A stretch of DNA of 64,000 nt, taken from contig WRHM01000009.1 in assembly GCA_009783265.1 (NCBI GenBank), positions 29,339 to 93,338 on the forward strand. Direction: 5' to 3'. This document shows positions 1 to 64,000 of this stretch, piece by piece. Positions within the stretch are counted from its first letter, which is position 1; every line of letters begins with the position of its first letter. Position numbers and translations under genes: made by a program. The DNA is from Oscillospiraceae bacterium. GTDB lineage: Bacteria; Bacillota; Clostridia; Oscillospirales; WRJC01. The notes below the pieces were generated by a model. The model made no database searches. It worked only from the letters and a program-made list of their open reading frames with translations, and was not told the DNA's origin.

Positions 1-1
1 G

Positions 2-460
2 TTTATTTATGAAGACATGGGATTTAAAGGCGCGCCGTTTATGTCTCCGGCAATGTACAGGCAGTTTATCATGCCCAGCCATAAAGCCACGCTTGACTAC
101 GCTCACAGCAAAAATCTGAAAGTTATGATGCATTCATGCGGATTTATCGAGCCGTTATTGCCGCATATAGTAGAGGCAGGGATTGACGGCTTGCAGGTCA
201 TAGAAGTTAAAGCGGGCATGGATCTGCTCAGGATTTTCAAAAACTTCGGCGATAAGATAGCTTTGATGGGCGGTATCGACGTGAGAACGTTATACTCAAA
301 CGACAAAAAAATAATCGACGCCGAACTTGAAAGCAAAATCCCAGTAGTTAAAGAAGGCTTCGCGTATTTTCTGCACTCGGATCATTCGATTCCCAAAACC
401 GTCGAATATGAAACATATAAATATTTTATAGAAAAAGGGTTTGAACTTGGGAAATATTAG
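2..460 (+). CDS. Uroporphyrinogen decarboxylase (URO-D) family protein, MtaA/CmuA-like methyltransferase; 5' end cut by window edge
   Basis: Frame is open to base 2 (FIYEDMGFKGAPFMSP...). The HSCG...GIDGLQ...GGID...LHSDHSIP pattern is typical of the URO-D/MtaA family C-terminal half. Confidence 0.75.
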   Translation, partial: FIYEDMGFKGAPFMSPAMYRQFIMPSHKATLDYAHSKNLKVMMHSCGFIEPLLPHIVEAGIDGLQVIEVKAGMDLLRIFKNFGDKIALMGGIDVRTLYSNDKKIIDAELESKIPVVKEGFAYFLHSDHSIPKTVEYETYKYFIEKGFELGKY

Positions 461-514
461 AATTGAATTGTGGTATAGAATAGCGTAAAAATTTTATATA
501 ATGTGCAGAAGCAC

Positions 515-545
515 AAAAAAAGAGAACATAGCGTTCTCTTTTTTA
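515..545 (+). terminator. Intrinsic terminator after URO-D family gene
   Basis: agagaac-atagc-gttctct stem-loop followed by a T-run. Confidence 0.7.
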
Positions 546-621
546 ATAATGGTAAGGCAGGAAATGTTTTTGATTATTCTATGGTGTATAATAATATTAC
601 CGTGCGGAAGGAGAAACAACC

Positions 622-1881
622 ATGCAGAACGACTATATAAAACCGTCGCTTGATTATATTGAGCAAAACTTAAAAACTGATATAAAAACAGCAGAACTCG
701 CGAATATGACGGGTTATTCCGTCACGCATTATTATCGTTTATTTAATAAAGCGACAGGGTTGTCGGTTGCCAACTACATTTCTAAAAAACGTATAAATCA
801 TGCGCTGTTTGAAATATTAGCCGGACGAAAAGCGATTGATGCGGTTTTGGAATACGGTTTTGATACTTACGCGGGATTTTATAAAGCGTTCGTAAAAATG
901 CATGGCTGTTCTCCGATGAAATATTTAACTATATACAAAAATTTAACGCCAAAAGAGTTGGAGGATATACTCATGGAATATAATTTAACAGAAACACAAA
1001 AAAATGCAATAATAGAGAGCAAGGGAGACGGTTTTTATTTAAAAGTCTTACAGGATTATGAATTATACTCAGAAAAATGGAAATTGATCGATTTTGAGTT
1101 TGACGAAAATTATCATTGGTTCGTTACGTTTTACTGCAAGTCCGAACTGTACGGGGACTGCGTTTTAAAAATATACGACGACGATGAAATCGTGCGCGAA
1201 TATAACGCCCTGCTTGAATATGAAAATAACGGCGGGTACTGTGTTAAGGCTTTAGGGTATGAACCAAACGACCATACAAACGGAGCCATGCTTACCGAGC
1301 GTATTTTTCCGGGGGAAAAATTGGGAGAAGACCCGTCGCTTGAAAAAAAACTGGCGGTATATTCGGAAATTTTTAATAAATTGCATATTGAGCCAAAAAA
1401 TCCTGAAATATACGGTTCTTACGCAGACGGGATTATTGATAGTTTAGATTACACGATAGACAGACGAGAAGATAACAAAGAATTGTATTTTCACGCATTG
1501 AAAGCAAAAGAGATATGTTTAGAAATAGCGTCCGTTTATAATAAAAAGCTGTTGCTTCACGGAGGTTTGCATTTCGGAAATATCTTATCGTGCGAAAACG
1601 GAAACTATAAAATAGTAAACCCTGCCGGAATTATCGGCGACCCTGTATTTGAAACGGGCGCGCTTATGTATCATGAATGTTTGTGGCATGGCAGAGACCC
1701 CGAAAAAACAGAAACAGTCATAAATTATTTAGAAAAAAGTTTGAATATCCCGAATAAAATCATAAGGCAATGCGCTTATATCACCGTCGTCTCAGATCAA
1801 TGCTCCTGGGTCAGATGGCATTCGGGTTATGACGTTGAAAAATCAAAATTTGCGGAAAGTATTATGAATAAAGCGAAATAA
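622..1881 (+). CDS. AraC-type HTH (N-terminal) fused to aminoglycoside/streptomycin-6-kinase-like (APH) domain with degenerate catalytic motifs
   Basis: N-terminus matches the AraC double HTH (TAELANMTGYSVTHYYRLF...AVLEYGFDTYAGFYKAFVKMHGCSP). C-terminus has APH(6)-type landmarks (VLKIY, LLLHGGLHFGNIL, IVNPAGIIGDP). RBS ggaagGAGaaac lies upstream. Confidence 0.7.
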   Translation: MQNDYIKPSLDYIEQNLKTDIKTAELANMTGYSVTHYYRLFNKATGLSVANYISKKRINHALFEILAGRKAIDAVLEYGFDTYAGFYKAFVKMHGCSPMKYLTIYKNLTPKELEDILMEYNLTETQKNAIIESKGDGFYLKVLQDYELYSEKWKLIDFEFDENYHWFVTFYCKSELYGDCVLKIYDDDEIVREYNALLEYENNGGYCVKALGYEPNDHTNGAMLTERIFPGEKLGEDPSLEKKLAVYSEIFNKLHIEPKNPEIYGSYADGIIDSLDYTIDRREDNKELYFHALKAKEICLEIASVYNKKLLLHGGLHFGNILSCENGNYKIVNPAGIIGDPVFETGALMYHECLWHGRDPEKTETVINYLEKSLNIPNKIIRQCAYITVVSDQCSWVRWHSGYDVEKSKFAESIMNKAK

Positions 1882-1907
1882 GCGTTTTTTAGCAAGAATA
1901 ATAAAAC

Positions 1908-1933
1908 GGGCGGCCGCAAAGGTCGCCCCTATG
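1908..1933. terminator. Bidirectional terminator; member of the TAGGGGCG palindromic repeat family (reverse orientation)
   Basis: gggcggcc-gcaaa-ggtcgccc stem (8 bp, one G-U), with an A-run before and a T-run after. Lies between convergent genes. Confidence 0.7.
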
Positions 1934-1936
1934 TTT

Positions 1937-3316
1937 TTATTTTACCGGCGTTTGCCCGGCTTTGACAAGAGAGTTAGTATAATCCGGATACAGCCATTCT
2001 AAATTATTTCTGTCAAGCAATTTAAAGCTGCCGCCGTCGTCCCATATAATAGACGGTATTCCCAGTTCTTTTAATTTGACTATATAATAATCCGCCCATT
2101 TTATTATTTCGGCTTCGTTTGAATTACCGTCGGGCATAGTCCTGAATATCGCTCCTGTTTCACCCATAATAGTTGGAATATTATTTGATACAAAATATTT
2201 ATCTAAAATTTTCAGGACATTATTGAGATTAGAAGAAACGCTCCCGACTTTTAAATCAAAATACCAACTGAACCATTCGGAATCGTCGGGCGCGGTCACA
2301 AATCCCCACGGCTCGTAATAATGCACAGATGCGATTAATCTGTCTCTCGGGTCGTTGATTTTTAATTTTCCCGTTTCTTTATCTACAAACAATCCTATCC
2401 TGCCCTCTCCGTCGTTTGTATCCATTCCAACGCTCGCAAAATACGGCGTTACCATTAAGTGCCTGTCGGGATTTTTGCCTCTGCCCGCCCTTATTGTATC
2501 AACAAATGTCTGCTGTATAGCATTTAAAAAATTGCACTGTTCAGCCCAGATTTCTTTGGTTATATTATTTAGTCCCTCTGTTCTCGGTTCGTTTAGAGCC
2601 TCAAAAATCAAATGCTCGTCATAATCTTCAAACCGTTTGGCGATCTGCTCCCAGAGCTTTCCCATACGGTTTTTGAATTCCTGCTTTTCAGAATCCGTAA
2701 ACGGCCTGCTGCCGCCATCTTCTTCTATATGATAAAGCGTGAGCCAGCCACATTCCCAATTATCGCCGCTTTTGTAATCGTCATGATGAATATTTAAAAT
2801 ACAGAACATGCCGTTTTGTATCACATAATCCACAACTTCCTGCACTCTATCAAGCAATTCACCGCCGATTTTATAATCCGGTCCGGGCCCTGTGAATATA
2901 TACCATGTGACGGGGATTCTTACTGTATTGAATCCCGATTCTTTTATCTTGTCAATCATTTCTTTGGTCGTAACGGGATTACCCCACATTGTTTCCTGCT
3001 CCTGAGGGGAATTTATTGTTCCCCACGGGCGGCCGTTCCAGTGCGCGTCAAAAGTATTGCCGAGATTCCAGCCGGCAGATATTTTATGAACAAGTTCAAG
3101 CGAAGTGAGACTTCCGACATCTTCTCCGCCGGCTTTTTCAATTTCAGCTTCAATTATATTCCCGGTTTCTTTTGGTTTTTCTTTTTCCATATTATCAGTT
3201 TCCTCCGTTTCAGATTTTTCAATTTCGCCGTTAATATCGCATTTAGCCGCCGCCGTTACTGTGATTACGGCTAAAAGTATCAGTGACATAATAAATTTGA
3301 TTTTTTTGATTTTCAT
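1937..3316 (-). CDS. Glycoside hydrolase family 5 (cellulase/endoglucanase-like), secreted
   Basis: N-terminal signal/anchor. Motifs GWNLGNTFDA, VRIPVTW, FEALNEP (acid/base Glu) and GETG (nucleophile Glu). Confidence 0.85.
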   Translation of the reverse strand: MKIKKIKFIMSLILLAVITVTAAAKCDINGEIEKSETEETDNMEKEKPKETGNIIEAEIEKAGGEDVGSLTSLELVHKISAGWNLGNTFDAHWNGRPWGTINSPQEQETMWGNPVTTKEMIDKIKESGFNTVRIPVTWYIFTGPGPDYKIGGELLDRVQEVVDYVIQNGMFCILNIHHDDYKSGDNWECGWLTLYHIEEDGGSRPFTDSEKQEFKNRMGKLWEQIAKRFEDYDEHLIFEALNEPRTEGLNNITKEIWAEQCNFLNAIQQTFVDTIRAGRGKNPDRHLMVTPYFASVGMDTNDGEGRIGLFVDKETGKLKINDPRDRLIASVHYYEPWGFVTAPDDSEWFSWYFDLKVGSVSSNLNNVLKILDKYFVSNNIPTIMGETGAIFRTMPDGNSNEAEIIKWADYYIVKLKELGIPSIIWDDGGSFKLLDRNNLEWLYPDYTNSLVKAGQTPVK

Positions 3317-3439
3317 ATAACATCTCCAAACTTGCGCTTATCAATTTATTCCAGATAATAATTATACGCTTTTTAAAACGCATAAAATATGAACTGTTTG
3401 TTAAATTATATTAATCAAAAGTTTTTTTGCCCGCCCCTC

Positions 3440-3468
3440 TTGACAAGCTGAAATTTTTGTGTTAATAT
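3440..3468 (+). promoter_or_regulatory. Sigma-A type promoter (TTGACA-17-TAATAT)
   Basis: Exact -35, 17-nt spacer and near-consensus -10, about 30 nt upstream of the small ORF at 3499. Confidence 0.65.
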
Positions 3469-3498
3469 ATCCTACAATAATTATTCGGGAGGCGCAGA

Positions 3499-3591
3499 AT
3501 GTTGACTGATTTTGTTAAAGTTAATTCTGTTATTATAATAATCAGCATTATTGAGATTAGCAATAGTGCCGTTTTGCGTTGTGCTGAATAA
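3499..3591 (+). CDS. 30-aa Ile-rich small ORF (MLTDFVKVNSVIIIISIIEISNSAVLRCAE); leader peptide or small hydrophobic peptide
   Basis: GGGAGG RBS 6 nt upstream of the ATG, a consensus promoter upstream and an intrinsic terminator 24 nt downstream. Too short for the supplied ORF track. Confidence 0.45.
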   Translation: MLTDFVKVNSVIIIISIIEISNSAVLRCAE

Positions 3592-3614
3592 GGGTGTGTG
3601 TGAAACTTCAGGAA

Positions 3615-3645
3615 CCCTTGCGGCAAACGCCGCAGGGGATTTTTT
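3615..3645 (+). terminator. Intrinsic terminator/attenuator between small ORF and XRE-cupin gene
   Basis: cccttgcggc-aaac-gccgcagggg stem (one bulge) followed by TTTTTT. Confidence 0.6.
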
Positions 3646-3711
3646 AGTTTATATAGATTTATAATATTATAAAACAACAACAACAAAATTAAAAGTTTAG
3701 GAGGAATAATT

Positions 3712-4269
3712 ATGACAGAGCAATTATCAGAAATCGGCGGCAGGCTTGCGGCTCTCAGGGATATTATGGATATTCCGGCTGAAAAGATGGCGGCGGATAT
3801 GAAAACTGACGTCGGGGAATATATTGCGTACGAACGCGGCGAACGTGATTTTTCGTTTAGTTTTTTGCAGAACGCGGCGAATATCCTCGGCGTGGATATT
3901 GTGGATATTATCAGCGGCGAATCGCCGAAACTGACAAAATGCACGCTTGTGAGAAAAGGCAAAGGCTATGATATAATGCGCCGCGAAGCGTATGATTATA
4001 AACATCTGGCTTTTACGTTCAGGGATAAAAAATCCGAGCCGTTTATGGTGACGGTGGAACCGAAAGAAGAAGAGCTTAAACCTACGCTCCATTCGCATGA
4101 GGGGCAGGAGTTTAACTATATGGTATCAGGCAAAATGGAATTTTATCTTGACAATAATATTTACGAACTCGATGCAGGCGACAGCGTATATTTTGATTCG
4201 GGTATTCCCCACGCAATGAAAGCTGTCGGGGGACAGCCGGCAAAATTTATCGCCGTTGTGATAAAATAA
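3712..4269 (+). CDS. XRE-family HTH + cupin domain transcriptional regulator
   Basis: N-terminal HTH_3-like segment (IGGRLAALRDIMDIPAEKMAADMKTDVGEYIAYERGE). C-terminal cupin (HSHEGQEFNYMVSGKMEF...GDSVYFDSGIPH). AGGAGG RBS. Confidence 0.85.
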   Translation: MTEQLSEIGGRLAALRDIMDIPAEKMAADMKTDVGEYIAYERGERDFSFSFLQNAANILGVDIVDIISGESPKLTKCTLVRKGKGYDIMRREAYDYKHLAFTFRDKKSEPFMVTVEPKEEELKPTLHSHEGQEFNYMVSGKMEFYLDNNIYELDAGDSVYFDSGIPHAMKAVGGQPAKFIAVVIK

Positions 4270-4271
4270 TA

Positions 4272-4298
4272 TGTAGGAGAGATTAGTAATCGCCCGTG
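4272..4298 (+). repeat. GC-rich palindromic element, copy a (tgtaggagagattagtaatcgcccgtg)
   Basis: Imperfect hairpin. Left member of an inverted pair with 4357-4382. Confidence 0.6.
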
Positions 4299-4356
4299 AA
4301 AAATATAAAATGTTTTTCGAATAAATAAAACAAATAGTTTTGATTTCATCAGATTT

Positions 4357-4382
4357 GCGGGCGATTGGTAATCGCCCCTACA
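4357..4382 (-). repeat. GC-rich palindromic element, copy b (rc: tgtaggggcgattaccaatcgcccgc)
   Basis: Its reverse complement matches copy a at about 21/25 positions. It is also self-palindromic (gggcgatt-gg-taatcgccc). Confidence 0.6.
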
Positions 4383-4411
4383 AAAATACGAAAAGAGGTT
4401 AATTTAATATT

Positions 4412-6103
4412 ATGCTTATGTATGAAAAATATATAGGGAAAAACAGGGATGATTTCACGTCATACGACGATGTTATGCAAAACTTTAAAATCAAATATAA
4501 CGACGATTTTAATTTCGCGTATGACGTACTTGACGAACTGGCGCGAACACAACCGGATAATTTATGCATGATGTGGATCTCAAACGAGGGCGAAGAAAAA
4601 GCTATATCGTTTGCCGAAATGGCGAAATATTCAGATAAAGCCGCGAATTATTTTAAGTCTCTCGGGATTCGCAAAGGCGATTTTGTAATGCTCGTACTAA
4701 AAAGAAGCTATCTTTTCTGGTACTGCATGATGGGTCTGCATAAAATCGGAGCGGTCGCGGTTCAGGCGGCGCACTTGCTGACAAAAGACGATTATATATA
4801 CAGGTGCAACGCGGGCAATATAAAAATGGCGGTGATTACCGGAGATAATAACTGCACAGAGGCTTTCGACGGAGGAGAATCAGAATATGAAACAGTCGAA
4901 ATAAAAGCCGTGACAAAACATAAAAAAGCCGGAAGCGGCTGGCTGGATTTTGAAGCGGGGCTTGAAGCCGCGTCAGAAATATGGAAACGTCCGGCGGGAG
5001 AAAATAACACCAAAGCGACGGATATGATGATTATGTCGTTTTCGTCCGGCACGACGGGTTATCCCAAAATGGTAGCGCATGATTATACTTATCCGTTAGG
5101 ACATATAGGAACGGGAATATTCTGGCACAGAGTTATAAAAGGCGGCCTGCATTTCACTATTTCAGATACAGGCTGGCTTAAATCGCTCTGGGGCAAGATG
5201 TACGGCCAGTGGCTCGGCGAGTCCGCTGTCCTGACTTATGATTTTGAAAAGTTTAACGCAAAAGATATACTTGGCGTTATGGAAAAATATAAAGTCACTA
5301 CTTTTTGCGCGCCGCCAACTATGTACAGGCTTATATTAAACGAAGACGTGGCTTATTATGATTTATCAGGGCTTAAACACTGCTGCGCGGCTGGGGAGGC
5401 GTTGAGCCATGATCTGTTCAGCAAATGGCAGGCGCTTACAGGGCTTAATATATACGAGGGGTTCGGGCAGACCGAAACGACTTTGTGCTGCGCGACTTTA
5501 TACCCGTTCACCGAGCCTCGCCCAAGCGCGATGGGCATGACTGTTCCGGGATATGACATGATAATAGCAGATGCCGAAGGCAACAGCGTCGCCGCAGGCG
5601 TAACGGGAGAAATCTGTATCAGGGCTGAGTCGCACGAAAACCGTCCGGTCGGGTTATATATGGGCTATCACAAAAACGAAGAAGCCACGCAAAATTCATG
5701 GCACGACGGACTGTTTCATACCGGAGACACGGCATATCGCGACGAGCAGGGATATCTATGGTATGTCGGGCGCAACGACGATATTATAAAATCCTCAGGT
5801 TATCGTATAGGGCCTTTTGAAGTCGAGAGCGTATTATTAAAACATCCGGCGGTCGCCGAAGTCGCTGTAACAGGTGTGCCCGACGAGATACGCGGATTCA
5901 GCGTAAAAGCTACGATAGTTCTTGCGAAAAATTACACGCCGTCGAAAGAACTAATAAAAGAATTGCAAGATTTTGTGAAAAAGACCACCGCGCCTTATAA
6001 ATATCCGCGGGTTATCGATTTTATCGACGAATTGCCCAAGACTATAAATGGCAAAATCCGCAGGGTTGAGATACGCAATAAAGATATGAGTAGCGTGAAA
6101 TAA
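4412..6103 (+). CDS. AMP-forming acyl-CoA synthetase (medium-chain/ACSM-like, AMP-binding family)
   Basis: AMP-binding signature MSFSSGTTGYPKMV, plus YGQTE-like EGFGQTET, GDTAYRDEQGYLWYVGRNDDIIKSSGYRIGPFEVE and the C-terminal PKTINGKIRR. Confidence 0.9.
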   Translation: MLMYEKYIGKNRDDFTSYDDVMQNFKIKYNDDFNFAYDVLDELARTQPDNLCMMWISNEGEEKAISFAEMAKYSDKAANYFKSLGIRKGDFVMLVLKRSYLFWYCMMGLHKIGAVAVQAAHLLTKDDYIYRCNAGNIKMAVITGDNNCTEAFDGGESEYETVEIKAVTKHKKAGSGWLDFEAGLEAASEIWKRPAGENNTKATDMMIMSFSSGTTGYPKMVAHDYTYPLGHIGTGIFWHRVIKGGLHFTISDTGWLKSLWGKMYGQWLGESAVLTYDFEKFNAKDILGVMEKYKVTTFCAPPTMYRLILNEDVAYYDLSGLKHCCAAGEALSHDLFSKWQALTGLNIYEGFGQTETTLCCATLYPFTEPRPSAMGMTVPGYDMIIADAEGNSVAAGVTGEICIRAESHENRPVGLYMGYHKNEEATQNSWHDGLFHTGDTAYRDEQGYLWYVGRNDDIIKSSGYRIGPFEVESVLLKHPAVAEVAVTGVPDEIRGFSVKATIVLAKNYTPSKELIKELQDFVKKTTAPYKYPRVIDFIDELPKTINGKIRRVEIRNKDMSSVK

Positions 6104-6120
6104 AAATATTTCATATCCGC

Positions 6121-6149
6121 TTGACATCTATGAATAAATATGATATAAT
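6121..6149 (+). promoter_or_regulatory. Consensus sigma-A promoter (TTGACA-17-TATAAT) with no protein gene downstream
   Basis: Perfect -35 and -10 with a 17-nt spacer. Drives the candidate sRNA. Confidence 0.7.
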
Positions 6150-6155
6150 AGGGTC

Positions 6156-6290
6156 ACAAATAATTGAGAGGGTATGCAACACCCTCTCGCGTACACTGGC
6201 GGTACGGCTAAACTCGATTAAACTAAAATAGTCTAATGCGAAAAAATAGACAGCACCTTTAGCTCGGGCGGTCTATTTTTTCTTGTTTTT
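6156..6290 (+). ncRNA. Candidate about 135-nt sRNA (antitoxin-like), 3' end antisense to the small ORF 6273-6365
   Basis: Bounded by a consensus promoter and a bidirectional terminator (atagacagc...gcggtctat + T-run). Contains the internal hairpin gagagggt-atgcaac-accctctc. No ORF with an RBS. Confidence 0.5.
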
Positions 6291-6365
6291 TATCGTTACG
6301 TAAATTGATATTCCGGTAACGACTATTGAAACAATAGTCAAACAGAGTGTCAATACTTCCAACAT
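6273..6365 (-). CDS. 30-aa hydrophobic peptide MLEVLTLCLTIVSIVVTGISIYVTIKNKKK (type I toxin-like)
   Basis: GGGGG RBS 7 nt upstream of the ATG and its own consensus promoter. Single predicted TM helix with a polybasic C-terminus. Stop codon lies inside the shared terminator. Confidence 0.55.
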   Translation of the reverse strand: MLEVLTLCLTIVSIVVTGISIYVTIKNKKK

Positions 6366-6435
6366 CGACCAACCCCCTTCCGGCTTTCAGCCTTTAGAGT
6401 TCAGCCTTTGTCCACCGCCCCGTGTACTTAGTTAA

Positions 6436-6464
6436 ATTATACCAGAAGTTATAATAAAAGTCAA
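6436..6464 (-). promoter_or_regulatory. Consensus sigma-A promoter (TTGACT-17-TATAAT) for the small hydrophobic ORF
   Basis: Read on the minus strand as ttgact-tttattataacttctgg-tataat. Gives a 5' UTR of about 64 nt. Confidence 0.7.
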
Positions 6465-6495
6465 CTATAAGTTATATGTTTTTGAATATATTGCC

Positions 6496-6545
6496 AACGC
6501 CCGCAAAAGTTTACAAATATTTTTGCAGGCGTTGTTTTTTATTTT
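6496..6545 (+). terminator. Second plus-strand intrinsic terminator beyond the toxin promoter
   Basis: aacgcccgcaaaa...ttttgcaggcgtt 13-bp stem (one mismatch) plus a long T-run. No plus-strand gene precedes it except the sRNA unit. Confidence 0.55.
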
Positions 6546-6823
6546 ATTTTTTATGCTATAATATCTACGAAAAGAATTATTATGTACGCAGTTTGATTTA
6601 AGGCATAGTGCGAAACGAATTTATATAATGAACGGTATAGTTTTGACAATTTTTGGGGTGTTTTTACGGTTCTCTTTTATATTACAGCCTATGTTATATT
6701 AGCAGGATTTTTCGTTATCGAAAAATTTTTGCGTAAAAAGAGTGGAATATATCATTAAAAATGCCGACGAAACCGGATTATATATAGTTTCGCAATCGGC
6801 TAAAATAAAAATTTAATAGTGAG

Positions 6824-6833
6824 GGAAATTTAT
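6824..6833 (+). repeat. Cassette 5' core motif GGAAATTTAT (copy overlapping the SBP start codon)
   Basis: Same 10-mer as at 11156, 59355 and 30050 (rc). Confidence 0.5.
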
Positions 6834-8331
6834 GTTAATTAAAAAACTTATTTTTGCGATTATAGTTGCTTGTATAATTTTCACAGTATCATGCGGCGAT
6901 TCGAATAATCAAAATGTCAATGGCGATTCAATATCTAAAACTGATAATACGAATCCTGAAGAAAAAAACGAAGAAACAGGGGAGATTGCCGAAGCGCGCG
7001 TACTGCCCGATTTGCCGGAGCAAAACTACGGCGGATATAAATTCACATGGCTGGCATTTGATTACGGAGTCAGTCATCCCGGCTCTGTCAGTCAATTCCC
7101 GCGTGAACTTGTGGCAGAAGAAGGAGACGGCGATATTATAATCGACGCTACATACAGAAGAAATCTGACTATATCCGAAAAATACGGCGTGGAATTTGAA
7201 ATGATTACAACGACTAACGAAAAAACCACTCTTAATAAAGCGGTCAAAGCGGGTGACGATATTTATGACGCGGCGATGATTTTCAACAATAATGCGCCGG
7301 GCGTTATGTCAGCCGACCTGCTTCTCGACACAAGCAAGCTGACATATGTAGACTGGGACAAACCATGGTGGGATTCCGCAATAAAAGCAATATCAATAGC
7401 CGGCAAAAACTTTTTTCTCGCCGGAGATATAATGATATTGGACAAAGAAGCCATTAACGTTCTGTTTTTCAATAAAAAACTGATGGCGGACAACAACATG
7501 GAACTTCCGTATCAATCGGTTTTGGACGGGAAATGGACGTTTGACAAATTAGACAGCTATATCAAGGATTTTTCGAAAGATTTAAACGGCGACGGAGTAA
7601 TAGGCAAAGGCGATATGCTGGGGCTTTATATTATGAGCGACGCGTTTCATGCGTTTTATGTCAGCGGAGGCGGGCTTCTCGCGGAGAACGACAGGAACGG
7701 CATACCTCAGCCGACGTTTGGTTCGGAGCAGAGCATTTTGGTCATGGATAAAATAGCCGACGTTCTATTCGGAAAAGAATATGTCACGAATTTTCATACA
7801 AACCAGTGGGGTACGGAATGGGATATGTACGCATCGTTCAACGAAGGCAGAATGCTTACGATGTGGGGGCGTCTGTACGTCCTTGATTCTCTTAGAAATA
7901 TGGACGACGATTTCGGGATACTGCCGCTGCCGAAATACAGCGAATCTCAGGAAAAATATTACAGCGATGTAAATTCTTATTCAGGATACATGATAGGGAT
8001 TCCCAAAAGCGCGTCAAACCCCGAAAGGACAAGCGTAATACTCGAAGCGCTCGCGGCTGAAAGCAGATATACCCTGCTCCCGGCGTATTATGACATTACT
8101 TTGCAGAGGAAATTTACCCGCGACGAAGAATCCGGGGCAATGCTTGATATATTATTCAGCACTACAGTATACGATTCTGGCGGAGCGTACAATTTCGCGG
8201 ACACATGGATTCAAATGTCTGGTTTATGCGGTAAAGAAGACAGGAATTTTGCTTCGTGGTGCGAAAAATACGAATTAAAAGTACAGCAGGCAATAGATAA
8301 AATGGTCGCACAGGTCGAAGCTATGGAATAA
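6832..8331 (+). CDS. ABC-type extracellular solute-binding lipoprotein (carbohydrate type), orphan
   Basis: Lipobox IFTVSC. Size and composition are typical of sugar SBPs. No permease or ATPase genes are adjacent. Confidence 0.7.
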   Translation: MLIKKLIFAIIVACIIFTVSCGDSNNQNVNGDSISKTDNTNPEEKNEETGEIAEARVLPDLPEQNYGGYKFTWLAFDYGVSHPGSVSQFPRELVAEEGDGDIIIDATYRRNLTISEKYGVEFEMITTTNEKTTLNKAVKAGDDIYDAAMIFNNNAPGVMSADLLLDTSKLTYVDWDKPWWDSAIKAISIAGKNFFLAGDIMILDKEAINVLFFNKKLMADNNMELPYQSVLDGKWTFDKLDSYIKDFSKDLNGDGVIGKGDMLGLYIMSDAFHAFYVSGGGLLAENDRNGIPQPTFGSEQSILVMDKIADVLFGKEYVTNFHTNQWGTEWDMYASFNEGRMLTMWGRLYVLDSLRNMDDDFGILPLPKYSESQEKYYSDVNSYSGYMIGIPKSASNPERTSVILEALAAESRYTLLPAYYDITLQRKFTRDEESGAMLDILFSTTVYDSGGAYNFADTWIQMSGLCGKEDRNFASWCEKYELKVQQAIDKMVAQVEAME

Positions 8332-8407
8332 ATTAAGTATATCCCCGATATTAAGGAAATTAATCCCATTCATTTATTAAATATTACATTATTCAAAGAG
8401 TTATAGT

Positions 8408-8422
8408 ATAAGCATTTTCTTC
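8408..8422 (+). repeat. Cassette 3' motif ATAAGCATTTTCTTC (copy 1)
   Basis: Exact 15-mer shared with 11978, 60732 and 29530 (rc). A 20-nt stretch is identical to copy 2 (agtataagcattttcttcag). Confidence 0.85.
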
Positions 8423-8464
8423 AGCTCCTATAAAATCAAATTAACCGTAACAAATATATATTTT

Positions 8465-9607
8465 CTACGGCAGCATATTTATCATTTCCAGACATAAGCG
8501 GCCGTTATGATACGGGCATTTCCACGCGCCGCATAAACCGCCTGAATTTTTAACTGCCTCGCCGTTTTCGTTTACGTAAACATACCATTCGCCGTAAGGC
8601 GAGATAAAATAATTTTTGACGTAATTCCATAGATTTTCAGCGAGAATCATAGATTTATTATTGCCGTATAAATTATACTGATGAACGAGAGCGACTATCG
8701 CTTCAGCCATTACCCACCACGAACGCGCTTTATTTTCGATGCCGTCTGTGCAGTCATAATAAACGCCGTTTCTGCCCTCGTCCACAAATCCTTTTGATAT
8801 TACGTTTTGCGCGACTTTTTCAAGTTTCGGCGATAAATTATTTGTTATATAAGCATTGCCCAAAACTTCGCAGGCCCTGTAAATCAGCCATGATATTTCT
8901 ATGTCATGCCCATAAGAGAGCATATCCCCAACCGGGTTCATAAATTTGTCAAAATAGCATTCAAGACGGCATAATTTATCGTTATACGCTTTATCTATAA
9001 CAAGATTAATCGAATATTCCAGCGCGTTTCGCGCTTCTTCTGATTTTACAGCCTGATAATATTCCGTATATGCCTCGATTATGTGCAATAAAGTATTCAT
9101 CGTTCGGGTGTATTTAAAATCGCGCCTGTCGAAGTTATATAATTCAAGATAACCGTATTCGTCTCTGAATTTATTTTCGATTAAATCAAATATTTTATTG
9201 GCGGCATTCAAAGCCGGTTCGTGTTTGCTTATTGAATAATACGCGCTGATCGAATATAACGCAAACGCCAAAGCATAAGTGTGTTTTTGATTATCGTCGA
9301 TTTTGCCGTCGTATTCGACCGACCAGTAGATCCCGCCGTCGGCTGGATCGAGCATATATTTTTTTATAAATTCAAATTGCAGTCTGGCAAAATCAAATAA
9401 TTTTTCATCTTTTAAAATTTTATAGCATGAACTGTAATACCATAGTATTCTTGTCTGTAAAACTGCCGCCTTCGGAGCTTTTTTGCTGATTTTATTATCG
9501 CTGTCAACGCTGCCGTAAAACCCGCCGTATTGAGTATCGTATAAATTATTCCAGAACGGCAGCAAATCATTTGTCAGATGATTTTGAAATTCTGATTTGT
9601 TGAGCAT
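8465..9607 (-). CDS. N-acylglucosamine 2-epimerase (AGE) superfamily protein (cellobiose 2-epimerase / mannose isomerase-like)
   Basis: N-terminal LTNDLLPFWNN...GGFYGS. Alpha/alpha-toroid-like repeat pattern. C-terminal KCPYHNGR motif. Confidence 0.8.
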   Translation of the reverse strand: MLNKSEFQNHLTNDLLPFWNNLYDTQYGGFYGSVDSDNKISKKAPKAAVLQTRILWYYSSCYKILKDEKLFDFARLQFEFIKKYMLDPADGGIYWSVEYDGKIDDNQKHTYALAFALYSISAYYSISKHEPALNAANKIFDLIENKFRDEYGYLELYNFDRRDFKYTRTMNTLLHIIEAYTEYYQAVKSEEARNALEYSINLVIDKAYNDKLCRLECYFDKFMNPVGDMLSYGHDIEISWLIYRACEVLGNAYITNNLSPKLEKVAQNVISKGFVDEGRNGVYYDCTDGIENKARSWWVMAEAIVALVHQYNLYGNNKSMILAENLWNYVKNYFISPYGEWYVYVNENGEAVKNSGGLCGAWKCPYHNGRLCLEMINMLP

Positions 9608-9771
9608 ATTATTATTCTCCTTTTGAATTTTAATTGTTCAGATATATGCAAAAAATATCGCACTCTTATGCAAGACCCTCTTTAAAAAAGAGGGCTTTGG
9701 CAAAAATTTTTAAGTTGCAATTATTATATCATAAATTTTTAGATTAAAACACAAGAAAGGAAAAAATATTT

Positions 9772-11136
9772 ATGTCAAATATAGAAATACCGTCCTCGGT
9801 CAATACTAACTCAAAACCGTCGCAGCTCAAAATCACCGATGTAAGATTCACGGATATTGTCGGCGCGCCTATGCCATGCACATTGATGAAAATTTATACA
9901 AATCAGGGGCTTGTTGGTTTAGGCGAAGTTCGCGACGGAGCTTCGAGAACTTATGCCGAAATTCTCAAAAGCCGCATACTCGGCGAAAATCCGTGCGAGA
10001 TAGATAAAATTTTCAGGAGGATAAAACAATTCGGCGGGCAGGCGCGTCAAGCCGGAGGCGTCTGCGGCGTTGAAATCGCCCTGTGGGATTTAGCGGGCAA
10101 AGCCTACGGAGTGCCTGTATATCAGATGCTCGGCGGTAAATTCAGGGATAAAATCAGGATATACTGCGATACTGACGTTTCGGGTAAACATACCGGAAAA
10201 GACATGGGCGAAGCTCTTAAAAAACGCATGAATATGGGATTTACGTTTTTAAAAATGGACTTGGGAATCGGGATTTTATATCACGAAAAAGGAGCGTTGA
10301 ATGCGCCTCTGGGATTTTTGCAGGAACCGCAGGAAAACTGGGAAAAAAACAAAGGCGACGATCCGTCAATTAAAAGATACGCCCGCAACAGAAATTATGA
10401 TTATTATAATATAGCGCACCCATTCACGGGAATACATATAACAGAACACGGATTTGATATTCTTGAACAGTATGTCTCGGACGTAAGGTCAATTATCGGC
10501 TATGAAATTCCGCTGGCGATAGACCATTTCGGGCATATCTGCGTTGAAGACTGTATAAAACTCTGCCGCCGCATAGAAAAATATAATATAGCGTGGGCTG
10601 AGGATTTGATACCGTGGCAATATACGGACCAGTATGTCCGCCTGAGGAATTCTACGACTGTGCCGATTTGCACGGGGGAAGATATATATTTAAAAGAAAA
10701 TTTCAAGCCGTTGTTTGAAAAAGGCGGCGTTGCTGTGATTCACCCGGATTTGCTGTCAAGCGGCGGGATATTCGAAAACAAAAAAATCGGCGATATGGCG
10801 CAGGATTACGGCGTTGCGATGGCTGTGCACATGGCTGAGTCCCCTGTGACATGTATGGCGGCGGTTCACTCAGTCGCGGCTACCGAAAACTTTTTAGTCC
10901 TCGAAAATCACTCTGTCGACGTTGACTGGTGGGACGATATTGTGATAAAAAGCGAGAATAATAATCAAAAACTCGTGCAAAACGGATATATCGAAGTACC
11001 GGATAAGCCGGGTCTCGGAATCGATGATTATAACGATGAAATTATAAAAGAACATCTGCACCCGAGATTTCCCGAATTATGGGCTTCGACTGATATTTGG
11101 AACGACGAGTGGAGCCATGACAGGCTCTGGAGCTAA
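9772..11136 (+). CDS. Enolase-superfamily (mandelate racemase/muconate lactonizing family) sugar-acid dehydratase-like protein
   Basis: KITDVRF...YTNQGLVGLGE N-terminal capping domain. Barrel motifs AIDHFGH, WAEDLIP, GEDIY. Confidence 0.8.
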   Translation: MSNIEIPSSVNTNSKPSQLKITDVRFTDIVGAPMPCTLMKIYTNQGLVGLGEVRDGASRTYAEILKSRILGENPCEIDKIFRRIKQFGGQARQAGGVCGVEIALWDLAGKAYGVPVYQMLGGKFRDKIRIYCDTDVSGKHTGKDMGEALKKRMNMGFTFLKMDLGIGILYHEKGALNAPLGFLQEPQENWEKNKGDDPSIKRYARNRNYDYYNIAHPFTGIHITEHGFDILEQYVSDVRSIIGYEIPLAIDHFGHICVEDCIKLCRRIEKYNIAWAEDLIPWQYTDQYVRLRNSTTVPICTGEDIYLKENFKPLFEKGGVAVIHPDLLSSGGIFENKKIGDMAQDYGVAMAVHMAESPVTCMAAVHSVAATENFLVLENHSVDVDWWDDIVIKSENNNQKLVQNGYIEVPDKPGLGIDDYNDEIIKEHLHPRFPELWASTDIWNDEWSHDRLWS

Positions 11137-11153
11137 AAGTGATTTCATTAACG

Positions 11154-11167
11154 TAGGAAATTTATAT
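11154..11167 (+). repeat. Cassette 5' motif TAGGAAATTTATAT (copy upstream of GNAT-1)
   Basis: Exact 14-mer also found at 59353-59366 and 30046-30059 (rc). Confidence 0.85.
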
Positions 11168-11190
11168 TATGAACAGGAGAGAAAATTTAA

Positions 11191-11967
11191 ATGGATATTA
11201 ATAAAATACGCAGACAAATTATAAAAGAAGAAATGGAATTTCCTAAATCGTTCACGTTTTATGAGGAACGCGATTACGGTATATTGTATCATAATATTGA
11301 AAATCCAAATTCGGGCGACAGTAACCATTCTGTGATATATCCCGAAAGAATAACGGATTTGCGTTATGTGCTGAATGATATAGCAAATTTTTATGAAAGC
11401 AAAGGTAGCTCTTATTTATGTATTTATCACCCTTTTGTTGCGGATTATTTCATTGACAATGCGAAAATATTGAAGGAGTGCGGTTATGAATTTACTATCA
11501 GTCCCGATACTCCCGTTATGCTATTGACAGAAAAAAATAAAATAGACCTCCCAAAACGTCTTGATATACGTCATATCGCAAATTGGGATGAAAGCATCAA
11601 TAATGACGTATTAACGTGTGTAGCCAATAAAGAACATTTTACAACCGTAATAAAAAACAGCATGGGTGAGAACAACTATTTATTCATTGGTTATATTGAA
11701 AATGAAGCCGCCTCTTTGTTAGCCTTTCATGTATCAAAACATGGCGTTACAAGATTTGATGAAATGGGAACGGCTGAAAAACATAAAAATAAAGGTTATG
11801 CCCGTGAAATGAACAGATATGCGGCGGATTTTGTGCGTAACCATAATTTGCCGATAGCGTATCAATGGCCCGCCCATAAGACGTCCGAACGGATTACTAC
11901 TGAAGCGGGATTCAAGATAGCTTTCACTATACCGTCAGGTTCTGCAACGCTTGCCGAATATAGATAA
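11191..11967 (+). CDS. GNAT-family N-acetyltransferase (cassette gene G1)
   Basis: C-terminal acetyl-CoA motif region (FDEMGTAEKHKNKGYAREMNRYAADF). Own RBS cAGGAGag. Confidence 0.65.
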   Translation: MDINKIRRQIIKEEMEFPKSFTFYEERDYGILYHNIENPNSGDSNHSVIYPERITDLRYVLNDIANFYESKGSSYLCIYHPFVADYFIDNAKILKECGYEFTISPDTPVMLLTEKNKIDLPKRLDIRHIANWDESINNDVLTCVANKEHFTTVIKNSMGENNYLFIGYIENEAASLLAFHVSKHGVTRFDEMGTAEKHKNKGYAREMNRYAADFVRNHNLPIAYQWPAHKTSERITTEAGFKIAFTIPSGSATLAEYR

Positions 11968-11977
11968 ACCACGCAGT

Positions 11978-11992
11978 ATAAGCATTTTCTTC
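11978..11992 (+). repeat. Cassette 3' motif ATAAGCATTTTCTTC (copy 2)
   Basis: Exact 15-mer, 10 nt after the GNAT-1 stop codon. Confidence 0.85.
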
Positions 11993-12042
11993 AGTTCATT
12001 GTATTTTAACGCCACTGGCGCGCCGTGAAAGGAATTAATGGT

Positions 12043-12744
12043 ATGCCCGAAAAATTTGTATATTTTAATAATACTCCGGATATTGTTTCGTCAAATGTTG
12101 CGGAGCATATAAAAACTATTGGTTATACGCCTGTTTTTAGTGATAATAATATTGATTTAACGTCGGCAGAATGCGTAAATAATTTTCTTGAGCCGTATAA
12201 AGATAATCTTGTCGGGGCGGTATTGTCAAACCCTCCCGTGGCTGGGATGCGCGGCGGGATAGAAGATACAACCGATGAAATGTGGAATAACGCACGAGAT
12301 ATTTTTGTTGTGCCTATGTTAAATATAACGCAGGCCGTCGGGAAGATATTTATGGAAAATAAAAAAGGCAGTATTATATATTTAAATTCGGTTCACGCCG
12401 AAAAACCAATCGGCAACGGATTTTTATATACTACAGCCTGCGCCGCAGTGCAGGCGTTGTGCCGTGAAGCCGCTTTGATATACGGAAGATATAATATCGG
12501 CTGTTATAATATTATGAGAGGGATTGTCGAAGGCGAAGAAAAATATTTTACAAGCGATTATTCCCCGATACATCATAACAGCGAAATCAGATTCCCGAAA
12601 GAAAAATTGCCGGAAGCAAACAGTTTAAACGAATTATGCGCTTTTTTACTCGGCGGCGGAGCGTATATATTAAACGGGTCGGATTTGCGCGCCGACGAGG
12701 GATTCACGCTGTTTTACGGCAAATCGGGATATTATAAAAATTAA
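12043..12744 (+). CDS. SDR-like protein with degenerate cofactor and catalytic motifs
   Basis: Aligns to the SDR core (NSV...YTTACAAVQALCRE...YNIGCYNIMRG), but TGxxxGIG is absent (FNNTPDIVS) and YxxxK reads YTTAC. ATG at 12043 has an AAAGGA RBS. The track's GTG at 12025 is less likely. Confidence 0.6.
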   Translation: MPEKFVYFNNTPDIVSSNVAEHIKTIGYTPVFSDNNIDLTSAECVNNFLEPYKDNLVGAVLSNPPVAGMRGGIEDTTDEMWNNARDIFVVPMLNITQAVGKIFMENKKGSIIYLNSVHAEKPIGNGFLYTTACAAVQALCREAALIYGRYNIGCYNIMRGIVEGEEKYFTSDYSPIHHNSEIRFPKEKLPEANSLNELCAFLLGGGAYILNGSDLRADEGFTLFYGKSGYYKN

Positions 12745-12779
12745 TTTAAAAATACATAAGTCAGGGATATTTTATAAAT

Positions 12780-13559
12780 ATGGATTTAAAAGATAACAAC
12801 AAAGTTGCGATAGTTACCGGAGGCAACAAAGGCGTAGGCAGGGGAATTGTTTACAGTCTTGTAAAGGCCGGGATAAAAGTATGTATCTGTTATAACAGTT
12901 CTGAGGATTTCGCGCTTGAAACTCTCAAAAAAGCAAACGAAATATTTGATAATCACGCGTTTTTGTATAAATGCGATGTTTCTGCCCGGGATAACGTAAA
13001 AGCTATGGCTGAAGAAACTTTCAGGCGTTTCGGCAAAATAGATATACTCGTCAACAATGCCGCGTTGCAGCCAAACCTGCCTGTCGGATTTTATGATACA
13101 GAAATGTTTAAGAAAATATGGGACGTAAATATCGGGGGGTATTTTTTATGCTTGCAGGAATGCCTGCCGTATTTAAAGCAATCTGATTGTGCGAGGGTAA
13201 TAAATATTACGTCGATTCACGCAAAACGCCCTTCTGTATTTGACGCGGGATATTCGATGACGAAAAACGCGATCAAAATGTTTACGAGGGAAGCCGCAAT
13301 CGAGCTTGCGAAATATAAAATTACTGTAAATTATATAATATTAGGCGCGTGCCATATAGAAAGAAAAACAAATTTGCCAAATTCCGGCATGTTTAATCTT
13401 CGTATGCCGGAGAAAGCAAGAACGAAAACATCGTTTCCATTGGGACGTATAGCCGTGCCGAAAGACGTCGGCGATTTAATAGTATATCTGTCAGGCAAAG
13501 AAAGCGAGATAATCACGGGAACAGGCATAAGAATAGACGGCGGAAGCGTGTTATTGTGA
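12780..13559 (+). CDS. Short-chain dehydrogenase/reductase (classical SDR)
   Basis: VAIVTGGNKGVGRGI, NNAA and S...YSMTKNAIKMFTRE motifs are intact. Confidence 0.9.
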   Translation: MDLKDNNKVAIVTGGNKGVGRGIVYSLVKAGIKVCICYNSSEDFALETLKKANEIFDNHAFLYKCDVSARDNVKAMAEETFRRFGKIDILVNNAALQPNLPVGFYDTEMFKKIWDVNIGGYFLCLQECLPYLKQSDCARVINITSIHAKRPSVFDAGYSMTKNAIKMFTREAAIELAKYKITVNYIILGACHIERKTNLPNSGMFNLRMPEKARTKTSFPLGRIAVPKDVGDLIVYLSGKESEIITGTGIRIDGGSVLL

Positions 13560-13606
13560 TATAATATAATAAATTTAATAAAATTAAAAAGAAAGGAATA
13601 AAATTT

Positions 13607-14506
13607 ATGAAATTTAACTGTAAAGAAGATATTATTCAGCTTACGGGAGAATGGCAGGGCGAACGCTTTGAGGACGGCAGGCCCAAAGTATCTGACGATA
13701 TACTGCGAAGAATAAGAAATATCACTTTTGAGGAGGCATGGGGGCCTCTTTGGGGCAAAGGCTATAAATATCAGTGGGAATGCTCGTTTAAAATGACCCA
13801 CCCGACAAGAAAACTCGTGGGCAGGGCTGTAACTTCGGTTATGGTCCCGATGCGCCCGGATCTGCATAATTATCTGTTAAAATACGGGCATGAAGAAGAA
13901 AATCGCAAAGGATTTTTTAATCAGTGGGTAATAGATAATTTAGTCGAAAACGACGTGGTTGTCGTAGATTTATTCGAAAAAATATATCAGGGAACTTATG
14001 TCGGCGGCAATTTATCGACAGCTATCGCGACGCGCACCAAAAACGGCGGGAGCGTTATCTGGGGCGGGATACGCGACCTTGAACAGGTCGTAAATATAGA
14101 TAATATCCAGACATTTTATAAAGGCGTTGACCCGACCGGTATAGGCGACGTTACTATGACTGGATATAACGTGCCGTGCAGGATAGGCGGCGCTATCTGT
14201 ATGCCCGGGGACGTAGTGCTCGGCACGATTTCAGGGGTTATATTTATTCCGCCCCAGCATGCCGAAGAAGTTGCAACAAACGCTGAAAAAAGCCATATCA
14301 GGGATATTTTCGGGTTTATCCGGCTCAATGAAAAAATATATACGACAGCTCAGATCGACACCGCATGGACAAAAGAAATGATGGACGATTTTATTAACTG
14401 GTTTAAAACAGACCCGCAGGCGAAAGAATACAGTCACTTAACTTGGGACAAAGAAATCGAGAACGCCGCCAAAACATCTGAAAATAATTCGCAGGTAAGG
14501 CTATAA
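13607..14506 (+). CDS. RraA-family protein (RraA / 4-hydroxy-4-methyl-2-oxoglutarate aldolase-like), extended form
   Basis: DVVVVD...GGNLSTAIATRTKNGGSVIWGGIRD core typical of the RraA/HMG aldolase fold. Confidence 0.7.
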   Translation: MKFNCKEDIIQLTGEWQGERFEDGRPKVSDDILRRIRNITFEEAWGPLWGKGYKYQWECSFKMTHPTRKLVGRAVTSVMVPMRPDLHNYLLKYGHEEENRKGFFNQWVIDNLVENDVVVVDLFEKIYQGTYVGGNLSTAIATRTKNGGSVIWGGIRDLEQVVNIDNIQTFYKGVDPTGIGDVTMTGYNVPCRIGGAICMPGDVVLGTISGVIFIPPQHAEEVATNAEKSHIRDIFGFIRLNEKIYTTAQIDTAWTKEMMDDFINWFKTDPQAKEYSHLTWDKEIENAAKTSENNSQVRL

Positions 14507-14516
14507 AATAAAAAAT

Positions 14517-14557
14517 AAAGGCGGGGTAACCCCCCCACCCCCCGCCTTTATTTTTTT
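14517..14557. terminator. Bidirectional GC-rich terminator
   Basis: aaaggcgggg...ccccgccttt stem with flanking A and T runs, between convergent genes. Confidence 0.75.
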
Positions 14558-14828
14558 ATCTCCACGAACCGCTATGCGTTATTACCCTGAATAAAATAAT
14601 CAGGATAATCAAAATAATAAGCACTATGACCGCTCTCACAAGAACTTTGTGGAATGAAATTTTTTTCTTTCCGGTAACAGGGTCCGTAACAAATTCGTCC
14701 CCGTGGGATTCAATTCCAAAGATTCCCGATCTTTTGTATCTCCTGTCCCTTTGGTCGCCTTCGACATGCACGTAAATATTAAGAAAATCTTTGATAATAT
14801 TTTTTATGAATTTAGGCATAGTCTTCAC
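14556..14828 (-). CDS. Hypothetical small protein with C-terminal TM anchor
   Basis: 90-aa ORF with hydrophobic tail AVIVLIILIILIILF. Follows 14852-15664 after a 23-nt gap, with GGGGAGGG upstream. Confidence 0.5.
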   Translation of the reverse strand: MKTMPKFIKNIIKDFLNIYVHVEGDQRDRRYKRSGIFGIESHGDEFVTDPVTGKKKISFHKVLVRAVIVLIILIILIILFRVITHSGSWR

Positions 14829-14851
14829 CCTCCCCGTATTATTATAAAATT

Positions 14852-15664
14852 TCAGATATTTTCGTCCATTTCATATTCGTCGAGTTTGCGTATATGTTCT
14901 TTTATAAAAATCTGCTTGCCTCTCTTATACGCAAAACAGGAGACCGCCGTCTGTGCCGCAAATGTCAAAAGAATTGTGACGGCAACTAGTATAATATTAA
15001 AATCTTTGTTTATTTCTTTTGGCACGCCGAACTCCATAATATATTTGTCAACGTTCGGGCTTAAAACTGTCTGGACGTTTACAATAAACGTATCTAACGC
15101 GGCAGTATAGAACATGCTGTCATAAACGGCGTTGGGAATCATAAATATCAACGAAGCAATAACTGTCAGAAATTTAAAATTAAAATTATATATTTTCTTT
15201 TCGCAATCAATAAATCCGTAACGCACATACATTTTGTAAATAAACGAAAGATATATAATAAACATAGGCAGTTTTAATAAAAATCCCCTGAGAAATAAAC
15301 TGTCTGTATTATTGTTCAGCATCCCTGTAAAAATCGCGCTTGCGAACGTGCCTATAAAAGAAACGCCCATACTCATGAGAAAAGTCATCAGGACTGCAAA
15401 ACCCATGCGTTTGAGATAATAAAACGTATCTCTCGGAGGATTAAAAGCGTCGGGGTTTTTGATCTTGTTTGCCTTTGCGTATCGGATACAGACCAAAAAT
15501 ACGCACATTAAAGCCATAATAAACGAAGCCGTAAGCACTAATGGAAAAAAAGACATTCCTCCGACAGTATTAAATACTATAATACAAAATAAAAACGATA
15601 TAATAAATAAAATCCCCGCAGTGATAAAAGAACCGTTAAAACTGATATTATTTTTGTTGTTCAT
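14852..15664 (-). CDS. Hypothetical polytopic membrane protein (about 6 TM)
   Basis: 270-aa ORF with AAGGAGGG RBS and multiple hydrophobic segments. No recognisable family motif. Confidence 0.6.
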   Translation of the reverse strand: MNNKNNISFNGSFITAGILFIISFLFCIIVFNTVGGMSFFPLVLTASFIMALMCVFLVCIRYAKANKIKNPDAFNPPRDTFYYLKRMGFAVLMTFLMSMGVSFIGTFASAIFTGMLNNNTDSLFLRGFLLKLPMFIIYLSFIYKMYVRYGFIDCEKKIYNFNFKFLTVIASLIFMIPNAVYDSMFYTAALDTFIVNVQTVLSPNVDKYIMEFGVPKEINKDFNIILVAVTILLTFAAQTAVSCFAYKRGKQIFIKEHIRKLDEYEMDENI

Positions 15665-15712
15665 GACTAACCCTCCTTTGTTAAATAAATTAATAAATAA
15701 ATTTGAATTTCT

Positions 15713-15774
15713 AAATGTAAATTACATTTACATTTATTATTTATTATAATATCACAAACGGAAACGAATGTCAA
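15713..15774 (-). promoter_or_regulatory. Promoter (TTGACA-17-TATTAT) with an operator-like palindrome just downstream of the -10
   Basis: Minus strand reads ttgaca-17-tattat, then AAATGTAAATGTAATTTACATTT (8-bp arms AATGTAAA/TTTACATT) covering roughly +4 to +26. Confidence 0.55.
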
Positions 15775-15924
15775 TAGTTTTTCCCGAAGAAAATATATTT
15801 TTGCCAAAAATCGCCGAATATTTATAAAGTGCCAAACGCAACAATAAAATATTGGTAAATAAATATATAGATGGGGACTAAATATCAAAAAAGAGGGAGT
15901 TCACCCTCTTTTTGTTTTTATTTT

Positions 15925-17289
15925 TTATTTTTTCGCCTCATATTCGTCAACTAATTTAACAAGTTCGTCGTCGCTTATAACGGTGGTGCGTCCGTTTTTG
16001 TATTCTTCGTCGACCCATTCTTTTATATACACGCATATCCCGTCGCGCTTGTCTATTTTACTTTCTCCGGTTAAATTATAATATCCGTTCAGCCAATAAG
16101 CAATACCTGCAAGCCCTGACATATCGCTTACAGTAACGCTCGCGGGCCTTTTTAAAATTGTCTCGGTGTCAAAAATATTATATATCTCTTCGTCTTTTAA
16201 AAGCCCGTCTGCATGTATCCCGGCCCTTGTCACATTGAAATTTTTTCCGATAAACGGGGTTTGCTGGGGTATTTTGTAATTTAGCTCTTTTGAATAATAT
16301 TCTGCTATTTCAGTTATGACCGAGGCGTTCATGCCGTCTAAAGTCCCTCTCAGCGACGCGTATTCTATAACCATTGCCTCAAGCGGCACGTTTCCCGTCC
16401 TCTCGCCGATTCCAAGCAGTGAACAGTTGACCCCCGAACAACCGAACAGCCATGCGGTCGCCGCGTTTACAACGCCTTTGTAAAAATCATTGTGGCCGTG
16501 CCATTCTATAAGTGAACTCGGCACTCCGCAGTATTTTTTCAGTCCGTAAATTATTCCGGGAATACTTCTGGGCAGAGACGCGCCTGTATATCCAACGCCG
16601 TAACCCATAGTGTCGCATGCGCGTATTTTTATCGGGATTTTGGCCTCTTTTGACAGTTTCATAAGCTCGGTCACAAACGGCAGTACAAACCCATAAATAT
16701 CCGCTCTTGTCACGTCCTCAAGATGACACCTCGGCTTCAGCCCCATCTCAAGAGCCTGCTTAACTATAGAAATATACTGGTCTATAGCTTGTTTCCTGTT
16801 TATTTTGAGTTTATTGAATATATGATAATCAGAGCATGACGTCAATATACCGGTTTCCTGTATCCCTATGTCTTTCACAAGTTTAAAATCATTTTGCGTC
16901 GCCCTTATCCATGTCGTTATCTCCGGGAATTTATATCCTCTATCCTGACAAAACTCCAAGCCTTTTCTGTCTTTATCTGAGTATATAAAAAACTCTGTCT
17001 GTTTTATAATCCCGTTGTCTCCCCCAAGCCTGTGGAGCATATCAAATATATCGAGAATCTGATCTGGAGTGTAAGGCTCCCTTGATTGCTGTCCATCTCT
17101 GAAAGTAGTGTCGGTTATCCATATTTCGTCGGGCATGTCCATTGGCACGCGCCTGTGATTAAACGAAACTTTAGGGATTTCAATGTACGGGAAAAGATCT
17201 CTGTATAAATTCGGCTCCTCTACATTTTGCAGAGTATAGTTATATATCTCCTGTTCCAGTAAATTACTTTTTTTGTTGATTTCTGGCAT
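15925..17289 (-). CDS. 2-isopropylmalate synthase/homocitrate synthase family protein (HMGL-like; Re-citrate-synthase-type architecture)
   Basis: ITDTTFRDGQQS motif and HGHNDF metal site. Start chosen at MPEINKK (AAAGGGG RBS). The track's upstream ATG at 17349 lacks an RBS. Confidence 0.8.
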   Translation of the reverse strand: MPEINKKSNLLEQEIYNYTLQNVEEPNLYRDLFPYIEIPKVSFNHRRVPMDMPDEIWITDTTFRDGQQSREPYTPDQILDIFDMLHRLGGDNGIIKQTEFFIYSDKDRKGLEFCQDRGYKFPEITTWIRATQNDFKLVKDIGIQETGILTSCSDYHIFNKLKINRKQAIDQYISIVKQALEMGLKPRCHLEDVTRADIYGFVLPFVTELMKLSKEAKIPIKIRACDTMGYGVGYTGASLPRSIPGIIYGLKKYCGVPSSLIEWHGHNDFYKGVVNAATAWLFGCSGVNCSLLGIGERTGNVPLEAMVIEYASLRGTLDGMNASVITEIAEYYSKELNYKIPQQTPFIGKNFNVTRAGIHADGLLKDEEIYNIFDTETILKRPASVTVSDMSGLAGIAYWLNGYYNLTGESKIDKRDGICVYIKEWVDEEYKNGRTTVISDDELVKLVDEYEAKK

Positions 17290-17451
17290 AATAACGCCCC
17301 TTTCTCGCCGCGTTGAATAATTATTGAATATTAATAAGTAAATTTTCATAATTATACACTGTTGATTTTAAAAAGTCAAATAATTTTTTCTTATATCAGC
17401 TATATTTATTTCTTATATCAGATTTTATCATACATCACACTTTTTTATTTA

Positions 17452-18708
17452 TTAATCTAAATCTATTAATCCAGACTCATATTTTACCGCCAATATTCTT
17501 TTAACTGATCCGTTAATTTGTTCTTCCGGTATTTCCCCCGATTTAACGGCGTTTATCACGCCATGATACGCGCTGTTGAAATCTTCGGGCATCAACAGCA
17601 TATCTACTCCGGATAAAATTGATTTGACCGCTGTTTCTTCTGACGTATAATAATTTATTATCGCGCCCATAGAAAGCGAATCAGTTATAATTATCCCGTT
17701 AAACCCCAATTTATCGCGTAAAATATCCCGCAGCAAAAAATCTGAAAATATAGCGGGCAAATTATTATTTTCAATATTAATATTTGGCGTTGCGATATGC
17801 CCTGCCATAACAAAAGGCACATTAGTTTCTATCCCTGTTTTAAACGGTATAAATTCGCACTCATATAATTCGTCAAGAGATTTTTTGGTTATTGCCGTAC
17901 CGTAATGCGAATCTTCGCTTGTGTCACCGTGACCGGGAAAATGTTTTAACACAGGCAAAATCCCGTTATCAAGTAAGCCCTGCGAAAAATATTTCACCAT
18001 TTCAGCCGCAGTATCAGGTTCAGTCGAAAACGCCCTATCGCCGATAACTGTATTTGACGGATTAGTAAATACGTCCGCAACCGGCGCAAAATCAAGATTA
18101 AACCCAAGCGGCTTTAAATAACCGGCGACTGTTTTCGCGGAATCATAAGCCTTTTGAGCGTCTCCTGAACTGCCGGTACTAAGAGCAGACGCTATTCGCG
18201 GCACATTGAGGGAGTCCGTTCTCAGCACCCGGCCGCCTTCTTCGTCGATTCCGATAAATAAAGTTATACCTGCCTCGTTTTGTAAGTCGCGTATATACTC
18301 CGTTACCTGATTAATATCTTTTATATTCTCCGAAAATAAAACAACCCCGCCGATACCGCAATCTTTTATTATATTTTTAATATTTTCGTCAATTTCAACA
18401 ATATCATTTCCCGCATTATCCTGTCTGAACGCGCAAAAAAACATCTGCCCCACTTTTTGTTCCAAAGTCATATTTTCAATTAACGCCTCGATTTTTTGTT
18501 CCGTATTTAAAATTATTTCTGTTGTATCAGGTATCCCGGCGTTTAATATTTCGCTTTCCTTTTGTGTCGTATTTATATTTAAAACCGGTTCAGGAGTTGA
18601 CGCCATTGAAGATTCGGAAGAAAATTTTATAATTATAAAAATACATAACTGAAAAATTAATATTCCCGATAAAACAAATAATACGGCAATCCTTTTTTTA
18701 TTCATCAT
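17452..18708 (-). CDS. Glycoside hydrolase family 3 N-terminal-domain protein (beta-N-acetylhexosaminidase NagZ-like), membrane-anchored/secreted
   Basis: KHFPGHGDTSEDSH motif, GIDEEGG and ITDSLSMGA. N-terminal signal anchor. Confidence 0.85.
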   Translation of the reverse strand: MMNKKRIAVLFVLSGILIFQLCIFIIIKFSSESSMASTPEPVLNINTTQKESEILNAGIPDTTEIILNTEQKIEALIENMTLEQKVGQMFFCAFRQDNAGNDIVEIDENIKNIIKDCGIGGVVLFSENIKDINQVTEYIRDLQNEAGITLFIGIDEEGGRVLRTDSLNVPRIASALSTGSSGDAQKAYDSAKTVAGYLKPLGFNLDFAPVADVFTNPSNTVIGDRAFSTEPDTAAEMVKYFSQGLLDNGILPVLKHFPGHGDTSEDSHYGTAITKKSLDELYECEFIPFKTGIETNVPFVMAGHIATPNINIENNNLPAIFSDFLLRDILRDKLGFNGIIITDSLSMGAIINYYTSEETAVKSILSGVDMLLMPEDFNSAYHGVINAVKSGEIPEEQINGSVKRILAVKYESGLIDLD

Positions 18709-18857
18709 TTCCTTTTATTTTCTTTCAGAATAAATATTAATAATATTGCTTATTATTATATAACATAATTGCGTATATTGCAATATACAAAAAACCTGAG
18801 GACGGGAAACCCCCGCCCTCGCATGTTTTTAATATTATAGCAATTATTATGTTTATT

Positions 18858-19280
18858 TTATCTCCATCTCCAGAAAGGGCGGCGTCTGCCGAAAATCCTA
18901 TTCAAGAATAAAATACCGGCAATATCCGAAAGAGCCCCGCGGTCATAACGTCTCCAGTGATCCCTGCCGTAACCGCCGTGTCTGCCGAACTCATATATTG
19001 TCTGGACTGCGTCTCCGTCCTTTTTTGAATACGGGTCCGGATCCATATTATTTTTATAATTATCGTCCATTCCCGAACGGCGGATTGCCTCGTCTGTCAT
19101 TTGATTCAGCAATTCTTCGGATAAATATATATTCCCGTATTTGTGCTCCATTTCTTTTATCATCTGATCGCATATCGGGGCAAACGTTTTATACACTTCG
19201 GGATACATGTGTTCTTCGGTTTCATGCGGCATATTCATGTTATTTTGGTTATATCCTTTATTCATTTTTATATCTCTCAC
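18858..19280 (-). CDS. Hypothetical protein (Arg/Trp-rich C-terminus)
   Basis: 140-aa ORF followed by an intrinsic terminator at about 18800-18840 (minus). No recognisable motifs, and the start is uncertain (GTG 19280 or ATG 19265). Confidence 0.4.
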   Translation of the reverse strand: MRDIKMNKGYNQNNMNMPHETEEHMYPEVYKTFAPICDQMIKEMEHKYGNIYLSEELLNQMTDEAIRRSGMDDNYKNNMDPDPYSKKDGDAVQTIYEFGRHGGYGRDHWRRYDRGALSDIAGILFLNRIFGRRRPFWRWR

Positions 19281-19412
19281 TTTATATTTATTTTATGTTA
19301 ATTTTATGTTAATTTTAACTGAATACTGGATTTAATTCAGTTATTAATATAATATGCGGGCTATGATAAAAAAGATAAAACGGGAAAAGTTAATTTATAG
19401 TTAAAAATTCCG

Positions 19413-19441
19413 TTGACAAAATATGAATTATATGTTACAAT
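19413..19441 (+). promoter_or_regulatory. Sigma-A promoter (TTGACA-17-TACAAT)
   Basis: Exact -35, 17-nt spacer and near-consensus -10, upstream of the 20-aa ORF. Confidence 0.65.
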
Positions 19442-19514
19442 AATTTTTGTTAAATTTTATTTTTATTTATAATATAAAAAATATAAAGAAAAAAGAAAGC
19501 AGAGGTGTGCTATC

Positions 19515-19577
19515 ATGAAAAATATTATAAGTATATTATTATTCAGATATCTAAAGCGCACTGCTGTTTTATATTAA
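19515..19577 (+). CDS. 20-aa small ORF MKNIISILLFRYLKRTAVLY (leader peptide or small peptide)
   Basis: AGAGGTG RBS 7 nt upstream, a promoter about 75 nt upstream and a terminator about 30 nt downstream. Confidence 0.35.
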   Translation: MKNIISILLFRYLKRTAVLY

Positions 19578-19604
19578 TTTATTTTAATTAAACAGTTATT
19601 ATTT

Positions 19605-19635
19605 TAACGCGTCTGAATAAGGCGCGTTTTTTTAT
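19605..19635 (+). terminator. Intrinsic terminator/attenuator upstream of the ABC-class ATPase gene
   Basis: aacgcg-tctgaataagg-cgcgtt stem followed by TTTTTTT. Confidence 0.55.
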
Positions 19636-19677
19636 TTTATTTTTTATTTAAAATTATTCAGGAGTATTTATTAATTT

Positions 19678-19930
19678 ATGAAAAGATTAAAAGATTATCT
19701 ATTGAACATGAATCCAAATTCAACGACTTACGAAGAATTATATGAGGGTAAAATGTTAGTCTGGCCCGTTCCGCTTGATTCTGACCCCGAATATATATAC
19801 GACAGCACATATTGGTATACAGTATCTGAACAGGTTATTTTACACAAGGAGAATTCTATGAAAAGATTAAAAGATTATTTATTGAACATGAATCCAAATT
19901 CAACGACTTATGACGAGATATATGAAGGGC
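19678..19930 (+). repeat. Tandem duplication of the 5' 60-codon module of the ATPase gene (period 180 nt)
   Basis: 19678-19737 and 19858-19917 are about 58/60 identical (both encode MKRLKDYLLNMNPNSTTY). Similarity decays afterwards (DSTYWYTVSEQ vs DSTYLYETLEHEQ). Confidence 0.85.
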
Positions 19931-21777
19931 TGATGGCTATTCCGGGTCAACCCCCGACACCGGTAAACGACAGCACATATCTTTATGAAACATTAGAGCA
20001 TGAACAAATAGCGTTTAAAATTGACAGGACACATAAACTTGCACTCGATAAACCTACTATCACGATAAGCATACCTATAAAAATGTTAGATTTAACTCCG
20101 AAAGATTGCAGTCATGTAGCGGCAAGCGATTATATTTTACGGTCTGCAAAAAAATATTTCGACGAGTTAAACGAAGAAATCATAAACCGAAAACGTCCCG
20201 CGAAAGAAACCGGAAGATATTATATTTATTCGCCCGGCGGCGAAGTTTTAAAACGAAACTGCGTATATTTTCAGGACGTTGAGAGAAAATATTACAGGCT
20301 TCTCGGATATAGAAAAGATAAATCAAAAGTAAACAATCATTATTTAATATCAATCCCGTCGATGTGGGACGACGTTCCTGAACTGCAAAGACTGCCCGAA
20401 TTCTGCGTGAATATTATGATACAGGTGCAATTACCCAATAAGCAGTTCAAAAAAACGATAAAAATGCTCACGCGTGATTTGCCGGACGCTGTTGACAGAT
20501 TTATTTTAGAATTTAACGTACAGAAACTTCGCGCAGCAGTCGCGTTAAACAAAAAACAGGAAGAAATACGCGAATGGCTCAGACAAAGCGATTACTGCGC
20601 GTTTATCGCTAACGGCGCGATATTGCCCAGAAAAGGCAACTCTCCCCTGCCTGCCGAAAACGCAGTCCCGTTTAAGTCTCCCGAATGTGACGAAATTACA
20701 GTCTGCGGACTTTTGGGCATGGGAATAAAAAAAGGCGTGACGGTTGTCACGGGAGGGGGTTATTCCGGCAAAAGCACTTTACTCGACGCAATCTCAGCCG
20801 GAATTTATAATCATATAAAAGGCGATGGCAGGGAATTTGTCATAACTGATGATACCGCGATAAAAATTTCGGCTGAGGACGGTCGGAGCGTAAAAAACAT
20901 AAATCTTTCCCAGTTTATAAAATGGCTGCCAAACAACGGTGACGTTTCACATTTTTATACAGAACACGCGTCGGGTTCAACGTCTCAGGCAGCGAACATA
21001 ATCGAAGCCGTGAATTTCGGTGCGAAACTGTTTCTGATAGACGAAGATAAAAGCGCGACGAATTTTATGATACGCGACGACATGATGAAAGAGTTGATAA
21101 AACGCGAGCCGATTACGCCGTTTACAGACAGGGTCCGGCAGTTATACGGCGAAGCCGGAATATCGACGATACTTGTTGTCGGGGGCAGCGGCGAATATTT
21201 ATCAGTTGCGGACAATGTTATCATGATGGACGAATTTCACGCGTTAAACGCAACGGAGCAGGCGAAAGAAATTTATAAAAACGTGAAAAATATCAACGGT
21301 TCTGTAGGGGCGCGCATTGCGCGACCGCAAAATATTCCGGAAACGGACGACCAATGGTCGCCCCTACAATCAAATAAATGCGAATGGTTCTCTGAGCGCA
21401 GATTAATCACAGAAAAATTTACTTCATATCCCAAAGAGAGCGAAGACGCTTACAGCGGCACGGAACGCCTTGAGATTTCAGACATGGGATTTATAATAAT
21501 CGGCGACGAAAAAATAGACGTAAGAAATCTGCACAATTTTATCTCGTTCGCGCAGATTAACGCCGTCGGATATATGCTGAGATATTTGGAACTGTCGAGT
21601 AGAGAAGCAGTCAGCGACATACAAAAAATCGTCGATGATTTATATGACATAATCGAAAAAAAAGGGGTAGAGTCTATTCATTCGACGTTTTTTAATTGTG
21701 AACGCTGGCTTGATATGCCGCGAAAATGCGAGCTTTACGCCGTAATCAACCGAATGAGGTTTGTTGATTTTATATAA
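19678..21777 (+). CDS. ABC-class ATPase domain protein (COG3044-type 'predicted ATPase of the ABC class')
   Basis: Walker A VTGGGYSGKSTLLDAI, Walker B LFLIDEDKSATNFM, and GDGREFVITDDTAIKISAEDGRSV typical of the family. Alternative start at 19858 has a better RBS (AAGGAG). Confidence 0.75.
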   Translation: MKRLKDYLLNMNPNSTTYEELYEGKMLVWPVPLDSDPEYIYDSTYWYTVSEQVILHKENSMKRLKDYLLNMNPNSTTYDEIYEGLMAIPGQPPTPVNDSTYLYETLEHEQIAFKIDRTHKLALDKPTITISIPIKMLDLTPKDCSHVAASDYILRSAKKYFDELNEEIINRKRPAKETGRYYIYSPGGEVLKRNCVYFQDVERKYYRLLGYRKDKSKVNNHYLISIPSMWDDVPELQRLPEFCVNIMIQVQLPNKQFKKTIKMLTRDLPDAVDRFILEFNVQKLRAAVALNKKQEEIREWLRQSDYCAFIANGAILPRKGNSPLPAENAVPFKSPECDEITVCGLLGMGIKKGVTVVTGGGYSGKSTLLDAISAGIYNHIKGDGREFVITDDTAIKISAEDGRSVKNINLSQFIKWLPNNGDVSHFYTEHASGSTSQAANIIEAVNFGAKLFLIDEDKSATNFMIRDDMMKELIKREPITPFTDRVRQLYGEAGISTILVVGGSGEYLSVADNVIMMDEFHALNATEQAKEIYKNVKNINGSVGARIARPQNIPETDDQWSPLQSNKCEWFSERRLITEKFTSYPKESEDAYSGTERLEISDMGFIIIGDEKIDVRNLHNFISFAQINAVGYMLRYLELSSREAVSDIQKIVDDLYDIIEKKGVESIHSTFFNCERWLDMPRKCELYAVINRMRFVDFI

Positions 21778-22579
21778 AATTTATCTCACCGCTTTGAATT
21801 ATTGTCTCTTCGCCGTTATCCTGTTTGACGATAAGATTTCCGGTTTCGTTTATATCAAGAATTTTGCCTTTGAATATCCCGCCGCCCTGCGAAAACGATA
21901 TATCTATTCCGGTCAAAAGCTTTTTTCTGTATTCATCAAGCAGTAATCTGCGCGGCATGAATAAAAACTGCGTAAAGTTATTTACGGTTTCGCAGATAAT
22001 ATCTGCGCGGCCGTATTTTTTATTTTGGTTCGAGATAATTTTTAGAGATGACGCCGTATTTTTTATATCGTCCGGGAAATCCGTTATATTTTGATTGACG
22101 TTTAACCCTATGCCGACAATAATATAAGATACACCGCAATTTTCACTTTCGTCAGCTTTGACTGACGCTTCGGTCAGTATCCCGCATACTTTTTTATATT
22201 TATAGCCGGTATCGGATTTATAAAGCAAATCGTTTGGCCATTTTATAATTAATTCTATCCCGCATAAATCAGATACTGTCCGGCTTACAGCCAACGCCGC
22301 AATAAGCGGGAAAAAATTTATATCGCCGATATTTAATTTTATATTCTCCCGATTAAGTTTTACAGTAAAATATATCCCGTTTTTATTCTCAGAATAGAAA
22401 TTCCTGCCGTACCTGCCTTTTCCGGCGGTTTGCTTTTCGGCGATAATTAAAAGATTGTTTTTACTGATATATTTTTTTGCGTCGCCGTTAGTTGACTCCG
22501 TAGATTTTTTATAAATGACTTCATAATCTAATTTTATTTTTTTTTGCCGCATAAGGCTCAGGATTTCCCGTTTGTTCAT
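21770..22579 (-). CDS. birA: Biotin--[acetyl-CoA-carboxylase] ligase
   Basis: GKGRYGRNFYS (GRGRxGRxW-type) motif, KWPNDL, and a C-terminal SH3-like tail. Its 3' end overlaps the convergent ATPase gene by 8 nt. Confidence 0.85.
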   Translation of the reverse strand: MNKREILSLMRQKKIKLDYEVIYKKSTESTNGDAKKYISKNNLLIIAEKQTAGKGRYGRNFYSENKNGIYFTVKLNRENIKLNIGDINFFPLIAALAVSRTVSDLCGIELIIKWPNDLLYKSDTGYKYKKVCGILTEASVKADESENCGVSYIIVGIGLNVNQNITDFPDDIKNTASSLKIISNQNKKYGRADIICETVNNFTQFLFMPRRLLLDEYRKKLLTGIDISFSQGGGIFKGKILDINETGNLIVKQDNGEETIIQSGEINFI

Positions 22580-22672
22580 AATATAATTAACCTGACACTT
22601 GAATTTTTAAAAATTATGATATATAATGTATTTATATTTAACATGACGATGGAAAATAAACGGAGAAACTAA

Positions 22673-23446
22673 ATGATTGGTATATTTTCTGTAATCGAAA
22701 AAAGATTTCTGGATTATATTAGCTCTATTTCATTCACGAAAGAACAGGACAATATTTTAAATATCCTGAAACTTGAGCATACGAACAGGGTTGTAAATTT
22801 GTCCGAAATATTGGCTGAATCGGTTTTTAATACTCAAGAAGATTATATTATTCTTTCTAAAATCATAGCCGTTTTGCACGATATTGCGCGTTGGGACCAA
22901 ATGAAAACTTACGGCGGATTCACGGATATACAGGGCGACCACGGCGAAACCGGCGCGGCTATAATATCCCGGAACGATATGCTGAACGGCATTGAGACAA
23001 AATATAAACAGATAGTCCTGACCGCAATACGCGAACATAACAAAAAATATTCGGGGAAATACGACAAATTTACGCAAATGTTTGTCGATATAATAAGAGA
23101 CGCGGACAAAATAGATAATTTATATATCGAAGTTGAAAATTATAATAACAGCGATAAGTCTTTAAAAAATATCCTGCCGTTTTCCGGAGAACACAGGCTG
23201 TCGCAAAAAATTTATGACAATATAATGAGCGAAAGCGTGTCGGATTCAAAAGACAGGGAGACGATTATAGATTTTAAATTTTTTAAAATGTCATGGTGCT
23301 ATGAGATAAAAATTCCCAAAAGTATCGAAATAATACGCGAAAGCAAATATATCGGGGATATATATAGCGATATATCAAATCCCGACGATATGATGATAAA
23401 AGCTTATGAAAAAATATGCGAGTATCTTGAAAATCGTATAACATAA
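22673..23446 (+). CDS. HD-domain phosphohydrolase
   Basis: H...HD motif (VLHDIAR) and downstream RDADKIDN. Confidence 0.75.
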   Translation: MIGIFSVIEKRFLDYISSISFTKEQDNILNILKLEHTNRVVNLSEILAESVFNTQEDYIILSKIIAVLHDIARWDQMKTYGGFTDIQGDHGETGAAIISRNDMLNGIETKYKQIVLTAIREHNKKYSGKYDKFTQMFVDIIRDADKIDNLYIEVENYNNSDKSLKNILPFSGEHRLSQKIYDNIMSESVSDSKDRETIIDFKFFKMSWCYEIKIPKSIEIIRESKYIGDIYSDISNPDDMMIKAYEKICEYLENRIT

Positions 23447-23498
23447 AAAATTATATAAAAAATATAAAATAAAATTATAAACAAAGGAGAAAAATATC

Positions 23499-24323
23499 AT
23501 GAATTTATCGTCAACATTAAAATTAAACAACGGAGTTGACATCCCGGTTCTCGGCCTCGGAGTTTTTAAATCCAACGAAGGGGACGAAACTTATAACGCC
23601 GTAAAATATGCAATCGAGGCAGGTTACAAGCATATCGACACGGCGGCGATTTACGGCAATGAAAAAAGCGTGGGAAAAGCAATCAAAAACAGCGGCGTAA
23701 AACGCGAAGATATTTTCATCACGACTAAACTCTGGAACGAAAACCAGCGTCAGGGCAATCAATATCAGGCATTCGAAGAAAGCCTCGAGCGTCTCGGAAT
23801 TGACTATGTCGATTTATATCTTATTCACTGGCCGGTTAAAGGCAAATACGTAGAATCATGGAAAATCCTCGAAAAGATATACAAAGAAGGCCGGGCAAAA
23901 GCAGTCGGCGTGAGTAATTTTCATATACATCATTTAGAAGATATTTTCGCAGAGGTTGATTTAATCCCCGCTGTAAATCAGGTCGAGTGCCACCCGTGGC
24001 TGACGCAAGTCGAACTTGTGGATTTCTGCCAGAAAAAAGGCATAATATTCGAGCCGTGGAGTCCTCTTGGAGCAGGCGCGCTTATCGAAAACGAAACTTT
24101 AAAATCAATCGCGCAGAAATATAACAAATCAACGGCGCAGCTGATTTTGAAATGGGGATTGCAGAGGGGATTTATAAATATCCCGAAATCAGTCCACAAA
24201 GACAGGATCATACAAAATTCCGAGATTTTTGATTTTACAGTAACAGACGAAGATATGGCTGAGATATTTAAGTTAAATATCGGCAAAAGAGTCGGCGCAG
24301 ACCCTGAAACATTCACGTTTTGA
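23499..24323 (+). CDS. Aldo/keto reductase (2,5-diketo-D-gluconate/glyoxal reductase-like)
   Basis: GYKHIDTAAIYGNE, LWN, DYVDLYLIHWP and IPKS motifs. Confidence 0.9.
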   Translation: MNLSSTLKLNNGVDIPVLGLGVFKSNEGDETYNAVKYAIEAGYKHIDTAAIYGNEKSVGKAIKNSGVKREDIFITTKLWNENQRQGNQYQAFEESLERLGIDYVDLYLIHWPVKGKYVESWKILEKIYKEGRAKAVGVSNFHIHHLEDIFAEVDLIPAVNQVECHPWLTQVELVDFCQKKGIIFEPWSPLGAGALIENETLKSIAQKYNKSTAQLILKWGLQRGFINIPKSVHKDRIIQNSEIFDFTVTDEDMAEIFKLNIGKRVGADPETFTF

Positions 24324-24353
24324 TTTTAAAATATATATTATGCAATCAAATTC

Positions 24354-24380
24354 AAGGGCGGGTTACCCCCGCCCTTTTTG
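24354..24380. terminator. Bidirectional terminator
   Basis: gggcggg-ttacc-cccgccc stem followed by a T-run, between convergent genes. Confidence 0.75.
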
Positions 24381-24396
24381 TATTACGCTTTATGTT

Positions 24397-25032
24397 TTAT
24401 TTAAGAAACTCAACAGCCAAATCAGCAGCCGACGCAGCGTCAGCTGTATATCCGTCAGCTCCGATTGATTCGCAGTAAGCGTCGGTTATCGGCGCGCCGC
24501 CTATCATGATTTTAACTTTGTCTCTTATGCCTTCTTTTACAAATATATCTACGACGTCTTTCATTACGCCCATAGTAGTCGTGAGCAGGGCAGAGCAGCA
24601 TACTATCTGGCAGCCCTGTTCTTTGACAGCCGCAAGAAATTGTTCAGGCGAAACGTCAACGCCTAAATCAACTACTTCGATGCCTTTGCCTTCCATCATC
24701 ATTTTGACAAGATTTTTGCCTATGTCGTGCAGGTCGCCCTTGACTGTCCCGATACAGATTTTGCCCAAAGGCTGTACGTTTGCGTCCGCGAGATACGGTT
24801 TAAGCAAATCAGTTCCGGCTTTCATAGCCCTCGCCGAAATCAATACTTCGGGGACATATACTTCGTTGTTCTTAAACTTGTCGCCTATTATGCTCATACC
24901 CGGGAGAAGTCCTTCTTCGAGTATCGCCTTTGCTCCCAGTCCGTCTGCCAGAGCCTGCTCTATAAGAGCTTTTACTTCTTTTGCTTTGCCTTTCTGTAAC
25001 TGTTCTGATATTTCGTTTAAGATTGCTGACAT
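24397..25032 (-). CDS. Cobalamin (corrinoid)-binding protein of methyltransferase systems (MtaC/MtbC-like)
   Basis: B12-binding DxHxxG motif (GDLHDIGKNLV) preceded by a helical cap domain. Confidence 0.85.
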   Translation of the reverse strand: MSAILNEISEQLQKGKAKEVKALIEQALADGLGAKAILEEGLLPGMSIIGDKFKNNEVYVPEVLISARAMKAGTDLLKPYLADANVQPLGKICIGTVKGDLHDIGKNLVKMMMEGKGIEVVDLGVDVSPEQFLAAVKEQGCQIVCCSALLTTTMGVMKDVVDIFVKEGIRDKVKIMIGGAPITDAYCESIGADGYTADAASAADLAVEFLK

Positions 25033-25063
25033 GATAATAGTTCCTCCTGTAAATTTAAAATTT

Positions 25064-26581
25064 TTAATTATATAAATTTTTTTTGAACGCCGGTTTTTCT
25101 TTAGGGGGGATCTGCCCGTTGCACTCTTTGAATTTTTTTGGCGTGACTCCGGTTATTTTTTTGAAAACTTTATTAAAATAACTCTGGTCGTAAAATCCCA
25201 CGTTTGCCGCTATATCGACAAGGCTTATCCGTTCTGTCAGTAATAAAACCTTGCTTTTTTCTACCCTGACAAAATTCAAATAATCGTTAAAATAATAATT
25301 CATTTCTTCTTTGAAGATTTTTGAAAAATACGACGGGGACAAAAACACATATTCAGCGACTTCGTTTAAAGTCAGTTTGCGCATATAATTTGTTTTAACG
25401 TAAGAGACTGCCTTTGAGATCAAATCCACATGTTTTACGTGTGAAAACTCAAAAGTCTCTTTTGTGAATTTTCTTAATATATCAGTCAAAGCCCAGCAGA
25501 CTTCCTCGATTGTTTTATAATTAAAAAATTCGCTTAAAAATTTTATGTTTATATCAAAAATCTTTGACTGGTCAGCTCCTCCGTCGAGCGCGGCCCTTGA
25601 AATCATCACCGAAAGTTCCATTGCCCTGACTTTTATAACATCGGGATTATTCGCCGACGAGAAAAATATATGCCCCAGTATCTCGTTAAGATATTTTCTC
25701 GTGTTTGCCAAATCGTTGCTTATTATAGCGTAAGCAAGCTGTTTTTCTTTATCATACGGATATGATATATAACTCTGGCTTTCTTTAATAAGCGCGGCTT
25801 TGACGTTTTGAATATACTCGCCGATTTGCTTCTGCTGCTCGTATATCTCATTGTTTTTTATAAATCTCGGCATATCGGCTTCTTCAGATAATTGCCTTGA
25901 GCAGACATATAATAAATTCGCGATATGCGTTATCAAGTCAGACGCGATAACCGGGACTTCTTTTACGGTTTCCAGAGTTTGGCTAAAATTTATATTAAGA
26001 TTTAACGCGCCGATCAATTCGTCAACGTCGAAATCTTCGGCATAAACCGGGGAAATCGGGCCCGCCGCAAGATACCGAACGTCTTCGCCTCCGTTAAGAG
26101 TGACGGGGCATACTATAAAAACAAATCCGGCAGGACAGAAATAAATATATTTTCCCCCGAAGCGTTCGCTCTGTTCACCCGCGTATACGTGAACACCGAA
26201 GCAATAATTATCTTCGATTGTTTTAGTTTTAATTGATTCGATTTTATCAGACAAACCGGATAAATCAGGGTTATTAGCCGTCATAAATTTAGAATTTTTT
26301 ATTATTTTACAGGCGCATCCGCATGAATTTACGTCGCATATCGCAGAGTTTTTCTTATCGATACACATAACCCCGCATTTTATGCTCTTTGAAAAAGACT
26401 CCATGAGTTTTTTTTCGCTCATATCGTCTATATCCGTTATATTTATATCATCGTTTTTATTATCTGCATCTGTCTTGGTGGTTTCAATATGCATCTGTTC
26501 GACGATTTTGACATCGGCATTTTTAGAATCCTGTAATTTATCCAATTTATCGCTTTTACCGCTCACAGTTTTCTTACGCAT
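25064..26581 (-). CDS. AraC-family transcriptional regulator with Cys-rich PocR-like sensory region
   Basis: C-terminal AraC HTH (LTLNEVAEYVFLSPSYFSKIFKEE...GFYDQSYFNKVFKKITGVTPKKF). N-terminal half carries CGVMCID...CGCAC. The true start may be internal. Confidence 0.75.
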   Translation of the reverse strand: MRKKTVSGKSDKLDKLQDSKNADVKIVEQMHIETTKTDADNKNDDINITDIDDMSEKKLMESFSKSIKCGVMCIDKKNSAICDVNSCGCACKIIKNSKFMTANNPDLSGLSDKIESIKTKTIEDNYCFGVHVYAGEQSERFGGKYIYFCPAGFVFIVCPVTLNGGEDVRYLAAGPISPVYAEDFDVDELIGALNLNINFSQTLETVKEVPVIASDLITHIANLLYVCSRQLSEEADMPRFIKNNEIYEQQKQIGEYIQNVKAALIKESQSYISYPYDKEKQLAYAIISNDLANTRKYLNEILGHIFFSSANNPDVIKVRAMELSVMISRAALDGGADQSKIFDINIKFLSEFFNYKTIEEVCWALTDILRKFTKETFEFSHVKHVDLISKAVSYVKTNYMRKLTLNEVAEYVFLSPSYFSKIFKEEMNYYFNDYLNFVRVEKSKVLLLTERISLVDIAANVGFYDQSYFNKVFKKITGVTPKKFKECNGQIPPKEKPAFKKNLYN

Positions 26582-26786
26582 TTTTTTTACCCTATCAAAA
26601 AATTATCCGAATAACAAAATTATAACAAAAAAAACGCGCATTTAATTGTAAAAAAACGCTTTTTTTTGTATTATTGCGAAATTATTAGATAAAATTTATT
26701 ATATCATATTTATAATATTAAATCCACAGTTAAATTTTTTATGTAAAATAAACGCAAAAAAATTAAAAAATTTTAAAAACAAACGC

Positions 26787-26815
26787 TTGACAAATAAGCG
26801 CATACATGATATATT
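26787..26815 (+). promoter_or_regulatory. Sigma-A promoter (TTGACA-17-TATATT) for the amino-acid ABC operon
   Basis: Exact -35 and a 17-nt spacer. Confidence 0.6.
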
Positions 26816-26889
26816 ACAGTAAAGCGTTAATGCGGCAAAAGAATAAATTCCGCGTTAAAATAATATATAATTAAGGAGAAATACATAAA

Positions 26890-27681
26890 ATGAAAATGCA
26901 AAATTTAAAAAAGATTCTGGCGGTCGCTTTGCTCTGCGTGATGTTTTTGGCAATTTTGTCGGCCTGCGGTGAGAAAGAAACGCTGATAATCGGCATTACG
27001 GATTATCCTCCGATGAACTATCAGGACGACAACGGCAAATGGATAGGCTTTGAATCGGAATTTGCTGAAGAAGTCGGCAAAATATTGGGCATGAATGTGG
27101 AATTTCAGGTCGTAACAGACTGGGGCAATATTGTAATGGAACTTAATTCGGGCAATGTGGACCTGATTTGGAACGGCATGACGATAAACGCGGAACGTTC
27201 GGAAAACATGGCTATTTCAACGCCGTATATGTACGACGCTCAGGCTATCGTAGTCCGCGCCGCAGACAAGGATAAATATCTTGCGTCAGCCGATTTAACA
27301 GGTGTGGCCCTTGTCGCGGAGACAGGCTCTACTTTAGAAGAGACTATAAAAACAATCGCGCTATTCAATAACGCGGACTACACAGCGGTTGATTCGCAAC
27401 TTAAAGGTATTATGGAAGTTAACGCGGGCAACGCCGATATGACGGTCGTGGATATGATTATGGCGGCGGAACTTATAAATGTCGGAGGGGATTTTTCAGG
27501 TCTTGTTTTCTTCGACAGAGAAGAATTACCCAAAGACGCAAAATACGGTATAGGCGTTAAAAAAGACAGAGACGACGGTTTGCTGAAAGATTTGAACGAC
27601 GCTATCAAAAAATTGCAGGATAACGGCAAGCTTGAAGAAATCGCAAAAAAATACGGACTGGCCGACTGGCTCATCAAATAA
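26890..27681 (+). CDS. Amino-acid ABC transporter substrate-binding lipoprotein
   Basis: Lipobox LSAC. Type-3 SBP pattern (GITDYPPMNY..., DLIWNGMTI). Confidence 0.85.
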   Translation: MKMQNLKKILAVALLCVMFLAILSACGEKETLIIGITDYPPMNYQDDNGKWIGFESEFAEEVGKILGMNVEFQVVTDWGNIVMELNSGNVDLIWNGMTINAERSENMAISTPYMYDAQAIVVRAADKDKYLASADLTGVALVAETGSTLEETIKTIALFNNADYTAVDSQLKGIMEVNAGNADMTVVDMIMAAELINVGGDFSGLVFFDREELPKDAKYGIGVKKDRDDGLLKDLNDAIKKLQDNGKLEEIAKKYGLADWLIK

Positions 27682-27754
27682 AAATTAAGTCGCTATTTAT
27701 TTTAGGGGCGGGGTTTTCCCGCCCTAAGTTTATAATTTACGAGGTATTTTACCA

Positions 27755-28414
27755 ATGTCGTCAAATACAACATTATGGGATGTAACGCTGAATTTACTTG
27801 ACGGGTTTAAACTGAACGCTGTGATATTTTTTGTCACGTTGACTATTTCTCTGCCTCTTGGCATGATTGTCACATTCGGGCTGACGTCAAAAATCTACCC
27901 GGTGAAATGGCTGTGCAAATTTTTAGTATGGATAATACGCGGAACTCCCCTTTTGCTTCAGCTTTATATAGTATTTTATATTCCGGGAATGCTTTTCGGT
28001 ATGCCAATGCGCAACAGAATGCTGGCGACCCTGATTGCGTTCGTTATAAATTATTCAATGTATTTCGCGGAAATCTATCGGGGCGCGCTTGAAAACATCC
28101 CTAAAGGACAGTTTGAAGCCGGAAAAGTTCTCGGATTGTCAAAAACGCAGATTTTTTTTCACGTTATTTTATTTCAGGTGATAAAACGCATAACAGCGCC
28201 TATCGGCAACGAGGTCATAACGCTTGTAAAAGACACGTCTCTGGCAAGGGTCATAGCGGTACAGGAAATACTGATGGTAGCCGGAAGATATATCGGGTAC
28301 GCTCTTATATGGCCTCTGTTTTATACGGGAGTATTTTTTCTGTCGGCGACGGCTGTCGTCACTTTTGTTTTCGGACGCTTGGAAAGGGGGCTGAATCATG
28401 CTACGGGTGAGTAA
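27755..28414 (+). CDS. Amino-acid ABC transporter permease (His/Glu/Gln/Arg/opine family)
   Basis: EAA-loop region (EAGKVLGLSKTQIFFHVILFQVIKR) and RGTPLLLQL. Confidence 0.85.
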   Translation: MSSNTTLWDVTLNLLDGFKLNAVIFFVTLTISLPLGMIVTFGLTSKIYPVKWLCKFLVWIIRGTPLLLQLYIVFYIPGMLFGMPMRNRMLATLIAFVINYSMYFAEIYRGALENIPKGQFEAGKVLGLSKTQIFFHVILFQVIKRITAPIGNEVITLVKDTSLARVIAVQEILMVAGRYIGYALIWPLFYTGVFFLSATAVVTFVFGRLERGLNHATGE

Positions 28415-29015
28415 TTTATGCAAGTCTTACGGGCCGGTCAAAGCTGTTGACAACGTGTGCTTTGAATTGGAAAAAGGCAAAATACTGGCGATAATCGGAC
28501 CGTCCGGCGGCGGTAAATCCACTGTTCTGAGATTGCTTAACGGGCTTGAAACTCCCGACAGCGGCAGTATATATTTTATAAATTCTCAGGGATACATAGA
28601 AAACGGCACGTTCGGTCTTGTGTTTCAGGAATATAATTTATTTCCGCAATATACTGTTCTGGGAAATTTGACTCTTGCGCCAAAACTTCTTAAAAAAAAT
28701 TATTCTCAGGCCATAGAAATACTCGAAAAAGTGGGATTGACTGATAAAAAAAATAATTATCCGTCGCAGTTAAGCGGCGGACAGAAACAGCGCACGGCTA
28801 TAGCCCGCGCGCTTATGCTCAAACCTGATATATTGTGTTTTGACGAGCCGACTTCGGCTTTGGACCCAAAACTGACAGAAGAAATCGTGAATATAATAAA
28901 CCAGTTAAAAGGCGAGCAGACAATTATAATAGTAACCCACGACATGGACGTTATGCGCGGAACTGCGGATATAACCGCAATTATGGACAACGGGAAACTT
29001 AGACTGGATATATAG
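28398..29015 (+). CDS. Amino-acid ABC transporter ATP-binding protein (short form)
   Basis: Walker A GPSGGGKST, signature LSGGQKQR and Walker B ILCFDEPTSALD. Overlaps the permease gene by 17 nt. Confidence 0.85.
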   Translation: MLRVSNLCKSYGPVKAVDNVCFELEKGKILAIIGPSGGGKSTVLRLLNGLETPDSGSIYFINSQGYIENGTFGLVFQEYNLFPQYTVLGNLTLAPKLLKKNYSQAIEILEKVGLTDKKNNYPSQLSGGQKQRTAIARALMLKPDILCFDEPTSALDPKLTEEIVNIINQLKGEQTIIIVTHDMDVMRGTADITAIMDNGKLRLDI

Positions 29016-29032
29016 ATATATAGTAAATCAAA

Positions 29033-29101
29033 AAAACCACCCCGTCAGGCTAAAGCCTGCCACCCCTCCACGGAGGGGTGCCCGAAGGGCGGGGTGGTTT
29101 T
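29033..29101 (+). terminator. GC-rich branched stem structure acting as terminator of the ABC operon
   Basis: Outer stem aaaaccaccccg/cggggtggtttt encloses three hairpins (caggc-taaa-gcctg; cacccctc-cacg-gaggggtg; ccc-gaa-ggg). Confidence 0.6.
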
Positions 29102-29130
29102 CAAGTAGAATTACTATATATAAATTATTT

Positions 29131-29151
29131 GTAGGGGACGCCGTCCCCTAC
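29131..29151. repeat. GC-rich palindrome gtaggggacg/ccgtcccctac (TAGGGG family-like), overlapping the DUF2493 stop codon
   Basis: Near-perfect 10-bp-arm palindrome with no T-run on either side. Confidence 0.6.
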
Positions 29152-29492
29152 AAAAATATTTCCACAGGTTTATTTAACTGATAGCATTTTATAACCGTAT
29201 CGGCCGTCCCCTTTGATTTACCGTCCCAGAAAGCCAGAACCATGTGGGCATACCTGACGATTTCAGAGTTTCTGATAAACGCGGCGGATTTGCCGTATCT
29301 TTTATATTCGGGCAAAAATTCTTTAAATAATAATCCGTGTTCTTTTGCGTAACGGTGCGCGAGAGTATCTATCCCCTCTGCGCCGCCGCTGACTATTTCG
29401 GTGCAGTTTTTGGGGATACTCCCGCATATTTTATCATACCAGTACTCTTCTTTGTTTTGTATATCTCTTGACCCGACTATCGCAACTCTCAT
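29148..29492 (-). CDS. DUF2493/SLOG-family protein
   Basis: MRVAIVGSRD...IVSGGAEGIDTLA...AFWDGKSKGT pattern of the DprA-like SLOG/DUF2493 family. No recognisable SD upstream. Confidence 0.65.
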   Translation of the reverse strand: MRVAIVGSRDIQNKEEYWYDKICGSIPKNCTEIVSGGAEGIDTLAHRYAKEHGLLFKEFLPEYKRYGKSAAFIRNSEIVRYAHMVLAFWDGKSKGTADTVIKCYQLNKPVEIFL

Positions 29493-29529
29493 AATTTTTT
29501 ATTTGTTTTTGTTATTTATTGTATCAAAT

Positions 29530-29544
29530 GAAGAAAATGCTTAT
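29530..29544 (-). repeat. Cassette 3' motif ATAAGCATTTTCTTC (copy 3, minus strand)
   Basis: Exact 15-mer on the minus strand, overlapping the last base of the GNAT-2 stop codon. Confidence 0.85.
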
Positions 29545-30044
29545 TAGTGGGTGTTGTCAAAAATAAAACCAACCCATTCATCATTTTCTGTTCCGCACTC
29601 TTGAAAATCATCTTCTGTATATTCAGAAATTATAGACTTCCAAAATTTTCTGGCAGGAAAATTATTTGGTAATTGACACACTTCCCATTTCCCCCTGAAC
29701 ATATCAAAAGTAGCTTTTGCCGCAAAACTGCCTACTCCTTTTCGACGGTACTTTTTCATAATGAAAAATTCATTGATGGTGTGAGCATTTACATAGTGAC
29801 CGCTATTTTCTTTTACCAATACAAATCCGGCCAATTTTCCATCTACACGGATAAAGAAAGGGTGTCGGTTACTATCAGTCCATAAATAGTCTGTGTATGA
29901 ATAATTGAAATAACCATATTCATTAATATCTTCATTTTCAAATTCTGTAAAGTCATAATTGTATAAATTCATCAACTGAATAAAAACAGATTTTTGTTCA
30001 ATCAAGATAGGTTCAATTTTTATTTCCACATTAATACCTCGCAT
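29544..30044 (-). CDS. GNAT-family acetyltransferase (COG5628-like; cassette gene G2)
   Basis: FFIMKKYRRKGVGSFAAKATF acetyl-CoA motif. Alternative start GTG at 30029 is preceded by GAGGT. Confidence 0.75.
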   Translation of the reverse strand: MRGINVEIKIEPILIEQKSVFIQLMNLYNYDFTEFENEDINEYGYFNYSYTDYLWTDSNRHPFFIRVDGKLAGFVLVKENSGHYVNAHTINEFFIMKKYRRKGVGSFAAKATFDMFRGKWEVCQLPNNFPARKFWKSIISEYTEDDFQECGTENDEWVGFIFDNTH

Positions 30045-30045
30045 T

Positions 30046-30059
30046 ATATAAATTTCCTA
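30046..30059 (-). repeat. Cassette 5' motif TAGGAAATTTATAT (copy upstream of GNAT-2, minus strand)
   Basis: Exact 14-mer on the minus strand, immediately 5' of the ATG at 30044. Confidence 0.85.
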
Positions 30060-30082
30060 CAATATATAAACTATTTGAATCC

Positions 30083-31384
30083 CTACATCACAACAACAGC
30101 GCCGTCATTTCGCACGAACAACTCCAAACACGAATCTTCGCCGAATATCGGCCTGATTTTCTCGAAATATTCCCCGACAAATCTTTTCGGGATAAATGCC
30201 TGTATAGTCCCCGCAAATCCCCCTCCGTGAACTCTTGCAGCCGCCTGTTTATTTACTAAAATTTCTTCGGATAACGCAAGCGCAAGCGGCAATCCCTGAC
30301 TTTGAGGTTCTTTTGGGACATACAAATTTTGCAGATACTTAAACGAAGAATTGCCCGATGAAGTTATTAATTGTAAAAAACCCTCAAAATTGCCGTCTTT
30401 AAGAGCGTCTGCGCCTGCGCGTACTCTTATGTTTTCGGCAAAATAGTGCATCGATCTTAATATCGCCCTGTCGCCGTATAATTGCCTGAGTTTATCTATA
30501 TTATTGTTAAACTCAGCTTTGTCAACGTCTCTCAGAACTTCTTTTCCGAAATAAGCGGCGACCTGTTCCATTTCCTTTCTTATATCGGCATACTCCTGAT
30601 TTAAATTATCATGAGAACCTCCGGGTGATACAATGCATAAACTATATCCTGATTTAGTCAAATCAAAATCGAGTTTTTCGACCGCAGGCTCAGCGGGATT
30701 TTTAAAATCTATCGCGACAAACCCTCCGACCGAACACGCAGTCTGGTCCATAAGACCGCACGGTTTTCCGAAATAATTATTTTCGGCGTACTGCCCGATT
30801 TGCGCGATTTCGAGAGGCGTAATTTTATCTTCGTTATATAAATAATTTAAAATAAACCCGACTAATATTTCAAATGCCGCAGACGAAGAAAGCCCTGAGC
30901 CTTTTAAAACATCAGACACAGTATAAGCGTCAAATCCGCCTATTTCATGCCCAAGTTCCACAAATCTATTACAAGTCCCGCGTATTATAGCAGAAGAAGT
31001 AAATTTTTCTCTCTCGGCAGACGCAAGATTTTCAGTATTGCTTATATCCACGTCGTCGGGGTCAAATCCCTCGCTTTGGATTCTTATATGCGATTTTCTT
31101 CCGCCGGGTATAAGACTTTTTGAGACAACGGCAATAACATCTAAATTTATAGCCGCAGCTAAAACGCAGCCGTGATTGTGATCCGTATGATTTCCTAAAA
31201 TTTCGCTCCTTCCGGGGACAGATATAATTTCTATATCCCTGTTTCCGTAGAGGCTTTCAAAATTTTCAACTGCTTTAAGATAGCGTGCTTTTGCAGATTC
31301 AATTTTATTATCCCCGTATAATTTTCTCAATTTTTCGTTATATACGCCGTTTTTTAAATTCTCGGCCAATATCGCCAATTCCAT
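30083..31384 (-). CDS. galK: Galactokinase (GHMP kinase)
   Basis: Galactokinase signature GRSEILGNHTDHNHG and GHMP ATP motif GSGLSSSAAF. Confidence 0.9.
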   Translation of the reverse strand: MELAILAENLKNGVYNEKLRKLYGDNKIESAKARYLKAVENFESLYGNRDIEIISVPGRSEILGNHTDHNHGCVLAAAINLDVIAVVSKSLIPGGRKSHIRIQSEGFDPDDVDISNTENLASAEREKFTSSAIIRGTCNRFVELGHEIGGFDAYTVSDVLKGSGLSSSAAFEILVGFILNYLYNEDKITPLEIAQIGQYAENNYFGKPCGLMDQTACSVGGFVAIDFKNPAEPAVEKLDFDLTKSGYSLCIVSPGGSHDNLNQEYADIRKEMEQVAAYFGKEVLRDVDKAEFNNNIDKLRQLYGDRAILRSMHYFAENIRVRAGADALKDGNFEGFLQLITSSGNSSFKYLQNLYVPKEPQSQGLPLALALSEEILVNKQAAARVHGGGFAGTIQAFIPKRFVGEYFEKIRPIFGEDSCLELFVRNDGAVVVM

Positions 31385-31628
31385 AATTTTTAATTGCCTT
31401 TCTTTAATATAAAAATATAAATATCATGGTTTTTTCTGATTTTTTTATTATATCACAATCAATAAAATTTTTCAATAATATAAACTCACAAAAATTTTTT
31501 GGATTTTCTTTAAAAAATTTATATAATTTACTAAAAACCCCTTGCAGAAAATTATTTTGTGTGATATAATAATATACAACGTATAATAATAAAACAAAAT
31601 TAAAATTCTCAAGGAGTTGAATTATAAA

Positions 31629-31976
31629 ATGGGCAGTGAAAAAAACACGGAAAACAAACCGGTTTTTAAATCATTTAACTGGTATGCGTTTCCATATCCG
31701 ATTTTAGTAGTTTTTGTATATCTTGCGGTGGGATTCTGGCTTAATACATGGCACCCGACATGGCTTATGTTTATGACAGTTCCCATATATTACGAAATGA
31801 TAGCCATGAGCCGCGCCAAAAGTTTAAGAGCCAAGGCAAATATTTTCCCTTACCCGATTATATGCGTAATAGTCTATCTTGCTTTAGGATTTGATTACAA
31901 CTGGTGGCATCCGGCGTGGATGTTATTTCTGACAATACCTATTTATTATATGTTTGTCAACAGCATTAAATCTTAA
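31629..31976 (+). CDS. Small membrane protein with internally duplicated 2-TM module
   Basis: Two copies of FPYPI..V.VYLA.GF..N.WHP.W..F.T.PIYY. The ATG at 31629 follows AAGGAG. Confidence 0.6.
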   Translation: MGSEKNTENKPVFKSFNWYAFPYPILVVFVYLAVGFWLNTWHPTWLMFMTVPIYYEMIAMSRAKSLRAKANIFPYPIICVIVYLALGFDYNWWHPAWMLFLTIPIYYMFVNSIKS

Positions 31977-32083
31977 AAAGCTTAAATCGCTGATTCTTCC
32001 TCTTTAAAATTTTTATTTTTAATACAAATAGCGGGATTCGTGCAAAATCCCGCTATTTTGTTTTATATTATATATATTAAATT

Positions 32084-32755
32084 TTAAATTGACTTTTTTA
32101 TTCCGAATAATTCTAAGATTTTATCTTTTAAAATTTCCATAGAGTCGATATATTTTATATTTCTAAATTTCACTGTAGATAATTCAGTACAGCCGAGAAT
32201 ATTTAATTTATCATAATGCCGGGCGATTTCTTCAAGTTTGCTTAAATCAGGATTTACGCCGGCTTTTATTTTATAGATTACGCGCATCATTTCTTTTGTT
32301 TCTTCATCAGTCGGCGAAATTATCTTAATATTTTTTTTGCCGAGATATTTTTGATATACTCCGGTTTTGACAGTTCCTTCAGTAGCCATAAGATAAGTTT
32401 GGGTAACGCCCAAATTTTTTAAGATTTCGGCAGTCAGATCAATCATGTTTAATATTTTTATTTTACAATTATTCTGCAATTCGTCAAAATAATAATGCGA
32501 GGTGTTGCACGGTATCGCGATTAAATCGCAGCCGCAATTTTCAAGCGTTTTAAGCGCGTTCAAAAGATAAGGCAACGCGGATTCCCCTTTGTGCAGTATT
32601 GCCTCAGTTCTGTCGGGGATATAAGACGCGTTTAAAATAACCATATCTATGTGATCCTGATCTCTTTTCACACGGGAGCTTTTTATTATTTCAGAATAAA
32701 GCCGGGATGTGGCAAGAGGCCCCATTCCCCCGAGTATGCCTAATTTTTTATACAT
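32084..32755 (-). CDS. Aspartate/glutamate racemase family protein (aspartate racemase-like)
   Basis: GILGGMGPLAT, the two catalytic-Cys motifs (PCNTSH, GCTELS). Confidence 0.85.
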   Translation of the reverse strand: MYKKLGILGGMGPLATSRLYSEIIKSSRVKRDQDHIDMVILNASYIPDRTEAILHKGESALPYLLNALKTLENCGCDLIAIPCNTSHYYFDELQNNCKIKILNMIDLTAEILKNLGVTQTYLMATEGTVKTGVYQKYLGKKNIKIISPTDEETKEMMRVIYKIKAGVNPDLSKLEEIARHYDKLNILGCTELSTVKFRNIKYIDSMEILKDKILELFGIKKSI

Positions 32756-32772
32756 TTATATGCCTCCTGATA

Positions 32773-33774
32773 TTAAAACAGACATTCCAGTAATTCATCG
32801 CGCGTTACGCCGCCCAAATAAAACTTTATATCAATTTTAGATAAAATATCTGACAATAAATTAAAATCATAAATTTGATTTATTAATTTTTCTTCAAGTC
32901 CTTCAACGGGAAAAACCCCCAGAAAATCCCCGAATATTTTACACGAATTTATAATACCATACTCGACGTTTAAAAATATCTCGATTTTTCCGGCGTGAAA
33001 CCGTTTGGCATTATGAAAAGAAAAACGCGGCGTTGCGCCGTTTATCCATTCGGGATTGGCGTATTTTTCTGTTTTGATAATATTAATTTTTTCTATGTCC
33101 TGCTTTGTAAAATTATAATTTTCTGTGTTTATTTCGTCAAATAAATTAGATTTAAGCCAGTCAAAAAATTCAGCCGCAGATATTTTAGGATTAAAATAAT
33201 CACATAAATTAACTACCCTCGCCCTGACTGACTTCAGTGCTTTAGAACTGATTTTTTCAGGGTCTGTTTTCAGAACCTGCGTTAATAGATCCAGATTAGT
33301 ATTATACAATAAAGACCCGTGGGTGCATAATCTGTCTTTTATCGCGTACTGAGCCAAACCCGAAATTTTTCTGCCGTTTACAGTAATATCGTTTCTGCCT
33401 TCGGCTATCGCCGGGATTCCCATTCTTCGCAGGGCCTTAGCCATAGGTTCAATTAATTGCGCGTACTCGATTTTTTTAGAATCATTAGAATTATCAGATT
33501 TATTAAACGAAGAAATAAAACTCTGCATAATATTTCCGGGATCAGAAAAAACCGCCCCGCCACCGCTTGATCTTCTGACTATTTTAATTCCAAGCGAGTG
33601 AGCAGCCTGCAAATCGATTTCGGCGGCGGCGATTTGATTTCGTCCGATAACGACGCATTTTTCCGTGCGCCAAAGCATAAAAACCGGATTTTCCAGCGGG
33701 AAATTCCGCATAACATATTCTTCAGCGGCAAGATTAAACATGACATCGGGTGAATTAAGTTCTATATAAATCAT
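32773..33774 (-). CDS. lplA: Lipoate--protein ligase
   Basis: RRSSGGGAVFSDPGN motif, K in GRKISG and a C-terminal accessory domain. Confidence 0.85.
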   Translation of the reverse strand: MIYIELNSPDVMFNLAAEEYVMRNFPLENPVFMLWRTEKCVVIGRNQIAAAEIDLQAAHSLGIKIVRRSSGGGAVFSDPGNIMQSFISSFNKSDNSNDSKKIEYAQLIEPMAKALRRMGIPAIAEGRNDITVNGRKISGLAQYAIKDRLCTHGSLLYNTNLDLLTQVLKTDPEKISSKALKSVRARVVNLCDYFNPKISAAEFFDWLKSNLFDEINTENYNFTKQDIEKINIIKTEKYANPEWINGATPRFSFHNAKRFHAGKIEIFLNVEYGIINSCKIFGDFLGVFPVEGLEEKLINQIYDFNLLSDILSKIDIKFYLGGVTRDELLECLF

Positions 33775-33908
33775 GGATTACAACCTTTAAACAAATTTGA
33801 TTTTATTATATCACATATTTTGTGTTTTTCAATAAAAATTTATATAATTTTTTGAGGAATTAGATAAAACTACGGATTTACTTTTTTGTAACCGGACAAA
33901 AAAGTAAC

Positions 33909-33951
33909 AAAAAAACCGGCTTAGAGATGGGAACGCTTTCCCCTCTCTAAG
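33909..33951 (-). terminator. Intrinsic terminator after the ABC exporter pair
   Basis: cttagaga...tctctaag stem with an inner gggaa/ttccc pairing, followed (minus strand) by a T-run. Confidence 0.65.
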
Positions 33952-34080
33952 AACTCACCTCTTCTTATATAGAGATTGTTCTGTGTTTTAAATTTTATTG
34001 AGAGTTTTTACATACGAAATTATTCCGGCGTGATGAATTTGCAAACTGATTTACGTTATATTTATGGGTATGCGGCCGCC

Positions 34081-35964
34081 TCACAAATTTTCGTTTGTCT
34101 CAAACTGGTTAAACTGGCTGTAATACATTTGCGCATACAGACCATTTTTCGCAATTAATTCGTCATGAGAACCACTTTCTTCTATTCCGCCGTCTTTGAC
34201 GACCATTATAATATCTGCGTCGCGTATAGTTGAAAGGCGATGTGCTATGACAAAAGAAGTACACCCAGAGGTAAGCCGTAATAACGCTTCCTGTATATTT
34301 AATTCAGTCCGCGTATCGACGCTCGAAGTAGCTTCGTCCAGAATCAATATCGGGGCGCGGCATAACGCCGCCCTTGATATAGCCAGAAGCTGCCTTTGAC
34401 CCTGAGAAAGCGAATCAGTATCGCCTTTTACAGTAGTATTATAGCCGTTTTTGAGCCGCCTGATAAACATATCGGCATTAGCGGCTTTCGCAGCTTCGGC
34501 GATTTCGCCGTCGGTCGCTTCAGGGCGGCCGTAACGTATATTATCGGCGATTGTCCCTGTAAACAGGCAGGTATCCTGTAAAACCACCGAAAAAGCACGG
34601 CGCAGGCTTTCGCGTTTATAATCTTTTATGTCAACGCCATCTATATAAACAATACCCGAAGTCGCATCGTAAAAACGCGTGAGTAGATTTACAATAGTAG
34701 TTTTCCCCGCTCCGGTAGCCCCGACCAGCGCTATTTTTTGTCCCGCTTTTACTTCAAAACTTACGTTTTTTAATACGTTTATCCCCGGAACGTAAGCAAA
34801 CGTCACGTTGTCGAATTTGACGTCGCCTTTCGGTATGCCGATGTCAACGGCATTATCGACATCGTCAGGTTCTTCGGCTTCGGCAAGTATTTCAAATACG
34901 CGTTCAGCGCCCGCTAAAGCCGACTGCAAAGTATTAAACATACCCGCGATATTATTCAACGGGAACGTGAACTGTCTTGAATATGCCACAAAGCTGCCGA
35001 TTACGCCGACAGTAATTAACGGCGGGGTCTGCGCCGCCAAAATCCCGCCTACAAAAGCAACGCATACATATCCGAGATTTGTGATCACATTCATAAACGG
35101 CATTAAAATCCCCGACCAGATATTTGCGCTTATAGAATAATTTAATAATTTTTTATTTGTCCCGTCGAATTTATCTATAATTTTTTGTTCCATGTTAAAC
35201 GCCTTGATTATTTTTTGCCCGCCTATTGCCTCTTCAATTTCGCCGTTTAATATGCCAAGTTCTTTTTGTTGCCCTTTGAACATTTTTCTCGATTTGCCTG
35301 AAATAAATTTAGTGAGCAGAAACACTAAAGGCACAGTAATAAGAGCGGCAAGCGTCATATAAACGCTTAGTATCAGCATCATGATAAAAGAACCTATAAT
35401 TGTAATCACTGCGCTTACAAGCTGTGTCGTTGACTGCGCGATTGTCACGCTTATATTATCAATATCGTTAGTCAGACGGCTCATCAGTTCACCGTGAGTA
35501 TGGGTATCGTGATAAGTCAGCGGCAGTTTTTGCAGTTTGTCAAACAGAGATTTACGCATAGTCCGCACAATTCTCTGTGAGACGACGTTCATTATAATTC
35601 CATTTACAATAGTCAACGCCGAAATTCCGATAAGCAGCGCAACATGAATAATAACAAGCGTGTAAACTAAATCGAAATTAACCCCGTTACTCAGCGCGTC
35701 TATCGCTTTTCCTATTATATACGGTATAAATACGTTTATAACAGTTTCGGCAAGTAATAAAATAATCACCACAAAAAGCGATTTCGCTTCTTTGAAATAA
35801 AATTGCAGGAGTTTTCTGAATGTTCCTTTAGCGTCCCTGGCTTTTTCGCCCGGCGCAAATCTTCCTCCCGGCCCGCCGCCCATTCCACCCGGTCTTCCTA
35901 TAGACGGCGGAATGACTTCGGTTTTTCCTCTGGGTGTTATTGGTGTTATTGGCTGATTATTCAT
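34081..35964 (-). CDS. ABC exporter, fused permease/ATPase (type I exporter, heterodimer partner B)
   Basis: Six-TM domain plus Walker A GATGAGKTT, LSQGQRQ and ILILDEATS. Start ATG at 35964 overlaps the upstream stop by 8 nt (ATGAATAA). Confidence 0.9.
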   Translation of the reverse strand: MNNQPITPITPRGKTEVIPPSIGRPGGMGGGPGGRFAPGEKARDAKGTFRKLLQFYFKEAKSLFVVIILLLAETVINVFIPYIIGKAIDALSNGVNFDLVYTLVIIHVALLIGISALTIVNGIIMNVVSQRIVRTMRKSLFDKLQKLPLTYHDTHTHGELMSRLTNDIDNISVTIAQSTTQLVSAVITIIGSFIMMLILSVYMTLAALITVPLVFLLTKFISGKSRKMFKGQQKELGILNGEIEEAIGGQKIIKAFNMEQKIIDKFDGTNKKLLNYSISANIWSGILMPFMNVITNLGYVCVAFVGGILAAQTPPLITVGVIGSFVAYSRQFTFPLNNIAGMFNTLQSALAGAERVFEILAEAEEPDDVDNAVDIGIPKGDVKFDNVTFAYVPGINVLKNVSFEVKAGQKIALVGATGAGKTTIVNLLTRFYDATSGIVYIDGVDIKDYKRESLRRAFSVVLQDTCLFTGTIADNIRYGRPEATDGEIAEAAKAANADMFIRRLKNGYNTTVKGDTDSLSQGQRQLLAISRAALCRAPILILDEATSSVDTRTELNIQEALLRLTSGCTSFVIAHRLSTIRDADIIMVVKDGGIEESGSHDELIAKNGLYAQMYYSQFNQFETNENL

Positions 35965-37717
35965 AAATATCACCCCTTTTCCCAATCTGCGATATATAAA
36001 TATCATAATAAACAGGGCATGATTTTATTAATTCGTCATGCGGGCCGAATCCTGCCTGACTGCCGCTGTCCAATACAAGAATTTTATCACAGGTCATAGC
36101 AGTATTTACGCGCTGCGTGATTAAAACACAGGTCATATTATTTGAAAACTGTCTTATAGCGCGCCTGACTTTTGCCTCGGTCATTACGTCAAGCGCGCTT
36201 GTGCAGTCGTCAAGAACCAAAATCTCAGGTTCGCGTATCAACGCCCGCGCAATAGATAAACGCTGTTTTTGCCCTCCGGATAAATTCACGCCGCTCTGGC
36301 CGATAATTGTCCCGTAACCGTCCGTAGTTGCCAAGATAAATTCGTGAGCTTCGGCGGCTTTGGCGGCTTCTTCTATTTGAGCGTCCGTTGCGTCTGCTTG
36401 ACCCCACAATATATTTTCTTTGATCGCGCCGGTAAAAAGAGACGCAGTCTGCGGAACGATTGCGATTTTACTGCGCAGGATTGCCTCGGGCATTTTATCA
36501 ACAGGCGTATCTGATATGCGGATTTCCCCGTGCGACGCGTTATAAAACCTCATAAGCAAAGCGGCGAGAGTGCTTTTTCCCGAACCTGTCGGACCTATAA
36601 TACCAAGAGTTTCGCCTCTTTTGACAGAAAAATTCAATCCAGAAAGAGCCGCCTGTCCCGTTGAGCCTCTATATTCAAATCCGACGTTGTCAAAAATTAT
36701 ATGCGAGTCTGACGTTTTGTAAAATTCCCCTCCGGGGAGGGGTGGCAACGCGCCAGCGTTGACGGGGTGGTCCGAAATGTCAACGTCAAAAACTTCGCGT
36801 ATGCGTTCGTGCGAAGTTTTTACCCTTACAAACATATTGAGCACATTTGAAATCATTCCCAGACTGTTAAGTATTTGCGTCATATATGTAACAAACGCCA
36901 TAATTTCACCAACGTGCATATTATTCATGTCAATCCAGTTAGCCCCAAGAAATATAATCGCGGCAATGCCGAAATTTACGAATAATGCCATGCAGGGCGA
37001 TAATATCGCGAGAACTTTTCCTGCTTTTATAGTATTATCCGCAAGTTTATCATTGGAATCCGAGAAGCGTTTTTCTTCTTCGTCAAAACGCCGGAACGCT
37101 TTGACTAATCTTATGCCCGCGAGATATTCGCGCATTGTAGTATTGAGTTTGTCTAACGCCCGCTGTACTTTGGCAAATCTGGGATATGTCATTTTCATGC
37201 TCAGCGCAATCACAAATCCGACAAGCACGATAACCGGGGCTATAACAGGCATTGTCCTGTAATTTAAAGTCGCCGCCATGATAACCGCGCCGACGCACAT
37301 AATCGGGGATTTAAAGAAAACGCGCATCATTCCGTTTGTGAAATTCTGCATTTGGGTTATATCGTTTGTCATACGCGTCACAAGAGAGCCGCCCTCGAAT
37401 TTATCCATTTCTTCGACTGATAGAGACTGAATCTTGGCAAACATATCGTGTCTTAAATCCGCGCCGAAATTCTGCGAGGCGACAGACGCAGATATATTTC
37501 TGGTAAGCGCGAAAATTGCCCCGGCTCCTGTTATTGCGAGCATTATAAGCCCTGTGGTTATAACATAATTCAAGTCCTGTTTTACCGCTCCGTTGTCAAT
37601 TAACCGCGACATAAACCGCGGCTGCAGCAAATCGCATACCGCTTCGCACGAAACACAGAATACCGACAGGAAAAACAATAATTTATATTTTTTCCAGTAT
37701 TTTTTTAAATACCCCAA
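35957..37717 (-). CDS. ABC exporter, fused permease/ATPase (heterodimer partner A)
   Basis: GPTGSGKST, LSGGQKQR and ILVLDDCTSALD, with an N-terminal 6-TM domain. Confidence 0.9.
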   Translation of the reverse strand: MGYLKKYWKKYKLLFFLSVFCVSCEAVCDLLQPRFMSRLIDNGAVKQDLNYVITTGLIMLAITGAGAIFALTRNISASVASQNFGADLRHDMFAKIQSLSVEEMDKFEGGSLVTRMTNDITQMQNFTNGMMRVFFKSPIMCVGAVIMAATLNYRTMPVIAPVIVLVGFVIALSMKMTYPRFAKVQRALDKLNTTMREYLAGIRLVKAFRRFDEEEKRFSDSNDKLADNTIKAGKVLAILSPCMALFVNFGIAAIIFLGANWIDMNNMHVGEIMAFVTYMTQILNSLGMISNVLNMFVRVKTSHERIREVFDVDISDHPVNAGALPPLPGGEFYKTSDSHIIFDNVGFEYRGSTGQAALSGLNFSVKRGETLGIIGPTGSGKSTLAALLMRFYNASHGEIRISDTPVDKMPEAILRSKIAIVPQTASLFTGAIKENILWGQADATDAQIEEAAKAAEAHEFILATTDGYGTIIGQSGVNLSGGQKQRLSIARALIREPEILVLDDCTSALDVMTEAKVRRAIRQFSNNMTCVLITQRVNTAMTCDKILVLDSGSQAGFGPHDELIKSCPVYYDIYISQIGKRGDIYE

Positions 37718-37874
37718 ATATTTTCAGCCGCCTTTCCCGTTTATAAAAACTAAATTTATTTTATCATATAAAAATATTAATAAATATATATAAAATTAAA
37801 ATTTATTTGAATTTTTACAAGCACAACAAAAAAAGGCGAGCCATATTTATTTATAGCCCGCCATATAATATTAT

Positions 37875-39248
37875 TTATTTACCAAAGGCTTCCGCCCTGT
37901 CAAGCGTTACAAATATCCTGAGCATGTCGTCGCTTAATTGCAGATTGCCGCTTTCGTTGCCTTTTAAATAGCCTTTTTTTGTCATTTTATTTATAGTCGC
38001 TCTCGCCCATTCCGGCATATTGCCGTCGACCCAGCCGTATTTGACTTTTGAGTTATTCGTCCATTTGTCTAAATTTGTCTTTATGCTACTTATTTCTTTT
38101 TTCAGCTCGTCATATTCTTTACTCACCAAATCCACCCCGTTCTGTTCTGAATTTATAATTTTTTTACCCTCTAAATACGGCATAGGGTCAACATAATATC
38201 CGTTATCCCATGCCATGCTGTTTTCTTTCACGGCAAAATGCAGGTGTATGCCGGTGCTGTCACCTGTCGTACCCATTACGCCGAGTATATCGCCTTTTTT
38301 TATTTTTTGCCCTTCTTTGACCCTTACGCTGCCCGCTTTCATGTGAAAATACCGCGTCAGTATTTTATTTGCATGGGATATTGACACGCTATAGCCGATA
38401 AGAGACCCGACTAACGTGCTTGTTACAGTGCCGTCTGCGGCAGCCTTTATATATACATCCTGAGTTTTTTGTTTCCCGTCCCTGTCAATTAAATCAACAC
38501 CGTCGTGCGCCGGACGCTGAGGCGTTCTGAAAGCGTTCCCCGCGCCTGACAGTATTTCGCTATCTGTCGAAATTACATGATTTATTATTTTATTGCCGAT
38601 TATATTCGTTGCAATATTAACAGTATTATTCGCGTTATTATTCACAACAACCGGTTTAGCTAAATCTATATAGCCCCAGTTCATATCGACATTGCCGGAT
38701 ATCCCGTTTATTTTGCCTGTGCACGAATGCTGCCACACGGCGACGCGGCTGTCTATCGCAGAGGGCTTTGCCGAAGTATAATGCGCCTGCCATAATAAAT
38801 ACGGCACCCTTGCCATATCGACATAATTATTTCGCCAGTTGGTGTTTATATATAACATCGGCGTATGCCCTGCTGATTTTATAGCCTCGCAAAAATTTAT
38901 TATCATATCCGTTATGATTTTTTTGCCGAGTGCAGTCTGGCTGTTATCTTCAACGTCAAAAGCCGCCGGATAATCCAATTTTTTGTTTTTTAATAAATTC
39001 AGCATAAAATCGGCTTCCTGTTTTGCCTGCTGGGCGTTTAAAGCATAACTGTAATGATACGCGCCGACTTTTATCCCAGCCGCTTTTGCGTTATTATAAT
39101 TTTTCTCAAAATACGGGTCTGTATAATTCGTCCAGTATCCCGTGCGTATAAAAGCAAATTCAACCCCGTCGGACTTTACTTTTTTCCAGTCGATTTCGCC
39201 CTGCCATTTGCTTACGTCAATCCCTTTTATCTGTGTTATCTGCGCCAT
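37875..39248 (-). CDS. Bifunctional cell-wall hydrolase: GH25 muramidase + M23 peptidase + C-terminal SLH-like motif (endolysin-like)
   Basis: GH25: GIDVSKWQGEIDW...FAFIRTGY. M23: HDGVDL...GDSTGIHLHFAV. Tail: WARATINKMTKKGYLKG. Start MAQITQ has a GGAGG RBS. Confidence 0.8.
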   Translation of the reverse strand: MAQITQIKGIDVSKWQGEIDWKKVKSDGVEFAFIRTGYWTNYTDPYFEKNYNNAKAAGIKVGAYHYSYALNAQQAKQEADFMLNLLKNKKLDYPAAFDVEDNSQTALGKKIITDMIINFCEAIKSAGHTPMLYINTNWRNNYVDMARVPYLLWQAHYTSAKPSAIDSRVAVWQHSCTGKINGISGNVDMNWGYIDLAKPVVVNNNANNTVNIATNIIGNKIINHVISTDSEILSGAGNAFRTPQRPAHDGVDLIDRDGKQKTQDVYIKAAADGTVTSTLVGSLIGYSVSISHANKILTRYFHMKAGSVRVKEGQKIKKGDILGVMGTTGDSTGIHLHFAVKENSMAWDNGYYVDPMPYLEGKKIINSEQNGVDLVSKEYDELKKEISSIKTNLDKWTNNSKVKYGWVDGNMPEWARATINKMTKKGYLKGNESGNLQLSDDMLRIFVTLDRAEAFGK

Positions 39249-39576
39249 TTTGATTATTACCTCCGTTTTTATCAATTTCATTAATATCATTTTTTAATCC
39301 TGTCATTTTCACAAAAATCCTGCTTATTATATCAATTCCTTTCGCCCCGAAATTACCCGCAATCCCGGCAAAACAAAACGCCACGTAAGCATTTAATCCC
39401 TGCCATTCGTAAATGCAAAATATCAACGCTCCCGAAAATGCCGCGCTTACCGCTTCGATAACCAGCGCGGAAAGATTCAGCGATTCGCCTGTTTTCGTAT
39501 TCAGCCATTTGACGCATGAGCCAAACATCGCAAACAAAGCGAGCCCGACCGCTATAAATATATCCTGTTGTTCCAT
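39217..39576 (-). CDS. Holin-like small membrane protein (3 TM, charged C-terminus)
   Basis: Start MEQQDIF is preceded by GGAGGGGAGGG. Has 3 hydrophobic helices and an acidic/basic tail. Its 3' end overlaps the endolysin start by 32 nt. Confidence 0.6.
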   Translation of the reverse strand: MEQQDIFIAVGLALFAMFGSCVKWLNTKTGESLNLSALVIEAVSAAFSGALIFCIYEWQGLNAYVAFCFAGIAGNFGAKGIDIISRIFVKMTGLKNDINEIDKNGGNNQNGADNTDKRD

Positions 39577-39617
39577 TATTCTAAAAACCCTCCCCTCCTT
39601 TTTTACAGGGTCTGTTA

Positions 39618-40256
39618 TTAATATTTTCGTCTGCATAATAACGTCACAGTACTGACAATAAATACCGCGGATATAATTATAAGCGAAACCGCGCCATAAG
39701 TTATCCATGAGCTTATTCCGGTATTTACCGAATATTTTGACACGCCGATTACGGCAAGAAACCTGCCGCTCAGATTTTTATCCGTCGGGACCCACCGGTA
39801 ATATATATAAAAATCATGCGCGTCCGTGCCGTCTTTGTCAAAGCATACCCATATTTCCCCGCTCTCGTTTGTTTTGACTTCACGGATAAATTCCGGGTAG
39901 CTTTCTATATTAAAATTAAACGAATTATCGTCAGATACCGACGTCTGTTGCTCATATTTGGATATACTTTCTAAATTTTCGTCGAACAACTCTGCATAAA
40001 TACCATCTGTCGAATCCATTTGCATTATAACGCCCGACAGAATTTTTCCGTAGTTATGCACTTCCCAGTTATTTTCCAGTTCGACAAACCTGTCGATTTC
40101 ATCGCAGATCAAATCAACGTCGAATCTTTTATCTATAATTTTTTCCTGCATAAGCATATCGTTGACGTGTTCTATCGCAAAATAAAAATAGCCGCAGAAT
40201 GCGGCAAGCACCGCGAGCGCGGCGGCAAATAAATATTTTCTCCAGCCTTTTAACAT
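39618..40256 (-). CDS. Hypothetical bitopic membrane protein (TM - about 150-aa extracytoplasmic domain - TM), sensor-like, no output domain
   Basis: N-terminal TM (LFAAALAVLAAFCGYFYFAI) and C-terminal TM (ITYGAVSLIIISAVFIVSTVTLL). AGGAGGGG RBS. Lies directly upstream of the holin. Confidence 0.55.
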   Translation of the reverse strand: MLKGWRKYLFAAALAVLAAFCGYFYFAIEHVNDMLMQEKIIDKRFDVDLICDEIDRFVELENNWEVHNYGKILSGVIMQMDSTDGIYAELFDENLESISKYEQQTSVSDDNSFNFNIESYPEFIREVKTNESGEIWVCFDKDGTDAHDFYIYYRWVPTDKNLSGRFLAVIGVSKYSVNTGISSWITYGAVSLIIISAVFIVSTVTLLCRRKY

Positions 40257-40440
40257 ATATGTTTTCCCCTCCTTTCAAATATAATAAAAAATAATTCAAA
40301 ACAAAAAAAGGCAGTCCGCGACTACCTTTTCATATTTTTTCATGATACTATTATATCACGTTTCGAATAAACATACTATTACATTTATAATCATCTTTTT
40401 TAAAATCATCAAAAAATTTTTAATATTCTAATAAATAAAA

Positions 40441-41460
40441 TTATAAATTATATACGCTTCCGACATTGTCTTTAATCACAGAATTTATATGCCCGCCCCA
40501 GTCGTCGATAAGCCCCGTCATGCCGCCGCTGTGAAACACGTTTGACGTTACGGCGCTGTTTTCTAAATTCGCAAGCCTCAGAGCGTAATTCGGAGTCCAT
40601 TCGCCTTTGCCCCCGTCGTCGCGGCCGACGTTCATAGTGTTCCCCGTAAAAGTCAGGCCTTTGCACCCGTCGAGAATGCACTGCGCAGAATCGGCGATGC
40701 CGCCCTCGAATTTGCCGCTCCTGTAAATCACGTTGCCCGTGCATGAAACAACCGAAGTGCCTTTTAGATTTATAGCCGCCGAACCCGACCTGTCAATATA
40801 ATTCCCGGTTATATTATAGTGGTTCCCGCCGTCAAGAACAATTCCGCCGCGTTTGTTCCATTCTATCCTGTTGCCTGTCATCGTGACTGCCGCGTTTGGA
40901 CCCTGAGAGCCGAATCCTGCCCCGCTGTTGCCTGAAAACCAGTTATCTATGACAAAACCGTCCCAGCCATTTATTGCAAGTCCGTCGCCGCCGCTATACG
41001 CAAACATACAGTGCCTTACACTAAAACACCATACAAAATCAAGAAATACGGCATGAGAATCAAAATGCGCGATGCGGCAGTTTTCTATTCTGTATGCGTC
41101 TTCTTCTTTGCCGTAGTCTTTTTTACGCGAAAGTATCCCGGCGCAGTTGCCCTTTCCGAGACCTTTCATCGACAATCCGTCAATCGTTGCGCCGTTTGCC
41201 TCTGTTATATCAAATATGCATCTCTGATTTTCGTCTTTTTGAATAATAACGGCATTGCCCGGCCTGTCAAGCCTGTATCCCCATGAATAATCTGATTTTA
41301 TGTAAACTTCGGGCTTGATAAATATTTCGCCGCACAAATATTTTCCCTCGCTTATATAAAGAGTCTCGCCTGTCTCGTGGGCTTTGTCAACGGCTTTTTG
41401 AAACGCAGTAGTATCATCGGATATTCCGTCGCCTTTTGCAAAAGTTTTTATATCAAACAT
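40441..41460 (-). CDS. Right-handed parallel beta-helix protein (pectate-lyase-3 / polysaccharide-depolymerase-like)
   Basis: N-terminal GDGISDDTTAFQKAVD motif and repetitive G/N-rich beta-helix rungs. Confidence 0.7.
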   Translation of the reverse strand: MFDIKTFAKGDGISDDTTAFQKAVDKAHETGETLYISEGKYLCGEIFIKPEVYIKSDYSWGYRLDRPGNAVIIQKDENQRCIFDITEANGATIDGLSMKGLGKGNCAGILSRKKDYGKEEDAYRIENCRIAHFDSHAVFLDFVWCFSVRHCMFAYSGGDGLAINGWDGFVIDNWFSGNSGAGFGSQGPNAAVTMTGNRIEWNKRGGIVLDGGNHYNITGNYIDRSGSAAINLKGTSVVSCTGNVIYRSGKFEGGIADSAQCILDGCKGLTFTGNTMNVGRDDGGKGEWTPNYALRLANLENSAVTSNVFHSGGMTGLIDDWGGHINSVIKDNVGSVYNL

Positions 41461-41502
41461 GAGTTTATCCTCCCTTAAATTAATTTTATATATTTTTATA
41501 TT

Positions 41503-42636
41503 TTATATATTATACATTTTATCATAATATTCTTTGATTTTATCCAGACGGTTTTTAAACGCGTTATATAATCCATCAGAATTTTCGCGCATTGTTCTTT
41601 GGGTGTTCGTGAATGGGTTTACTTTTGTCGCAGAGTCCACTTGTTCTATCCATTTTGCCGGAATAGACAAAGTTCCGGTCAGCGCGCCCGAAATCCCCGC
41701 CGCTATCGCCGTGACGCAATCCGTGTCGCGCCCAAGATTTACACCCGCGATTATTGCCTGTTTTAAATTTCCGTTGACTAACTTAAATATACACACAGCT
41801 TTTGTCACGACTTCGTTTGCGTAACTCATGCAATACGGCATTCCCGTACCGTTATATACAGAATCAAAAGCCTTGCGTAAATCCTTGAAATCTTTGCATT
41901 TTTCAGTTATTCTAAGCCCCGCTTCTATTTCATCGATTATATTTATACCCGCATAATCCGCATACCAGTTTTCGCGCCCCTCTACGACTGCACGGGAATC
42001 GCAATATTTAAAAATATCAGCAATTACGCTGTCAACCGTAGCGTTTGATTTAGTTGCGGCGGCAATTCCCACAGCCGTGACGCACGCCCATTTCAGCCCT
42101 CTGCTGTTTGACGTCTGATATAACTGCCCGACTTCAAATATATCCTCAGCCGCAGACGCGGGATCGCCGGCGTTTATTAACCCGATAGGGTGACATGCGC
42201 GGGCAAAACTGTTAAGCCCGGCGTAATCGCAGTATTTGCCTATGTCCCTTGCGGGGATTTTTGATTTTGCTATGGCGAGAAGCTCACCCTCAAAAGGCTC
42301 GGAAACATTTCCCGGAGCTTTGGGATTTATCTCTGTGCGCCATACTGCCCTTACGTCTTCGGCATTCACCCTGCCGCCTTTTTTAATAATTGCCGTAATC
42401 ATCAGTTTCTGGCGTTCTATGCCATCCTCTGTCGTACCAGCGTCGCGCACCCAGCCGTTGTTATAATGTTCATAAGGCAATAACTCTTCGAGAGTTCCGT
42501 ATTTTTTCTCCACAGATTCATAAGGCCAGCCCTCAACAACCGCGCCCATAGACGAGCCGATATGCGCCCCGCATATACACCCGTAAAATTTTTCTCTTAA
42601 TTTAATTAATTCAATACCCGAATTATTTTCCGCCAT
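41503..42636 (-). CDS. ADP-ribosylglycohydrolase family protein
   Basis: GAHIGSSMGAVVEG..., TTEDG and GRDTDCVTAIAAGISGAL motifs. Confidence 0.8.
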   Translation of the reverse strand: MAENNSGIELIKLREKFYGCICGAHIGSSMGAVVEGWPYESVEKKYGTLEELLPYEHYNNGWVRDAGTTEDGIERQKLMITAIIKKGGRVNAEDVRAVWRTEINPKAPGNVSEPFEGELLAIAKSKIPARDIGKYCDYAGLNSFARACHPIGLINAGDPASAAEDIFEVGQLYQTSNSRGLKWACVTAVGIAAATKSNATVDSVIADIFKYCDSRAVVEGRENWYADYAGINIIDEIEAGLRITEKCKDFKDLRKAFDSVYNGTGMPYCMSYANEVVTKAVCIFKLVNGNLKQAIIAGVNLGRDTDCVTAIAAGISGALTGTLSIPAKWIEQVDSATKVNPFTNTQRTMRENSDGLYNAFKNRLDKIKEYYDKMYNI

Positions 42637-42680
42637 AATATAATCCCTCCTAAAATTAATATATAAATAAAATATTTATA

Positions 42681-43586
42681 TCATATAATAAATCTCACGG
42701 CGTCTTTAATTATCTCAAATGTCATCGGGCTTTCAAACTCAACAAGATTGCCGTCAAGATTTATTATTTTTTTGCCGTCGAATTCCAGTTTTAAAGACGA
42801 GCAGTTGACAAACGAAACTTCTTTTAGTTTTGAGTGCTTCCCTGACTTGACTTTTGGGAACATCGCAATAACTTTAAATTTCGGCATCTTTTTTATTTTG
42901 CATAAAGTCATATAGCCGTCGTTTATAATTGCGGGAGGACAGATACGCATATTTCCCCCGTAATACGCTCCGTTGCAAATAGCAAGCAATACATATTTGC
43001 CCGTTTCAGATTCGCCGTCCACAGTCATTGTCATTTCCATTGGCTTATAAGTAAAAACATTTTTAATCAGCGAAATAAAATACGCCCCTCCGCCCATAAA
43101 TTTTTTCAGGGGGAGCGCGTCTTTTAAAACCTGAATGTCTATGCCTGTGCCTCCTATATTAAAAAAATAATTTTCGCCGTTTACGCTTACAGCGTCAACA
43201 TGAATAATTTCTTGTTTAATAATTTTTTCCGTGTAAAAAATTATTTTTTTTTCAAAATCAGAAAACTTTTTTGCGTTTTCCGGCATTGTCATAGGGATTG
43301 AAAGTATCAGGTCGTTTCCGCTGCCTGCGGGAATAACGCCGAAATTTATATTTTTATTTATAACCAAACTGACATATTCCTGAATAGTCCCGTCACCGCC
43401 GACGCAAATTACAGTTTTCGCAATATCAAAATCAATAAGCCCGGAGACCCGCTCCAAATCTCCCGGAGATTCCGTATAAATAAACGAATATTCTGCGTTA
43501 TGCCCGTTCATGATTCTTTCTATAACCGGGATCGCTACCTTGGCTTTGCCGTTGCCGGCTTTGGGATTTACGATAAAATAAATCAC
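42681..43586 (-). CDS. Diacylglycerol/lipid kinase family protein (YegS/DagK-like)
   Basis: NPKAGNGKA, GGDGT and GSGNDL motifs. Confidence 0.85.
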   Translation of the reverse strand: MIYFIVNPKAGNGKAKVAIPVIERIMNGHNAEYSFIYTESPGDLERVSGLIDFDIAKTVICVGGDGTIQEYVSLVINKNINFGVIPAGSGNDLILSIPMTMPENAKKFSDFEKKIIFYTEKIIKQEIIHVDAVSVNGENYFFNIGGTGIDIQVLKDALPLKKFMGGGAYFISLIKNVFTYKPMEMTMTVDGESETGKYVLLAICNGAYYGGNMRICPPAIINDGYMTLCKIKKMPKFKVIAMFPKVKSGKHSKLKEVSFVNCSSLKLEFDGKKIINLDGNLVEFESPMTFEIIKDAVRFII

Positions 43587-43701
43587 GCGTTTGTCCCCTT
43601 AATTTTATTATATTGCGATTATTTTAGCATATAATAAATTAATATTCAACATTAAAAAATTAAAAATATAAAAATTATATAAAAAAATTTTCAAATACCC
43701 C

Positions 43702-43730
43702 TTGACAAATAATATTATATGATATATAAT
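43702..43730 (+). promoter_or_regulatory. Consensus sigma-A promoter (TTGACA-17-TATAAT)
   Basis: Perfect hexamers with a 17-nt spacer. It contains the ATG that the ORF track used as the start. Confidence 0.7.
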
Positions 43731-43790
43731 ATTATTGCAAAAAGAATAATAATTATAAAAACAAAATTAAGAAAGGCAGGGCATATAAAT

Positions 43791-44555
43791 TTGAACACTA
43801 AAAATATTATTTTAACCACAAAAGATTTATGCAAAAATTTTCGTGCGGGAACTCAGGAACAGCAGGTACTGAAAAACCTGAACATCAACGTATATGAAGA
43901 AGATTTCACAGTCATTATGGGAGCGTCGGGCGCGGGAAAATCTACACTGTTGTATGCGCTTTCGGGTATGGATAAAATAACCGGCGGCTCGGTCAGCTTT
44001 TTTGATACGCCAATAGAAAATTTAAGCGCGGACAAACTGGCGGTCTTTCGCAGAAAAAATTGCGGTTTTGTATTTCAGCAGATGTTTTTGCTCGACAATA
44101 TGAGCGTACTTGACAATATTCTGGCTTGCGGACTTTTGGCAAGCAGGGACAAAAAAACAATTGTTTCATACGCGAAAGAAATGCTCGAAAAAGTAGGGCT
44201 GACCGAAACTATCTGGAGAAAATTCCCCACGCAGCTTTCAGGCGGCGAAAACCAGCGCGCCGCAATCGTGCGCGCGTTAATCAACAAACCAAGAGTAGTA
44301 TTTGCAGACGAGCCTACAGGTTCACTGAATTCTGCGTCAGGTAAATCAGTCCTTGATGTTCTGACAGAAATAAATAACGGCGGTCAAAGCATTATAATGG
44401 TAACTCATGATTTAAACTCGGCAAGAAGGGGCAATAGAATATTATACATACGCGACGGGGTTATATGCGGCGAATGCCTGCTGGGCAAATATGTGAGCGG
44501 CGATGAAGAACGTCATGAAAAATTACAGGCGTTCTTATCTGAAATGGGGTGGTAA
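43791..44555 (+). CDS. ABC transporter ATP-binding protein (MacB/FtsX-type partner)
   Basis: GASGAGKST, LSGGENQR and VVFADEPTGSLN. Start reassigned to the in-frame TTG at 43791 after GAAAGGCAGGG, because the ATG at 43719 lies inside the promoter. Confidence 0.85.
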   Translation: MNTKNIILTTKDLCKNFRAGTQEQQVLKNLNINVYEEDFTVIMGASGAGKSTLLYALSGMDKITGGSVSFFDTPIENLSADKLAVFRRKNCGFVFQQMFLLDNMSVLDNILACGLLASRDKKTIVSYAKEMLEKVGLTETIWRKFPTQLSGGENQRAAIVRALINKPRVVFADEPTGSLNSASGKSVLDVLTEINNGGQSIIMVTHDLNSARRGNRILYIRDGVICGECLLGKYVSGDEERHEKLQAFLSEMGW

Positions 44556-44556
44556 C

Positions 44557-46941
44557 GTGAAAAAACTTTGGATGATTGCGTCGGCTAATATTAAAAAACA
44601 CAAATCTGTGTCGATAACGCTGGTTATAATGTTTGTAGTTGCGGCGTTGTTGTTAAATGCCGGATTGCTTGTCGTTTTGAATTACGGCAGTTTTTTTGAA
44701 AACCTGAAAGAAGAATTAAATCCGTCGGATGCTTATTTTTTACTTCCCGACGCTATTTACAGCGAAAAAACAGAACGTTATTTTAACGAAAACGAGCATG
44801 TCAAAAAAGCGCAGCATAACGACGCTTTATTGATAAACTGCGATATTTTATCGCAGGGCAAAGACAAAGGCTATACTGTTATATTCAGGAATATGGACGA
44901 ACAGTTAGAAATGACAAAATGGAAATTTATAGGCTCTCATCTGCCCGCTGAAGATATGGCGGTGTATCTGCCCGACGTTTTCAAGGCTGTGAGCGGTTAT
45001 GACTTAAACGATAAAATAAAACTTAATTATAAAGACGAGCAGGGCGAAGAAAAAACGCTTGAATTCACTGTCAAAGGATATACCGAAGATATATTTTTCA
45101 GTTCGACAGATACGGGGCTTTTAAGTTTTTATTTGCCGGAGGATATATATAATCAAGTATCTGAAATCCTGAATGACCCTGTATATAAAATACATCTGGT
45201 TTTTACTGATTTGGACGAGATTGCAAGCGCGGCAAAAGTCGAGAACAGCCTGCGCGAGCTTTTGGGGTTAAGCTCCGCGTCTTTAATGGCGGCAGATGTT
45301 TCAGAACTTTTAGTTATGATAGACGTCGAGCTTGTCGAAATGTCACGGGTGATGATGGCTTCTATGATTGCTGTCATGATGGTCGTTTTCGCGTTTATTA
45401 TCGTAATTGTATGTTTACTGGTCGTGCGTTTCAGGATTGTGAATAGCATAGAAGAAGATATGATAAAAATCGGATCGATGAAATCGGCGGGATACACAAG
45501 CCGTCAGATTATTATTTCTCTGCTGATGCAGTTTGGCTTGGTTGCGGCTTTGGGAAGTCTAATCGGCATTGCGCTGTCTTATCCTGTATTGCCCGCAGTT
45601 TCGAGAGTTTTTGAGCAGCAGTCCGGGTTAAAATGGGAACAGGGTTTTGACGCAATCATAAGTTCTGTGACATTTGCGGTTATTTTGGTTATAGTTGCGG
45701 CAGTGGCTTTGTTAGCAGCGCGCAAAGTAAAAAAACTGACCCCGATTCACGCGCTGCGCGGGGAATCTTCTTCCCGAAAATATAAGAATAATTACCTGCC
45801 GCTCGAAAAAACTTCAACAAATCTTTCGTTAAGATTAGCGTTTAAATCAACCCTGCAAAATTTCAGGCAGAGCGTTATGATATTAATTATTGTCGCGGCT
45901 GTGGCTTTTGCCGGTTCTTACGGCATAATCATGTATTATAACACATCTGTCGATACTAAAGCGTTCGCGGAAGTTCCGGGTATGGAAATCTGCAACGTTA
46001 TGGCTGTTTTAAATCCGCAAATGGACCATGAAGAAATTATCGGCGAGATAAAAAACATGGCAAATGTGCGCAAAGCGCAGTATTTGGACGAAGTAAAGCT
46101 AAAAGTGGACGGCAATGATGTGTCAGGTTATGTGATGGACGATTACGCGGGCAAAGAATCAAAATTGGTTTATGACGGCCATTATCCCGAAAAGAGCGGC
46201 GAAATTGTGCTTGCGGGAATTTTAGCCGGGCGGCTGGATAAAAAAACAGGCGATACAGTCACTGTTGCGTTTAACGGCAATAAAGAAGAAATATTTACAG
46301 TTTCGGGATTATCCAACGGGTCGTCTATGGGCGGCATGAACACATGCATACTGGCAGAAGATTTTATCAGGCTTAACCCGGATTTCAAACCTCAGATTCT
46401 GGATATTTATTTAGACAAAGGGACTGACGCCGCAGAATTTGTGAAAATTCTTGAGAATAAATATGACAAAGAACTTCTCAGAAGCGTGATGGATTTTGAC
46501 AAGGGGCTCGCCGAGGGAATGGCTTCTTATCAGAATATTGTCGCAATTATGGGAATTACTATGCTTATAATTACATTAACAGTTATAGCTCTTGTTTTAT
46601 ATTTTGTCATCGGGTCTTCAGTAATACGCCGCAAACGCGAGCTGGGTATTCAAAAAGCAGTCGGCTATACTACTGTTCAGTTGATGAATCAGATTGCCGC
46701 GGGTTTTGCAATTCCGGTGAGTTTAGGGGTTATAGCGGGAAGTTTTCTCGGCGCGGTTTATACCAATCCGTTAATGTCCGTGGCTATGCAGGGCATGGGC
46801 GTAATGAAAGCAGGATTTATCATAAATCCTGTATGGGTTATTATATTCGGAGCGGGAACGTTTGTATTCGCTTATTTGTTATCTTTGGCTGTCACGTGGC
46901 GAATCCGTAAAATTTCGGCTTATGCGCTGGTGACTGAGTGA
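44557..46941 (+). CDS. ABC transporter permease with two FtsX domains (10-TM, MacB/BceB-like)
   Basis: Two FtsX-type 4-TM bundles separated by large extracytoplasmic regions. GTG start sits right after the upstream stop, with a GGGGTGG RBS. Confidence 0.8.
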   Translation: MKKLWMIASANIKKHKSVSITLVIMFVVAALLLNAGLLVVLNYGSFFENLKEELNPSDAYFLLPDAIYSEKTERYFNENEHVKKAQHNDALLINCDILSQGKDKGYTVIFRNMDEQLEMTKWKFIGSHLPAEDMAVYLPDVFKAVSGYDLNDKIKLNYKDEQGEEKTLEFTVKGYTEDIFFSSTDTGLLSFYLPEDIYNQVSEILNDPVYKIHLVFTDLDEIASAAKVENSLRELLGLSSASLMAADVSELLVMIDVELVEMSRVMMASMIAVMMVVFAFIIVIVCLLVVRFRIVNSIEEDMIKIGSMKSAGYTSRQIIISLLMQFGLVAALGSLIGIALSYPVLPAVSRVFEQQSGLKWEQGFDAIISSVTFAVILVIVAAVALLAARKVKKLTPIHALRGESSSRKYKNNYLPLEKTSTNLSLRLAFKSTLQNFRQSVMILIIVAAVAFAGSYGIIMYYNTSVDTKAFAEVPGMEICNVMAVLNPQMDHEEIIGEIKNMANVRKAQYLDEVKLKVDGNDVSGYVMDDYAGKESKLVYDGHYPEKSGEIVLAGILAGRLDKKTGDTVTVAFNGNKEEIFTVSGLSNGSSMGGMNTCILAEDFIRLNPDFKPQILDIYLDKGTDAAEFVKILENKYDKELLRSVMDFDKGLAEGMASYQNIVAIMGITMLIITLTVIALVLYFVIGSSVIRRKRELGIQKAVGYTTVQLMNQIAAGFAIPVSLGVIAGSFLGAVYTNPLMSVAMQGMGVMKAGFIINPVWVIIFGAGTFVFAYLLSLAVTWRIRKISAYALVTE

Positions 46942-46960
46942 TATATCTCTTGCATAATTA

Positions 46961-46998
46961 AAAATAATGTTCCGGTGTTGACCGGAACATTATTTTTG
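46961..46998 (+). terminator. Intrinsic terminator after the FtsX-type ABC operon
   Basis: aataatgttccggt-gttg-accggaacattatt stem followed by a T-run. Confidence 0.8.
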
Positions 46999-47042
46999 TG
47001 ATATAATTTATTAAATAAATAAAACCCGAAAGGCATAAAAGC

Positions 47043-48236
47043 ATGTCGATAAAAAACAATTACAGCCATACAATTTACGCAAGCTATATAGGATATATCA
47101 CTCAGGCGATCATAAATAATTTCGCTCCCCTGCTCTTTTTGACATTCCAGAAATCTTATGATATACCCATAGAGCAAATAACCCTGCTTGTCACAGTTAA
47201 TTTTGCCATTCAATTAATTATAGATTTTCTGTCGGCGAAATTTGCCGATAAAATCGGCTATAAGCCTCTGGCTGTGGCTTCTCATATATGCGCCGCCGCA
47301 GGGCTTGCGGGGCTTGGGATATTTCCCGTGTTATTGCCGCCTTATACCGGGATTTTTCTCGCTGTTGTTCTATATGCCGTAGGCGGCGGCCTGATAGAAG
47401 TCTTGATAAGCCCGATTGTTGAGGCATGCCCTACGGATCAGTCAAAAAAATCCGCGAATATGAGCCTTTTACATTCGTTTTATTGCTGGGGCCATGTATT
47501 TGTAATTATCGGGTCTACTTTGTTTTTTATTGTTTTCGGCATAGATAACTGGCGGATACTCGCTTTTATATGGGCGGTTATCCCGTTAATTAACGCTTTT
47601 TATTTTTCCCGCGTGCCTATCGCTACGTTGACAAACGGCGGTGAAAGCATGCCTGTCAAAAATCTTGTAACGTCAAAACTGTTCTGGCTCCTGATGATTT
47701 TGATGATATGTTCGGGAGCTTCTGAGCAGGCTATGATACAGTGGGCGTCGGTTTTTGCCGAAGCGGGGCTTAAAGTATCGAAAACTGTGGGCGATTTGAC
47801 AGGCCCATGCCTGTTTGCCGTGCTTATGGGCATATCGAGACTGGGATATTCAAAATTCAGCGGCAGGATAAATTTAAAAATTTTTATGACAGTCAGCGGC
47901 TGCCTGTGCGTGATAAGTTATTTGCTTGCATCGCTTTCGAATAATCCGGTATTATCTCTTATCGGGTGCAGCCTGTGCGGATTGTCAGTAGGCATTATGT
48001 GGCCCGGAACGTTTAGCCTTGCGGCTGAGAAGTGCCCGAAAGGGGGAACGGCTTTGTTTGCTTTACTGGCTCTGGGCGGTGATTTAGGATGTTCGGGAGG
48101 ACCGACGCTTGTCGGCATTGCTTCGGCTATATCGGGCGGAGGCATAAAAACGGGAATTTTAGCCGGTATTATATTTCCGGCATTATTGATTTTCGGGCTT
48201 ATTTTATTGTCAGGAACTCATAAGAACAAAACATGA
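47043..48236 (+). CDS. MFS transporter
   Basis: 12-TM pattern of 397 aa, with an extended -10 (TGATATAAT) upstream. Confidence 0.8.
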   Translation: MSIKNNYSHTIYASYIGYITQAIINNFAPLLFLTFQKSYDIPIEQITLLVTVNFAIQLIIDFLSAKFADKIGYKPLAVASHICAAAGLAGLGIFPVLLPPYTGIFLAVVLYAVGGGLIEVLISPIVEACPTDQSKKSANMSLLHSFYCWGHVFVIIGSTLFFIVFGIDNWRILAFIWAVIPLINAFYFSRVPIATLTNGGESMPVKNLVTSKLFWLLMILMICSGASEQAMIQWASVFAEAGLKVSKTVGDLTGPCLFAVLMGISRLGYSKFSGRINLKIFMTVSGCLCVISYLLASLSNNPVLSLIGCSLCGLSVGIMWPGTFSLAAEKCPKGGTALFALLALGGDLGCSGGPTLVGIASAISGGGIKTGILAGIIFPALLIFGLILLSGTHKNKT

Positions 48237-48431
48237 CCTGTTAATATTATCAGAAAAAGTTGGGTTTACTCCGGTGACTGCGTTAAAAACAGACTTAAAA
48301 GAAAAAAGTATCGCAGCACATATAAGCGCGCAGTATGCGGCTAAAATAATTATTTTAAAAACAGCTATGACTTTTGGAGACTTGAATATTTTAAAAATTG
48401 ATTTGATTTTCATGTTCGTTTTCGTTTTCAT
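48210..48431 (-). CDS. Hypothetical small membrane protein
   Basis: GGAGGT RBS 9 nt upstream. Basic N-terminus plus one TM (VIAVFKIIILAAYCALICAAILF). Overlaps the MFS 3' end by 27 nt. Confidence 0.4.
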   Translation of the reverse strand: MKTKTNMKIKSIFKIFKSPKVIAVFKIIILAAYCALICAAILFSFKSVFNAVTGVNPTFSDNINRSCFVLMSS

Positions 48432-48576
48432 TTAAGATTTACCTCCGGAACATATAATATATAAAAACAATATTATTATTTTATCTATATTTTTGGTATT
48501 TATACTGTTTTTTGGATATTTTGCATATATTTAGATTATAAATTCAAATACAGAAAATAAGGCGGGACTATATAGT

Positions 48577-49617
48577 ATGGATAAAATAAAAAATAATATA
48601 ATATTATTTGCGTTTATATGCGTATCGGTGATAATATCCGGTATTCTTTTTATAAACTACGGCGCGGCGAAAGCCATAAATTCTGAATCGAAAGCCGATT
48701 ATGTAAAATGGATGGAATTTGACGTCAGGCTCTCGACTTTGCAGAAATCCCTGAAATATGATATAGATTCTTACGGAACCGAAACCCCGCTGAACTGGAT
48801 AGAGCTTTTATCTTATGCGGCGGCAAAAAACTGGGGCAACGTAAAAGAAGAAAAAAAAGTAAATAAATATATCGACGATTTGGTGAAAGAGCTTAGAAAC
48901 GGAAAAACGATGGAAGAACTCACGGAAAATAATAAAAACATGAAATTATATAATTATTATTACGAGACGTTTTATTCGGTATTAAACGGATTTGTCGGCG
49001 AATATGAAATTATCGAGCCTGACCCGGAAAATCCTGAAAAAGAAGCCGTGACAAAAAAATACGGTTTGAAGGCCTTTTCGCCGATTGCTAAAAATTACGG
49101 ATATTCGCACTACGACGATTTCGGAAATTCGCGGTCTTACGGTTACAGGCGCAAGCATTTGGGCAATGATTTACTGGGCAGCGTCGGCACGCCGGTTATC
49201 GCGGTTGAGGACGGGTATATCGAGGCGATAGGCTGGAATCAGTACGGCGGGTGGAGAATCGGGATAAGAAGCCATGACACGAGAAGATATTATTATTACG
49301 CGCACCTGAGAAAAGACCACCCGTTTGTTTCCGGATTAAAAGAAGGCGATAATATATGCGCCGGCGATGTTATCGGCTATCTTGGCATGACGGGTTATAG
49401 TTCAAAAGAAAATACGAACAATATAAAAATCCCGCACCTGCATTTCGGGTTGCAGGTAATATTTGACGAAGTTCAGAAAGACGGGATAAACCAGATATGG
49501 GTCGACGTTTATAATATAGTAAATCTACTCGAAAAAAACAGAATGCCCGTTGAAAAAAATCCTGACGGAACGGATTATCAACGGACAAAAAATATAAATA
49601 ATATAATAACGGATTGA
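48577..49617 (+). CDS. M23-family metallopeptidase, membrane-anchored
   Basis: HLGNDL...GTPVIAVEDGYI...PHLHFGL motifs and an N-terminal signal anchor. Confidence 0.85.
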   Translation: MDKIKNNIILFAFICVSVIISGILFINYGAAKAINSESKADYVKWMEFDVRLSTLQKSLKYDIDSYGTETPLNWIELLSYAAAKNWGNVKEEKKVNKYIDDLVKELRNGKTMEELTENNKNMKLYNYYYETFYSVLNGFVGEYEIIEPDPENPEKEAVTKKYGLKAFSPIAKNYGYSHYDDFGNSRSYGYRRKHLGNDLLGSVGTPVIAVEDGYIEAIGWNQYGGWRIGIRSHDTRRYYYYAHLRKDHPFVSGLKEGDNICAGDVIGYLGMTGYSSKENTNNIKIPHLHFGLQVIFDEVQKDGINQIWVDVYNIVNLLEKNRMPVEKNPDGTDYQRTKNINNIITD

Positions 49618-49636
49618 AAAATCAAATAACTAATAT

Positions 49637-50563
49637 TTAATGCTCCTGTGGGTTCACATGAACCATGCAGTGCTTTACTCTGGGATTTACTTTTTCCACT
49701 GCGTCATGAATATTTTCGGCTATATCATGAGTTTGATTTAAACTCAGATTACCGTCTGCGCTGATTTCTATGTCAACGTATATTTTATCGCCAAAAAGCC
49801 TCGTCTTTAACTGGTCGATCTTAAAATCTCCCTGATTTTGTATTGCCTCGCGTATTTCTTCGATTGTTTCGTCGCTTGCAGTTCTATCAGTCATTTTGCC
49901 TATAGCGTCCATAAAAATATTATACGCCGCTTTTACTATAAATACACAGATAATAATACATGCCGCCGAATCCAGTATAGGAAACCCCAATCGCGCGCCG
50001 AGTATCCCCACAAAGCTGCCCACTGATGATAAAGCGTCGGAACGGTGGTGCCATGCCCCAGCCATCAACGCAGTCGAATTTATTTTTTTCGCGAAAATTT
50101 TCGTATACCAGAACAAGCCTTCTTTGACCGCAATCGAAACCACAGCCGCAATCAGTGCAAGCAGACCGGGTATAGCCAAACTTTGATAATCGCCTGAAAA
50201 AATATTTTTTGCTCCGCCGTATCCGATAACAAATCCGGTAGCGGCAAGAATTGCCGCGAGAATAATCGCCACAACGCATTCAAACCGTTCATGACCATAA
50301 GGATGCTCTTTGTCTGATTTTTTATTTGACAGTTTTATGCCGACCAAGACAATCGCCCCGCCTAAAATATCTGACATAGAATGGACCGCGTCTGATACCA
50401 TCGCCATCGAGCCGGCAATAATTCCGGCTGATAATTTAAAAGCTGTTAAAATTATATTGAACAAAATGCCGACAAAACTCACCTGTACGGCAATTTGTTC
50501 ATTGCTTTTACTGCTTTTATTTTTTTCGTTTGTATTTTTTGTATCGTTTATATCGTTTGTCAT
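49637..50563 (-). CDS. Cation diffusion facilitator (CDF) family metal efflux transporter (CzcD/FieF-like)
   Basis: Six TM with HSMSD and HHRSD metal-site motifs and a C-terminal cytoplasmic domain. GGAGGT RBS. Confidence 0.85.
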   Translation of the reverse strand: MTNDINDTKNTNEKNKSSKSNEQIAVQVSFVGILFNIILTAFKLSAGIIAGSMAMVSDAVHSMSDILGGAIVLVGIKLSNKKSDKEHPYGHERFECVVAIILAAILAATGFVIGYGGAKNIFSGDYQSLAIPGLLALIAAVVSIAVKEGLFWYTKIFAKKINSTALMAGAWHHRSDALSSVGSFVGILGARLGFPILDSAACIIICVFIVKAAYNIFMDAIGKMTDRTASDETIEEIREAIQNQGDFKIDQLKTRLFGDKIYVDIEISADGNLSLNQTHDIAENIHDAVEKVNPRVKHCMVHVNPQEH

Positions 50564-50671
50564 AATACTACCTCCGTTAAACGCTTTTCAGCGTGTTTTT
50601 AAGATAGCTCTATGGCACTTTAATAACCCAGTAATTAATATTAATATGTTATGTCCCGGATTTCAGCGTAC

Positions 50672-50735
50672 AAAAATAAAAAAAGCACACCAATAATGGA
50701 ACAATATTACTGTCCCACAGATGTGCGTGTAAATC
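50672..50735 (-). terminator. Intrinsic terminator forming the expression platform of the riboswitch-like leader
   Basis: GCACAUC...GGUGUGC stem followed by U7AU5. Its 5' arm overlaps the 3' strand of leader helix P4. Confidence 0.55.
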
Positions 50736-50805
50736 ACCTGCTGCCGCATTATCGCGACCCAGCCCCATAAACATTAAAATTAAAAGTTTATCGCCTGATC
50801 AGTTT
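50709..50805 (-). promoter_or_regulatory. Candidate NiCo (czcD-motif) riboswitch aptamer
   Basis: Four helices can be drawn: P1 ACUG/CAGU; P2 AUAAAC/GUUUAU; P3 GUCGC/GCGGC; P4 CAGGUG/CAUCUG. Junction strings are CUGGG, GCAGCAGG and CUGUGGGACAG. It sits between a consensus promoter and a CDF gene. Confidence 0.55.
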
Positions 50806-50855
50806 ATTTTGTACTGTAATTTATATGCAGTGCAAATAGTAGCCCTATATTTATT

Positions 50856-50884
50856 ATTATATTATATTTTAAGCAATTTGTCAA
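50856..50884 (-). promoter_or_regulatory. Consensus sigma-A promoter (TTGACA-17-TATAAT) for the riboswitch-CDF unit
   Basis: Perfect hexamers on the minus strand. Confidence 0.7.
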
Positions 50885-50942
50885 CCCAAAAATCAAGAAA
50901 AAATAATTTATATTACTAACAAAAATTTTACATGTTTTACTA

Positions 50943-50971
50943 TTGATTTTTTTTTGGTATGGGTGTATAAT
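50943..50971 (+). promoter_or_regulatory. Sigma-A promoter (TTGATT-17-TATAAT) for the V-ATPase operon
   Basis: Near-consensus -35 and perfect -10, about 37 nt upstream of the first ntp gene. Confidence 0.6.
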
Positions 50972-51007
50972 AAACAATCATGTTTGTTGGAAAGGCGGGG
51001 ATTTATA

Positions 51008-51358
51008 ATGCAGTATAACACTGTGAACTCCATGAAAAACGTAGAGATAATCAACAGGATTATCGAAATAGAAGCCAGCGCGCAGGAACTGATAAAAAAC
51101 GCGGGGCGCGAACAATCTGAACTCCCGCTGAAAATATCTGAAATACTTGACGCGTATAAAACCCAGCAGCATGAAAAAGCGCTTGACAAAATAAAAAACA
51201 TCCGGATTGCCGAAGAAAAATCCGCTGAAGAAAAAATAGAGCGGATCCGCAAAGAACACGAAGAAAAACTGGGCAAATTAAAAAGAATAGTGGACGAAAA
51301 TATAGATTCATGGGTCGAAAAAATATATTGTTTTATAATAAAACCTACTGAAATTTAG
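51008..51358 (+). CDS. V-type ATPase small coiled-coil stalk subunit (G/H-like)
   Basis: Charged heptad-rich 116-aa protein in the first position of the ntp operon. Start at 51008 follows AAAGGCGGGG. Confidence 0.5.
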   Translation: MQYNTVNSMKNVEIINRIIEIEASAQELIKNAGREQSELPLKISEILDAYKTQQHEKALDKIKNIRIAEEKSAEEKIERIRKEHEEKLGKLKRIVDENIDSWVEKIYCFIIKPTEI

Positions 51359-51408
51359 AAAATACCCAATCAATTATAAAATAAATACAGAAAGAAGGTC
51401 TTATATTT

Positions 51409-52539
51409 ATGCCGCTTTTTAAATATGAGGCGGTCACGGCAAAATGCAGATGCCTTTACGGTAAACTTCTCGGGCCGAAAGACTACGAGAATCTGCTGAA
51501 ATGCCCGGACGTCTCAGATATAGCGGTTTATCTTCAGGACAATACTGCTTATCATGAATTTCTCAATGGGTCTGATCTGAGAAGGATCAACAGAAATAAA
51601 CTTGAGTATTATATCAAAAAGAGTATGCTCAACGATTATTTAAAAATGTATAAATTCACTTTCGGAAACGAGAGATATTTTATAAATTTGCTTATGGCTA
51701 AATATGAGCTTGAATATATTTTAAGGGCATGGCGTGAATATGTCCTTAAAAATATCGAAAATAATAATAATTCTGTATCAAAACCGAACGAATCAGAAGA
51801 AGATTATTTTTTGGGCAAGGGGATTCTTGAAATACAGATGATTTATCAGAATAATCCCCGAATTGACATAGAGGCGCTGAAAAATATCACAAATGCCGAG
51901 CAGTTTATAAACGCGATAAAAAACAGCGACTTTTTTTATATTTTTGAAAAGCATATAAAAGACGATATATCAAAAAATTATACTGAAATAGAAACTGCGG
52001 TTTACGACGATTATTATAAAATTTTATACGACAGCGCGGAAATATTTGAAAAAGAGACAAGAAAAAAAATTCAGGATTCTATAAGCACGCACGCGGATTT
52101 GCTGAATTTGTGCAGAATATCAAGAATGCTTTTTAATTTCAAAGCCGGTCCGGAAGAAATCATGCCGCTGCTTGTTCCGCTTCGCAACAGGCTTAAACCG
52201 GATAATATAAACGCACTTCTCAAATCAAATGACAGGGAAAAATTTTTATTATACTGCCAGTCTAATTTATCATACGGCGAAAAGCAGTCTTTTTATGCTT
52301 ATGATTCTATGTCGTCGTATATGAATTCTTTTTTGTATAAATATTATAAATCAAAGATAAAAGTATCGTCGTCGGGATTTGAAGTTATAGTCCGTTATTT
52401 TCACGTCAAGGAATTTGAAGTTATGAATCTGTTTTATCTGACAGAGGGGATAAGATATAAAATGACTCCGGATTATATAAGAAAAAATATATACGGGCTT
52501 GATTATGACCCTAACAAATCATCAAGGGGGGCGGTATAA
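51409..52539 (+). CDS. ntpC: V-type ATPase subunit C (V0 d-type)
   Basis: Size, operon position and all-helical composition. Contains an Asn-rich insert. Confidence 0.65.
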   Translation: MPLFKYEAVTAKCRCLYGKLLGPKDYENLLKCPDVSDIAVYLQDNTAYHEFLNGSDLRRINRNKLEYYIKKSMLNDYLKMYKFTFGNERYFINLLMAKYELEYILRAWREYVLKNIENNNNSVSKPNESEEDYFLGKGILEIQMIYQNNPRIDIEALKNITNAEQFINAIKNSDFFYIFEKHIKDDISKNYTEIETAVYDDYYKILYDSAEIFEKETRKKIQDSISTHADLLNLCRISRMLFNFKAGPEEIMPLLVPLRNRLKPDNINALLKSNDREKFLLYCQSNLSYGEKQSFYAYDSMSSYMNSFLYKYYKSKIKVSSSGFEVIVRYFHVKEFEVMNLFYLTEGIRYKMTPDYIRKNIYGLDYDPNKSSRGAV

Positions 52540-52540
52540 T

Positions 52541-54508
52541 ATGTCTGTAATAAAATTAAAATTGATGAGCATATCCGGCAGTATGAGCGATTTCGATTCT
52601 GTTTTATATTATTGCGTGACTGACCCGTATCTTCATGTCGAGGACGCTTCGTCTGTGATACACGGACTAAAAGAGATTACGCGCTCAAACGGGAACAATC
52701 CGTATAAAGATTTATCGTCAGGAATCGAAAGCCTCGCCGCCGCCGCTAATATCGACCTTCATGAAAAACTGAAAACCGCTGTCAGGTCTGAAAAGTTTGA
52801 TAAGCCTGATATGCGTGAAAAATCTGATATGCCTGATTTTATGAATAATTTTGATGTAAATATAGAAAAAGCTCAGAACTGGATAAAAACCCAAACAGAA
52901 AAAATAAACATCCAGAATGACGAGATAAGCAAGGCTAATAATCTCGTCAAAGAAAACCAGAAAATTTTGGCGCAGCTTGAGCATATCGGCGACATATCAG
53001 CTAATTTAGACGCTCTTTTTAATTTTGAGTTTTTCAAGTTCAGGTTCGGGCACATGCCGCGCGAAGCGTATGATTCTATAACAATGTACGGGATGGCTGA
53101 TACAGATGATGTGTTTTTTATTCCGTCGTCTCTCGAGAGAAACGAAGTATGGGGAATATATTTTACCCCGAGGACAAAAAGTGTAAAAGTAGATTCGATG
53201 TTTTCGGTCCTGCATTTCGAGAGGGTAAGAATATCTGAAAAAGCTCACGGGACTCCCGAAAACGCAAAACGCGAACTCATAAAAGAAATAGAATCTATAA
53301 AAAATAAAATAAATGAATTAAATGCCGGGCTTTTTGATATTATAACTGAGACCAACGAACTGATAGACAGGAATTATAAAAAAATATATCTGCTTTTTAA
53401 TATATACGAACTGAGAAAAAAGACTGTTCAGGCAAATTCGGAATTTCAGATGCTTGTTTGGCTTCCGGAAAATCACGTTGGTAAATTTTCGGAAAAACTT
53501 TCGTGCCTGCCGACTGTTGTCTCATCTGTGAATTCCCCCTCGGATATACCGTCGATAAAACCGCCGACGCTGCTTAAAAATTTTATTTTATTCAGGCCGT
53601 TTGAGCAGTTTGTGAAAATGTACGGGCTGCCGTCCCATAACGAAATAGACCCGACGCCGTTTTTAGCCCTGACTTATATATTATTTTTCGGAATTATGTT
53701 CGGGGACGTCGGTCAGGGTTTGGTTATATCTCTTGCGGGATTTCTGGTATGGCGGCTAAAAAAGATAAATCTTGGCAGGATTGCGGGAGTTTTAGGACTT
53801 TCATCAGTTATATTTGGATTTATATTCGGCTCGGTCTTCGGGATGGAAAATATAATTGGGGGATATAATCCGTTAGAGCATATCAATACAGTTCTGATTG
53901 CCGCCGTCGGCTTGGGAATTGCGACTGTGTCCTGCGCGATTATATTAAATATATTAAACGGCATAAAACAAAAAAATATCGAAAAGATTTTCTTTTCCCA
54001 AAACGGGTTTGCGGGGCTTATATTTTACTGGGGCGTGATTACCGCGGGTCTTGTGATGATGAAATTCGTGGCTTTGAATATACCGGTTTCAACTATTGTT
54101 TCACTTGTTTTAATATGCGTTGTTTTAATATATTTAAGAGAGCCGCTGGCAAATATAATAGTTCGTAAACCTAAGATAATACCTCATAGTCCGGTGGAAT
54201 TTTTTGTAGCTAATTTATTTGAGATATTCGAGATTATTTTATCGTTTCTCACAAATACGGTTTCGTTTATCAGGGTCGGGGCTTTCGCATTAAATCATGT
54301 GGGAATGATGAGCGTAGTCATGCTTCTTGCGGAGAACGCGTCCGGCGGGAAAAATCCTGCGGTTTTAATTTTGGGCAATATAATAGTAATCGCGCTTGAG
54401 GGGTTGATTGTGGGGATACAGTGTTTAAGATTGCAGTATTACGAAATATTCGGCAGGTTTTTTGAGGGCGACGGACGAAGTTTTGAGCCGAGTGAATTTT
54501 CAAAATAA
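52541..54508 (+). CDS. ntpI: V-type ATPase subunit I (a-type membrane subunit)
   Basis: N-terminal soluble coiled-coil half plus a C-terminal multi-TM half with the conserved R in FIRVGAFALNH. Start at 52541 follows GGGGGG. Confidence 0.85.
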   Translation: MSVIKLKLMSISGSMSDFDSVLYYCVTDPYLHVEDASSVIHGLKEITRSNGNNPYKDLSSGIESLAAAANIDLHEKLKTAVRSEKFDKPDMREKSDMPDFMNNFDVNIEKAQNWIKTQTEKINIQNDEISKANNLVKENQKILAQLEHIGDISANLDALFNFEFFKFRFGHMPREAYDSITMYGMADTDDVFFIPSSLERNEVWGIYFTPRTKSVKVDSMFSVLHFERVRISEKAHGTPENAKRELIKEIESIKNKINELNAGLFDIITETNELIDRNYKKIYLLFNIYELRKKTVQANSEFQMLVWLPENHVGKFSEKLSCLPTVVSSVNSPSDIPSIKPPTLLKNFILFRPFEQFVKMYGLPSHNEIDPTPFLALTYILFFGIMFGDVGQGLVISLAGFLVWRLKKINLGRIAGVLGLSSVIFGFIFGSVFGMENIIGGYNPLEHINTVLIAAVGLGIATVSCAIILNILNGIKQKNIEKIFFSQNGFAGLIFYWGVITAGLVMMKFVALNIPVSTIVSLVLICVVLIYLREPLANIIVRKPKIIPHSPVEFFVANLFEIFEIILSFLTNTVSFIRVGAFALNHVGMMSVVMLLAENASGGKNPAVLILGNIIVIALEGLIVGIQCLRLQYYEIFGRFFEGDGRSFEPSEFSK

Positions 54509-54559
54509 ATAATAAATTAAAAATAAATAACAAAAAAACAAAGGGGATTTAGATGTTTT

Positions 54560-55048
54560 ATGAATAGCATATTTTCTGTTGTATTTATAATTATTTTATT
54601 TGTGGCGGCGTTTTCGCCGTTGATTTTAGCCGGGAAAAATATTATCAAAAAAAAATCGTCTAAAAAAACCGCGCTTATTATAAACATAGTTTCGGTTTTT
54701 TCGCTGTGCGTTTTGATTTTCGCAGCATCGGCGTTAAACGTCGTTTTTGCCGCCGATGAACCCGGCGAAAACACAGTCCAAGAAGATTCTGCTGAAGCTG
54801 TCGGATCTGTTGAAACCGGAGCGGGGGTAAGCATGGGAGCAGGGATAGGAATGCTGGCGGCTGCGCTTGCGACCGGATTAAGCGGTTTAGGCGGGGGCAT
54901 TGCGGTCGCGTCGTCGGCTTCGGCGGCAGTAGGCGCAATATCTGAAAACCCGAAAGTTTTCGGTCAGGCATTGATATTTGTCGCGCTTGCCGAGGGAGTC
55001 GCGCTTTACGGGCTTATTATATCGTTGCAGATTTTAGCGAAATTATAA
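54560..55048 (+). CDS. ntpK: V-type ATPase proteolipid subunit K (c-type) with non-homologous N-terminal extension
   Basis: C-terminal hairpin GIGMLAAALATGLSGLGGG...ENPKVFG...FVALAEGVALYGLI (ion-binding Glu). The N-terminal 80 aa are two hydrophobic segments plus an acidic linker. Confidence 0.8.
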   Translation: MNSIFSVVFIIILFVAAFSPLILAGKNIIKKKSSKKTALIINIVSVFSLCVLIFAASALNVVFAADEPGENTVQEDSAEAVGSVETGAGVSMGAGIGMLAAALATGLSGLGGGIAVASSASAAVGAISENPKVFGQALIFVALAEGVALYGLIISLQILAKL

Positions 55049-55090
55049 GGTGTGCCAAGCTTTTTTATGAAAGAGAGGGTTCTCGATAAA

Positions 55091-55405
55091 ATGAAAATGT
55101 TCTTGCTGAGCGACAACAGCGACACATGGGAGGGCATGAGGCTTGCCGGAGTTGACGGGGTTATACTTCATTCCCATCAGAAAGAAGAAATCGAAGCGAA
55201 AATAAAAGAACTTATAAAATCCGATGATACAGGTATTATTTTAATAACTGAGAAACTGAGAATTTTATGTCAGGATTATATAGATAATATAATGCTCAAG
55301 TATAAAAAGCCCCTGTTTCTGGAAATACCGGACAGGCACGGTTTCGGACGCTCAAAAACGTCGATTACGGATTATATAAAAAAATCTATAGGTTTGAAAT
55401 TGTAA
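55091..55405 (+). CDS. ntpF: V-type ATPase subunit F
   Basis: About 104 aa, with the MKMFLLSDNSDT...GIILITE pattern and operon position. Confidence 0.75.
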   Translation: MKMFLLSDNSDTWEGMRLAGVDGVILHSHQKEEIEAKIKELIKSDDTGIILITEKLRILCQDYIDNIMLKYKKPLFLEIPDRHGFGRSKTSITDYIKKSIGLKL

Positions 55406-55432
55406 AATAACAGAAACGGCGGTGATATTTAA

Positions 55433-56056
55433 ATGCCTTTGAGCGCTGAAGAAAAACTTGATAACTTCGCGAAAGAAGCCATAACCGACGCAAAGCATAT
55501 AAGCCAAGAAATAGACCGGCAGACAAAATTTGAATTTCAGGAAAAAACTAAAGACGGCAGGAAAAAAATCTTTGCCCAGACACAGGACTATATTCAAAAA
55601 GAGACAGAAAAGATAAAAAAAGAAAAAAGTATGGAGACATCGCAGGCTAATATAAAAACAAGACAGGATTATTTTAAATACGCAGACTCTATATCGTCCC
55701 GCGTGTTTGAATCTGTGAACACAAAACTCAAAAATTTCACAGAATCAAATGATTACGAAGATTATCTTTTTCAGTCCTGCAAAAATGTCATAGAAAAAAA
55801 CGGGGTGACCTTAGGCATATTTTATATGCCCGGAGACGAAGAGATTATGACTGTGAAAATCAAAAATAAACTTGACGGATTATTTGATATTTCGCAGGTT
55901 GAATTTATAAAAGACGAAACTATAAAAACCGGCGGGCTGCGCTTTTTTGACCATGTAAAAAATATATTGATAAACGATGTATTCGACGAAAAGACAGAGC
56001 GTGCAAAAGAATTATTGAATTCTATAATCGGCCCGCACTTTACGGCTGTGAGATAG
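55433..56056 (+). CDS. ntpE: V-type ATPase subunit E
   Basis: 207 aa with an N-terminal long charged helix and a C-terminal globular domain. Operon position supports it. Confidence 0.75.
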   Translation: MPLSAEEKLDNFAKEAITDAKHISQEIDRQTKFEFQEKTKDGRKKIFAQTQDYIQKETEKIKKEKSMETSQANIKTRQDYFKYADSISSRVFESVNTKLKNFTESNDYEDYLFQSCKNVIEKNGVTLGIFYMPGDEEIMTVKIKNKLDGLFDISQVEFIKDETIKTGGLRFFDHVKNILINDVFDEKTERAKELLNSIIGPHFTAVR

Positions 56057-56078
56057 AAAATAAATAATAGAAATTAAT

Positions 56079-56105
56079 ATAGGGGTGACCCTTGCGGTCG
56101 CCTTA
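56079..56105 (+). repeat. TAGGGGCG-family palindromic element (ataggggtgacccttgcggtcgcctta)
   Basis: ggtgacc-cttgc-ggtcgcc hairpin. Inverted partner lies at 56156-56182. Confidence 0.65.
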
Positions 56106-56131
56106 TTAACAAACATAAGAGGTGCAATAAC

Positions 56132-57934
56132 TTGAACAATGAAAGTGAAAGCAACGGCGGGCGGCCGCAAGGGTCTCCCCTGCGAATATATGGGATAAAC
56201 GGCCCTGTCGTGACTATATCCGGGCATACGGATCTGAGTATGCAGGAAATGGTGTTTGTCGGGGGGAAAAAACTGATAGGGGAAGTTATAAATATATCAG
56301 ACGATAAAACTACTATACAGGTTTACGAAAATACGACGGGGCTTTATTCGGGCGAGCCTGTGGAATCGACAGGTTATCCGATACGCGCTACTCTGGGCCC
56401 CGGTATGCTGTCGAATATTTATGACGGAATCCAAAGGCCTTTAAAAGCTATAGAAAATATATCGGGATATTATATTAAAACAGGGATAGATGTCTCCAGC
56501 ATAGATTATGAAAAAAAATGGGATATAAAAATTTTAGCAAACGAGGGGCAAAAAGTAAATCCCGGAGATATATACGCCGAATGCGACGAAACGTCTGTGA
56601 TAAAACATAAATTTATGATACCCGGCAATATTTCCGGTATTATAGAATCGGTTGTTTTAAACGGCAAATATTGCGTAAACGACGAGATTTTAAAAATAAA
56701 AACAGAATCCGGCGAAATTGCGAGTATTAATTTAACCGAAAAATGGGCGATAAGAAAGCCCCGGCCGGTTAAAGAACGTCTGGAGCCTAAAACTCCGTTG
56801 ATTACCGGGCAAAGGGTAATAGATACTCTTTTCCCGATAGCTAAAGGCGGAGCCGCCGCAATCCCCGGCGGATTCGGCACGGGCAAAACTATGCTCCAGC
56901 ATCAACTGGCGAAATGGAGCGACGCGGATATAATAGTATATGTCGGCTGCGGTGAGCGGGGCAACGAGATGACGCAGGTATTAGAAGAATTTTCTGAGCT
57001 TGTTGACCCGAAAACCGGCAAAAGTATGCTTGAGCGGACTGTTTTGATTGCAAACACTTCAAATATGCCTGTCGCGGCACGCGAGGCATCGATTTATACG
57101 GGGATAACGATAGCCGAATATTACAGGGATATGGGTTATCATGTTGCGATAATGGCGGATTCTACGTCAAGATGGGCTGAGGCGTTGAGGGAAATATCGG
57201 GACGGCTTGAAGAAATGCCCGCCGAAGAAGGATTCCCGGCTTATCTGCCGTCGAGATTATCGGCGTTTTATGAGAGAAGCGGGATAGTCGAAAATCTGAA
57301 CGGCAGTATCGGTTCTCTGACAATAATCGGGGCTGTGTCCCCTCAGGGCAACGATTTTTCGGAGCCTGTCACCCAGAATACAAAAAGATTTATCAGATGT
57401 TTTTGGGCATTAGAAAAATCTTTGGCTTATTCGCGGCATTACCCCGCGATAAACTGGACTACAAGTTACAGCGAATATCTTGTTGAATTAGACGGCTGGT
57501 TCACTGAAAACGTAAATCCTGAGTTTAACAAATGCCGCGCGATAATAAAAAATATACTGAACGATGAAAATCAATTAATGGAAATCGTAAAATTAATCGG
57601 CAGCGATTTGCTTGCCGACGACCAGAAATTGATTTTGGAGACTGCGCGGGTTATAAGATCGGGATTTTTACAGCAGAACGCCACGCATCAGAACGATTCA
57701 TATTCACCTATCGAAAAACAGTATCTCATACTTGAAGTTATAATAAAATTATACGACAGGGCAAAAGAATTAATATCGCGCTCAGTTCCTGTTTCGCAAT
57801 TAAAAGAGAGCGGTGTGTTTGACATGATAATACGCGCGAAGTACGAGATACCCAACGATAAATTGGAGATGTTCGGCGAATTGTTGGATAGTATAGAGAA
57901 GAAGATAAAAGAAATCGAGGATAGATATAATTGA
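56132..57934 (+). CDS. ntpA: V-type ATPase catalytic subunit A
   Basis: Walker [16 protein letters not shown] and [16 protein letters not shown] start with an AGAGGTG RBS. Codons 9-17 are encoded by a palindromic repeat copy. Confidence 0.9.
56156..56182 (-). repeat. TAGGGGCG-family palindromic element inside the 5' end of ntpA (21/23 identical to 1908-1930)
   Basis: gggcggccgcaagggtctcccct vs gggcggccgcaaaggtcgcccct. Its reverse complement is 19/21 complementary-compatible with 56082-56102. Confidence 0.7.
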
Positions 57935-59337
57935 TTATGAACAACATAGAATATATAGGATTATCACAGATAAACGGGCCGCTGATTGTTATCGACGGGA
58001 TAGAAAACGACTGTTATGAAGAACTCGTGGAAATCATAAGCAAAGACGAAAAACGTCTGGGAAGAATAATACAAATAGAGGGAAACAGAGCCGTTATTCA
58101 GGTTTTTGAAGGGACGAACGGCCTCTCCCTCAACAATACAAGAACGAGATTGCTCGGCGAGCCTATGAAATTTGCGGTAAGCAGGGATATATTGGGCAGG
58201 ATTTTCGACGGGGTCGGGCGGCCTATCGACGGCTACGGGGAAATATTCGCCGAAGCTAAGCTCGATATAAACGGCAGCTCGATAAATCCTGTGTCAAGAG
58301 ATTACCCGAGAGATTATATAAGAACGGGAATATCTTCGATTGACGGCTTGGCGACATTGATAAAAGGGCAGAAACTGCCGATATTTTCAGGGTCGGGCAT
58401 GAGCCATAACGAGCTTGCGGCTCAGATAGTAAGCCAAGCTAATGTCGAAGGCTCGGACTACGCGATAATTTTCGCCGCTATGGGCGTAAAAAACGACGTG
58501 GCGCAGTATTTCAGGCGTTCTTTTGAAGAAACGGGGGTTTTATCAAGAGTCGTGATGTTTATGAATCTTGCCAACGACCCTATAATCGAGAGAATCACAG
58601 CCCCCCGCTGCGCGCTGACTGCCGCTGAATTTCTCGCCGCGCAATACGGCATGGACGTTCTTGTGATTATGACCGACATGACTTCTTACGCCGAGGCACT
58701 GCGCGAATTTTCATCGGCGAAAGGCGAAATCCCGGGAAGAAAAGGCTATCCGGGATATTTGTATTCGGATCTGGCTTCGCTTTATGAAAGAGCGGGGAAA
58801 ATAAAAAATATAAATGGCTCTGTCACGCAAATCCCAATTTTAACTATGCCAAACGACGATATTACGCACCCTGTACCGGACTTGACGGGATATATAACCG
58901 AGGGTCAGATAGTTTTGTCGCGTTCGCTTGAACAAAAAGGGATTTATCCGTCGGTTTCGGTATTATTATCTTTGTCAAGGCTGATGAAAGACGGCATAGG
59001 GACAAAATATACGCGGGAGGACCATTCGGCAGTCTCAAACCAGCTATATTCTTCTTATGCCAAAGTCGAGGACGCGCGCTCTTTAGCATCAGTTATCGGC
59101 GAAGAAGATTTGTCCCCGATTGATAAATTATATATAGAATTCGGGCGCAAATTCGACAGTATATTTTTAAACCAGTCCAAATCCGACAACAGGACGATTG
59201 ATACTACGCTTGATTTAGGCTGGCAGCTTTTATCGCTTTTGCCAAAAGAAGAATTAGACAGGTTAGACCCGAAGCTTTTGGAGCAAAAATACGGCAAAGT
59301 CAATGTTATCGAGGATAATACGGATAGTATGAATTGA
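57931..59337 (+). CDS. ntpB: V-type ATPase subunit B
   Basis: [19 protein letters not shown] and the degenerate P-loop typical of B subunits. Confidence 0.9.
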
Positions 59338-59352
59338 TGTAAAGATTAAACT

Positions 59353-59375
59353 TAGGAAATTTATATTTTCTTCGT
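59353..59375 (+). repeat. Cassette 5' motif TAGGAAATTTATAT fused to left copy of 11-bp direct repeat ATTTTCTTCGT
   Basis: 14-mer identical to 11154 and 30046 (rc). ATTTTCTTCGT (59365-59375) recurs at 60738-60748. Confidence 0.85.
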
Positions 59376-59391
59376 AAAAAAAGGAGAACAA

Positions 59392-60714
59392 ATGAAGTAC
59401 AATCTTGAAATTAAAATAGTGCCGAAAGAACATTATATAAAAGTTAGCGGAAATATAAAAAATATAGAAAACGATATAAATTTATTTTATCTCAACGAAA
59501 ATTTTACGCTTAATAAATTAACAAACGGGCAAAACGATATTAAATATATACATGATAAAAATAAACCTCACCCTTTATATGACTTGACCTCGCGCCCTGT
59601 AATTTTGCAAACTGCTGTAAAAGAATTAGAGTTTGAATATGACGGGTATATTCCTGAAATAACAAACGATATAAACCAAATTGACGAAGATATTGTAGAG
59701 CTTTCAGGTTATTCAGGCTGGTATCCGAAAGATATTATATATACAGAAAATACCGAAACGCTTGAACCTCACATTAAAAACGGAGATTTTGCGTTTGAAT
59801 TGAATATCGAATTGCCAAACGAGTATATTTTTGCGGCTAACGCGGAAATAAAAAATATTGAAAAATCATCAAATATTACAATATATAATATTTCTTCATA
59901 CGGTGACGATTTTGATATTGCTCTTTTTGCCTCGAATAAAGTAGTAAAGATTGAAAAAAGCTTAAACGGAATTTATTTTTCTTCGATATGCCCATTTATT
60001 ATGGAAAAGAAAAACACGCTTAAATTAGATAATTTAATTGAGGGGCAAAAAATAATAACAGAGTTATTAGGCGAGCCAATCAAAAAGCAACCAACTTGTT
60101 TTATTAATCGTCCACGCGGCGGCTGGGGGTATGCACGAACTGCATTTGTTTCAATGCCCGGAATAACAGACGAGAATGACGAAAACTTAAAAGATTTGTC
60201 AGAAAAATCCATGATACTTAGTATCGGCGGAGATTTACACGAACTTTCTCATTTTTGGTGGGGCATTGCTTCGGGAATTGAGCCGGAAGATTGGATAAAC
60301 GAAAGCGGTGCGGAATTTACAATGCTTGCTGTTTTGAAAGATATGATTAAACTGGATGATTATAAAACTTTAATAGAAAAAAACGGATATATTAAACATA
60401 TAAATGAACTTGAATCAGAAGCTGCCATTTGCGAAACTAAAACAGACGAATGGGACGCAAGATATGTAAACAGATATGAAAAAACCGCAATTATGTATAT
60501 TGGCGCGGAAATTCGTTTCGGCAGAAAAAATCTTTTTGAATTTTTAAAAGAATTTTACAATCAGAATAAAACAGAATGTAATGCGACTACTGATAAATTT
60601 TTAGATATATGCGAAAAAGTTTTAGGAAAAGACTCAAGAGAATATTTTAATTGGCTATTATATGCAAAAGGCTGGAAAAATATTGATATAGAAAAAGATA
60701 TATTAAAATATTAG
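59392..60714 (+). CDS. M1-like gluzincin metallopeptidase (cassette gene P) inserted between ntpB and ntpD
   Basis: HELSHFWWG...WINESGAEF (HExxH plus a downstream WxNE Glu ligand). Own RBS AAAGGAG. Confidence 0.65.
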   Translation: MKYNLEIKIVPKEHYIKVSGNIKNIENDINLFYLNENFTLNKLTNGQNDIKYIHDKNKPHPLYDLTSRPVILQTAVKELEFEYDGYIPEITNDINQIDEDIVELSGYSGWYPKDIIYTENTETLEPHIKNGDFAFELNIELPNEYIFAANAEIKNIEKSSNITIYNISSYGDDFDIALFASNKVVKIEKSLNGIYFSSICPFIMEKKNTLKLDNLIEGQKIITELLGEPIKKQPTCFINRPRGGWGYARTAFVSMPGITDENDENLKDLSEKSMILSIGGDLHELSHFWWGIASGIEPEDWINESGAEFTMLAVLKDMIKLDDYKTLIEKNGYIKHINELESEAAICETKTDEWDARYVNRYEKTAIMYIGAEIRFGRKNLFEFLKEFYNQNKTECNATTDKFLDICEKVLGKDSREYFNWLLYAKGWKNIDIEKDILKY

Positions 60715-60731
60715 ATTTATTTATGTTCAAA

Positions 60732-60748
60732 ATAAGCATTTTCTTCGT
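60732..60748 (+). repeat. Cassette 3' motif ATAAGCATTTTCTTC (copy 4) + right copy of direct repeat
   Basis: Exact 15-mer, 17 nt after the peptidase stop codon, flanked by GTTCAA on both sides. Confidence 0.85.
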
Positions 60749-60781
60749 TCAACCAAAATTTATTACAGGTATTATAAATTT

Positions 60782-61393
60782 ATGGAAACAAATATATTCC
60801 CGACAAAAAGCAATTTATTGCAAACCAAACGCTCACTTGATCTTGCGAGAGTGGGCTTTGAACTTCTGGATAAAAAAAGAGTTATCATGCTGCGCGAAAT
60901 GATGTCGCTCATGCACGATATAGAAGGCGTTCAGGAACAAATCGATATAACTTTTGCCGATGCTTACGCGTCTTTGCAGAAAGCGAATTTTACTGTCGGG
61001 CAGAGCGAAATTTTGAATATCACTAATTATAATATTTTCCCCGACGATATAAATATCCAGTTTAAGTCAGTTATGGGAGTTGAGATACCTGTTGTATATT
61101 ATGACGAGAAGCCCCCAAAATTAAATTACGGGTTCGCGTTCACTAATTCTGATCTTGACGACGCGTATATAAAATTTCTTAAAGTAAAACATCTGACAGC
61201 AATGCTCGCCGCAATCGAAAACAGCGTTTACAGGCTTGCGTTCGCGATAAAACAGGCGCAGAAAAGGGCGAACGCTTTAAGAAATATAGTTATCCCAAGA
61301 CTTGAGCAGACAGTATATTTTATTACCGGCTATCTGGAAGAAAAAGAGCGTGAATCGTTTACGGTGCTTAAAGTTATAAAACATAAAAAATAA
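60782..61393 (+). CDS. ntpD: V-type ATPase subunit D (central stalk)
   Basis: N-terminal PTKSNLLQTKRSLDLARVGFELLDKKR and C-terminal coiled coil typical of subunit D. Confidence 0.85.
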   Translation: METNIFPTKSNLLQTKRSLDLARVGFELLDKKRVIMLREMMSLMHDIEGVQEQIDITFADAYASLQKANFTVGQSEILNITNYNIFPDDINIQFKSVMGVEIPVVYYDEKPPKLNYGFAFTNSDLDDAYIKFLKVKHLTAMLAAIENSVYRLAFAIKQAQKRANALRNIVIPRLEQTVYFITGYLEEKERESFTVLKVIKHKK

Positions 61394-61423
61394 AAATTTA
61401 ATATTAAATGTAAAATTATATAC

Positions 61424-61452
61424 TACAGGGGCGATTAATAATCGCCCCTACG
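61424..61452. repeat. TAGGGGCG-family palindrome (ctacaggggcgattaataatcgcccctacg); probable terminator of the ntp operon
   Basis: aggggcgatta-a-taatcgcccct perfect arms. Same arm sequence as 4272-4382. Confidence 0.7.
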
Positions 61453-61485
61453 TAATTAAATTTTTTATATTATGCGAAAAAATTG

Positions 61486-61514
61486 TTGAAATTTTCATAA
61501 ATTAAGGGTATAAT
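61486..61514 (+). promoter_or_regulatory. Sigma-A promoter (TTGAAA-17-TATAAT) for glyA
   Basis: Near-consensus hexamers with a 17-nt spacer. Confidence 0.6.
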
Positions 61515-61552
61515 ATTTTATATTATTTGTTTAATTAAAGGAGAATATAACT

Positions 61553-62806
61553 ATGAATTTTGTAGAAGATAATCTTGACTTTTTAAAATCATACGACCCG
61601 GAGCTTGCAGGCACTGTCGAAAAAGAAATCAAACGCCAGAAACGCAATATCGAGCTTATAGCGTCTGAAAATTTTGTCTCGCCCGCAGTTTTAGCCGCCG
61701 CCGCGACTGTCCTGACGAATAAATATGCCGAGGGTTATCCCGGCAAAAGATATTACGGCGGATGCGAATGCGTGGACGAAGCCGAAACTCTGGCGATAAA
61801 CAGGGCAAATAAATTATTCGGATCTAATTTTGCCAATGTTCAGCCCCACAGCGGAGCTCAGGCCAATACAGCCGTTTATTTCGCGCTTTTGCAGCCGGGA
61901 GATACTGTTTTGGGCATGAGCCTTGCCAACGGCGGGCATCTGACGCACGGCAGCCCGGTAAATATATCGGGTATGTATTATAATTTTATCTCTTACGGAG
62001 TCGAGGACGACACGCATGTTATAAATTATGAAAAAGTCGAGGAGCTGGCAATGCAGCATAAGCCGAAATTAATAGTCGCGGGGGCGTCGGCTTATCCGAG
62101 GGCGATTGATTTTGAAAAATTCGGGCGGATAGCAAAAAAATGCGGCGCGTATTTGATGGTCGATATGGCGCATATCGCCGGGCTTATCGCGGCGGGACTT
62201 CACCAGAACCCTGTTTTATATGCCGACGTTGTAACTACTACTACGCATAAAACTTTAAGGGGTCCCAGAGGCGGCATGATTCTCATGAACGACGAAGAGA
62301 TCGCGAAAAAGATAAACAAAGCCGTATTCCCCGGAATACAGGGCGGCCCGCTGATGCATATAATCACGGCAAAAGCAGTATGTTTCGGCGAAGCGTTAAA
62401 ACCTGAGTTTAAAGTTTATCAGAGGCAGATAATAAAAAACGCAAAGGCTTTAGCCGAAAGCCTGACAGCCGAAGGCTTTAAATTAATATCCGGCGGGACG
62501 GACACGCATTTAATGCTTGTGGACTTGAGGGATTTTAATATTACGGGCAAAGAAATGGAAAAGAAACTTGACGAAGTATATATAACCGTAAATAAAAACG
62601 CGATACCGAACGACCCTCAGAAGCCCGCTTTCACAAGCGGTATAAGAGTGGGAACTCCGGCGGCGACGTCAAGAGGTTTTGTTGAAGAAGACATGCCGGT
62701 CATCGCGAATTTATTTAGGCTTACGGCAACGGAATTTGACGCAAAAGCCGATTATATCAGGGACGAAGTGGGCAAATTATGCGAAAAATATCCATTATAT
62801 GAATAA
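61553..62806 (+). CDS. glyA: Serine hydroxymethyltransferase
   Basis: [10 protein letters not shown], the PLP-Lys motif [14 protein letters not shown], and [10 protein letters not shown]. Confidence 0.95.
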
Positions 62807-62831
62807 GTAATTTAACGCTTGAATTTATTTA

Positions 62832-62858
62832 TGTAGGGGCGGATTTTGCGGTCGCCCG
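62832..62858 (+). repeat. TAGGGGCG-family element (tgtaggggcggattttgcggtcgcccg)
   Basis: Shares TAGGGGCG...TTGCGGTCGCC with 56079-56105 and with the reverse complement of 1908-1933. Confidence 0.6.
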
Positions 62859-62888
62859 ATATTTAATTAAATTGCGGGAGGATATTAA

Positions 62889-64000
62889 ATGCGGAGAAGA
62901 TTGCTATTAATTATTTTAATAATATTAACAATTCTTTCGGGATGCGCAAAAACTAATGATTTAAGCAATATCGGAGATATTCATGTCGGGCAATTACAGA
63001 GACCAAATAATTTAGATTTAGATTCGGATTCAGATGCAACTGTAAACGCAAACGCAGAAACAAAAGATACAATATCAGATATTGATTTAAATACTGATAC
63101 TCATACTGATATTAATAATGAAATTGACGAAACTGAAAATCCGGAACCGGATTCGACTGATAATTCAAAAAGTTCAAAAAATACTGAAAATACTGAAGAT
63201 ACTAAGAATACTAAGAATACTAAGAATTATGAAACAACGCCTGAGCCAATTCAGGAATCGAAAAAGCCAACGGAAACTCAGGCAAACACAGAAGCTACAA
63301 CTGAAATTAAAAATATCACGGAAACGACTGTAAGAATTACCGAAACGCCAACCCGTCCAATTCAAACTCAGGAACCCACAAAACCGGCAACTACAACGCC
63401 TACACCTACGCCTACCGCTCCTCCGCCAGTAACAGTAGTCGAAGTTTCTTCGGTAAATATATCCGAAAACGCGCTCTCTATGAATAAAAACGGCACATAC
63501 TTTTTGACAGCATCTGTGAGCCCGTCAAACGCCACAAATCAAACTTTGGCATGGGAATCAAGCAATTCGTCGGTGGTATCCGTAAAAAATGGCAAGTTGA
63601 CTGCATTGTCGGCAGGTTCGGCTGTAATCACAGTTAAAAGTAACAACGGGAAAACCGCTCAGTGCAACGTGACCGTAACAGTCCCCGTCCAGTCGATAAC
63701 AGTTAAAGTAAATCAAAAAGAAGTAAACAAAGGCACAGAATTTGAAGCTGTTATTGAAATATTTCCATCAGATGCGACCGATAAATCGTTTACTGTTTCT
63801 TCAAGCAACGAAAATATTTTAAGAAAATCCGGAAGCAAATGGCTTGCTTACGGTGCGGGGACTGCGAAAATTACTGCGAGTTCGTCCAACGGAATCACTG
63901 GAAGTTTTGAAGTTGCAGTAGTTGTTCCGGTCGAATCAGTTAAATTTGAAACGGCGCAAAAAACCGTAAAACGTTATGATACCTTCACACTTAATCCTAC
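62889..64000 (+). CDS. Lipoprotein with low-complexity acidic/Thr-Pro linker and bacterial Ig-like (Big_2) repeats; 3' end beyond window
   Basis: GGGAGG RBS and lipobox ILSGC. Big_2-like units follow (VSPSNATNQTLAWESSNSSVVSV.NGKLTALSAGSAVITV). Frame is open to base 64000. Absent from the ORF track because there is no stop in the window. Confidence 0.75.
   Translation, partial: MRRRLLLIILIILTILSGCAKTNDLSNIGDIHVGQLQRPNNLDLDSDSDATVNANAETKDTISDIDLNTDTHTDINNEIDETENPEPDSTDNSKSSKNTENTEDTKNTKNTKNYETTPEPIQESKKPTETQANTEATTEIKNITETTVRITETPTRPIQTQEPTKPATTTPTPTPTAPPPVTVVEVSSVNISENALSMNKNGTYFLTASVSPSNATNQTLAWESSNSSVVSVKNGKLTALSAGSAVITVKSNNGKTAQCNVTVTVPVQSITVKVNQKEVNKGTEFEAVIEIFPSDATDKSFTVSSSNENILRKSGSKWLAYGAGTAKITASSSNGITGSFEVAVVVPVESVKFETAQKTVKRYDTFTLNP
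63180..63224 (+). repeat. In-frame 9-bp tandem repeat (AATACTGAA x2, GATACTAAG, AATACTAAG x2)
   Basis: Encodes NTENTEDTKNTKNTK within the lipoprotein linker. Confidence 0.85.

Follow-up and report, generated by a model that had tools for sequence, protein, structure and literature searches.

The window (the whole 64,000-nucleotide stretch of DNA analysed here) carries at 622..1881 of the plus strand an ATG-initiated open reading frame of 419 amino acids, with the extent given in the initial annotation, in which an AraC-type helix-turn-helix (HTH) domain is fused to a kinase fold. An NCBI MAG entry is identical to the 419-aa protein, and assemblies produced independently (JGI and ENA) contain the same protein; this recurrence excludes an assembly artefact. 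The frame is also unbroken in about 26 homologues from independent assemblies, at 58-81% identity.

Immediately upstream lies a conserved promoter and 5′-UTR block (543..621, plus strand), near-invariant in alignments A2 and A5, with a TG and TATAAT element at 585-592 and a Shine-Dalgarno sequence, AAGGAG, at 608-613. This block is 84-100% identical in eight independent contexts, against differences of 38-55% at synonymous sites of the reading frame, and its first part (543-584) is a candidate operator for autoregulation. When the 64-kb window was searched for a regulon, with three mismatches permitted, the operator-like 20-mer occurred once. A structured RNA or riboswitch was not found in 543..621: the segment has no Rfam match, and its consensus fold is weak and without covariation. 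At the upstream edge of the block an A/T-flanked hairpin, AAAAAAAGAGAAC-ATAGC-GTTCTCTTTTTT (515..544, plus strand), resembles a terminator or an insulator. It accompanies the gene in five of the eight contexts, and precedes the homologues in L001, L006, L007 and L032 despite differing upstream genes. At the other end, homology between loci stops at the stop codon; the gene's terminator, a GC-rich hairpin followed by a T-run (1908..1928, plus strand), thus lies outside the conserved cassette. A match to MicX at 1842-1943 was rejected, being sub-threshold (28 versus 75 bits), overlapping the terminator and looking like chance.

The gene therefore appears as a self-contained cassette in eight unrelated contexts, one of them a plasmid-like contig, and no neighbour is common to these eight that could be a conserved operon partner or point to a regulon. 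Genes for URO-D adjoin it in two arrangements; their products share only about 20% identity, which marks them as different paralogues, and they were not counted as linkage. A search with PADLOC models for a role in defence gave a match at chance level only (E = 0.005, 14 bits), and no second copy of the kinase domain was found in the 64-kb window.

The N-terminal part of the protein, residues 6-105 (637..936, plus strand), was assigned by Pfam and structure alignment to an AraC/MarA-type double HTH, in the position that it has in Rob. Pfam HTH_18 matches residues 26-102 with 58.7 bits (cutoff 33.6) and HTH_AraC matches residues 13-53 with 28.1 bits (cutoff 26.6). Residues 8-102 can be aligned to the structures of MarA (1bl0), Rob (1d5y) and RamA (7bef), and an AlphaFold2 model places seven helices across residues 7-105. 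The protein thus has the two-HTH domain of about 100 aa that marks the AraC/XylS family, and this domain evolves with a dN/dS of 0.06-0.17. With the second domain occupying residues 118-419, the Rob-like domain order first read from the letters is borne out. The linker between the two (residues 106-117; 937..972, plus strand) is modelled less confidently than any other part, with a pLDDT of 58-64 across residues 101-120.

Residues 118-419 (973..1878, plus strand) have the APH(6)/choline-kinase-like fold of eukaryotic-like kinases in a catalytically degenerate form. Pfam APH_6_hur (PF04655) covers residues 195-389 with 37.2 bits (cutoff 27), and the AlphaFold2 model (mean pLDDT 87.3, pTM 0.71) was matched by Foldseek, at a probability of 1.00, to APH(4)-Ia, LicA, FN3K, YtaA/CotI, AmiN, MPH and CcrZ, with target-normalised TM values of about 0.55-0.68. 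An unrelated fold, which would have overturned the initial assignment of this domain as APH(6)-like, was thus not what we found. The resemblance is one of family and fold: identity to any solved APH is 11-17%, and the NCBIfam model for APH(6)-I (NF012171) scores 26.6 bits, far below its 325-bit cutoff for equivalog-level similarity.

Mapping on the family profile placed the two central kinase motifs. The catalytic loop reads HGGLHFGN (residues 313-320; 1558..1581, plus strand), in which His313 and Asn320 are retained and Gly315 (nt 1564-1566) stands in place of the catalytic Asp. The metal-binding motif reads VNPAG (residues 332-336; 1615..1629, plus strand), with Asn333 (nt 1618-1620) in place of the Asp equivalent to that of DFG. 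The profile pairs both motifs with HGDLSQYN...IIDFP of Rio2 and HGDLHTGS...VIDPE of methylthioribose kinase (MtnK), and on this alignment Gly315 occupies the position of the catalytic-loop Asp and Asn333 that of the metal-binding Asp, so that both substitutions proposed at the outset stand.

Other parts of the active site are kept. The β3 ATP-binding lysine, Lys183 (1168..1170, plus strand), lies in CVLKI, which aligns with CVVKF of Rio2, and the αC glutamate is Glu199 (1216..1218, plus strand); together with Asn320 these residues are conserved in all 27 AraC fusions, a conservation that could reflect structural constraint instead of binding. Gly339-Asp340-Pro341 (1636..1644, plus strand) is invariant. 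Asp340 matches the structural position of PKA D220 (PMC2860764), and it is conserved equally among active-looking and inactive members. The nucleotide-positioning loop between β1 and β2 of the N-lobe (residues 165-169; 1114..1128, plus strand), which aligns with the strand of Rio2 beside the P-loop, is altered: Ser165 and Ile169 of active relatives are His and Thr here, and residue 165 is mostly Trp, Phe or Tyr in the other AraC fusions. We also looked for a different acid that might supply catalysis, the second finding that could have undone the initial reading. No compensating acidic residue is conserved specifically in the fused clade, and Asp340 is as invariant in active-looking relatives; D186 and D217, the only candidates, are shared by P0030-32, the closest standalone proteins with intact motifs, and were rejected.

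The loss of the two Asp residues follows the fusion closely. Both are present in 61/61 full-length standalone relatives that have no HTH, and in only one of the 25 full-length AraC-fused proteins; 19 of these have lost both, and 24 have a replacement of at least one. The replacements are diverse (G/N/R/A/Q/H/E at 315 and N/E/K/H/A at 333). Both Asp are likewise present in 131/133 cluster representatives of the wider family, a set that includes fusions to GNAT, DinB_2, PNPOx-like and ArAE/FUSC exporter domains as well as tandem kinases; because these other fusion types keep both residues, the decay follows fusion to the HTH and not fusion generally. In an entropy scan of about 300 columns, the gain of variability in the fusions was greatest at positions 315, 169, 333 and 165, in that order, even though overall variability is lower in the fused set (0.98 versus 1.44 bits). 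A scan of species-representative genomes returned nothing, and a second returned only HTH-level relatives of an AraC-PF01636 type described below; in a plasmid database a single standalone relative was found, from Paenibacillus and with its motifs intact.

Phylogenetic placement separates the fusions into two clades. Asp333 is missing from all members of clade 1 (bootstrap 94); in clade 2 (bootstrap 100) Asp333 is present, and Asp315 and His313 are lost in three of four members. The two clades have different sister groups, in each case intact standalone kinases (bootstrap 89 and 92). The two fused clades thus lost different Asp residues independently. One fused member (P0014) has all catalytic residues intact, and two more (P0010 and P0016) have Asp315 together with Glu at 333, so that catalysis may persist in part of the family; in the subclade P0010/12/16/19 (bootstrap 97) residue 315 is D, G, D and N, respectively. 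The kinase domain nevertheless evolves under purifying selection, with a dN/dS of 0.19-0.42. A kinase fold under selection without its essential catalytic residues is what defines a pseudokinase, and the comparative evidence strongly suggests that the domain is one.

These observations provide the basis for a model in which the protein is probably a one-component regulator whose catalytically lost APH(6)-family kinase domain serves as an effector sensor. The N-terminal double HTH, of the MarA/Rob type, would bind DNA. The C-terminal domain would descend from an active small-molecule kinase of the APH(6) family and would have lost phosphotransfer through the changes of Asp to Gly315 and of Asp to Asn333 and through remodelling of the nucleotide-positioning loop, while its fold and part of its pocket (Lys183, Glu199, His313 and Asn320) were retained. 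The protein is accordingly predicted, from its residues, to be without phosphotransfer activity. The dead kinase domain may bind the substrate of the ancestral kinase, a nucleotide or both, and binding may alter the contact of the HTH with DNA or RNA polymerase, as in the C-terminal domain of Rob; the regulator would then act as an activator or as a repressor. The conserved promoter block is probably an autoregulatory site, and the targets of the regulator would be dispersed in the genome. Asp replacement confined to the fused proteins, together with purifying selection, makes a former enzyme turned sensor the best explanation, and on this central point, a recruited non-catalytic regulatory domain rather than a resistance enzyme, we agree with the initial annotation. 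Its suggestion of an aminoglycoside as the ligand is unsupported: the APH(6)-I score and the identity to solved APH enzymes are both low, and the nearest active relatives lie in housekeeping neighbourhoods, not resistance islands. Moreover, strict anaerobes, to which the hosts belong, have an intrinsic insensitivity to aminoglycosides.

The sensor might instead read the energy state of the cell by binding ATP or ADP, or the domain might be purely a scaffold for protein-protein contacts or oligomerisation, by analogy with many eukaryotic pseudokinases and with the spore-coat pseudokinases of the bacterial spore kinase (BSK) group; we consider this unlikely, although it is the alternative that survives best. 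The retention of Lys183, Glu199 and Asn320 in every fusion fits residual nucleotide binding, the gene context offers no clue to a ligand, and non-catalytic roles have been proposed for pseudokinases of the same superfamily, the BSKs (PMC2860764). However, the constraint on the loop at Ser165 and Ile169 is lost, often in favour of a bulky aromatic residue, which argues against canonical binding of the ATP phosphates. As to a scaffold, MarA/Rob-type DNA-binding domains work as monomers and thus have no obvious need of an oligomerisation domain.

The reading frame may also contain a second start. A GGAGGA sequence (960-965, plus strand) lies 7 nt before the ATG of Met118 (973-975), which aligns with the Met at which the standalone kinases begin. 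It could be either a relic of the ribosome-binding site that preceded the kinase gene before fusion or a possible second start. If it were used, the gene would give two products, the full-length regulator and a free pseudokinase of about 302 aa that would modulate the regulator or the active paralogue of the cell. In addition to its spacing and its exact coincidence with the start of the standalone kinases, the GGAGGA-ATG arrangement is a conserved feature of the main fused clade, also where different residues are encoded (L033). It is absent from the second fused clade, however, and a conserved peptide, ELE(D/E)IL, together with descent from the pre-fusion ribosome-binding site, can explain the sequence; we therefore regard two products as rather improbable. 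Such an arrangement would be compatible with the effector-sensor model.

A parallel set of fusions bears on whether the domain could still be active. In this separate and larger set, an AraC domain is joined to a PF01636 kinase domain in Clostridia such as Herbinix hemicellulosilytica, Thermoclostridium caenicola and Proteiniborus sp. DW1. These proteins are annotated as 'helix-turn-helix domain-containing protein' or 'phosphotransferase' and are uncharacterised. Their architecture is that of the window protein, their HTH is 55-78% identical to its HTH, and one (L012) carries part of the promoter block of the window gene; their kinase domain, in contrast, comes from another branch of the superfamily and is missed by the family profile. 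Most members have an intact HRD...N...DFD, and decay has occurred in several sublineages, intact lineages (HRD...DFD) adjoining decayed ones. No recurrent neighbours were found, the best common family occurring in only 4 of 20 loci. Since so many of these proteins have intact motifs, active kinase-regulator fusions plausibly exist.

These intact fusions, together with P0014, P0010 and P0016, are what speaks for the window protein being a still-active kinase that works by a non-canonical mechanism, as a 'trigger enzyme' with two functions in the manner of BirA, NadR or PutA. We consider this very improbable: the protein has neither Asp, the two positions are hypervariable among its relatives with no switch to a single alternative residue, and the acids at 186 and 217 are not specific to the fusions. 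Loss of catalytic residues is also the pattern expected of a decaying enzyme gene, but a fusion without function can practically be dismissed, as can an error in assembly or gene calling, given a frame that stays intact in independently assembled homologues, a dN/dS far under 1 in both domains, a conserved promoter block and a confidently predicted fold.

The effector-sensor model can be extended, though only speculatively. The proteins might form a mobile, self-contained MarA/Rob-like family of gut Clostridia that arose at least twice from a kinase modifying xenobiotics or antibiotics, with the dead enzyme acting as a drug sensor for a dispersed protective regulon. If this were true, recognition of its former substrate by a dead enzyme would switch the regulon on, and the intact-motif AraC-kinase fusions of other Clostridia would be 'trigger-enzyme' intermediates. 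Independently of this extension, the active standalone kinases, the single intact-motif fusion and the two clades with different catalytic losses form a natural series that traces the stepwise conversion of an enzyme to a regulatory domain. If the ligand is the substrate of the standalone kinases, identifying either gives the other, and the ligand-regulator pair could become a biosensor. Because AraC-PF01636 fusions occur in cultured Clostridia (Herbinix, Thermoclostridium), the idea could be pursued in tractable organisms.

Among known regulators, the protein shares with Rob, MarA, RamA and SoxS the N-terminal AraC double HTH of about 100 aa, aligned at residues 6-102. MarA and SoxS are without a sensor domain. 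Rob does have an effector-binding domain behind its DNA-binding domain, but that domain is GyrI-like whereas the one described here is a kinase fold; the RobA_TF equivalog model, with its cutoff of 380 bits, gives 45.6 bits and matches the HTH only. The streptomycin 6-kinases APH(6)-Ia/Id and hydroxyurea kinase (PF04655) have the same family, fold and motif layout (β3 Lys, αC Glu, HxDxxxxN, IDPxG and GDP); unlike them, the window protein has lost both Asp and is fused to a DNA-binding domain. The BSK proteins of Firmicutes (CotS/YtaA/YutH) belong to the same choline/aminoglycoside-kinase superfamily, and YtaA (2q83) is among the top fold matches. These spore-coat proteins include pseudokinases that have repeatedly and independently lost catalytic residues while keeping the structural His and Asp, and the non-catalytic role proposed for them is structural or the binding of a pseudosubstrate (PMC2860764), as opposed to control of transcription. 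They have no DNA-binding domain. No description of an AraC-APH fusion was found in the literature searched. To our knowledge, no AraC regulator with a sensor of the APH or eukaryotic-like kinase fold has been characterised, and among the little-studied bacterial pseudokinases we know of none that provides a transcription factor with its sensor module. The principle itself is familiar: the ROK repressors NagC and Mlc have a sensor domain of sugar-kinase fold, AraC regulators of the FtrA/GbdR/CdhR type a DJ-1/PfpI (GATase-1-like) domain, MocR and GabR an aminotransferase fold and BlaR1 a class D β-lactamase fold. In each of these, as we propose here, an enzyme fold with lost or reduced catalysis has become a ligand-binding module, although the fold differs from that of the window protein. 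A kinase-fold sensor on an AraC regulator is thus likeliest to be a new variation on the known principle of enzyme-derived sensors.

The open reading frame at positions 622-1881 (+) encodes a 419-aa protein in which Pfam profiles for HTH_18 (residues 26-102) and HTH_AraC (residues 13-53), both exceeding their gathering scores, are followed by APH_6_hur (PF04655; residues 195-389; 37.2 bits, cutoff 27). MarA, Rob, RamA and SoxS aligned with residues 6-102 in a PDB sequence search, and the DNA-binding domain is N-terminal, as it is in Rob. The motifs HGGLHFGN (residues 313-320) and VNPAG (residues 332-336) quoted in the initial annotation are present, and its observation of an AraC/kinase-fold fusion with altered motifs is confirmed. 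An identical MAG protein at NCBI (Oscillospiraceae bacterium) is labeled 'helix-turn-helix domain-containing protein', and independent JGI and ENA contigs also carry it.

An AlphaFold2 model built from an alignment of 56 sequences (mean pLDDT 87.3, pTM 0.71) was mostly above pLDDT 90 in the kinase-like part; only the linker (residues 101-120) dropped to ~60. Foldseek matches in the PDB comprised APH(4)-Ia, choline kinase LicA, fructosamine-3-kinase, YtaA/CotI, amicoumacin kinase, macrolide phosphotransferases and CcrZ. Because their probability was 1.00 (TM normalized to target ~0.55-0.68) but their sequence identity only 11-17%, we regard the kinase-type fold of the modeled C-terminal part as certain, but not its substrate. 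The family profile (LlHgDlhxxN...kiiDp) aligns with Rio2 (HGDLSQYN...IIDFP) and methylthioribose kinase (HGDLHTGS...VIDPE), and its CvLKi segment with the Rio2 ATP-lysine strand. These alignments therefore place G315 at the catalytic-loop Asp site and N333 at the metal-binding Asp site, with Lys183, Glu199, His313 and Asn320 as retained canonical residues.

A homologue search yielded about 26 AraC-fused relatives (58-81% identical to the window protein), standalone kinases of ~300 aa (42-62% identity to its C-terminal part) and a more numerous group of AraC + PF01636 fusions having the HTH alone in common with it. Both Asp residues are kept in all full-length proteins without the HTH (61/61) but in only 1 of 25 full-length AraC-fused proteins, 19 of which have lost both; the sole HTH-less exceptions in this set are fragments of 173-245 aa, in which the full architecture is not visible. 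When 1.84 billion representatives were searched exhaustively by profile, 178 relatives emerged at E <= 1e-30, and both residues are kept in 131 of the 133 that cover both motif columns. The two exceptions are a 155-aa fragment resembling the fused clade and the standalone P0248. The latter (310 aa; HGN...K...INP) is a free-standing pseudokinase with degraded motifs, the single standalone such representative in the wider family. Among the Asp keepers are tandem kinases and proteins whose kinase is combined with GNAT, DinB_2, a PNPOx-like domain or an ArAE/FUSC exporter; since these other fusion types keep both residues, decay tracks DNA-binding fusion, not fusion generally. The individual fusions of other types in this kinase family (P0129, P0214, P0131, P0174, P0250, P0291, P0178 and P0286) all retain both, and comprise kinases joined to a GNAT acetyltransferase (both orders), ToxN toxin, DinB_2, ArAE/FUSC exporter or PNPOx-like domain, and tandem kinases.

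An unbiased per-column comparison agrees with this census. Overall, the fused proteins vary less (mean entropy 0.98 versus 1.44 bits), yet variability rises most in the fusions at columns 315 (Asp), 169 (Ile), 333 (Asp) and 165 (Ser), of which 169 and 165 fall in the beta1-beta2 nucleotide-positioning region. Fused proteins carry G, N, R, A, Q, H or E at 315 and N, E, K, H or A at 333; replacements this varied mark relaxed constraint rather than a shift to a new catalytic residue. We looked for an acidic residue conserved specifically in the fusions and found none. D186 and D217 were rejected as compensating acids, both being present also in the nearest intact standalone proteins. Asp340 (GDP motif) is invariant in the fusions and equally in active-looking members; its counterpart, a structural Asp (PKA D220), is kept by spore-kinase-family pseudokinases (PMC2860764). 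The initial annotation had named a different Asp supplying catalysis as a finding that would count against its interpretation; because no conserved acid is fusion-specific and Asp340 is shared with active-looking members, that objection falls away. The comparative evidence as a whole lends the pseudokinase interpretation strong support.

In a kinase-domain tree the fusions split into clade 1 (21 sequences, the window protein among them; bootstrap 94) and clade 2 (4 sequences; bootstrap 100), each sister to different intact standalone kinases (support 89 and 92); all fusions were monophyletic in 0/100 replicates. Two histories would account for this: one HTH became attached to related kinases on two occasions, or a single fusion underwent later fissions. 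Asp333 is missing from every clade 1 member; clade 2 retains it, and Asp315 and His313 are gone from 3 of its 4 members. Within clade 1, the subclade of P0010, P0012, P0016 and P0019 (support 97) has D, G, D and N at 315. Under either fusion history, these patterns indicate that inactivation occurred several times. The decay pattern is repeated in the separate AraC + PF01636 family, where a large sub-family has intact HRDPNPSN...IDFD and neighboring lineages are degraded (HRNPHGGN...IGFE, HGNLCGDC...KSFE, HDGFIWFN and others). This larger family of clostridial fusions (P0065-P0120; loci L012-L031), whose cultured carriers include Herbinix hemicellulosilytica and Thermoclostridium caenicola, keeps HRD...N...DFD in most members, with degraded motifs in several sublineages; no recurrent gene neighbor was found across its loci.

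When the fusion gene of the window was compared pairwise with five homologues, dN/dS ranged over 0.06-0.17 in the HTH and 0.19-0.42 in the kinase-like part; the dead domain is therefore maintained, and a decaying gene is excluded. The ~60-80 nt ahead of the ATG (543-621), containing TG-TATAAT and AAGGAG, are 84-100% identical in all eight unrelated contexts and far more conserved than synonymous ORF sites, which differ by 38-55%; homology between loci stops at the stop codon of the fusion gene. An A/T-flanked hairpin (515-544) lies upstream. This promoter/5'-UTR block has no Rfam match and no covarying structure, and we infer that it is a conserved promoter with a putative, probably autoregulatory, operator. 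A 25-nt portion also occurs upstream of an AraC-PF01636 gene in locus L012. Within the gene, GGAGGA precedes the ATG of Met118 by 7 nt (960-975); in the alignment this ATG falls where the standalone kinases begin, and the GGAGGA is kept in the main fused clade and not in the second. It may be either a leftover from the ribosome-binding site used before the fusion arose or an additional start site. An Rfam match to MicX at 1842-1943 (-), overlapping the terminator hairpin, scored 28 bits where the gathering score is 75 and is most likely a chance match.

The fusion gene is preceded by a truncated URO-D family gene (17-460, +) and followed by a convergent secreted GH5 cellulase gene (1937-3316, -) and genes for a small XRE-HTH/cupin regulator (3712-4269, +) and an AMP-binding acyl-CoA-synthetase-like enzyme (4412-6103, +); none of the latter three is conserved beside homologues. 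A second ORF (25067-26602, -) gives a weak AraC-type HTH match (family HTH profile, E = 4.5e-7) and has no kinase-like domain. Neighbors vary across the eight independent contexts, among them ABC-2 transporter and PAP2; carbamoyl-phosphate synthase, methyltransferase and a different URO-D paralogue; tRNA methyltransferase and GH42; methyltransferase and a beta-lactamase-family gene; and a plasmid-like contig. This 14.9-kb contig (L032) carries the fused homologue P0023 (4878-6101) with two Rep_3 genes, relaxase and NikA-like genes, and MNT/HepT and Gp49/HTH_3 toxin-antitoxin pairs, and suggests that the cassette may be horizontally mobile. A URO-D family gene adjoins the fusion in two different arrangements (window 17-460 (+), L002 9288-10337 (-), L004 7246-8295 (-) and L006 4725-5807 (+)); because the two URO-D proteins are only ~20% identical, the adjacency may reflect chance or a family-level association. 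Standalone kinases with intact motifs (L036 5001-5918, L037 5001-5888, L008 5262-6131) occupy stable housekeeping neighborhoods, not resistance islands, two being divergent from hrcA-grpE-dnaK and one between tyrS and dnaE, a hint that their role lies in core metabolism, not in resistance. Sigma-70 and UDG genes lie near the former two.

We consider ligand sensing by the dead kinase domain the most likely mechanism, and a reasonably probable one, although no evidence in this analysis points to a particular ligand. A xenobiotic or antibiotic-like molecule would be in keeping with the placement of the family in PF04655 and with the fusion of distant active members to GNAT, DinB, PNPOx-like and exporter domains. 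Sensing of an aminoglycoside, suggested as possible from the initial reading, is unsupported: the window protein bears very little resemblance to genuine APH(6)-I enzymes (26.6 bits; cutoff 325 bits), its closest active relatives lie in housekeeping contexts, and aminoglycosides are not taken up by strict anaerobes such as the hosts. Isolate labels (Emb289, Nt197, Th196, Lab288), presumably those of a published termite-gut MAG series, and sample identifiers (Ga0123355) common to several point to termite guts as the habitat.

The fusion provides a clean, testable example of bacterial enzyme-to-sensor evolution, its reach limited by the hosts being uncultured. Enzyme folds serve as regulator sensors in ROK repressors, DJ-1/PfpI-type AraC regulators, MocR/GabR and BlaR1. 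No description of an AraC/MarA-type DNA-binding domain joined to an APH-fold pseudokinase was found in the full-text literature searched; the combination is in databases but unnamed. It is this combination that appears new, whereas enzyme-fold sensors were already known, as was repeated loss of catalysis in the same kinase superfamily, in the BSK pseudokinases (PMC2860764).

Follow-up and report, generated by a model that had tools for sequence, protein, structure and literature searches.

We describe a 373-bp cassette in the genome of an uncultured member of the Oscillospiraceae, in which a gene for a 30-amino-acid hydrophobic peptide converges on a candidate small RNA (sRNA) gene at a shared bidirectional terminator. 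A type I toxin-antitoxin pair is plausible as the best single explanation of this anatomy, and we propose, with moderate confidence and from sequence analysis, that the cassette is an autonomous, accessory module of this type. The window referred to throughout is the whole 64-kb stretch of DNA that was analysed, and the features of the cassette and its surroundings are collected in Table 1.

Table 1. Positions of features in and next to the cassette, numbered along the window
Feature	Position	Strand	Remarks
Cassette (373 bp)	6112..6484		present in window strain, absent in collinear relative L084
sRNA promoter, TTGACA-17-TATAAT, TG-extended -10	6121..6149	+	12/12 consensus matches
Candidate antisense/antitoxin RNA, ~128 nt	6156..6283	+	ends inferred; fold MFE -40.2 kcal/mol, z -3.9
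Hairpin 1, GAGAGGGU-loop-ACCCUCUC	6165..6189		fold and terminator scan
Imperfect inverted repeat, left arm	6191..6215		alignment p 0.005; 23-bp closing helix; duplex p 0.03
Bidirectional intrinsic terminator	6240..6283		12-bp A/U-flanked stem (A6/U6), structured apex
Candidate toxin ORF, 30 aa, MLEVLTLCLTIVSIVVTGISIYVTIKNKKK + TAG	6273..6365	-	one predicted TM helix, KNKKK tail
5' UTR, 64 nt, inferred	6366..6429 (read 6429-6366)	-	tandem AAAGGCUGAA repeat and SD
Inverted repeat, right arm (toxin mRNA 5' end)	6397..6427		same alignment, helix and duplex tests as left arm
Toxin-mRNA promoter, TTGACT-17-TATAAT, TG-extended -10	6436..6464 (read 6464-6436)	-	11/12 consensus matches
Second terminator, outside cassette	6495..6545	+	-20.4 kcal/mol and U run; related copies in L166

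The original prediction recognized the two convergent units from the sequence of the window, and all the elements it listed are found at the positions it gave; new support beyond it comes from a comparison with a collinear relative (L084), which shows that they are gained or lost as one. Window positions 4391-6111 align with L084 positions 2984-4736 and positions 6481-6626 with 4734-4879; the flanking genes are 78-85% identical at the nucleotide level, and exactly 6112-6484 is missing there, the alignment leaving about 3 nt of uncertainty at the edges. Because L084 lacks exactly this segment, the toxin-like and sRNA-like units form a single gain/loss cassette, and their joint presence or absence in otherwise collinear genomes is consistent with an accessory, selfish module. 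The cassette begins with CATAT and has ATATG 6 nt from its right end, and no clear target-site duplication is found at its edges when the window is compared with L084.

The cassette lies in the 3' region of an acyl-CoA synthetase gene, after the stop codon and ahead of the gene's native terminator. In L084 the synthetase stop codon directly precedes the second terminator of Table 1, which marks this terminator as the host gene's own, the ancestral synthetase terminator, displaced by the insertion. The original prediction was right that such a plus-strand terminator exists, but the comparison with L084 shows that it was not designed as part of the module, even though it would also be able to stop plus-strand read-through across the toxin gene. 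The surroundings are chromosomal genes of sugar metabolism, neither prophage nor plasmid. Among relatives that carry the synthetase, gathered from genome and metagenome contigs and by exact-protein look-ups, synteny downstream is kept only in L084, and the others have unrelated DNA 3' of the synthetase. Paralogous loci, which the original prediction had proposed to look for, were found neither in the window (blastn-short and tblastn) nor in about 1.2 Mb of related loci (nhmmer), a result that counts against the toxin-antitoxin reading. The cassette sequence is identical across three independent samples, which counts in favour of the toxin-antitoxin reading; as the known copies do not differ from one another at all, they reveal no pattern of substitutions and selection is not measurable.

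Both promoters of the original prediction are present, one on each strand, the plus-strand one located 18 nt past the synthetase stop codon. Sites with at least 11 of 12 consensus matches are scarce, numbering only 19 on both strands of the window, most of them upstream of genes; near-consensus sites coincide with real gene starts, including that of a NiCo riboswitch, and the probability of two such sites inside 373 bp is about 0.006. The downstream binding-protein gene was considered as the target of the plus-strand promoter and rejected, as two strong terminators lie between them, followed by a conserved extended -10 at 6554-6562.

[quoted passage not shown] Among 1130 start/stop combinations encoding 20-60 amino acids in the six frames of the window, this ORF is the only one to combine a TM stretch with three or more K/R among its six C-terminal residues and an SD match of at least 5/6. 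Its codon-usage log-odds (+6.2) are the highest of the six frames and in keeping with a coding sequence; 3.4% of open off-frame windows reach this value. Gene callers disagreed at the cassette, one picking a different frame and another calling nothing. The alternative frame, a 37-aa TTG-start ORF from the JGI gene caller, was rejected, since its start abuts the SD, leaving no spacer, and it has a codon score of only -0.8, compared with +6.2 for the peptide ORF. A lipoprotein signal peptide was likewise rejected on inspection, LTLC being no lipobox and the basic n-region missing.

These features bear on the possibility that the cassette has no function, its promoter- and terminator-like sequences and short ORF having arisen by chance in the AT-rich DNA between genes or being remnants that have decayed. 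Such an explanation draws on the orphan status of the cassette, which yields no conservation data, and on the identity of its copies. The paired promoter sites, the window-unique ORF, the stable terminators and the clean cassette boundaries all argue against it, and we regard it as very unlikely.

The original prediction placed the toxin stop codon within a bidirectional terminator, and this is borne out. The hairpin has a predicted stability of -19.0 kcal/mol on the plus strand and -19.9 kcal/mol on the minus strand, the TAG (6275-6273) lies inside its stem, the terminator also holds the last three lysine codons, and the ORF ends exactly there. A simple terminator scan with a loop limit of 3-8 nt overlooked it, which we attribute to an apical part larger than that limit. 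From the plus-strand promoter to this terminator, the predicted non-coding transcript would have a length of about 128 nt and not the 135 nt first estimated. In the predicted fold, hairpin 1 is followed by a small hairpin with an A/U-rich single-stranded stretch and then by the terminator. Read on the minus strand, hairpin 1 is followed by AAUUAUUUGU and has a terminator-like score, and it could halt toxin-mRNA read-through right ahead of the sRNA start. The original prediction set an independent plus-strand RNA against one that is only the 3' UTR of the synthetase mRNA; this distinction does not apply cleanly, because the cassette sits ahead of the synthetase terminator and synthetase transcripts must enter the sRNA region even if the sRNA promoter is silent.

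Beyond the terminator, the cassette is rich in symmetrical sequence. The sRNA segment 6191-6215 and the 5' end of the toxin mRNA match each other in the same sense, the two forming an imperfect inverted repeat in the DNA, and hence the RNAs are not complementary there. Should transcription of the toxin mRNA continue as far as the hairpin-1 terminator, the added 3' sequence is predicted to pair with the mRNA's own 5' end in the 23-bp helix. In hok and aapA1, a long-distance interaction between 5' and 3' ends holds the full-length mRNA inert. The predicted fold-back resembles those of hok/Sok and aapA1/IsoA1 in this respect, but it is open to read-through transcripts only and its statistical support is modest (p 0.03); the cassette also differs in having its antisense RNA at the 3' and not the 5' end, no leader ORF and no homology to either system.

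Such nested inverted repeats (hairpin 1, the terminator, two perfect hairpins within the ORF and the supported pair of arms) dominate the cassette, and predicted folding is very strong for both the minus-strand RNA 6429-6158 (z -8.3) and the plus-strand RNA 6156-6545 (z -7.0). Together with the CATAT and ATATG near opposite ends and the disagreement of the gene callers, they raise the possibility of a palindrome-rich non-coding element acting through RNA or DNA structure, for example an insulator/terminator block or the remnant of a small mobile element, in which the ORF is incidental. We consider this quite unlikely, given that the ORF has ideal SD spacing, outscores the other five frames in codon usage and encodes a coherent design of TM helix and basic tail unique in the window, and that its stop falls exactly at the terminator; further copies, expected of a mobile repeat, are lacking, as is a clear target-site duplication.

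The RNA-RNA duplex prediction proposed with the original prediction gives a gain of about -52 kcal/mol for the 3' duplex over the separate folds. The 3' overlap, put at about 50 nt in the original prediction, would extend over 41-50 nt of perfect complementarity given the predicted RNA ends; it is confined to the shared terminator and takes in no more of the ORF than its stop codon and the 3-4 codons before it. No other robust complementarity connects the two RNAs. Pairing of the sRNA with the toxin translation initiation region does not exceed that of shuffled sequences (p 0.17 and 0.13), and no direct repeat links the 5' part of the sRNA to the initiation region, the best match being CAACNCCCT. 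In the predicted ensemble, the SD core (pairing probability at least 0.6-0.99), like the start codon, is mostly paired, which favours the toxin-antitoxin reading, but the sequestration of the initiation region reaches only the 11th percentile of ordinary genes.

Any two convergent genes that share a bidirectional terminator would show complementarity of this extent, and of the small membrane proteins that carry a basic tail many are non-toxic; both points count against the toxin-antitoxin reading. The cassette might hold a genuine small membrane protein gene beside a convergent sRNA or 3'-UTR-derived RNA, the two not working as toxin and antitoxin. In that case the peptide would serve as an innocuous accessory or regulatory subunit in the membrane, the plus-strand RNA would have its role elsewhere or simply form a new 3' end for the synthetase mRNA, and the common terminator would reflect economy at gene ends. 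The confinement of the overlap to the terminator, the lack of further complementarity to the initiation region, the entry of synthetase transcripts into the plus-strand unit and the absence of similarity to toxin families all suit this explanation. Nevertheless we think it rather unlikely, since the plus-strand unit has a perfect consensus promoter of its own and is gained or lost with the peptide gene as part of a single compact cassette, and since a strong dedicated promoter, a long structured UTR, a convergent RNA and a 30-aa peptide with a TM helix and lysine tail are the typical type I layout (PMC6563280, PMC8594479).

Homology searches place neither the peptide nor the RNA. Rfam at permissive and gathering thresholds returned only noise far below threshold (PreQ1, rli28, Thr-leader); the PreQ1 match, which falls within the ORF and stems from the A-run of the lysine codons, reached 21 bits where the threshold is 39 bits. 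For the peptide, Pfam and NCBIfam (hmmscan) and PHROGs gave noise, with E values in Pfam and NCBIfam never below 0.04, and an exact look-up found no record. A phmmer search of 1.84 billion representatives found none at E of 0.001 or below, a 30-aa query being able to find near-identical sequences only, and among 5.8 billion protein clusters none shares three 5-residue words with the peptide (query X-padded to 40 aa). Phages and plasmids gave no match by blastn or tblastn, including none up to E 10 for the peptide in tblastn against 50,697 phage records and plasmids, where the low-complexity filter may lower sensitivity; two degenerate back-translated patterns found no match in viral contigs. 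With no homologue in these searches, conservation and covariation lend no support to the toxin-antitoxin reading, and the cassette belongs to no known family.

Known type I systems have toxins of 20-60 aa, mRNAs of 150-400 nt and antisense RNAs of 60-200 nt, the antisense RNA being located at the 3' side in Gram-positive families (PMC8594479), and the toxins of Clostridia and Bacillus have a hydrophobic N-terminus and a lysine-rich C-terminus (PMC6563280, PMC6562991). The cassette elements fall within these size ranges, with the candidate antisense RNA at the 3' side, and the peptide agrees in size, TM helix and charged C-terminus (PMC8594479, PMC6563280). The layout is closest to par (Fst/RNA II) and bsrE/SR5. 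Like the proposed module, par of Enterococcus faecalis pAD1 and its chromosomal relatives combines convergent promoters with one shared bidirectional intrinsic terminator, complementary terminator loops through which the two RNAs can make first contact, a toxin of about 30 aa that joins a TM helix to a charged tail, and a 5' structure over the SD, and chromosomal copies of par are also found between metabolic operons (PMC7472228). The Fst/Ldr signature, a Trp between TM helix and charged tail plus a P/D/S/T-xxx-G motif in the TM helix (PMC7472228), is not seen in the cassette peptide, which has Tyr22 and no Trp, has S13-xxxx-G18 instead of xxx-G, and matches no Pfam family, the Pfam Fst model included. 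In par, the direct repeats DRa and DRb let RNA II cover the initiation region; the cassette lacks them and its own repeats are inverted, so that, unlike those of par, its two RNAs share a repeat sequence and do not pair through it. RNA II is about 65 nt long, roughly half the length of the candidate sRNA.

The original prediction likened the arrangement to txpA/RatA and bsrG/SR4, a comparison that holds for the architecture but not for peptide or RNA homology, par being closer in layout; no significant similarity to TxpA/RatA or BsrG/E/H emerged from Rfam, Pfam, NCBIfam or tblastn of phages. In the Bacillus subtilis pairs bsrE/SR5, bsrG/SR4, txpA/RatA and yonT/SR6, as proposed for the cassette, a convergent sRNA overlaps the 3' end of the toxin mRNA. 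Their toxins have 29-59 aa (BsrE 30 aa), contact begins at the terminator loop, and the 3' duplex triggers decay by RNase III (PMC6562991). They differ in their longer RNAs (antitoxins of 100-222 nt, mRNAs of 255 to more than 450 nt) and in an overlap that reaches further into the ORF (PMC6562991, PMC8594479), and they reside on prophage-like elements, whereas the cassette is chromosomal, a context of sugar metabolism that speaks against the toxin-antitoxin reading. CD0956.2/RCd10 of Clostridioides difficile and its relatives, also of the class Clostridia, resemble the proposed module in their convergent overlapping toxin and antitoxin genes and in toxins with a hydrophobic N-terminus and lysine-rich C-terminus, homologues having 30-56 aa (PMC6563280); unlike the cassette, they have a long complementary region and lie in prophages or beside CRISPR arrays. 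No CD0956.2-type similarity was found in phages or plasmids, and homologues are described as common in phages (PMC6563280).

If the cassette is indeed a type I toxin-antitoxin module, the minus-strand promoter would produce an mRNA of about 190 nt whose 5' UTR partly sequesters the SD and which encodes a single-pass membrane peptide with a lysine-rich cytoplasmic tail. The plus-strand promoter, stronger by its perfect consensus, would produce the non-coding RNA, with synthetase read-through contributing extra plus-strand transcription. As both RNAs would end at the common terminator, their 3' hairpins would be complementary; the terminator loops would kiss, pairing would spread to the full 3' duplex, RNase III would cut it, and the mRNA, deprived of its protective 3' hairpin, would decay. 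Peptide synthesis would thus be held low, as with RatA/txpA, SR5/bsrE and SR6/yonT (PMC6562991). Any plus-strand read-through would be antisense to the entire toxin gene, cross the toxin promoter and halt at the old synthetase terminator.

A bolder version, to which we give little credence, would make the cassette a new type I design, a portable, near-palindromic plug-in for a host 3' UTR in which host transcription feeds the antitoxin strand and the toxin leader recurs in the antitoxin RNA in the same sense (6191-6215 versus 6427-6397) and not as its complement. The copy might serve as a decoy for a leader-binding factor or, in read-through transcripts, as a 5'-3' fold-back lock. If true, the fold-back version would bring together, in a Gram-positive lineage, terminators of the par kind and a fold-back control like that of hok.

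In reviews, Clostridial type I systems are described mainly from C. difficile, other species contributing in-silico candidates (PMC6563280). The practical value of the present candidate is modest, as such candidates are common, the host is uncultured and relatives for comparative analysis are lacking. If confirmed, the cassette would represent a further, sequence-unrelated type I toxin-antitoxin family, from uncultured Oscillospiraceae whose origin appears to be the termite gut, and a compact one, fitting a peptide gene, an RNA gene, their two promoters and a single terminator into about 370 bp. Such a module would be able to settle between a stop codon and its terminator and take over the 3' end of the gene, and this placement may offer a simple test case for the coupling of metabolic gene transcription to antitoxin supply.

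The two convergent units form one discrete block of 373 bp, the cassette (window 6112-6484), that is present or absent whole. A search with the adjacent acyl-CoA synthetase against one genome per species and metagenomes returned 160 loci, whose names point to the guts of termites and other animals as likely sources, and a single one of them, L084 (Ga0082212_10000729), keeps the neighbourhood of cellulase, cupin/XRE regulator, synthetase, N-acylglucosamine 2-epimerase and enolase-superfamily genes, at 78-85% nucleotide identity. Alignment of these collinear loci leaves window 6112-6484 with no counterpart in L084, where the counterpart of window 6481-6626 (89% identical, including the second terminator and an extended -10) begins within about a dozen bases of the synthetase stop codon. 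The second plus-strand terminator, originally predicted to end read-through antisense transcripts, is indeed present; because the L084 synthetase stop runs into it, it is the synthetase's own, now displaced. Since L084 shows an ordinary gene end, insertion is a simpler reading than loss, from two states that leave the direction unproven. The junctions are AT-rich (TATTT / CATAT ... ATATG TTTTTG / AATATATT) and revealed no convincing target duplication; CATAT, which opens the cassette, and ATATG, six bases from its end, are too short to weigh. Past the synthetase, L004, L005, L085-L104 and L164-L166 are unrelated to the window. The cassette is 100% identical on contigs from JGI 3300002505, ENA ERZ27257305 and JGI 3300002504; the synthetase protein, which carries an Oscillospiraceae MAG label, is unchanged on the first two, and the third was recovered with the downstream binding protein.

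Other features of this neighbourhood were recorded. Window 6627-8400 also differs from L084 (4880-5490), with a 499-aa extracellular solute-binding protein gene (6832-8331) in the former and a different, shorter gene in the latter, while the promoter region with the extended -10 (6554-6562) is retained in both. The synthetase terminator hairpin (CAACGCCCGCAAAAG...TTTTGCAGGCGTTG plus T-run; L084 4748-4798) recurs behind other genes in L166 (7615-7692 and 5622-5698, 89% and 73% identity) and behaves like a dispersed terminator repeat of the lineage. Upstream of the regulator and synthetase (window 3440-3650, plus strand), a 30-aa ORF (3499-3591, MLTDFVKVNSVIIIISIIEISNSAVLRCAE) with a promoter-like site and SD GGGAGG is conserved at the peptide level in two relatives (L165 2235-2324 and L166 2254-2313; MMTDFKNKSIIIIISIIEINNNAVLRCAG; ...IIIGISIIEISNNAVLRCAE), and a GC-rich hairpin with a T-run lies behind it (~3613-3646); the arrangement resembles an Ile-rich leader peptide with a putative attenuator that would control the regulator-synthetase operon.

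Principal features in and around the cassette
Feature	Position	Strand	Details
Acyl-CoA synthetase ORF (AMP-binding)	4412-6103	+	From ORF list; ends at 6103
sRNA promoter, TTGACA-17-TATAAT	6121-6149	+	12/12 matches; TG before -10; 18 nt past synthetase end
Toxin-mRNA promoter, TTGACT-17-TATAAT	6464-6436	-	11/12 matches; TG-extended
Second terminator	6495-6545	+	-20.4 kcal/mol plus U-run

Both proposed promoters are present in the promoter/terminator scan. Matches of at least 11/12 occur at 19 sites on both strands of the window, and because most precede long ORFs directly, and one a NiCo riboswitch, the organism uses this consensus and matches to it are informative; two such sites within 373 bp have a Poisson P of ~0.006. 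The nickel/cobalt riboswitch itself (50708-50812, minus strand, 71 bits) has a perfect TTGACA-17-TATAAT promoter at 50884-50856. The predicted sRNA, the candidate antitoxin, would start near 6156 and extend ~128 nt to a U-run at 6276-6281; the non-coding transcript of about 135 nt first proposed fits these elements at the shorter length, with ends deduced from them. Its predicted fold starts with hairpin 1 (6165-6189), followed by a small hairpin, a single-stranded stretch rich in A/U and the terminator (MFE -40.2 kcal/mol, z -3.9). It contains a 15-codon ORF (MQHPLAYTGGTAKLD; 6174-6221, plus strand), its AUG within the hairpin 1 loop and 1-2 nt past an SD-like GAGAGGG, which is probably untranslated; a dual-function RNA is conceivable. 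The hairpin at 6240-6283, whose 12-bp stem lies between an A6 and a T6 run, folds stably on either strand (-19.0 kcal/mol on plus, -19.9 on minus) and is therefore assigned as a bidirectional intrinsic terminator, in keeping with the original prediction; a simple terminator scan did not list it, which we attribute to an apical part above its loop limit.

On the minus strand, a predicted leader of 64 nt follows the promoter, matching the length proposed, and the strong ribosome-binding site is borne out by an SD, AAGGGGG, 7 nt ahead of the ATG at 6365. The 30-codon ORF found there encodes MLEVLTLCLTIVSIVVTGISIYVTIKNKKK, with the expected transmembrane stretch and basic (Lys) tail, and its stop TAG (6275-6273) sits within the terminator stem. 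Under a codon-usage model trained on 37 long ORFs, its frame has a log-odds of +6.2, the highest of six and inside the spread seen for true coding windows (23rd percentile); such a score is reached by 0.16% of off-frame windows overall and by 3.4% of those free of stops. A six-frame survey of ORFs of 20-60 aa found a transmembrane stretch and basic tail in 4 of 1130 start/stop combinations, and with an SD of at least 5/6 the 30-aa ORF stood alone (two adjacent starts). A 37-aa TTG-start alternative from one gene-calling pipeline begins immediately past the SD, has a codon score of -0.8 and was rejected. Beside these coding signals, the view of the cassette as a palindromic, structured non-coding element whose ORF is incidental seems quite improbable, for all that two hairpins within the ORF (6293-6343; perfect-stem GACUAUUG-UUU-CAAUAGUC, and CGUUAC...GUAACG), foldable on both strands, contribute to the region's unusually strong folding. 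In the predicted leader ensemble, base pairing largely occupies the SD core and the start-codon UG, and for accessibility the initiation region ranks at the 11th percentile among 37 ordinary genes, a hint that leader folding may sequester it. The leader also carries a tandem 10-nt repeat (AAAGGCUGAA x2, 14-nt spacing; 6386-6409 in plus coordinates), one copy of which forms a GGCU-GAA-AGCC hairpin.

Co-folding of the sRNA and toxin mRNA predicts, as anticipated, a continuous duplex over the shared terminator, more favourable by ~-52 kcal/mol than the RNAs folded apart; the ~50-nt overlap proposed becomes 41-50 nt between predicted ends and takes in the stop codon and the final three to four codons. 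The two apical loops, 8 nt each, are complementary to one another, and both hold a YUNR-type tetranucleotide (mRNA, CUAA; sRNA, UUUA), a motif frequent by chance. Outside this overlap the two RNAs have no significant complementarity: the sRNA 5' part pairs with the initiation region as a patchwork at best (p 0.17), and the best Watson-Crick match is CAACACCCT with CAACCCCCT (p 0.13). That a harmless small membrane protein merely adjoins an unrelated sRNA or 3' UTR, which this confinement would suit, we regard as rather unlikely. sRNA 6191-6229 gives a same-sense alignment with the opening 45 nt of the toxin mRNA (GTACAC-GGCGGT-AC-GGCT(A/G)AACTC-TAAA-CT(A/G)AAA; p 0.005, post hoc), at the DNA level an imperfect inverted repeat, 6191-6215 / 6397-6427. 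Hairpin 1 is terminator-like on the minus strand (6188-6166), and minus read-through RNA reaching it is predicted to form a 23-bp 5'-3' closing helix (whole-RNA z -8.3, duplex p 0.03); plus-strand read-through RNA folds similarly (z -7.0). The repeat may be a trace of cassette origin, may serve as a shared site for a binding protein, or may lock read-through mRNA by fold-back.

Searches for relatives returned nothing similar to the cassette in Rfam or to the peptide in Pfam, NCBIfam, PHROGs, an exact-sequence index, 1.84 billion representative proteins or 5.8 billion protein clusters; nor did phage and plasmid records (blastn and tblastn) or viral contigs (back-translated patterns). The suggested search for paralogous loci likewise came back empty in the rest of the window and in 1.2 Mb of related loci (nhmmer). 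Because a hydrophobic query of 30 aa gives such searches little statistical power and short ORFs often go uncalled, these results speak for an absence of close relatives, with remote ones possible. A functionless cassette would agree with this isolation and less readily with its paired promoters, and is the least probable account, a slender chance.

The cassette's sizes fit the type I class (toxin 20-60 aa, mRNA 150-400 nt, antisense RNA 60-200 nt), which includes Gram-positive families with a 3'-side antisense RNA (PMC8594479), and the peptide fits general descriptions of Clostridia and Bacillus type I toxins (PMC6563280, PMC6562991). Its layout is closest to par/Fst-RNA II, with convergent promoters, one bidirectional terminator for first contact and a ~30-aa peptide (PMC7472228), but it lacks that system's direct repeats and peptide signature. 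The arrangement originally likened to txpA/RatA and bsrG/SR4 shares the 3'-overlap logic of the B. subtilis families, of which BsrE is likewise 30 aa, whereas those have longer RNAs, overlaps over more of the ORF, prophage locations and no sequence similarity to the cassette. On paper, the cassette would operate like these type I systems, but it belongs to none of them.

A type I toxin-antitoxin-like module is the best-supported reading, to which we give an even chance. If the promoters are active and the RNAs end as predicted, a strongly transcribed antisense RNA would act as antitoxin by pairing with the 3' hairpin of the mRNA for a short membrane peptide, presumably translated and toxic, and synthetase transcripts, now obliged to end at the shared terminator, would supplement the antisense strand. 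RNase III would cut the duplex, and with its protective 3' structure lost the mRNA would decay, a route of the kind described for RatA/txpA, SR5/bsrE and SR6/yonT (PMC6562991). Leader folding would limit translation, and plus read-through would give full-length antisense RNA and promoter occlusion, stopping at the old synthetase terminator.

[quoted passage not shown] To the first reading our analysis adds precise cassette boundaries and the same-sense repeat; it also credits the second terminator to the host gene and delimits the complementarity, and it leaves the cassette as a predicted orphan candidate of a well-known kind.

Follow-up and report, generated by a model that had tools for sequence, protein, structure and literature searches.

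Promoterless single-gene cassettes with two short, unlike motifs in operon spacers of an Oscillospiraceae bacterium

Three genes in a 64-kb stretch of DNA from an Oscillospiraceae bacterium (the whole stretch that was analyzed, in the following termed the window) are horizontally acquired, promoterless cassettes inserted into tiny gaps of operons. They encode a divergent GNAT-like protein (GNAT1), a GNAT acetyltransferase (GNAT2) and an M1-like peptidase (M1), and each carries one conserved motif before its open reading frame (ORF) and a different one behind it (Table 1). We interpret them as single-ORF cassettes of a mobile family in anaerobic gut Firmicutes that are swapped at these two short, unlike sites by an enzyme provided in trans, a reading to which we give slightly better than even chances.

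Table 1. Segments of the three cassettes and of the probable remnant in the window.
Feature	Position	Strand	Properties
GNAT1 left segment	11137..11190	+	5' motif TAGGAAATTTATAT at 11154-11167, own ribosome-binding site
GNAT1 cassette ORF, 258 aa, divergent GNAT-like protein	11191..11967	+	GC3 0.324, sub-threshold GNAT matches
GNAT1 right segment	11968..12042	+	3' motif ATAAGCATTTTCTTC at 11978-11992, then A-GTTC
GNAT2 left segment	30045..30082	-	5' motif at 30046-30059, one base (A) upstream of ATG
GNAT2 cassette ORF, 166 aa, GNAT acetyltransferase	29544..30044	-	Pfam Acetyltransf_1, E 1.7e-10; GC3 0.281
GNAT2 right segment	29493..29544	-	3' motif at 29530-29544 overlaps stop codon
M1 left segment	59338..59391	+	5' motif at 59353-59366, then TTTCTTCG, then own ribosome-binding site
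M1 cassette ORF, 440 aa, M1-like peptidase	59392..60714	+	GC3 0.263; between V-ATPase subunits B and D
M1 right segment	60715..60781	+	3' motif at 60732-60746, GTTC immediately after
Probable ORF-less remnant or solo site	8352..8422	+	5'-like TAAGGAAATTAAT at 8352-8364, exact 3' motif at 8408-8422

The 3' motif, the 15-mer ATAAGCATTTTCTTC, occurs in the window in four exact copies, at 8408, 11978 and 60732 on the plus strand and at 29530-29544 on the minus strand. No additional copy was found with up to two mismatches (0.45 expected by chance), and none of 100 shuffles contained four or more copies. As the earlier note on this DNA had described, the 15-mer always lies on the coding strand of its gene, either 10, 17 or 76 nt past the stop codon or, in GNAT2, overlapping it. 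Likewise found again were the 20-mer AGTATAAGCATTTTCTTCAG common to the copies at 8408 and 11978, the three exact copies of the 14-mer 5' motif TAGGAAATTTATAT (11154 and 59353 on the plus strand, 30046-30059 on the minus strand) and a degenerate motif copy near 6617. This exact recurrence is far above chance. Behind the 3' motif comes GTTC in two of the window copies and TTTG and GCTC in the others.

The earlier note had taken the motifs for the ends of the cassettes. The inserted DNA, however, reaches beyond both of them, by 15-17 nt outside the 5' motif in GNAT1 and M1, by 23 nt in GNAT2 and by 35-50 nt outside the 3' motif, so that the motifs are internal sites and not termini. The right segment of GNAT1 terminates with a Shine-Dalgarno sequence similar to the 5' motif, AAGGAATTAATGGT (12029-12042), which serves the downstream SDR gene, and that of M1 with a new Shine-Dalgarno sequence for atpD, ACAGGTATTATAAATTT (60765-60781). 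In GNAT2 the 3' motif continues with TTTG-ATACAAT-AAATAAC, resembling a double-strand origin of the pUB110 type. Each gene had been described as possessing its own ribosome-binding site but neither promoter nor terminator. This held for GNAT1 and M1, at whose boundaries no convincing promoter or terminator was found; a promoter-like match overlaps the 5' motif of GNAT2, but it is too near to the ATG to serve this gene. The previous assignment of the ORF at 11191-11967 as a GNAT could be kept only in weakened form, with family matches below threshold. Two further features of the M1 boundaries were considered and rejected. The similarity of its left junction to the atpD start (p 0.014) involves two ribosome-binding sites and was not relied on, and the direct repeat ATTTTCTTCG flanking M1 on both sides is absent from the other cassettes.

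A fourth gene, encoding an SBP, had been counted among the motif-bounded genes, but is probably not a cassette. It shows an ordinary GC3 of 0.472 and a weak 5' match, and GGAAATTTAT upstream of its start is simply its Shine-Dalgarno region. On its downstream side it is also flanked by a convergent gene and not, as had been stated, by a co-oriented operon. The motif behind it looks like an ORF-less remnant, in which 43 nt separate the 5'-like TAAGGAAATTAAT from the exact 3' motif, located where the SBP and epimerase genes converge.

The three cassette ORFs exhibit the three lowest GC3 values among 50 genes (z -1.9 to -3.0), with M1 lowest, GNAT2 second and GNAT1 third. Two of the three cassettes are missing in relatives with 92-94% protein identity, where the flanking genes are 2-5 nt apart; such empty sites in orthologous operons were among the checks suggested in the earlier note. 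In the relative without the M1 cassette (L328, atpB 94% identical) the atpB stop codon is followed by TC and then by the ATG of atpD, leaving a gap of 2 nt, and in three relatives without the GNAT1 cassette (L343, L344 and L345, 92% protein identity) the distance from the MR_MLE stop codon to the SDR ATG is 5 nt. Direct adjacency of atpB and atpD was observed in 68 distant loci and 2 close relatives. Comparison of M1 and GNAT1 with their empty sites revealed no clean target duplication, and the empty sites contain neither a sequence in common with the motifs nor a related core. A search of genome contigs with atpD returned only relatives at ≤55% identity, and 1.2 Mb of these Clostridia loci contained no motifs. 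The same operons in relatives hold other single-gene insertions that lack the motifs.

Outside the window, the motif pair brackets unrelated ORFs on metagenome contigs spanning 26-58% GC. Single cassettes were found on four contigs (L206, L295, L246 and L233), a methyltransferase cassette on a Rep_1 rolling-circle plasmid (L201), and a tandem array of at least four cassettes, as had been proposed for searching, on L231. A co-oriented ORF stop directly precedes the 15-mer in 18 of the 120 metagenome matches listed compared to 3 of 132 viral ones. The latter, obtained by scanning viral contigs with the 15-mer and a longer pattern, fall inside long open reading frames in 102 cases; none is cassette-like, and they were treated as chance matches and served as control. 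A strict same-strand 5' motif upstream was present at 6 of 23 real-looking sites, compared to 1 of 89 and 0 of 128 in the controls. Since the metagenome scan pattern required RKYY after the motif, these counts of listed matches do not allow flank preferences outside the window to be judged.

Comparison of these loci places the breakpoints at the motif edges. L219 and L246 diverge after the A of ATAAGC, with 99.8% identity as far as this base, and L231 and L246 have both flanks in common around different ORFs. Copies of a 67-aa BFD-like cassette, 95-96% identical, occur in three upstream and two downstream contexts, and their breaks coincide with the motifs. In at least eight cassettes the TAA of the 3' motif is the stop codon. 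Empty sites, foreign composition, motif pairs outside the window, one cassette in several contexts and different cassettes at one site support the core of the earlier proposal, namely that single genes with unlike ends and no recombinase close by are mobile or recombinationally shuffled, although only for three of its four genes. A PLSDB search with the cassette region of L201 gave matches only to plasmid origin segments, a Subdoligranulum plasmid carried no motifs, and a BFD homologue within a conjugative element was likewise without them. The conserved blocks of L231-type arrays span 35-45 nt and resemble promoters (TTGCTA-N17-TATTTA). The L231 array also holds a 330-nt unit with a small ORF between 3' and 5' blocks, for which no simple model accounts.

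In our reading, a cassette consists of a short left arm, the 5' site, the ORF, the 3' site and a right arm. The 5' site is purine-rich and Shine-Dalgarno-like, ending in TTTATAT and often followed immediately by ATG, and the TAA of the 3' site ATAAGCATTTTCTTC often doubles as stop codon. The right arm would equip the resident gene that comes next with a new ribosome-binding site. Such units insert into the 2-5 nt gaps between operon genes that are translationally coupled, where the host promoter would read through them. Later swaps between molecules would proceed by crossovers inside the two short, unlike sites, similar to a natural cassette exchange. Movement as circles appears plausible, and the mobilizing enzyme would act in trans without being encoded nearby. 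As the empty sites share nothing with the motifs, the first insertion and the later exchange may differ in route.

The earlier note had reported a recombinase-free window, in agreement with precomputed Pfam calls, which covered nearly the whole window and contained no recombinase domain. The suggested search for a co-occurring recombinase gave nothing beside any motif copy; Pfam analysis of 30 neighboring ORFs of array and cassette loci showed neither recombinase nor transposase. Rep_1 was found only in L201 among the loci searched. The similarity of one 3' site to a pUB110-type origin makes us lean weakly towards an HUH nick-and-join enzyme. This could be a plasmid Rep of the Rep_1/pUB110 type or an IS91-like transposase, although either would be a rather doubtful assignment. 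The site in question is that of GNAT2, where TTTTCTTCATTTGATACAATAAATAAC resembles the pUB110 origin TTTCTTATCTTGATACATATAGAAATAAC. Double-strand origins of this family would be expected to show TTTCTTAT ahead of CTTGATA as nick sequence, and those of pC194, pUB110 and L201 served as references. Similar to these origins, the 3' motif has a T-rich left arm (TTTTCTTC compared to TTTCTTAT), one copy adds the nick heptamer TTGATAC and the AAATAAC box, and one cassette is located on a Rep_1 plasmid. In contrast, the heptamer is missing from the other copies, the likeness is clear in one copy only, and the chromosomal cassettes are without a rep gene. As an origin match in 128 kb the GNAT2 site ranked third with pUB110, tied first with the L201 origin and was unranked with pC194, a similarity no better than the best chance matches in the window.

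The IS91 transposase is an HUH enzyme of the same nuclease superfamily as the Rep proteins of rolling-circle plasmids. Elements of the IS91/ISCR type resemble the cassettes in their two unlike ends and may also do so in the lack of a target duplication and a GTTC/CTTG-like tetranucleotide beside one end. IS91 targets CTTG/GTTC without target duplication, and its mini-elements move their cargo with transposase given in trans (PMC13181058). The tetranucleotides after the 3' motif (GTTC, GTTC, TTTG, GCTC), however, lie inside the inserted DNA and are not a present target. Also different are the conserved ends of just 14-16 nt, the ORF-precise position within operons and the exchange at both sites. 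The cassette ends form no stable hairpins of the oriIS/terIS type and thus lack the subterminal palindromes typical of IS91 and other HUH elements, which speaks against such an enzyme, and no Y2 HUH transposase was seen in the 64 kb plus flanks.

An unlinked tyrosine (or serine) recombinase that uses the motifs as integron- or Xer-like cores, by circle integration or two-site exchange, is an unlikely alternative to the trans-acting enzyme favored above. In its favor, crossovers fall within short conserved cores, arrays exist, cassettes are replaced at one site and target duplications were not seen. Similar to integron cassettes and CALIN, the units are single ORFs without a promoter, diverse and often unknown in function, with a conserved site directly after the ORF that can provide the stop codon, as in many attC sites, and the same cassette occurs in different contexts with the integrase far away. 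Moreover, another 5'-like sequence comes behind GNAT1 and M1, and the span from the 3' motif across the spacer to this sequence approximates an attC in length. The structural tests failed, however. DNA folds of both strands of the four 3' regions gave no attC-like hairpin (z -0.89 to +1.76 against shuffles), and the boundaries read ATAAGC... and ...TTTATAT, without RYYYAAC or GTTRRRY cores. No window gene matched Phage_integrase, and there is no attI platform. The units have another conserved site, different from the first, in front of the ORF, and the insertions are scattered among operon spacers instead of a single platform. Among Firmicutes, no genome was found to contain a complete integron (PMC4889954). 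The other comparator of the earlier note, the pdif modules of Acinetobacter, shares the short bounding sites, a recombinase located elsewhere, arrays and varied contexts, but by inspection alone the sites here show no 11-6-11 Xer-type structure, no dif-like arms and no internal dyad symmetry, and their context is chromosomal Firmicutes operons. Comparison of the left end with the reverse-complemented right end gave a weak inverted relation without significance (p 0.03-0.32), so that pdif finds no support. The missing core in the empty sites weighs against any such recombinase.

Still less probable is that the motifs are expression signals, namely a strong translation-initiation leader and a 3' intercistronic element on AT-rich foreign DNA, shuffled by rare homologous or illegitimate recombination between repeats without a dedicated enzyme. 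Comparable shuffling between short repeats has reportedly been proposed for promoter-stem-loop cassettes of T4-type phages. The Shine-Dalgarno-like 5' motif with an ATG directly or at most one base after it in several cassettes, the promoter-like blocks of the L231-type arrays and the motif-free insertions in the same operons would agree with this, as would the 3' regions, which show less structure than shuffled sequence, a property to be expected of coupling spacers. RecA-type recombination, however, efficiently uses identity far longer than the 14-15 nt available here. The exact 15-mer is kept across the whole range of GC backgrounds with unrelated flanks, breakpoints are codon-precise in many independent cassettes, and the first insertion into spacers without any motif sequence is left unexplained. 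A cargo-bearing non-autonomous transposon, similar to a mobile insertion cassette or a MITE, whose terminal inverted repeats are read by a DDE transposase encoded elsewhere, is highly improbable. It would share with MIC231 and other mobile insertion cassettes a transposase-less passenger gene, conserved ends and mobilization in trans. When reverse-complemented, the 5' motif agrees with the 3' motif in 10 of 15 positions for one register, with some additional inverted similarity in the outer flanks (GTTnAA), and imperfect direct repeats of 13-20 nt occur at the insert boundaries of M1 (14/20) and GNAT1. The inverted-repeat scores are not significant, though, and cross-cassette pairings score equally high; the 10/15 register was therefore rejected both as a transposon-like repeat and as a 5'-3' mRNA pairing. 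Clean target duplications and a transposase were not found, and in one cassette the sequence just past the 3' motif varies between contexts.

To our knowledge, integrons are the only well-understood machine that acquires single promoterless genes. The cassettes described here may, as a tentative proposal, represent an integrase-independent system of anaerobic Firmicutes, possibly HUH/Rep-driven, that places ORF-precise promoterless genes into 2-5 nt spacers, provides ribosome-binding sites for itself and the next gene and swaps among chromosomes, plasmids and arrays at two unlike sites. It appears to be undescribed so far; a literature search for the motif strings returned nothing. Another type of cassette system in gut Clostridia would close the gap left by the absence of complete integrons in Firmicutes. 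It would also explain how accessory genes (acetyltransferases, peptidases, methyltransferases and many of unknown function) enter essential operons such as that of the V-ATPase while leaving these intact. Both short sequences would act as tags for mining cassettes in metagenomes, and, if the enzyme were found, the pair of unlike sites would be a natural design for cassette exchange.

As a further candidate for a solo site, TATATTTTCT was considered and rejected; it occurs in 7 copies compared to 0.74 expected, yet in mostly coding contexts. Rfam gave no match at the motifs in the window or in 20 related loci, and its sole match in the window is a NiCo riboswitch located away from the motifs.

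As the earlier note had claimed, the pattern scan of the window revealed four exact copies of the 15-mer ATAAGCATTTTCTTC (3′ motif), with no fifth copy at up to two mismatches. Shuffled sequence gave an expectation of 0.45 matches, and none of 100 shuffles reached four. Reading of the flanks confirmed that every copy is located on the coding strand just past a stop codon and that two copies have a 20-mer in common. The three exact copies of the 14-mer TAGGAAATTTATAT (5′ motif) were likewise confirmed, 1–25 nt upstream of the start codons of three genes. Contigs of JGI sample 3300002505, ENA and Logan assemblies match the window at 98.7–100% identity; a relative at 92% stems from a higher-termite gut metagenome (PMC7800795).

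Motif copies, inserts and further features
Feature	Contig	Position	Strand
3′ motif	window	8408–8422, 11978, 60732	+
3′ motif	window	29530–29544	−
5′ motif	window	11154, 59353	
5′ motif	window	30046–30059	−
GNAT1	window	11191–11967	+
GNAT2	window	29544–30044	−
M1-like peptidase	window	59392–60714	+
Inserts	window	~11137–12042, ~59338–60781	
TAAGGAAATTAAT	window	8352–8364	
AraC/APH_6_hur gene	window	622–1881	
Its flanking sites	window	488–499, 1878–1893	
NiCo riboswitch	window	50708–50812	−
Cation-efflux gene	window	49637–50563	
Palindromic element	window	29063–29099	
Its inverted copies	L200	833–878, 1231–1274	
72-nt direct repeat	window	19677–19748, 19857–19928	
Holin and GH25/M23 lysin	window	37875–39708	−
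Hairpin	window	4277–4306, 4359–4388, 61429–61458	
Motif-free inserted genes	L327	9157–10020	
Motif-free inserted genes	L343	3514–4560	
Motif-free inserted genes	L345	3411–4856, 6987–8158	
Direct repeat GGGACGAGAGTATA	L231	1675–1694, 4415–4434	
RAGATH-18 RNA	L256	1451–1516	−
Conjugative-element region	L322	9887–12982	
Conjugative-element region	L326	826–6186	

Three of the four genes claimed as cassettes are recent insertions. With values of 0.263 (M1-like peptidase), 0.281 (GNAT2) and 0.324 (GNAT1) they exhibit the lowest GC3 of 50 window genes (mean 0.426, sd 0.054). The orthologous operons of relatives contain the empty sites that the earlier note had proposed to look for. V-ATPase subunits B and D are adjacent in 68 loci of distant Clostridia; in L328 (subunit B 94% identical) TC stands between the stop codon of B and the ATG of D, with no motif at this junction, and in L327 (89% identical) the spacer measures 9 nt. 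In the sugar-acid operon of three relatives (L343, L344, L345; MR_MLE 92% identical) 5 nt separate the dehydratase stop from the reductase start. By comparison with the empty sites two insert extents could be defined, exceeding the motif-to-motif span by 15–17 nt on the left and 35–50 nt on the right. At its end each right arm supplies the downstream resident gene with a new Shine-Dalgarno region (AAGGAATTAATGGT-ATG; ACAGGTATTATAAATTT-ATG), which is itself similar to the 5′ motif. In close relatives the same two operons hold other single or paired genes, all motif-free, among them Fic, APH and unknown ORFs and, between atpA and atpB, a gene for an HTH_3 membrane protein. Both operons are insertion hotspots used by more than one route.

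Low GC3 supports the cassette claim for all three of these genes and empty sites support it for two of them, GNAT1 and the M1-like peptidase. It probably does not hold for the SBP gene, whose GC3 of 0.472 is ordinary among the 50 genes and which is preceded by GGAAATTTAT only, its ribosome-binding site. At 76 nt past the SBP stop the exact 3′ motif follows, with TAAGGAAATTAAT upstream of it, and we read the two as an ORF-less remnant rather than the end of the SBP gene. The AraC/APH_6_hur gene has AAAATTTTATAT upstream and ends in ATAAGCGTTTTTTAGC, which agrees at 12 of 16 positions with the 3′ motif and one adjoining base and has the TAA as stop codon; this gene may be a cassette of older date that has decayed.

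A metagenome scan gave at least 119 loci, its pattern also fixing the bases following the 15-mer, which are thus pattern-imposed in this set. Three quarters of the matches listed fall inside long reading frames and are due to chance, whereas about 25 are intergenic, right behind a co-oriented ORF, on contigs of 26–58% GC. The 15-mer directly follows the stop of a co-oriented ORF in 18 of 120 metagenome matches listed, compared to 3 of 132 viral matches; a strict same-strand 5′ motif lies upstream in 6 of 23 real-looking sites, compared to 1 of 89 and 0 of 128 in the controls. On the Rep_1 rolling-circle plasmid L201 a methyltransferase gene has ACAGAAAATTTATAT before and the 15-mer after it. 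Single cassettes occur on L206, L295, L246 and L233, and an array, which the earlier note had also proposed to look for, on L231, where at least four AT-rich cassettes stand in tandem beside housekeeping genes of 65% GC. Products comprise DUF975, DUF2262, transglutaminase-like, S41 peptidase, BFD-like ferredoxin and unknown-function proteins. A direct repeat brackets the first three cassettes of the L231 array and might be the attachment core for integration of a larger element.

Contigs L219 and L246 are 99.8% identical over 2030 nt through the 15-mer and unrelated from the A of ATAAGC. L231 and L246 have two blocks in common, one ending in TATTTATAT and one beginning with ATAAGC, with differing ORFs (91 aa and 156 aa) between them. 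Copies of a 67-aa BFD-like cassette, 95–96% identical, occur in three upstream and two downstream contexts; their identity begins at GGTATGTATAT-ATG and ends right past ATAAGCATTTTCTTCA. The internal TAA of the motif serves as stop codon in at least eight cassettes, and in several the start ATG stands directly behind TTTATAT(A). Together with the breakpoints at the motifs, this defines units bounded to the codon. On L256 a RAGATH-18 RNA (55.7 bits) precedes the BFD-like cassette by about 30 nt. Conjugative-element regions with a BFD homologue (L322, L326) repeatedly carry AAATTCCAATTT or ATAGGAATTT in their spacers, loosely resembling the 5′ motif.

The data show foreign single ORFs placed in the spacers of operons. 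Two short sites, conserved but unlike each other, repeatedly flank unrelated ORFs, be it on chromosomes, on a plasmid or in arrays, and recombination breakpoints lie within these two sites. That trans-mobilised cassettes are exchanged at these sites is, by a modest margin over even, the probable account. It would involve an enzyme acting in trans, putative circular or single-strand intermediates and a kind of chemistry that we infer. The motifs might instead be conserved expression signals combined with rare recombination, which we regard as improbable. When reverse-complemented, the 5′ motif agrees with the 3′ motif at 10 of 15 positions, as might suit a transposon with inverted ends; whole left-end versus right-end alignments were, however, not significant, cross-cassette pairings scored equally, and there is no clean target duplication relative to the empty sites of relatives, making this the most remote of the readings.

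In function the system is closest to integron cassettes, but every structural membership test failed. Folded as single-stranded DNA, the 3′ regions are no more stable than shuffled sequence (z −0.9 to +1.8), excluding an attC-like or an IS91-/IS605-type hairpin. Complete integrons were not found in this phylum (PMC4889954). With pdif modules, the other system proposed, and with IS91 mini-elements some traits are in common, while the defining traits of both appear to be lacking. At the motifs Rfam gave no match, nor did a literature text search for the motif string. As claimed previously, no recombinase was seen in the window, and neither there nor beside motif copies elsewhere was a recombinase or transposase domain found; a tyrosine or serine recombinase as driver appears unlikely.

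Within the trans-mobilised reading we lean towards an HUH enzyme. The real origins of pC194, pUB110 and the L201 plasmid follow the pattern TTTCTTAT-CTTG/ATAC...TAGAAAT/AAC, and the GNAT2 3′ site reads TTTTCTTCA-TTTG-ATACAAT-AAATAAC. In the whole-window origin scan this site was third best for pUB110, tied best for the L201 origin and unranked for pC194. The nick heptamer is absent from the other window 3′ copies, and a Rep gene is present in one locus only. The next bases of the four copies are GTTC, GTTC, TTTG and GCTC; in IS91-family HUH elements CTTG/GTTC is used, no duplication results and mini-derivatives are mobile in trans (PMC13181058). These likenesses in sequence suggest a lead to an HUH enzyme.

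Further features of the window include a nickel/cobalt riboswitch (71 bits) upstream of a cation-efflux gene and, where convergent genes meet, a GC-rich palindromic element. The latter is 95% identical to inverted copies either side of an ORF on the unrelated metagenome contig L200 and may represent a second, separate repeat family. The 5′ end of an ABC_ATPase gene is doubled as a direct repeat at 92% identity, a phage-type holin and a lysin are adjacent with no other phage genes nearby, and a hairpin GGGCGATT..AATCGCCCC occurs behind gene ends.

Follow-up and report, generated by a model that had tools for sequence, protein, structure and literature searches.

Genes and features at the dehydratase-SDR1 junction

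The window, a stretch of 64,000 nucleotides from an uncultured Oscillospiraceae MAG (GC = 39%), contains an operon in which a GNAT gene, GNAT-1, is located between an enolase-superfamily dehydratase gene and a group formed by two SDR genes and an RraA/aldolase-like gene (profile searches). This arrangement was given in a first-pass annotation, and checking the ORF and its neighbours confirmed it, together with the positions of a 5′ motif at 11154 and of a 15-mer at 11978, 10 nt past the stop codon. The features of the locus are the following:

8465-9607, minus strand: N-acylglucosamine 2-epimerase-family gene, divergent, upstream of the dehydratase gene
9772-11136, plus strand: enolase-superfamily (galactonate/mannonate-type) dehydratase (Pfam MR_MLE_N/C), upstream host gene and last core gene before the insert
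11137-12042, plus strand: inserted segment, 906 nt, compared to a spacer of 5-29 nt in relatives
11144-11149, plus strand: left TTCATT, judged coincidental
11154-11167, plus strand: 5′ block TAGGAAATTTATAT, three exact copies in the window; family consensus (g)TAGRAAATTTATAT WWTG
11165-11170, plus strand: −10-like hexamer TATTAT, family form TATWWT and then G, from an alignment of 11 left ends
11169-11201, plus strand: mini-ORF ATGAAC...TAA, 10 codons, overlapping the GNAT-1 start; read from the sequence, as is the next feature
11175-11179, plus strand: Shine-Dalgarno sequence AGGAG of the cargo gene, 11 nt 5′ of the ATG
11191-11967, plus strand: GNAT-1, a predicted 258-aa tandem-GNAT-fold acyltransferase (structure model and homologue profiles)
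11978-11992, plus strand: 3′ block ATAAGCATTTTCTTC, 10 nt past the GNAT-1 stop codon
11995-12000, plus strand: right TTCATT, judged coincidental
12043-12744, plus strand: SDR1, downstream host gene, start codon ATG 12043 by protein alignment with orthologues

The best NCBIfam matches of the dehydratase are galactonate dehydratase-type models, all under their cut-offs, and its orthologues were found at 87-93% identity. Since SDR1 starts at ATG 12043, positions 11137-12042 are exactly the intergenic stretch, and the Shine-Dalgarno sequence of SDR1 (AAAGGAA) lies inside the tail of the insert region. The dehydratase and SDR1 genes are probably co-transcribed, closely spaced and translationally coupled. 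The ATGAAC noted earlier after the 5′ motif is present at 11169, as is GAATTTATATAATGAAC at about 6617. The frame and length of the mini-ORF that starts at 11169 are not kept in L001, which carries the closest GNAT-1 homologue, or in other cassettes, and the mini-ORF is probably non-functional.

GNAT-1 is an insertion in a conserved operon

We compared the synteny of the dehydratase-SDR-RraA cluster in relatives. Three of them (L125, L127 and L129, dehydratases 87-92% identical) keep the epimerase gene on the minus strand, followed by the order dehydratase-SDR-SDR-RraA, and in all three the dehydratase and SDR1 genes are adjacent, with no GNAT gene between them. The empty junction reads TAGaaaatATG in L125 and TAAagattATG in L127 (5-nt spacer in both) and is a 29-nt spacer in L129. 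The insert was found only in L281, which has 98.5% DNA identity to the window over 7.5 kb and is probably a near-identical strain; the insert is therefore fixed in two sampled assemblies of the lineage.

Homologues of GNAT-1 (68-88% identity) lie among unrelated genes in L001-L004. In the closest case, L001 (89.5% DNA identity), the homology is confined to window positions 11159-11988, starting inside the left block and ending after ATAAGCATTTT inside the right block, and the boundaries of the homology thus fall within the two conserved blocks. As GNAT-1 is missing from the orthologous operons and its homologues occur in unrelated contexts, it is an insertion in the dehydratase-SDR1 junction, as the first-pass annotation had proposed, and not a universal member of this operon type or of its pathway.

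In each relative that was examined, the operon junctions carry a different set of inserts. At the other junctions of the dehydratase operon, we found a Fic gene in L125, an Rce1-like gene, a YgjV gene and a two-gene unit ending in ATAACCATTTTCTTC in L127, and two genes of unknown function in L129.

The inserted gene

The GNAT-1 protein is 100% identical to MCL1859546.1 (FWF92_09995). Its own Pfam match is weak (E = 0.003-0.005, under the cut-off), and distant homologues match PF00583. The AlphaFold model (pLDDT 93, pTM 0.88) gave as its top Foldseek matches in the PDB 4ius, 3frm, VipF, and MshD-like and tandem GNATs, with E values of 8e-12 to 1e-8. Hence, the GNAT label is weakly supported by the sequence and clearly by the predicted structure. 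The GC3 of GNAT-1 is 0.32, compared to 0.39-0.49 in the flanking genes of its operon.

Paired blocks flank three genes in the window

The 15-mer ATAAGCATTTTCTTC has four exact copies in the window (3.8e-4 expected), at 8408 (plus), 11978 (plus), 29544-29530 (minus) and 60732 (plus), and the 14-mer TAGGAAATTTATAT has three (3.0e-3 expected), at 11154 (plus), 30059-30046 (minus) and 59353 (plus). In 40 Markov simulations, the commonest 15-mer reached two copies in 38 runs and three copies in the other 2. A scan of the window found no 15-mer with one or two mismatches and no 14-mer with one mismatch; this all-or-none exactness argues for copying rather than for a degenerate functional consensus. 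Three genes are each enclosed by a 14-mer/15-mer pair, which has the orientation of the gene concerned. Besides the GNAT-1 cassette, the window contains:

29530-30059, minus strand: sister cassette 2, with the 5′ block at 30059-30046, a 161/166-aa GNAT (GNAT-2) at 29544-30044 and the 3′ block at 29544-29530
59353-60746, plus strand: sister cassette 3, with the 5′ block at 59353-59366, a 440-aa protein at 59392-60714 and the 3′ block at 60732-60746
8408-8422, plus strand: fourth exact 3′ block, 76 nt past the stop codon of an SBP_bac_1 gene (6832-8331)

Sister cassette 2 is located between galK and a DprA/SLOG fragment (GC3 0.28), and sister cassette 3, whose cargo has a weak M1-peptidase-like match (GC3 0.26), between the V-ATPase subunit B and D genes, where homology to the host operon restarts at 60755, 8 nt past the 15-mer. 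Taken over the three block-paired cargos, GC3 is 0.26-0.32, compared to 0.37-0.50 in the neighbouring core genes, and the cargo genes are thus compositionally foreign. The SBP_bac_1 gene has only degenerate 5′ motifs, at 6617 and 6822; with a host-like GC3 of 0.47, it looks native by composition.

The V-ATPase B/D junction was also compared in relatives (subunit D 88-91% identical). It holds a sigma-70-family factor and a DUF4097 protein in L247 and a methyltransferase and a GNAT, both without blocks, in L248, and it is empty, with a 9-nt spacer, in L249, which has an HTH gene between subunits A and B instead. The copy of GNAT-2 in L280 (91% identical) likewise has no 15-mer, the similarity reaching no further than the stop codon. 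The blocks are therefore not required for residence at junctions, and they may decay or be trimmed after insertion.

On the left of the blocks 17 nt, and on the right as many as 50 nt, show neither likeness to the host nor conservation, and the exact cassette ends are for this reason undefined. Aligning these outer flanks to the L001 spacers and to the host spacer of L129 gave no significant homology.

The left block resembles a promoter

The core of the left block, TTTATATWWTG, is also found 5′ of core genes (at 493, and at 61464 before SHMT), which makes it look like a −10 hexamer (TATWWT) followed by G and a generic promoter-like box; only the TAGR prefix is specific to the cassettes. The 13-mer AAATTTATATAAT occurs four times, upstream of genes. 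We found no conserved −35 box in the left-end alignment of 11 cassettes, and the missing −35 explains why a consensus promoter scan passed over the box at 11165-11170. The left block is best read as a −10 hexamer plus G, so that the cassette would bring its own predicted promoter. The idea that the 5′ motif carries a start-codon remnant was not supported, since in the family as a whole the position reads WWTG (ATG, TTG or CTG), the mini-ORFs vary in frame and length, and the same box precedes core genes such as SHMT. A sigma-H-type promoter was also considered and rejected: GTAGGAAAT fits RNAGGAWWW, but by eye there is no RNNGAAT at the right spacing.

The right block forms no hairpin, and a terminator scan gave no terminator-like site after it, which disposes of an intrinsic terminator at the 3′ block; an Rfam search for known RNA families gave no match. 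When reversed, the right block (AGAAAAT-GCT-TAT) resembles the left block (AGRAAAT-TTA-TAT) at about 10 of 13 positions, and the ends are therefore imperfect inverted repeats. This relation is not kept in the group of L153, where the left block is GAGTATTTATAT. Hypothetical circular junctions folded no better than shuffled sequences in four of six cases (z near 0) and better in two. An intact palindromic landing site, AGGAAATTTATATTTTCT, is present at 59354, but the idea was dropped, as no family of such sites was found elsewhere.

Cassettes of the same design in metagenomes

Metagenomes were scanned with a 21-position pattern made up of the 15-mer and loosely constrained neighbours, for which most matches are due to chance; since positions −3 to −1 and +1 to +3 were set by the pattern itself, conservation there is not usable. 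Among the metagenome matches listed, 26 of 117 fall outside ORFs, and 19 of these 26 come directly after a co-oriented ORF. In the control scans, 5 of the 120 matches listed for the 15-mer in a genome collection were outside ORFs (115 inside), and none of 30 for the 17-mer in viral contigs; all 30 viral matches being coding, the motif is not phage-linked.

About 20 cassettes of the same design were recognised among the metagenome matches listed, a count that takes in matches placed inside ORFs by the 80-aa ORF filter (L160, L162, L196 and L200). Although these cassettes were retrieved through the 3′ block only, the left block being absent from the search pattern, at least 10 of the roughly 13 whose 5′ region lies on the contig have the left block where it was expected. 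The left ends follow the consensus (g)TAG(R)AAATTTATAT-WWTG, after which come a Shine-Dalgarno sequence and ATG, with no conservation further left, and in eight cassettes the TAA within the 15-mer is the stop codon of the cargo. The cargo includes two SAM methyltransferases, GNATs, transglutaminase-like, pectin-acetylesterase-like and VanW proteins, a metallo-beta-lactamase-fold protein, small membrane proteins and unknowns; mobility proteins were sought among it and none was found. GNAT-1 is thus one of a family of cassettes with conserved ends, in which the same cargo occurs in different contexts.

The contigs carrying the 15-mer range from 26 to 57% GC. The cassette matches cluster in a few JGI sample series, which are probably higher-termite hindguts, and a second sample series carries ATAAGCATTTTCTTCATTYGCAAT. 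Some of the genes are arranged in arrays. In L153, a contig of the second series, three units stand in tandem, and one of the cargo genes has a near-identical spacer of ~340 nt to either side. In L001 and L003, accessory genes on the same strand follow one another with repeated spacers between them, in L003 directly from dnaA onwards.

Search for a mobilising mechanism

No recombinase or transposase was found in about 54 ORFs of the window or in the 8.8 kb past its end, and the only mobility gene next to another cassette was a relaxase near L232. We saw neither an autonomous copy nor a circular or excised form, nor an autonomous IS sharing the cassette ends in genome scans that were swamped by chance matches. 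A tblastn search of plasmids with two cargo proteins gave no match, and literature searches on the motif strings and on integron-like cassettes in Firmicutes or the termite gut returned nothing relevant.

Target duplications of 2-8 nt were sought at any offset in 11 cassettes, and nothing consistent was found. The first-pass annotation had pointed to TTCATT on both outer flanks as a possible short duplication. Both copies are present, the left one starting at 11144 and not at 11145, but the hexamer is missing from all three empty sites and does not abut the conserved blocks, and as such a 6-mer was seen in 1 of 11 cassettes, the pair is not above chance. GTGA (4 nt) is directly repeated at the outer junctions of the GNAT-1 cassette, at 11139 and 12025. 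An IS200/IS605-type insertion was rejected, because there is no fixed 4-5-nt left flank and there are no subterminal hairpins, and because one of the four window copies is on the other strand.

Proposed mechanism and alternative explanations

On balance, we favour as more likely than not the view that GNAT-1 belongs to an undescribed family of promoter-carrying, mostly single-gene cassettes with conserved ends, which would be moved by functions encoded elsewhere. The GNAT-1 cassette would have been acquired horizontally and have landed in a very short operon spacer, in the same orientation as the operon. The layout of the family is a left block of roughly 20 bp, (G)TAGRAAATTTATAT-WWTG, with a −10-like box, a ribosome-binding site, one or rarely two unrelated accessory genes as cargo, and the right block ATAAGCATTTTCTTC, whose internal TAA is often the stop codon. 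Judging from its resemblance to a promoter, the left block may ensure expression of the cargo wherever the cassette lands, and as there is no terminator, transcription of operon and cassette would run on into the downstream genes. A recombinase or transposase whose gene lies elsewhere may act on the blocks, and because target duplications are missing, a tyrosine, serine or HUH-type enzyme would be more likely than a DDE transposase. Cassettes would also be exchanged between same-strand arrays and solitary operon junctions.

We hold the more specific form of this proposal with less than even confidence. It sees in the block pair the mark of a so far undescribed cassette system of gut Clostridia, driven by an enzyme (an "integron without an integron"), which places single genes, each with a promoter, at junctions within conserved operons and can stack them into arrays. 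Such a system would include a 15-bp 3′ terminus conserved across genera and machinery encoded elsewhere, possibly a host function. That a dedicated enzyme recognises the cassette ends is, in the same way, a tentative proposition. Several observations count against the cassette reading: the missing recombinase, transposase and target duplication, and the lack of any autonomous, circular or excised form among what was seen; the SBP_bac_1 gene, with the 3′ block only and a host-like composition; the left-block core, a generic promoter-like box; the block-free inserts of L248 and the GNAT-2 copy of L280 without the 15-mer; the weak inverted repeat, which the L153 group does not keep; the undefined cassette ends; and circle-junction folding at the level of shuffles in 4/6 cases.

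A rather unlikely alternative, which needs no dedicated enzyme, is that the cassettes derive from arrays: RecA recombination between neighbouring spacers would loop out a circle of cargo plus one spacer, and homologous recombination would return this circle to an array, or illegitimate (microhomology) recombination would insert it at an operon junction. As each spacer has the 15-mer at its start and the promoter block at its end, a break within it would leave the promoter to the left of the cargo and the 15-mer to its right. The two near-identical spacers of L153 are the product expected of integration through the spacer, the repeated spacers between accessory genes in L001 and L003 are in line with it, and the model accounts for the variable, non-host outer sequence and for the missing target duplications and recombinase; the GTGA repeats at the outer junctions also fit, but they are only 4 nt long. 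However, the model gives no reason why the spacer interior should vary when 15 of 15 bases at one spacer end are the same in contigs of 26-57% GC, no array with exact blocks was found in the window's own lineage, and the homology of the outer flanks to the L001 spacers or the L129 host spacer is not significant. Less likely again is that the blocks are shared expression signals and not marks of mobility, the left block being a strong promoter of the lineage and the 15-mer a 3′ regulatory site (a site for an RNA- or DNA-binding protein, an antisense promoter or a processing site) in a regulon of accessory detoxification-type enzymes whose genes came by unrelated events. This would fit TTTATATWWTG before SHMT and other genes and the four copies of AAATTTATATAAT upstream of genes, as well as the −10-like form of the reverse complement of the 15-mer with its frequent AGT prefix (TGCTTATACT) and the L003-type promoters, which read TGTATAATGCYTAT. 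Yet the copies are all-or-none exact, without a degenerate spectrum, and confined to compositionally foreign genes missing from relatives; identical 15-mers lie on contigs of very different GC, and the homology of a gene to its relative ends within the block.

A classical integron cassette at a secondary site is very improbable. The compact single-ORF unit, the arrays in some contigs and the absence of target duplication would agree with it, as would the integron-like cargo (GNAT, methyltransferase, metallo-beta-lactamase-fold protein and, by eye and with no Pfam match, a glyoxalase-like protein in L162). Against it, there is no IntI tyrosine recombinase domain, and no Phage_integrase-type domain at all, in the ORFs of the window or of the L153, L232, L155, L177 and L144 loci. 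Nor does an attC-like site follow the gene, where we found no imperfect palindrome of 60-140 nt (RYYYAAC...GTTRRRY) and only a conserved block of 15-18 nt with nothing conserved beyond. Both ends are conserved, the unit carries its own predicted promoter, and the lineage is Oscillospiraceae.

If the cassettes of the favoured reading are truly mobile, they would give bacteria a compact means of equipping essential operons with accessory enzymes while leaving these operons intact, since a cassette would settle into a few-base spacer in the right orientation, bringing a predicted promoter and no terminator. Cassette-style gene flow, known mainly from the integrons of Proteobacteria, would then extend to uncultured gut Bacillota. 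The different insert found in every relative at the two operons examined implies a high turnover, which would go unnoticed in standard mobile-element searches for want of an integrase, a transposase, an attC site or a target duplication. With its exact sequence, the 15-mer offers an easy way to trace the whole family, together with the enzyme that would act on it.

Relation to known systems

The likeness to integron cassettes (attC/IntI, including secondary-site insertions and integrase-less arrays) lies in the compact one-gene units with diverse accessory cargo, in the occurrence of both same-strand arrays and solitary copies, and in the lack of target duplication and of a mobility gene of their own. 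Unlike them, the units described here have neither IntI nor an attC-type structured site, have short conserved blocks at both ends, carry a promoter-like box on the cassette and are inserted inside conserved operons of a Bacillota genome. MICs, such as MIC231 of Bacillus cereus, have the full ends of known IS and make target duplications. With these and with MITE-like elements, the cassettes share a non-autonomous nature, short terminal inverted repeats around a passenger gene and a presumed dependence on a transposase that is encoded elsewhere and acts in trans; they differ from MICs in their weak inverted repeat (about 10/13), the absence of duplication and the absence of a known cognate IS.

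Phage morons occur in prophages, usually end in a terminator and are without shared conserved end sequences. They resemble the cassettes in consisting of a promoter and a single compositionally deviant gene, co-oriented within an otherwise conserved operon. The cassettes, in contrast, lie in chromosomal housekeeping DNA, with metabolic genes, galK and V-ATPase genes as neighbours, and in viral contigs every one of the 30 matches to the 17-mer falls within an ORF. The pdif sites of Acinetobacter plasmids are 28-bp XerC/XerD sites of the form 11-6-11, on which the host Xer proteins act. The modules that they bound are, like the cassettes, discrete gene modules with short conserved inverted sites, no target duplication and no recombinase of their own, whereas the cassettes lie in chromosomal operons and neither of their blocks has an 11-6-11 palindrome by eye. 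We take ATTTTCTTCA to resemble the right arm of the streptococcal difSL.

Accessory-gene runs and cassettes in other loci

Genes separated by repeated spacers were found in three of the loci with GNAT-1 homologues (L001, L003 and L004), and two metagenome loci (L153 and L232) carry cassettes of the same design:

L003 3598-16774 (and L004), run of at least 12 accessory genes on the same strand, directly after dnaA
L001 6980-8000, shared element of about 65 nt (AACGCCGGACGTTGCRATGTAGGGGCGGATGGCARTCCGCCC...), before a methyltransferase gene and before the GNAT-1 homologue
L153 2670-4480, array of three units in tandem
L232 3963-6182, single ATTYGCAAT-subgroup cassette, adjoining a MobA/VirD2 relaxase gene

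Among the products of the L003 run are methyltransferases, GNATs, an alpha/beta-hydrolase and a protein resembling aminoglycoside-resistance proteins. Between these genes lies a repeated spacer of 200-300 nt, which carries a putative promoter (TTGATGG...TGTATAATGCYTAT) along with the remnant of a coding sequence and a GC-rich hairpin. The shared element of L001 likewise includes a hairpin, one copy standing ahead of each of the two genes. In L153, each unit consists of a gene followed by ATAAGCATTTTCTTCATTTGCAATGTG..., a spacer and GAGTATTTATAT, and the DUF2262 gene is bracketed by two near-identical spacers of about 340 nt each; upstream of the array are phosphoglucomutase-family, methyltransferase and DUF975 genes. 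Because a relaxase gene adjoins the L232 cassette, this copy may sit on a mobilisable element.

Left-block-like boxes and a short ORF beside a cassette

Boxes resembling the left (5') block of the cassettes also occur in the window, as does a short ORF beside one of the sister cassettes, GNAT-2:

493-511, left-block-like box AAAAATTTTATATAATGTGCAGAAG, 129 nt upstream of the gene at 622-1881
6617-6700, degenerate left block GAATTTATATAATG with a mini-ORF, 130 nt before the SBP_bac_1 gene
29148-29492 (-), 114-aa ORF directly downstream of the GNAT-2 cassette

The gene at 622-1881, an AraC-HTH/APH-like kinase fusion, may be another acquired gene, here without a 3' block. Of the two blocks, the SBP_bac_1 gene has the 3' block only, and the degenerate left block ahead of it is followed by a hydrophobic mini-ORF of 24 codons (MNGIVLTIFGVFLRFSFILQPMLY). 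The repeated spacer of L153 likewise contains a membrane ORF (80 aa). The 114-aa ORF matches DprA partially (profile positions 47-97 of 212) as well as the YAcAr SLOG domain, and is either fragmentary or an SLOG protein in its own right.

V-ATPase operon junctions

A 440-aa gene of unknown function splits the V-ATPase operon of the window between subunits B and D (57931-61393). In three relatives (L247, L248 and L249), other genes occupy the B/D junction or lie between A and B; in one relative, B is directly beside D, with a spacer of only 9 nt. The operon interior of L248 holds the same methyltransferase as L001 (76% DNA identity).

Other features of the window

19677-19748 and 19857-19928, 72-nt direct repeat at the 5' end of a PF09818 ABC_ATPase gene (19678-21777)
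50708-50812 (-), NiCo (nickel/cobalt) riboswitch, 71 bits

The repeat copies are 92% identical at a spacing of 180 nt and represent an in-frame duplication in the ABC_ATPase gene, covering the N-terminal 60 codons, start codon included. The riboswitch lies upstream of a cation-efflux gene (49637-50563, (-) strand).
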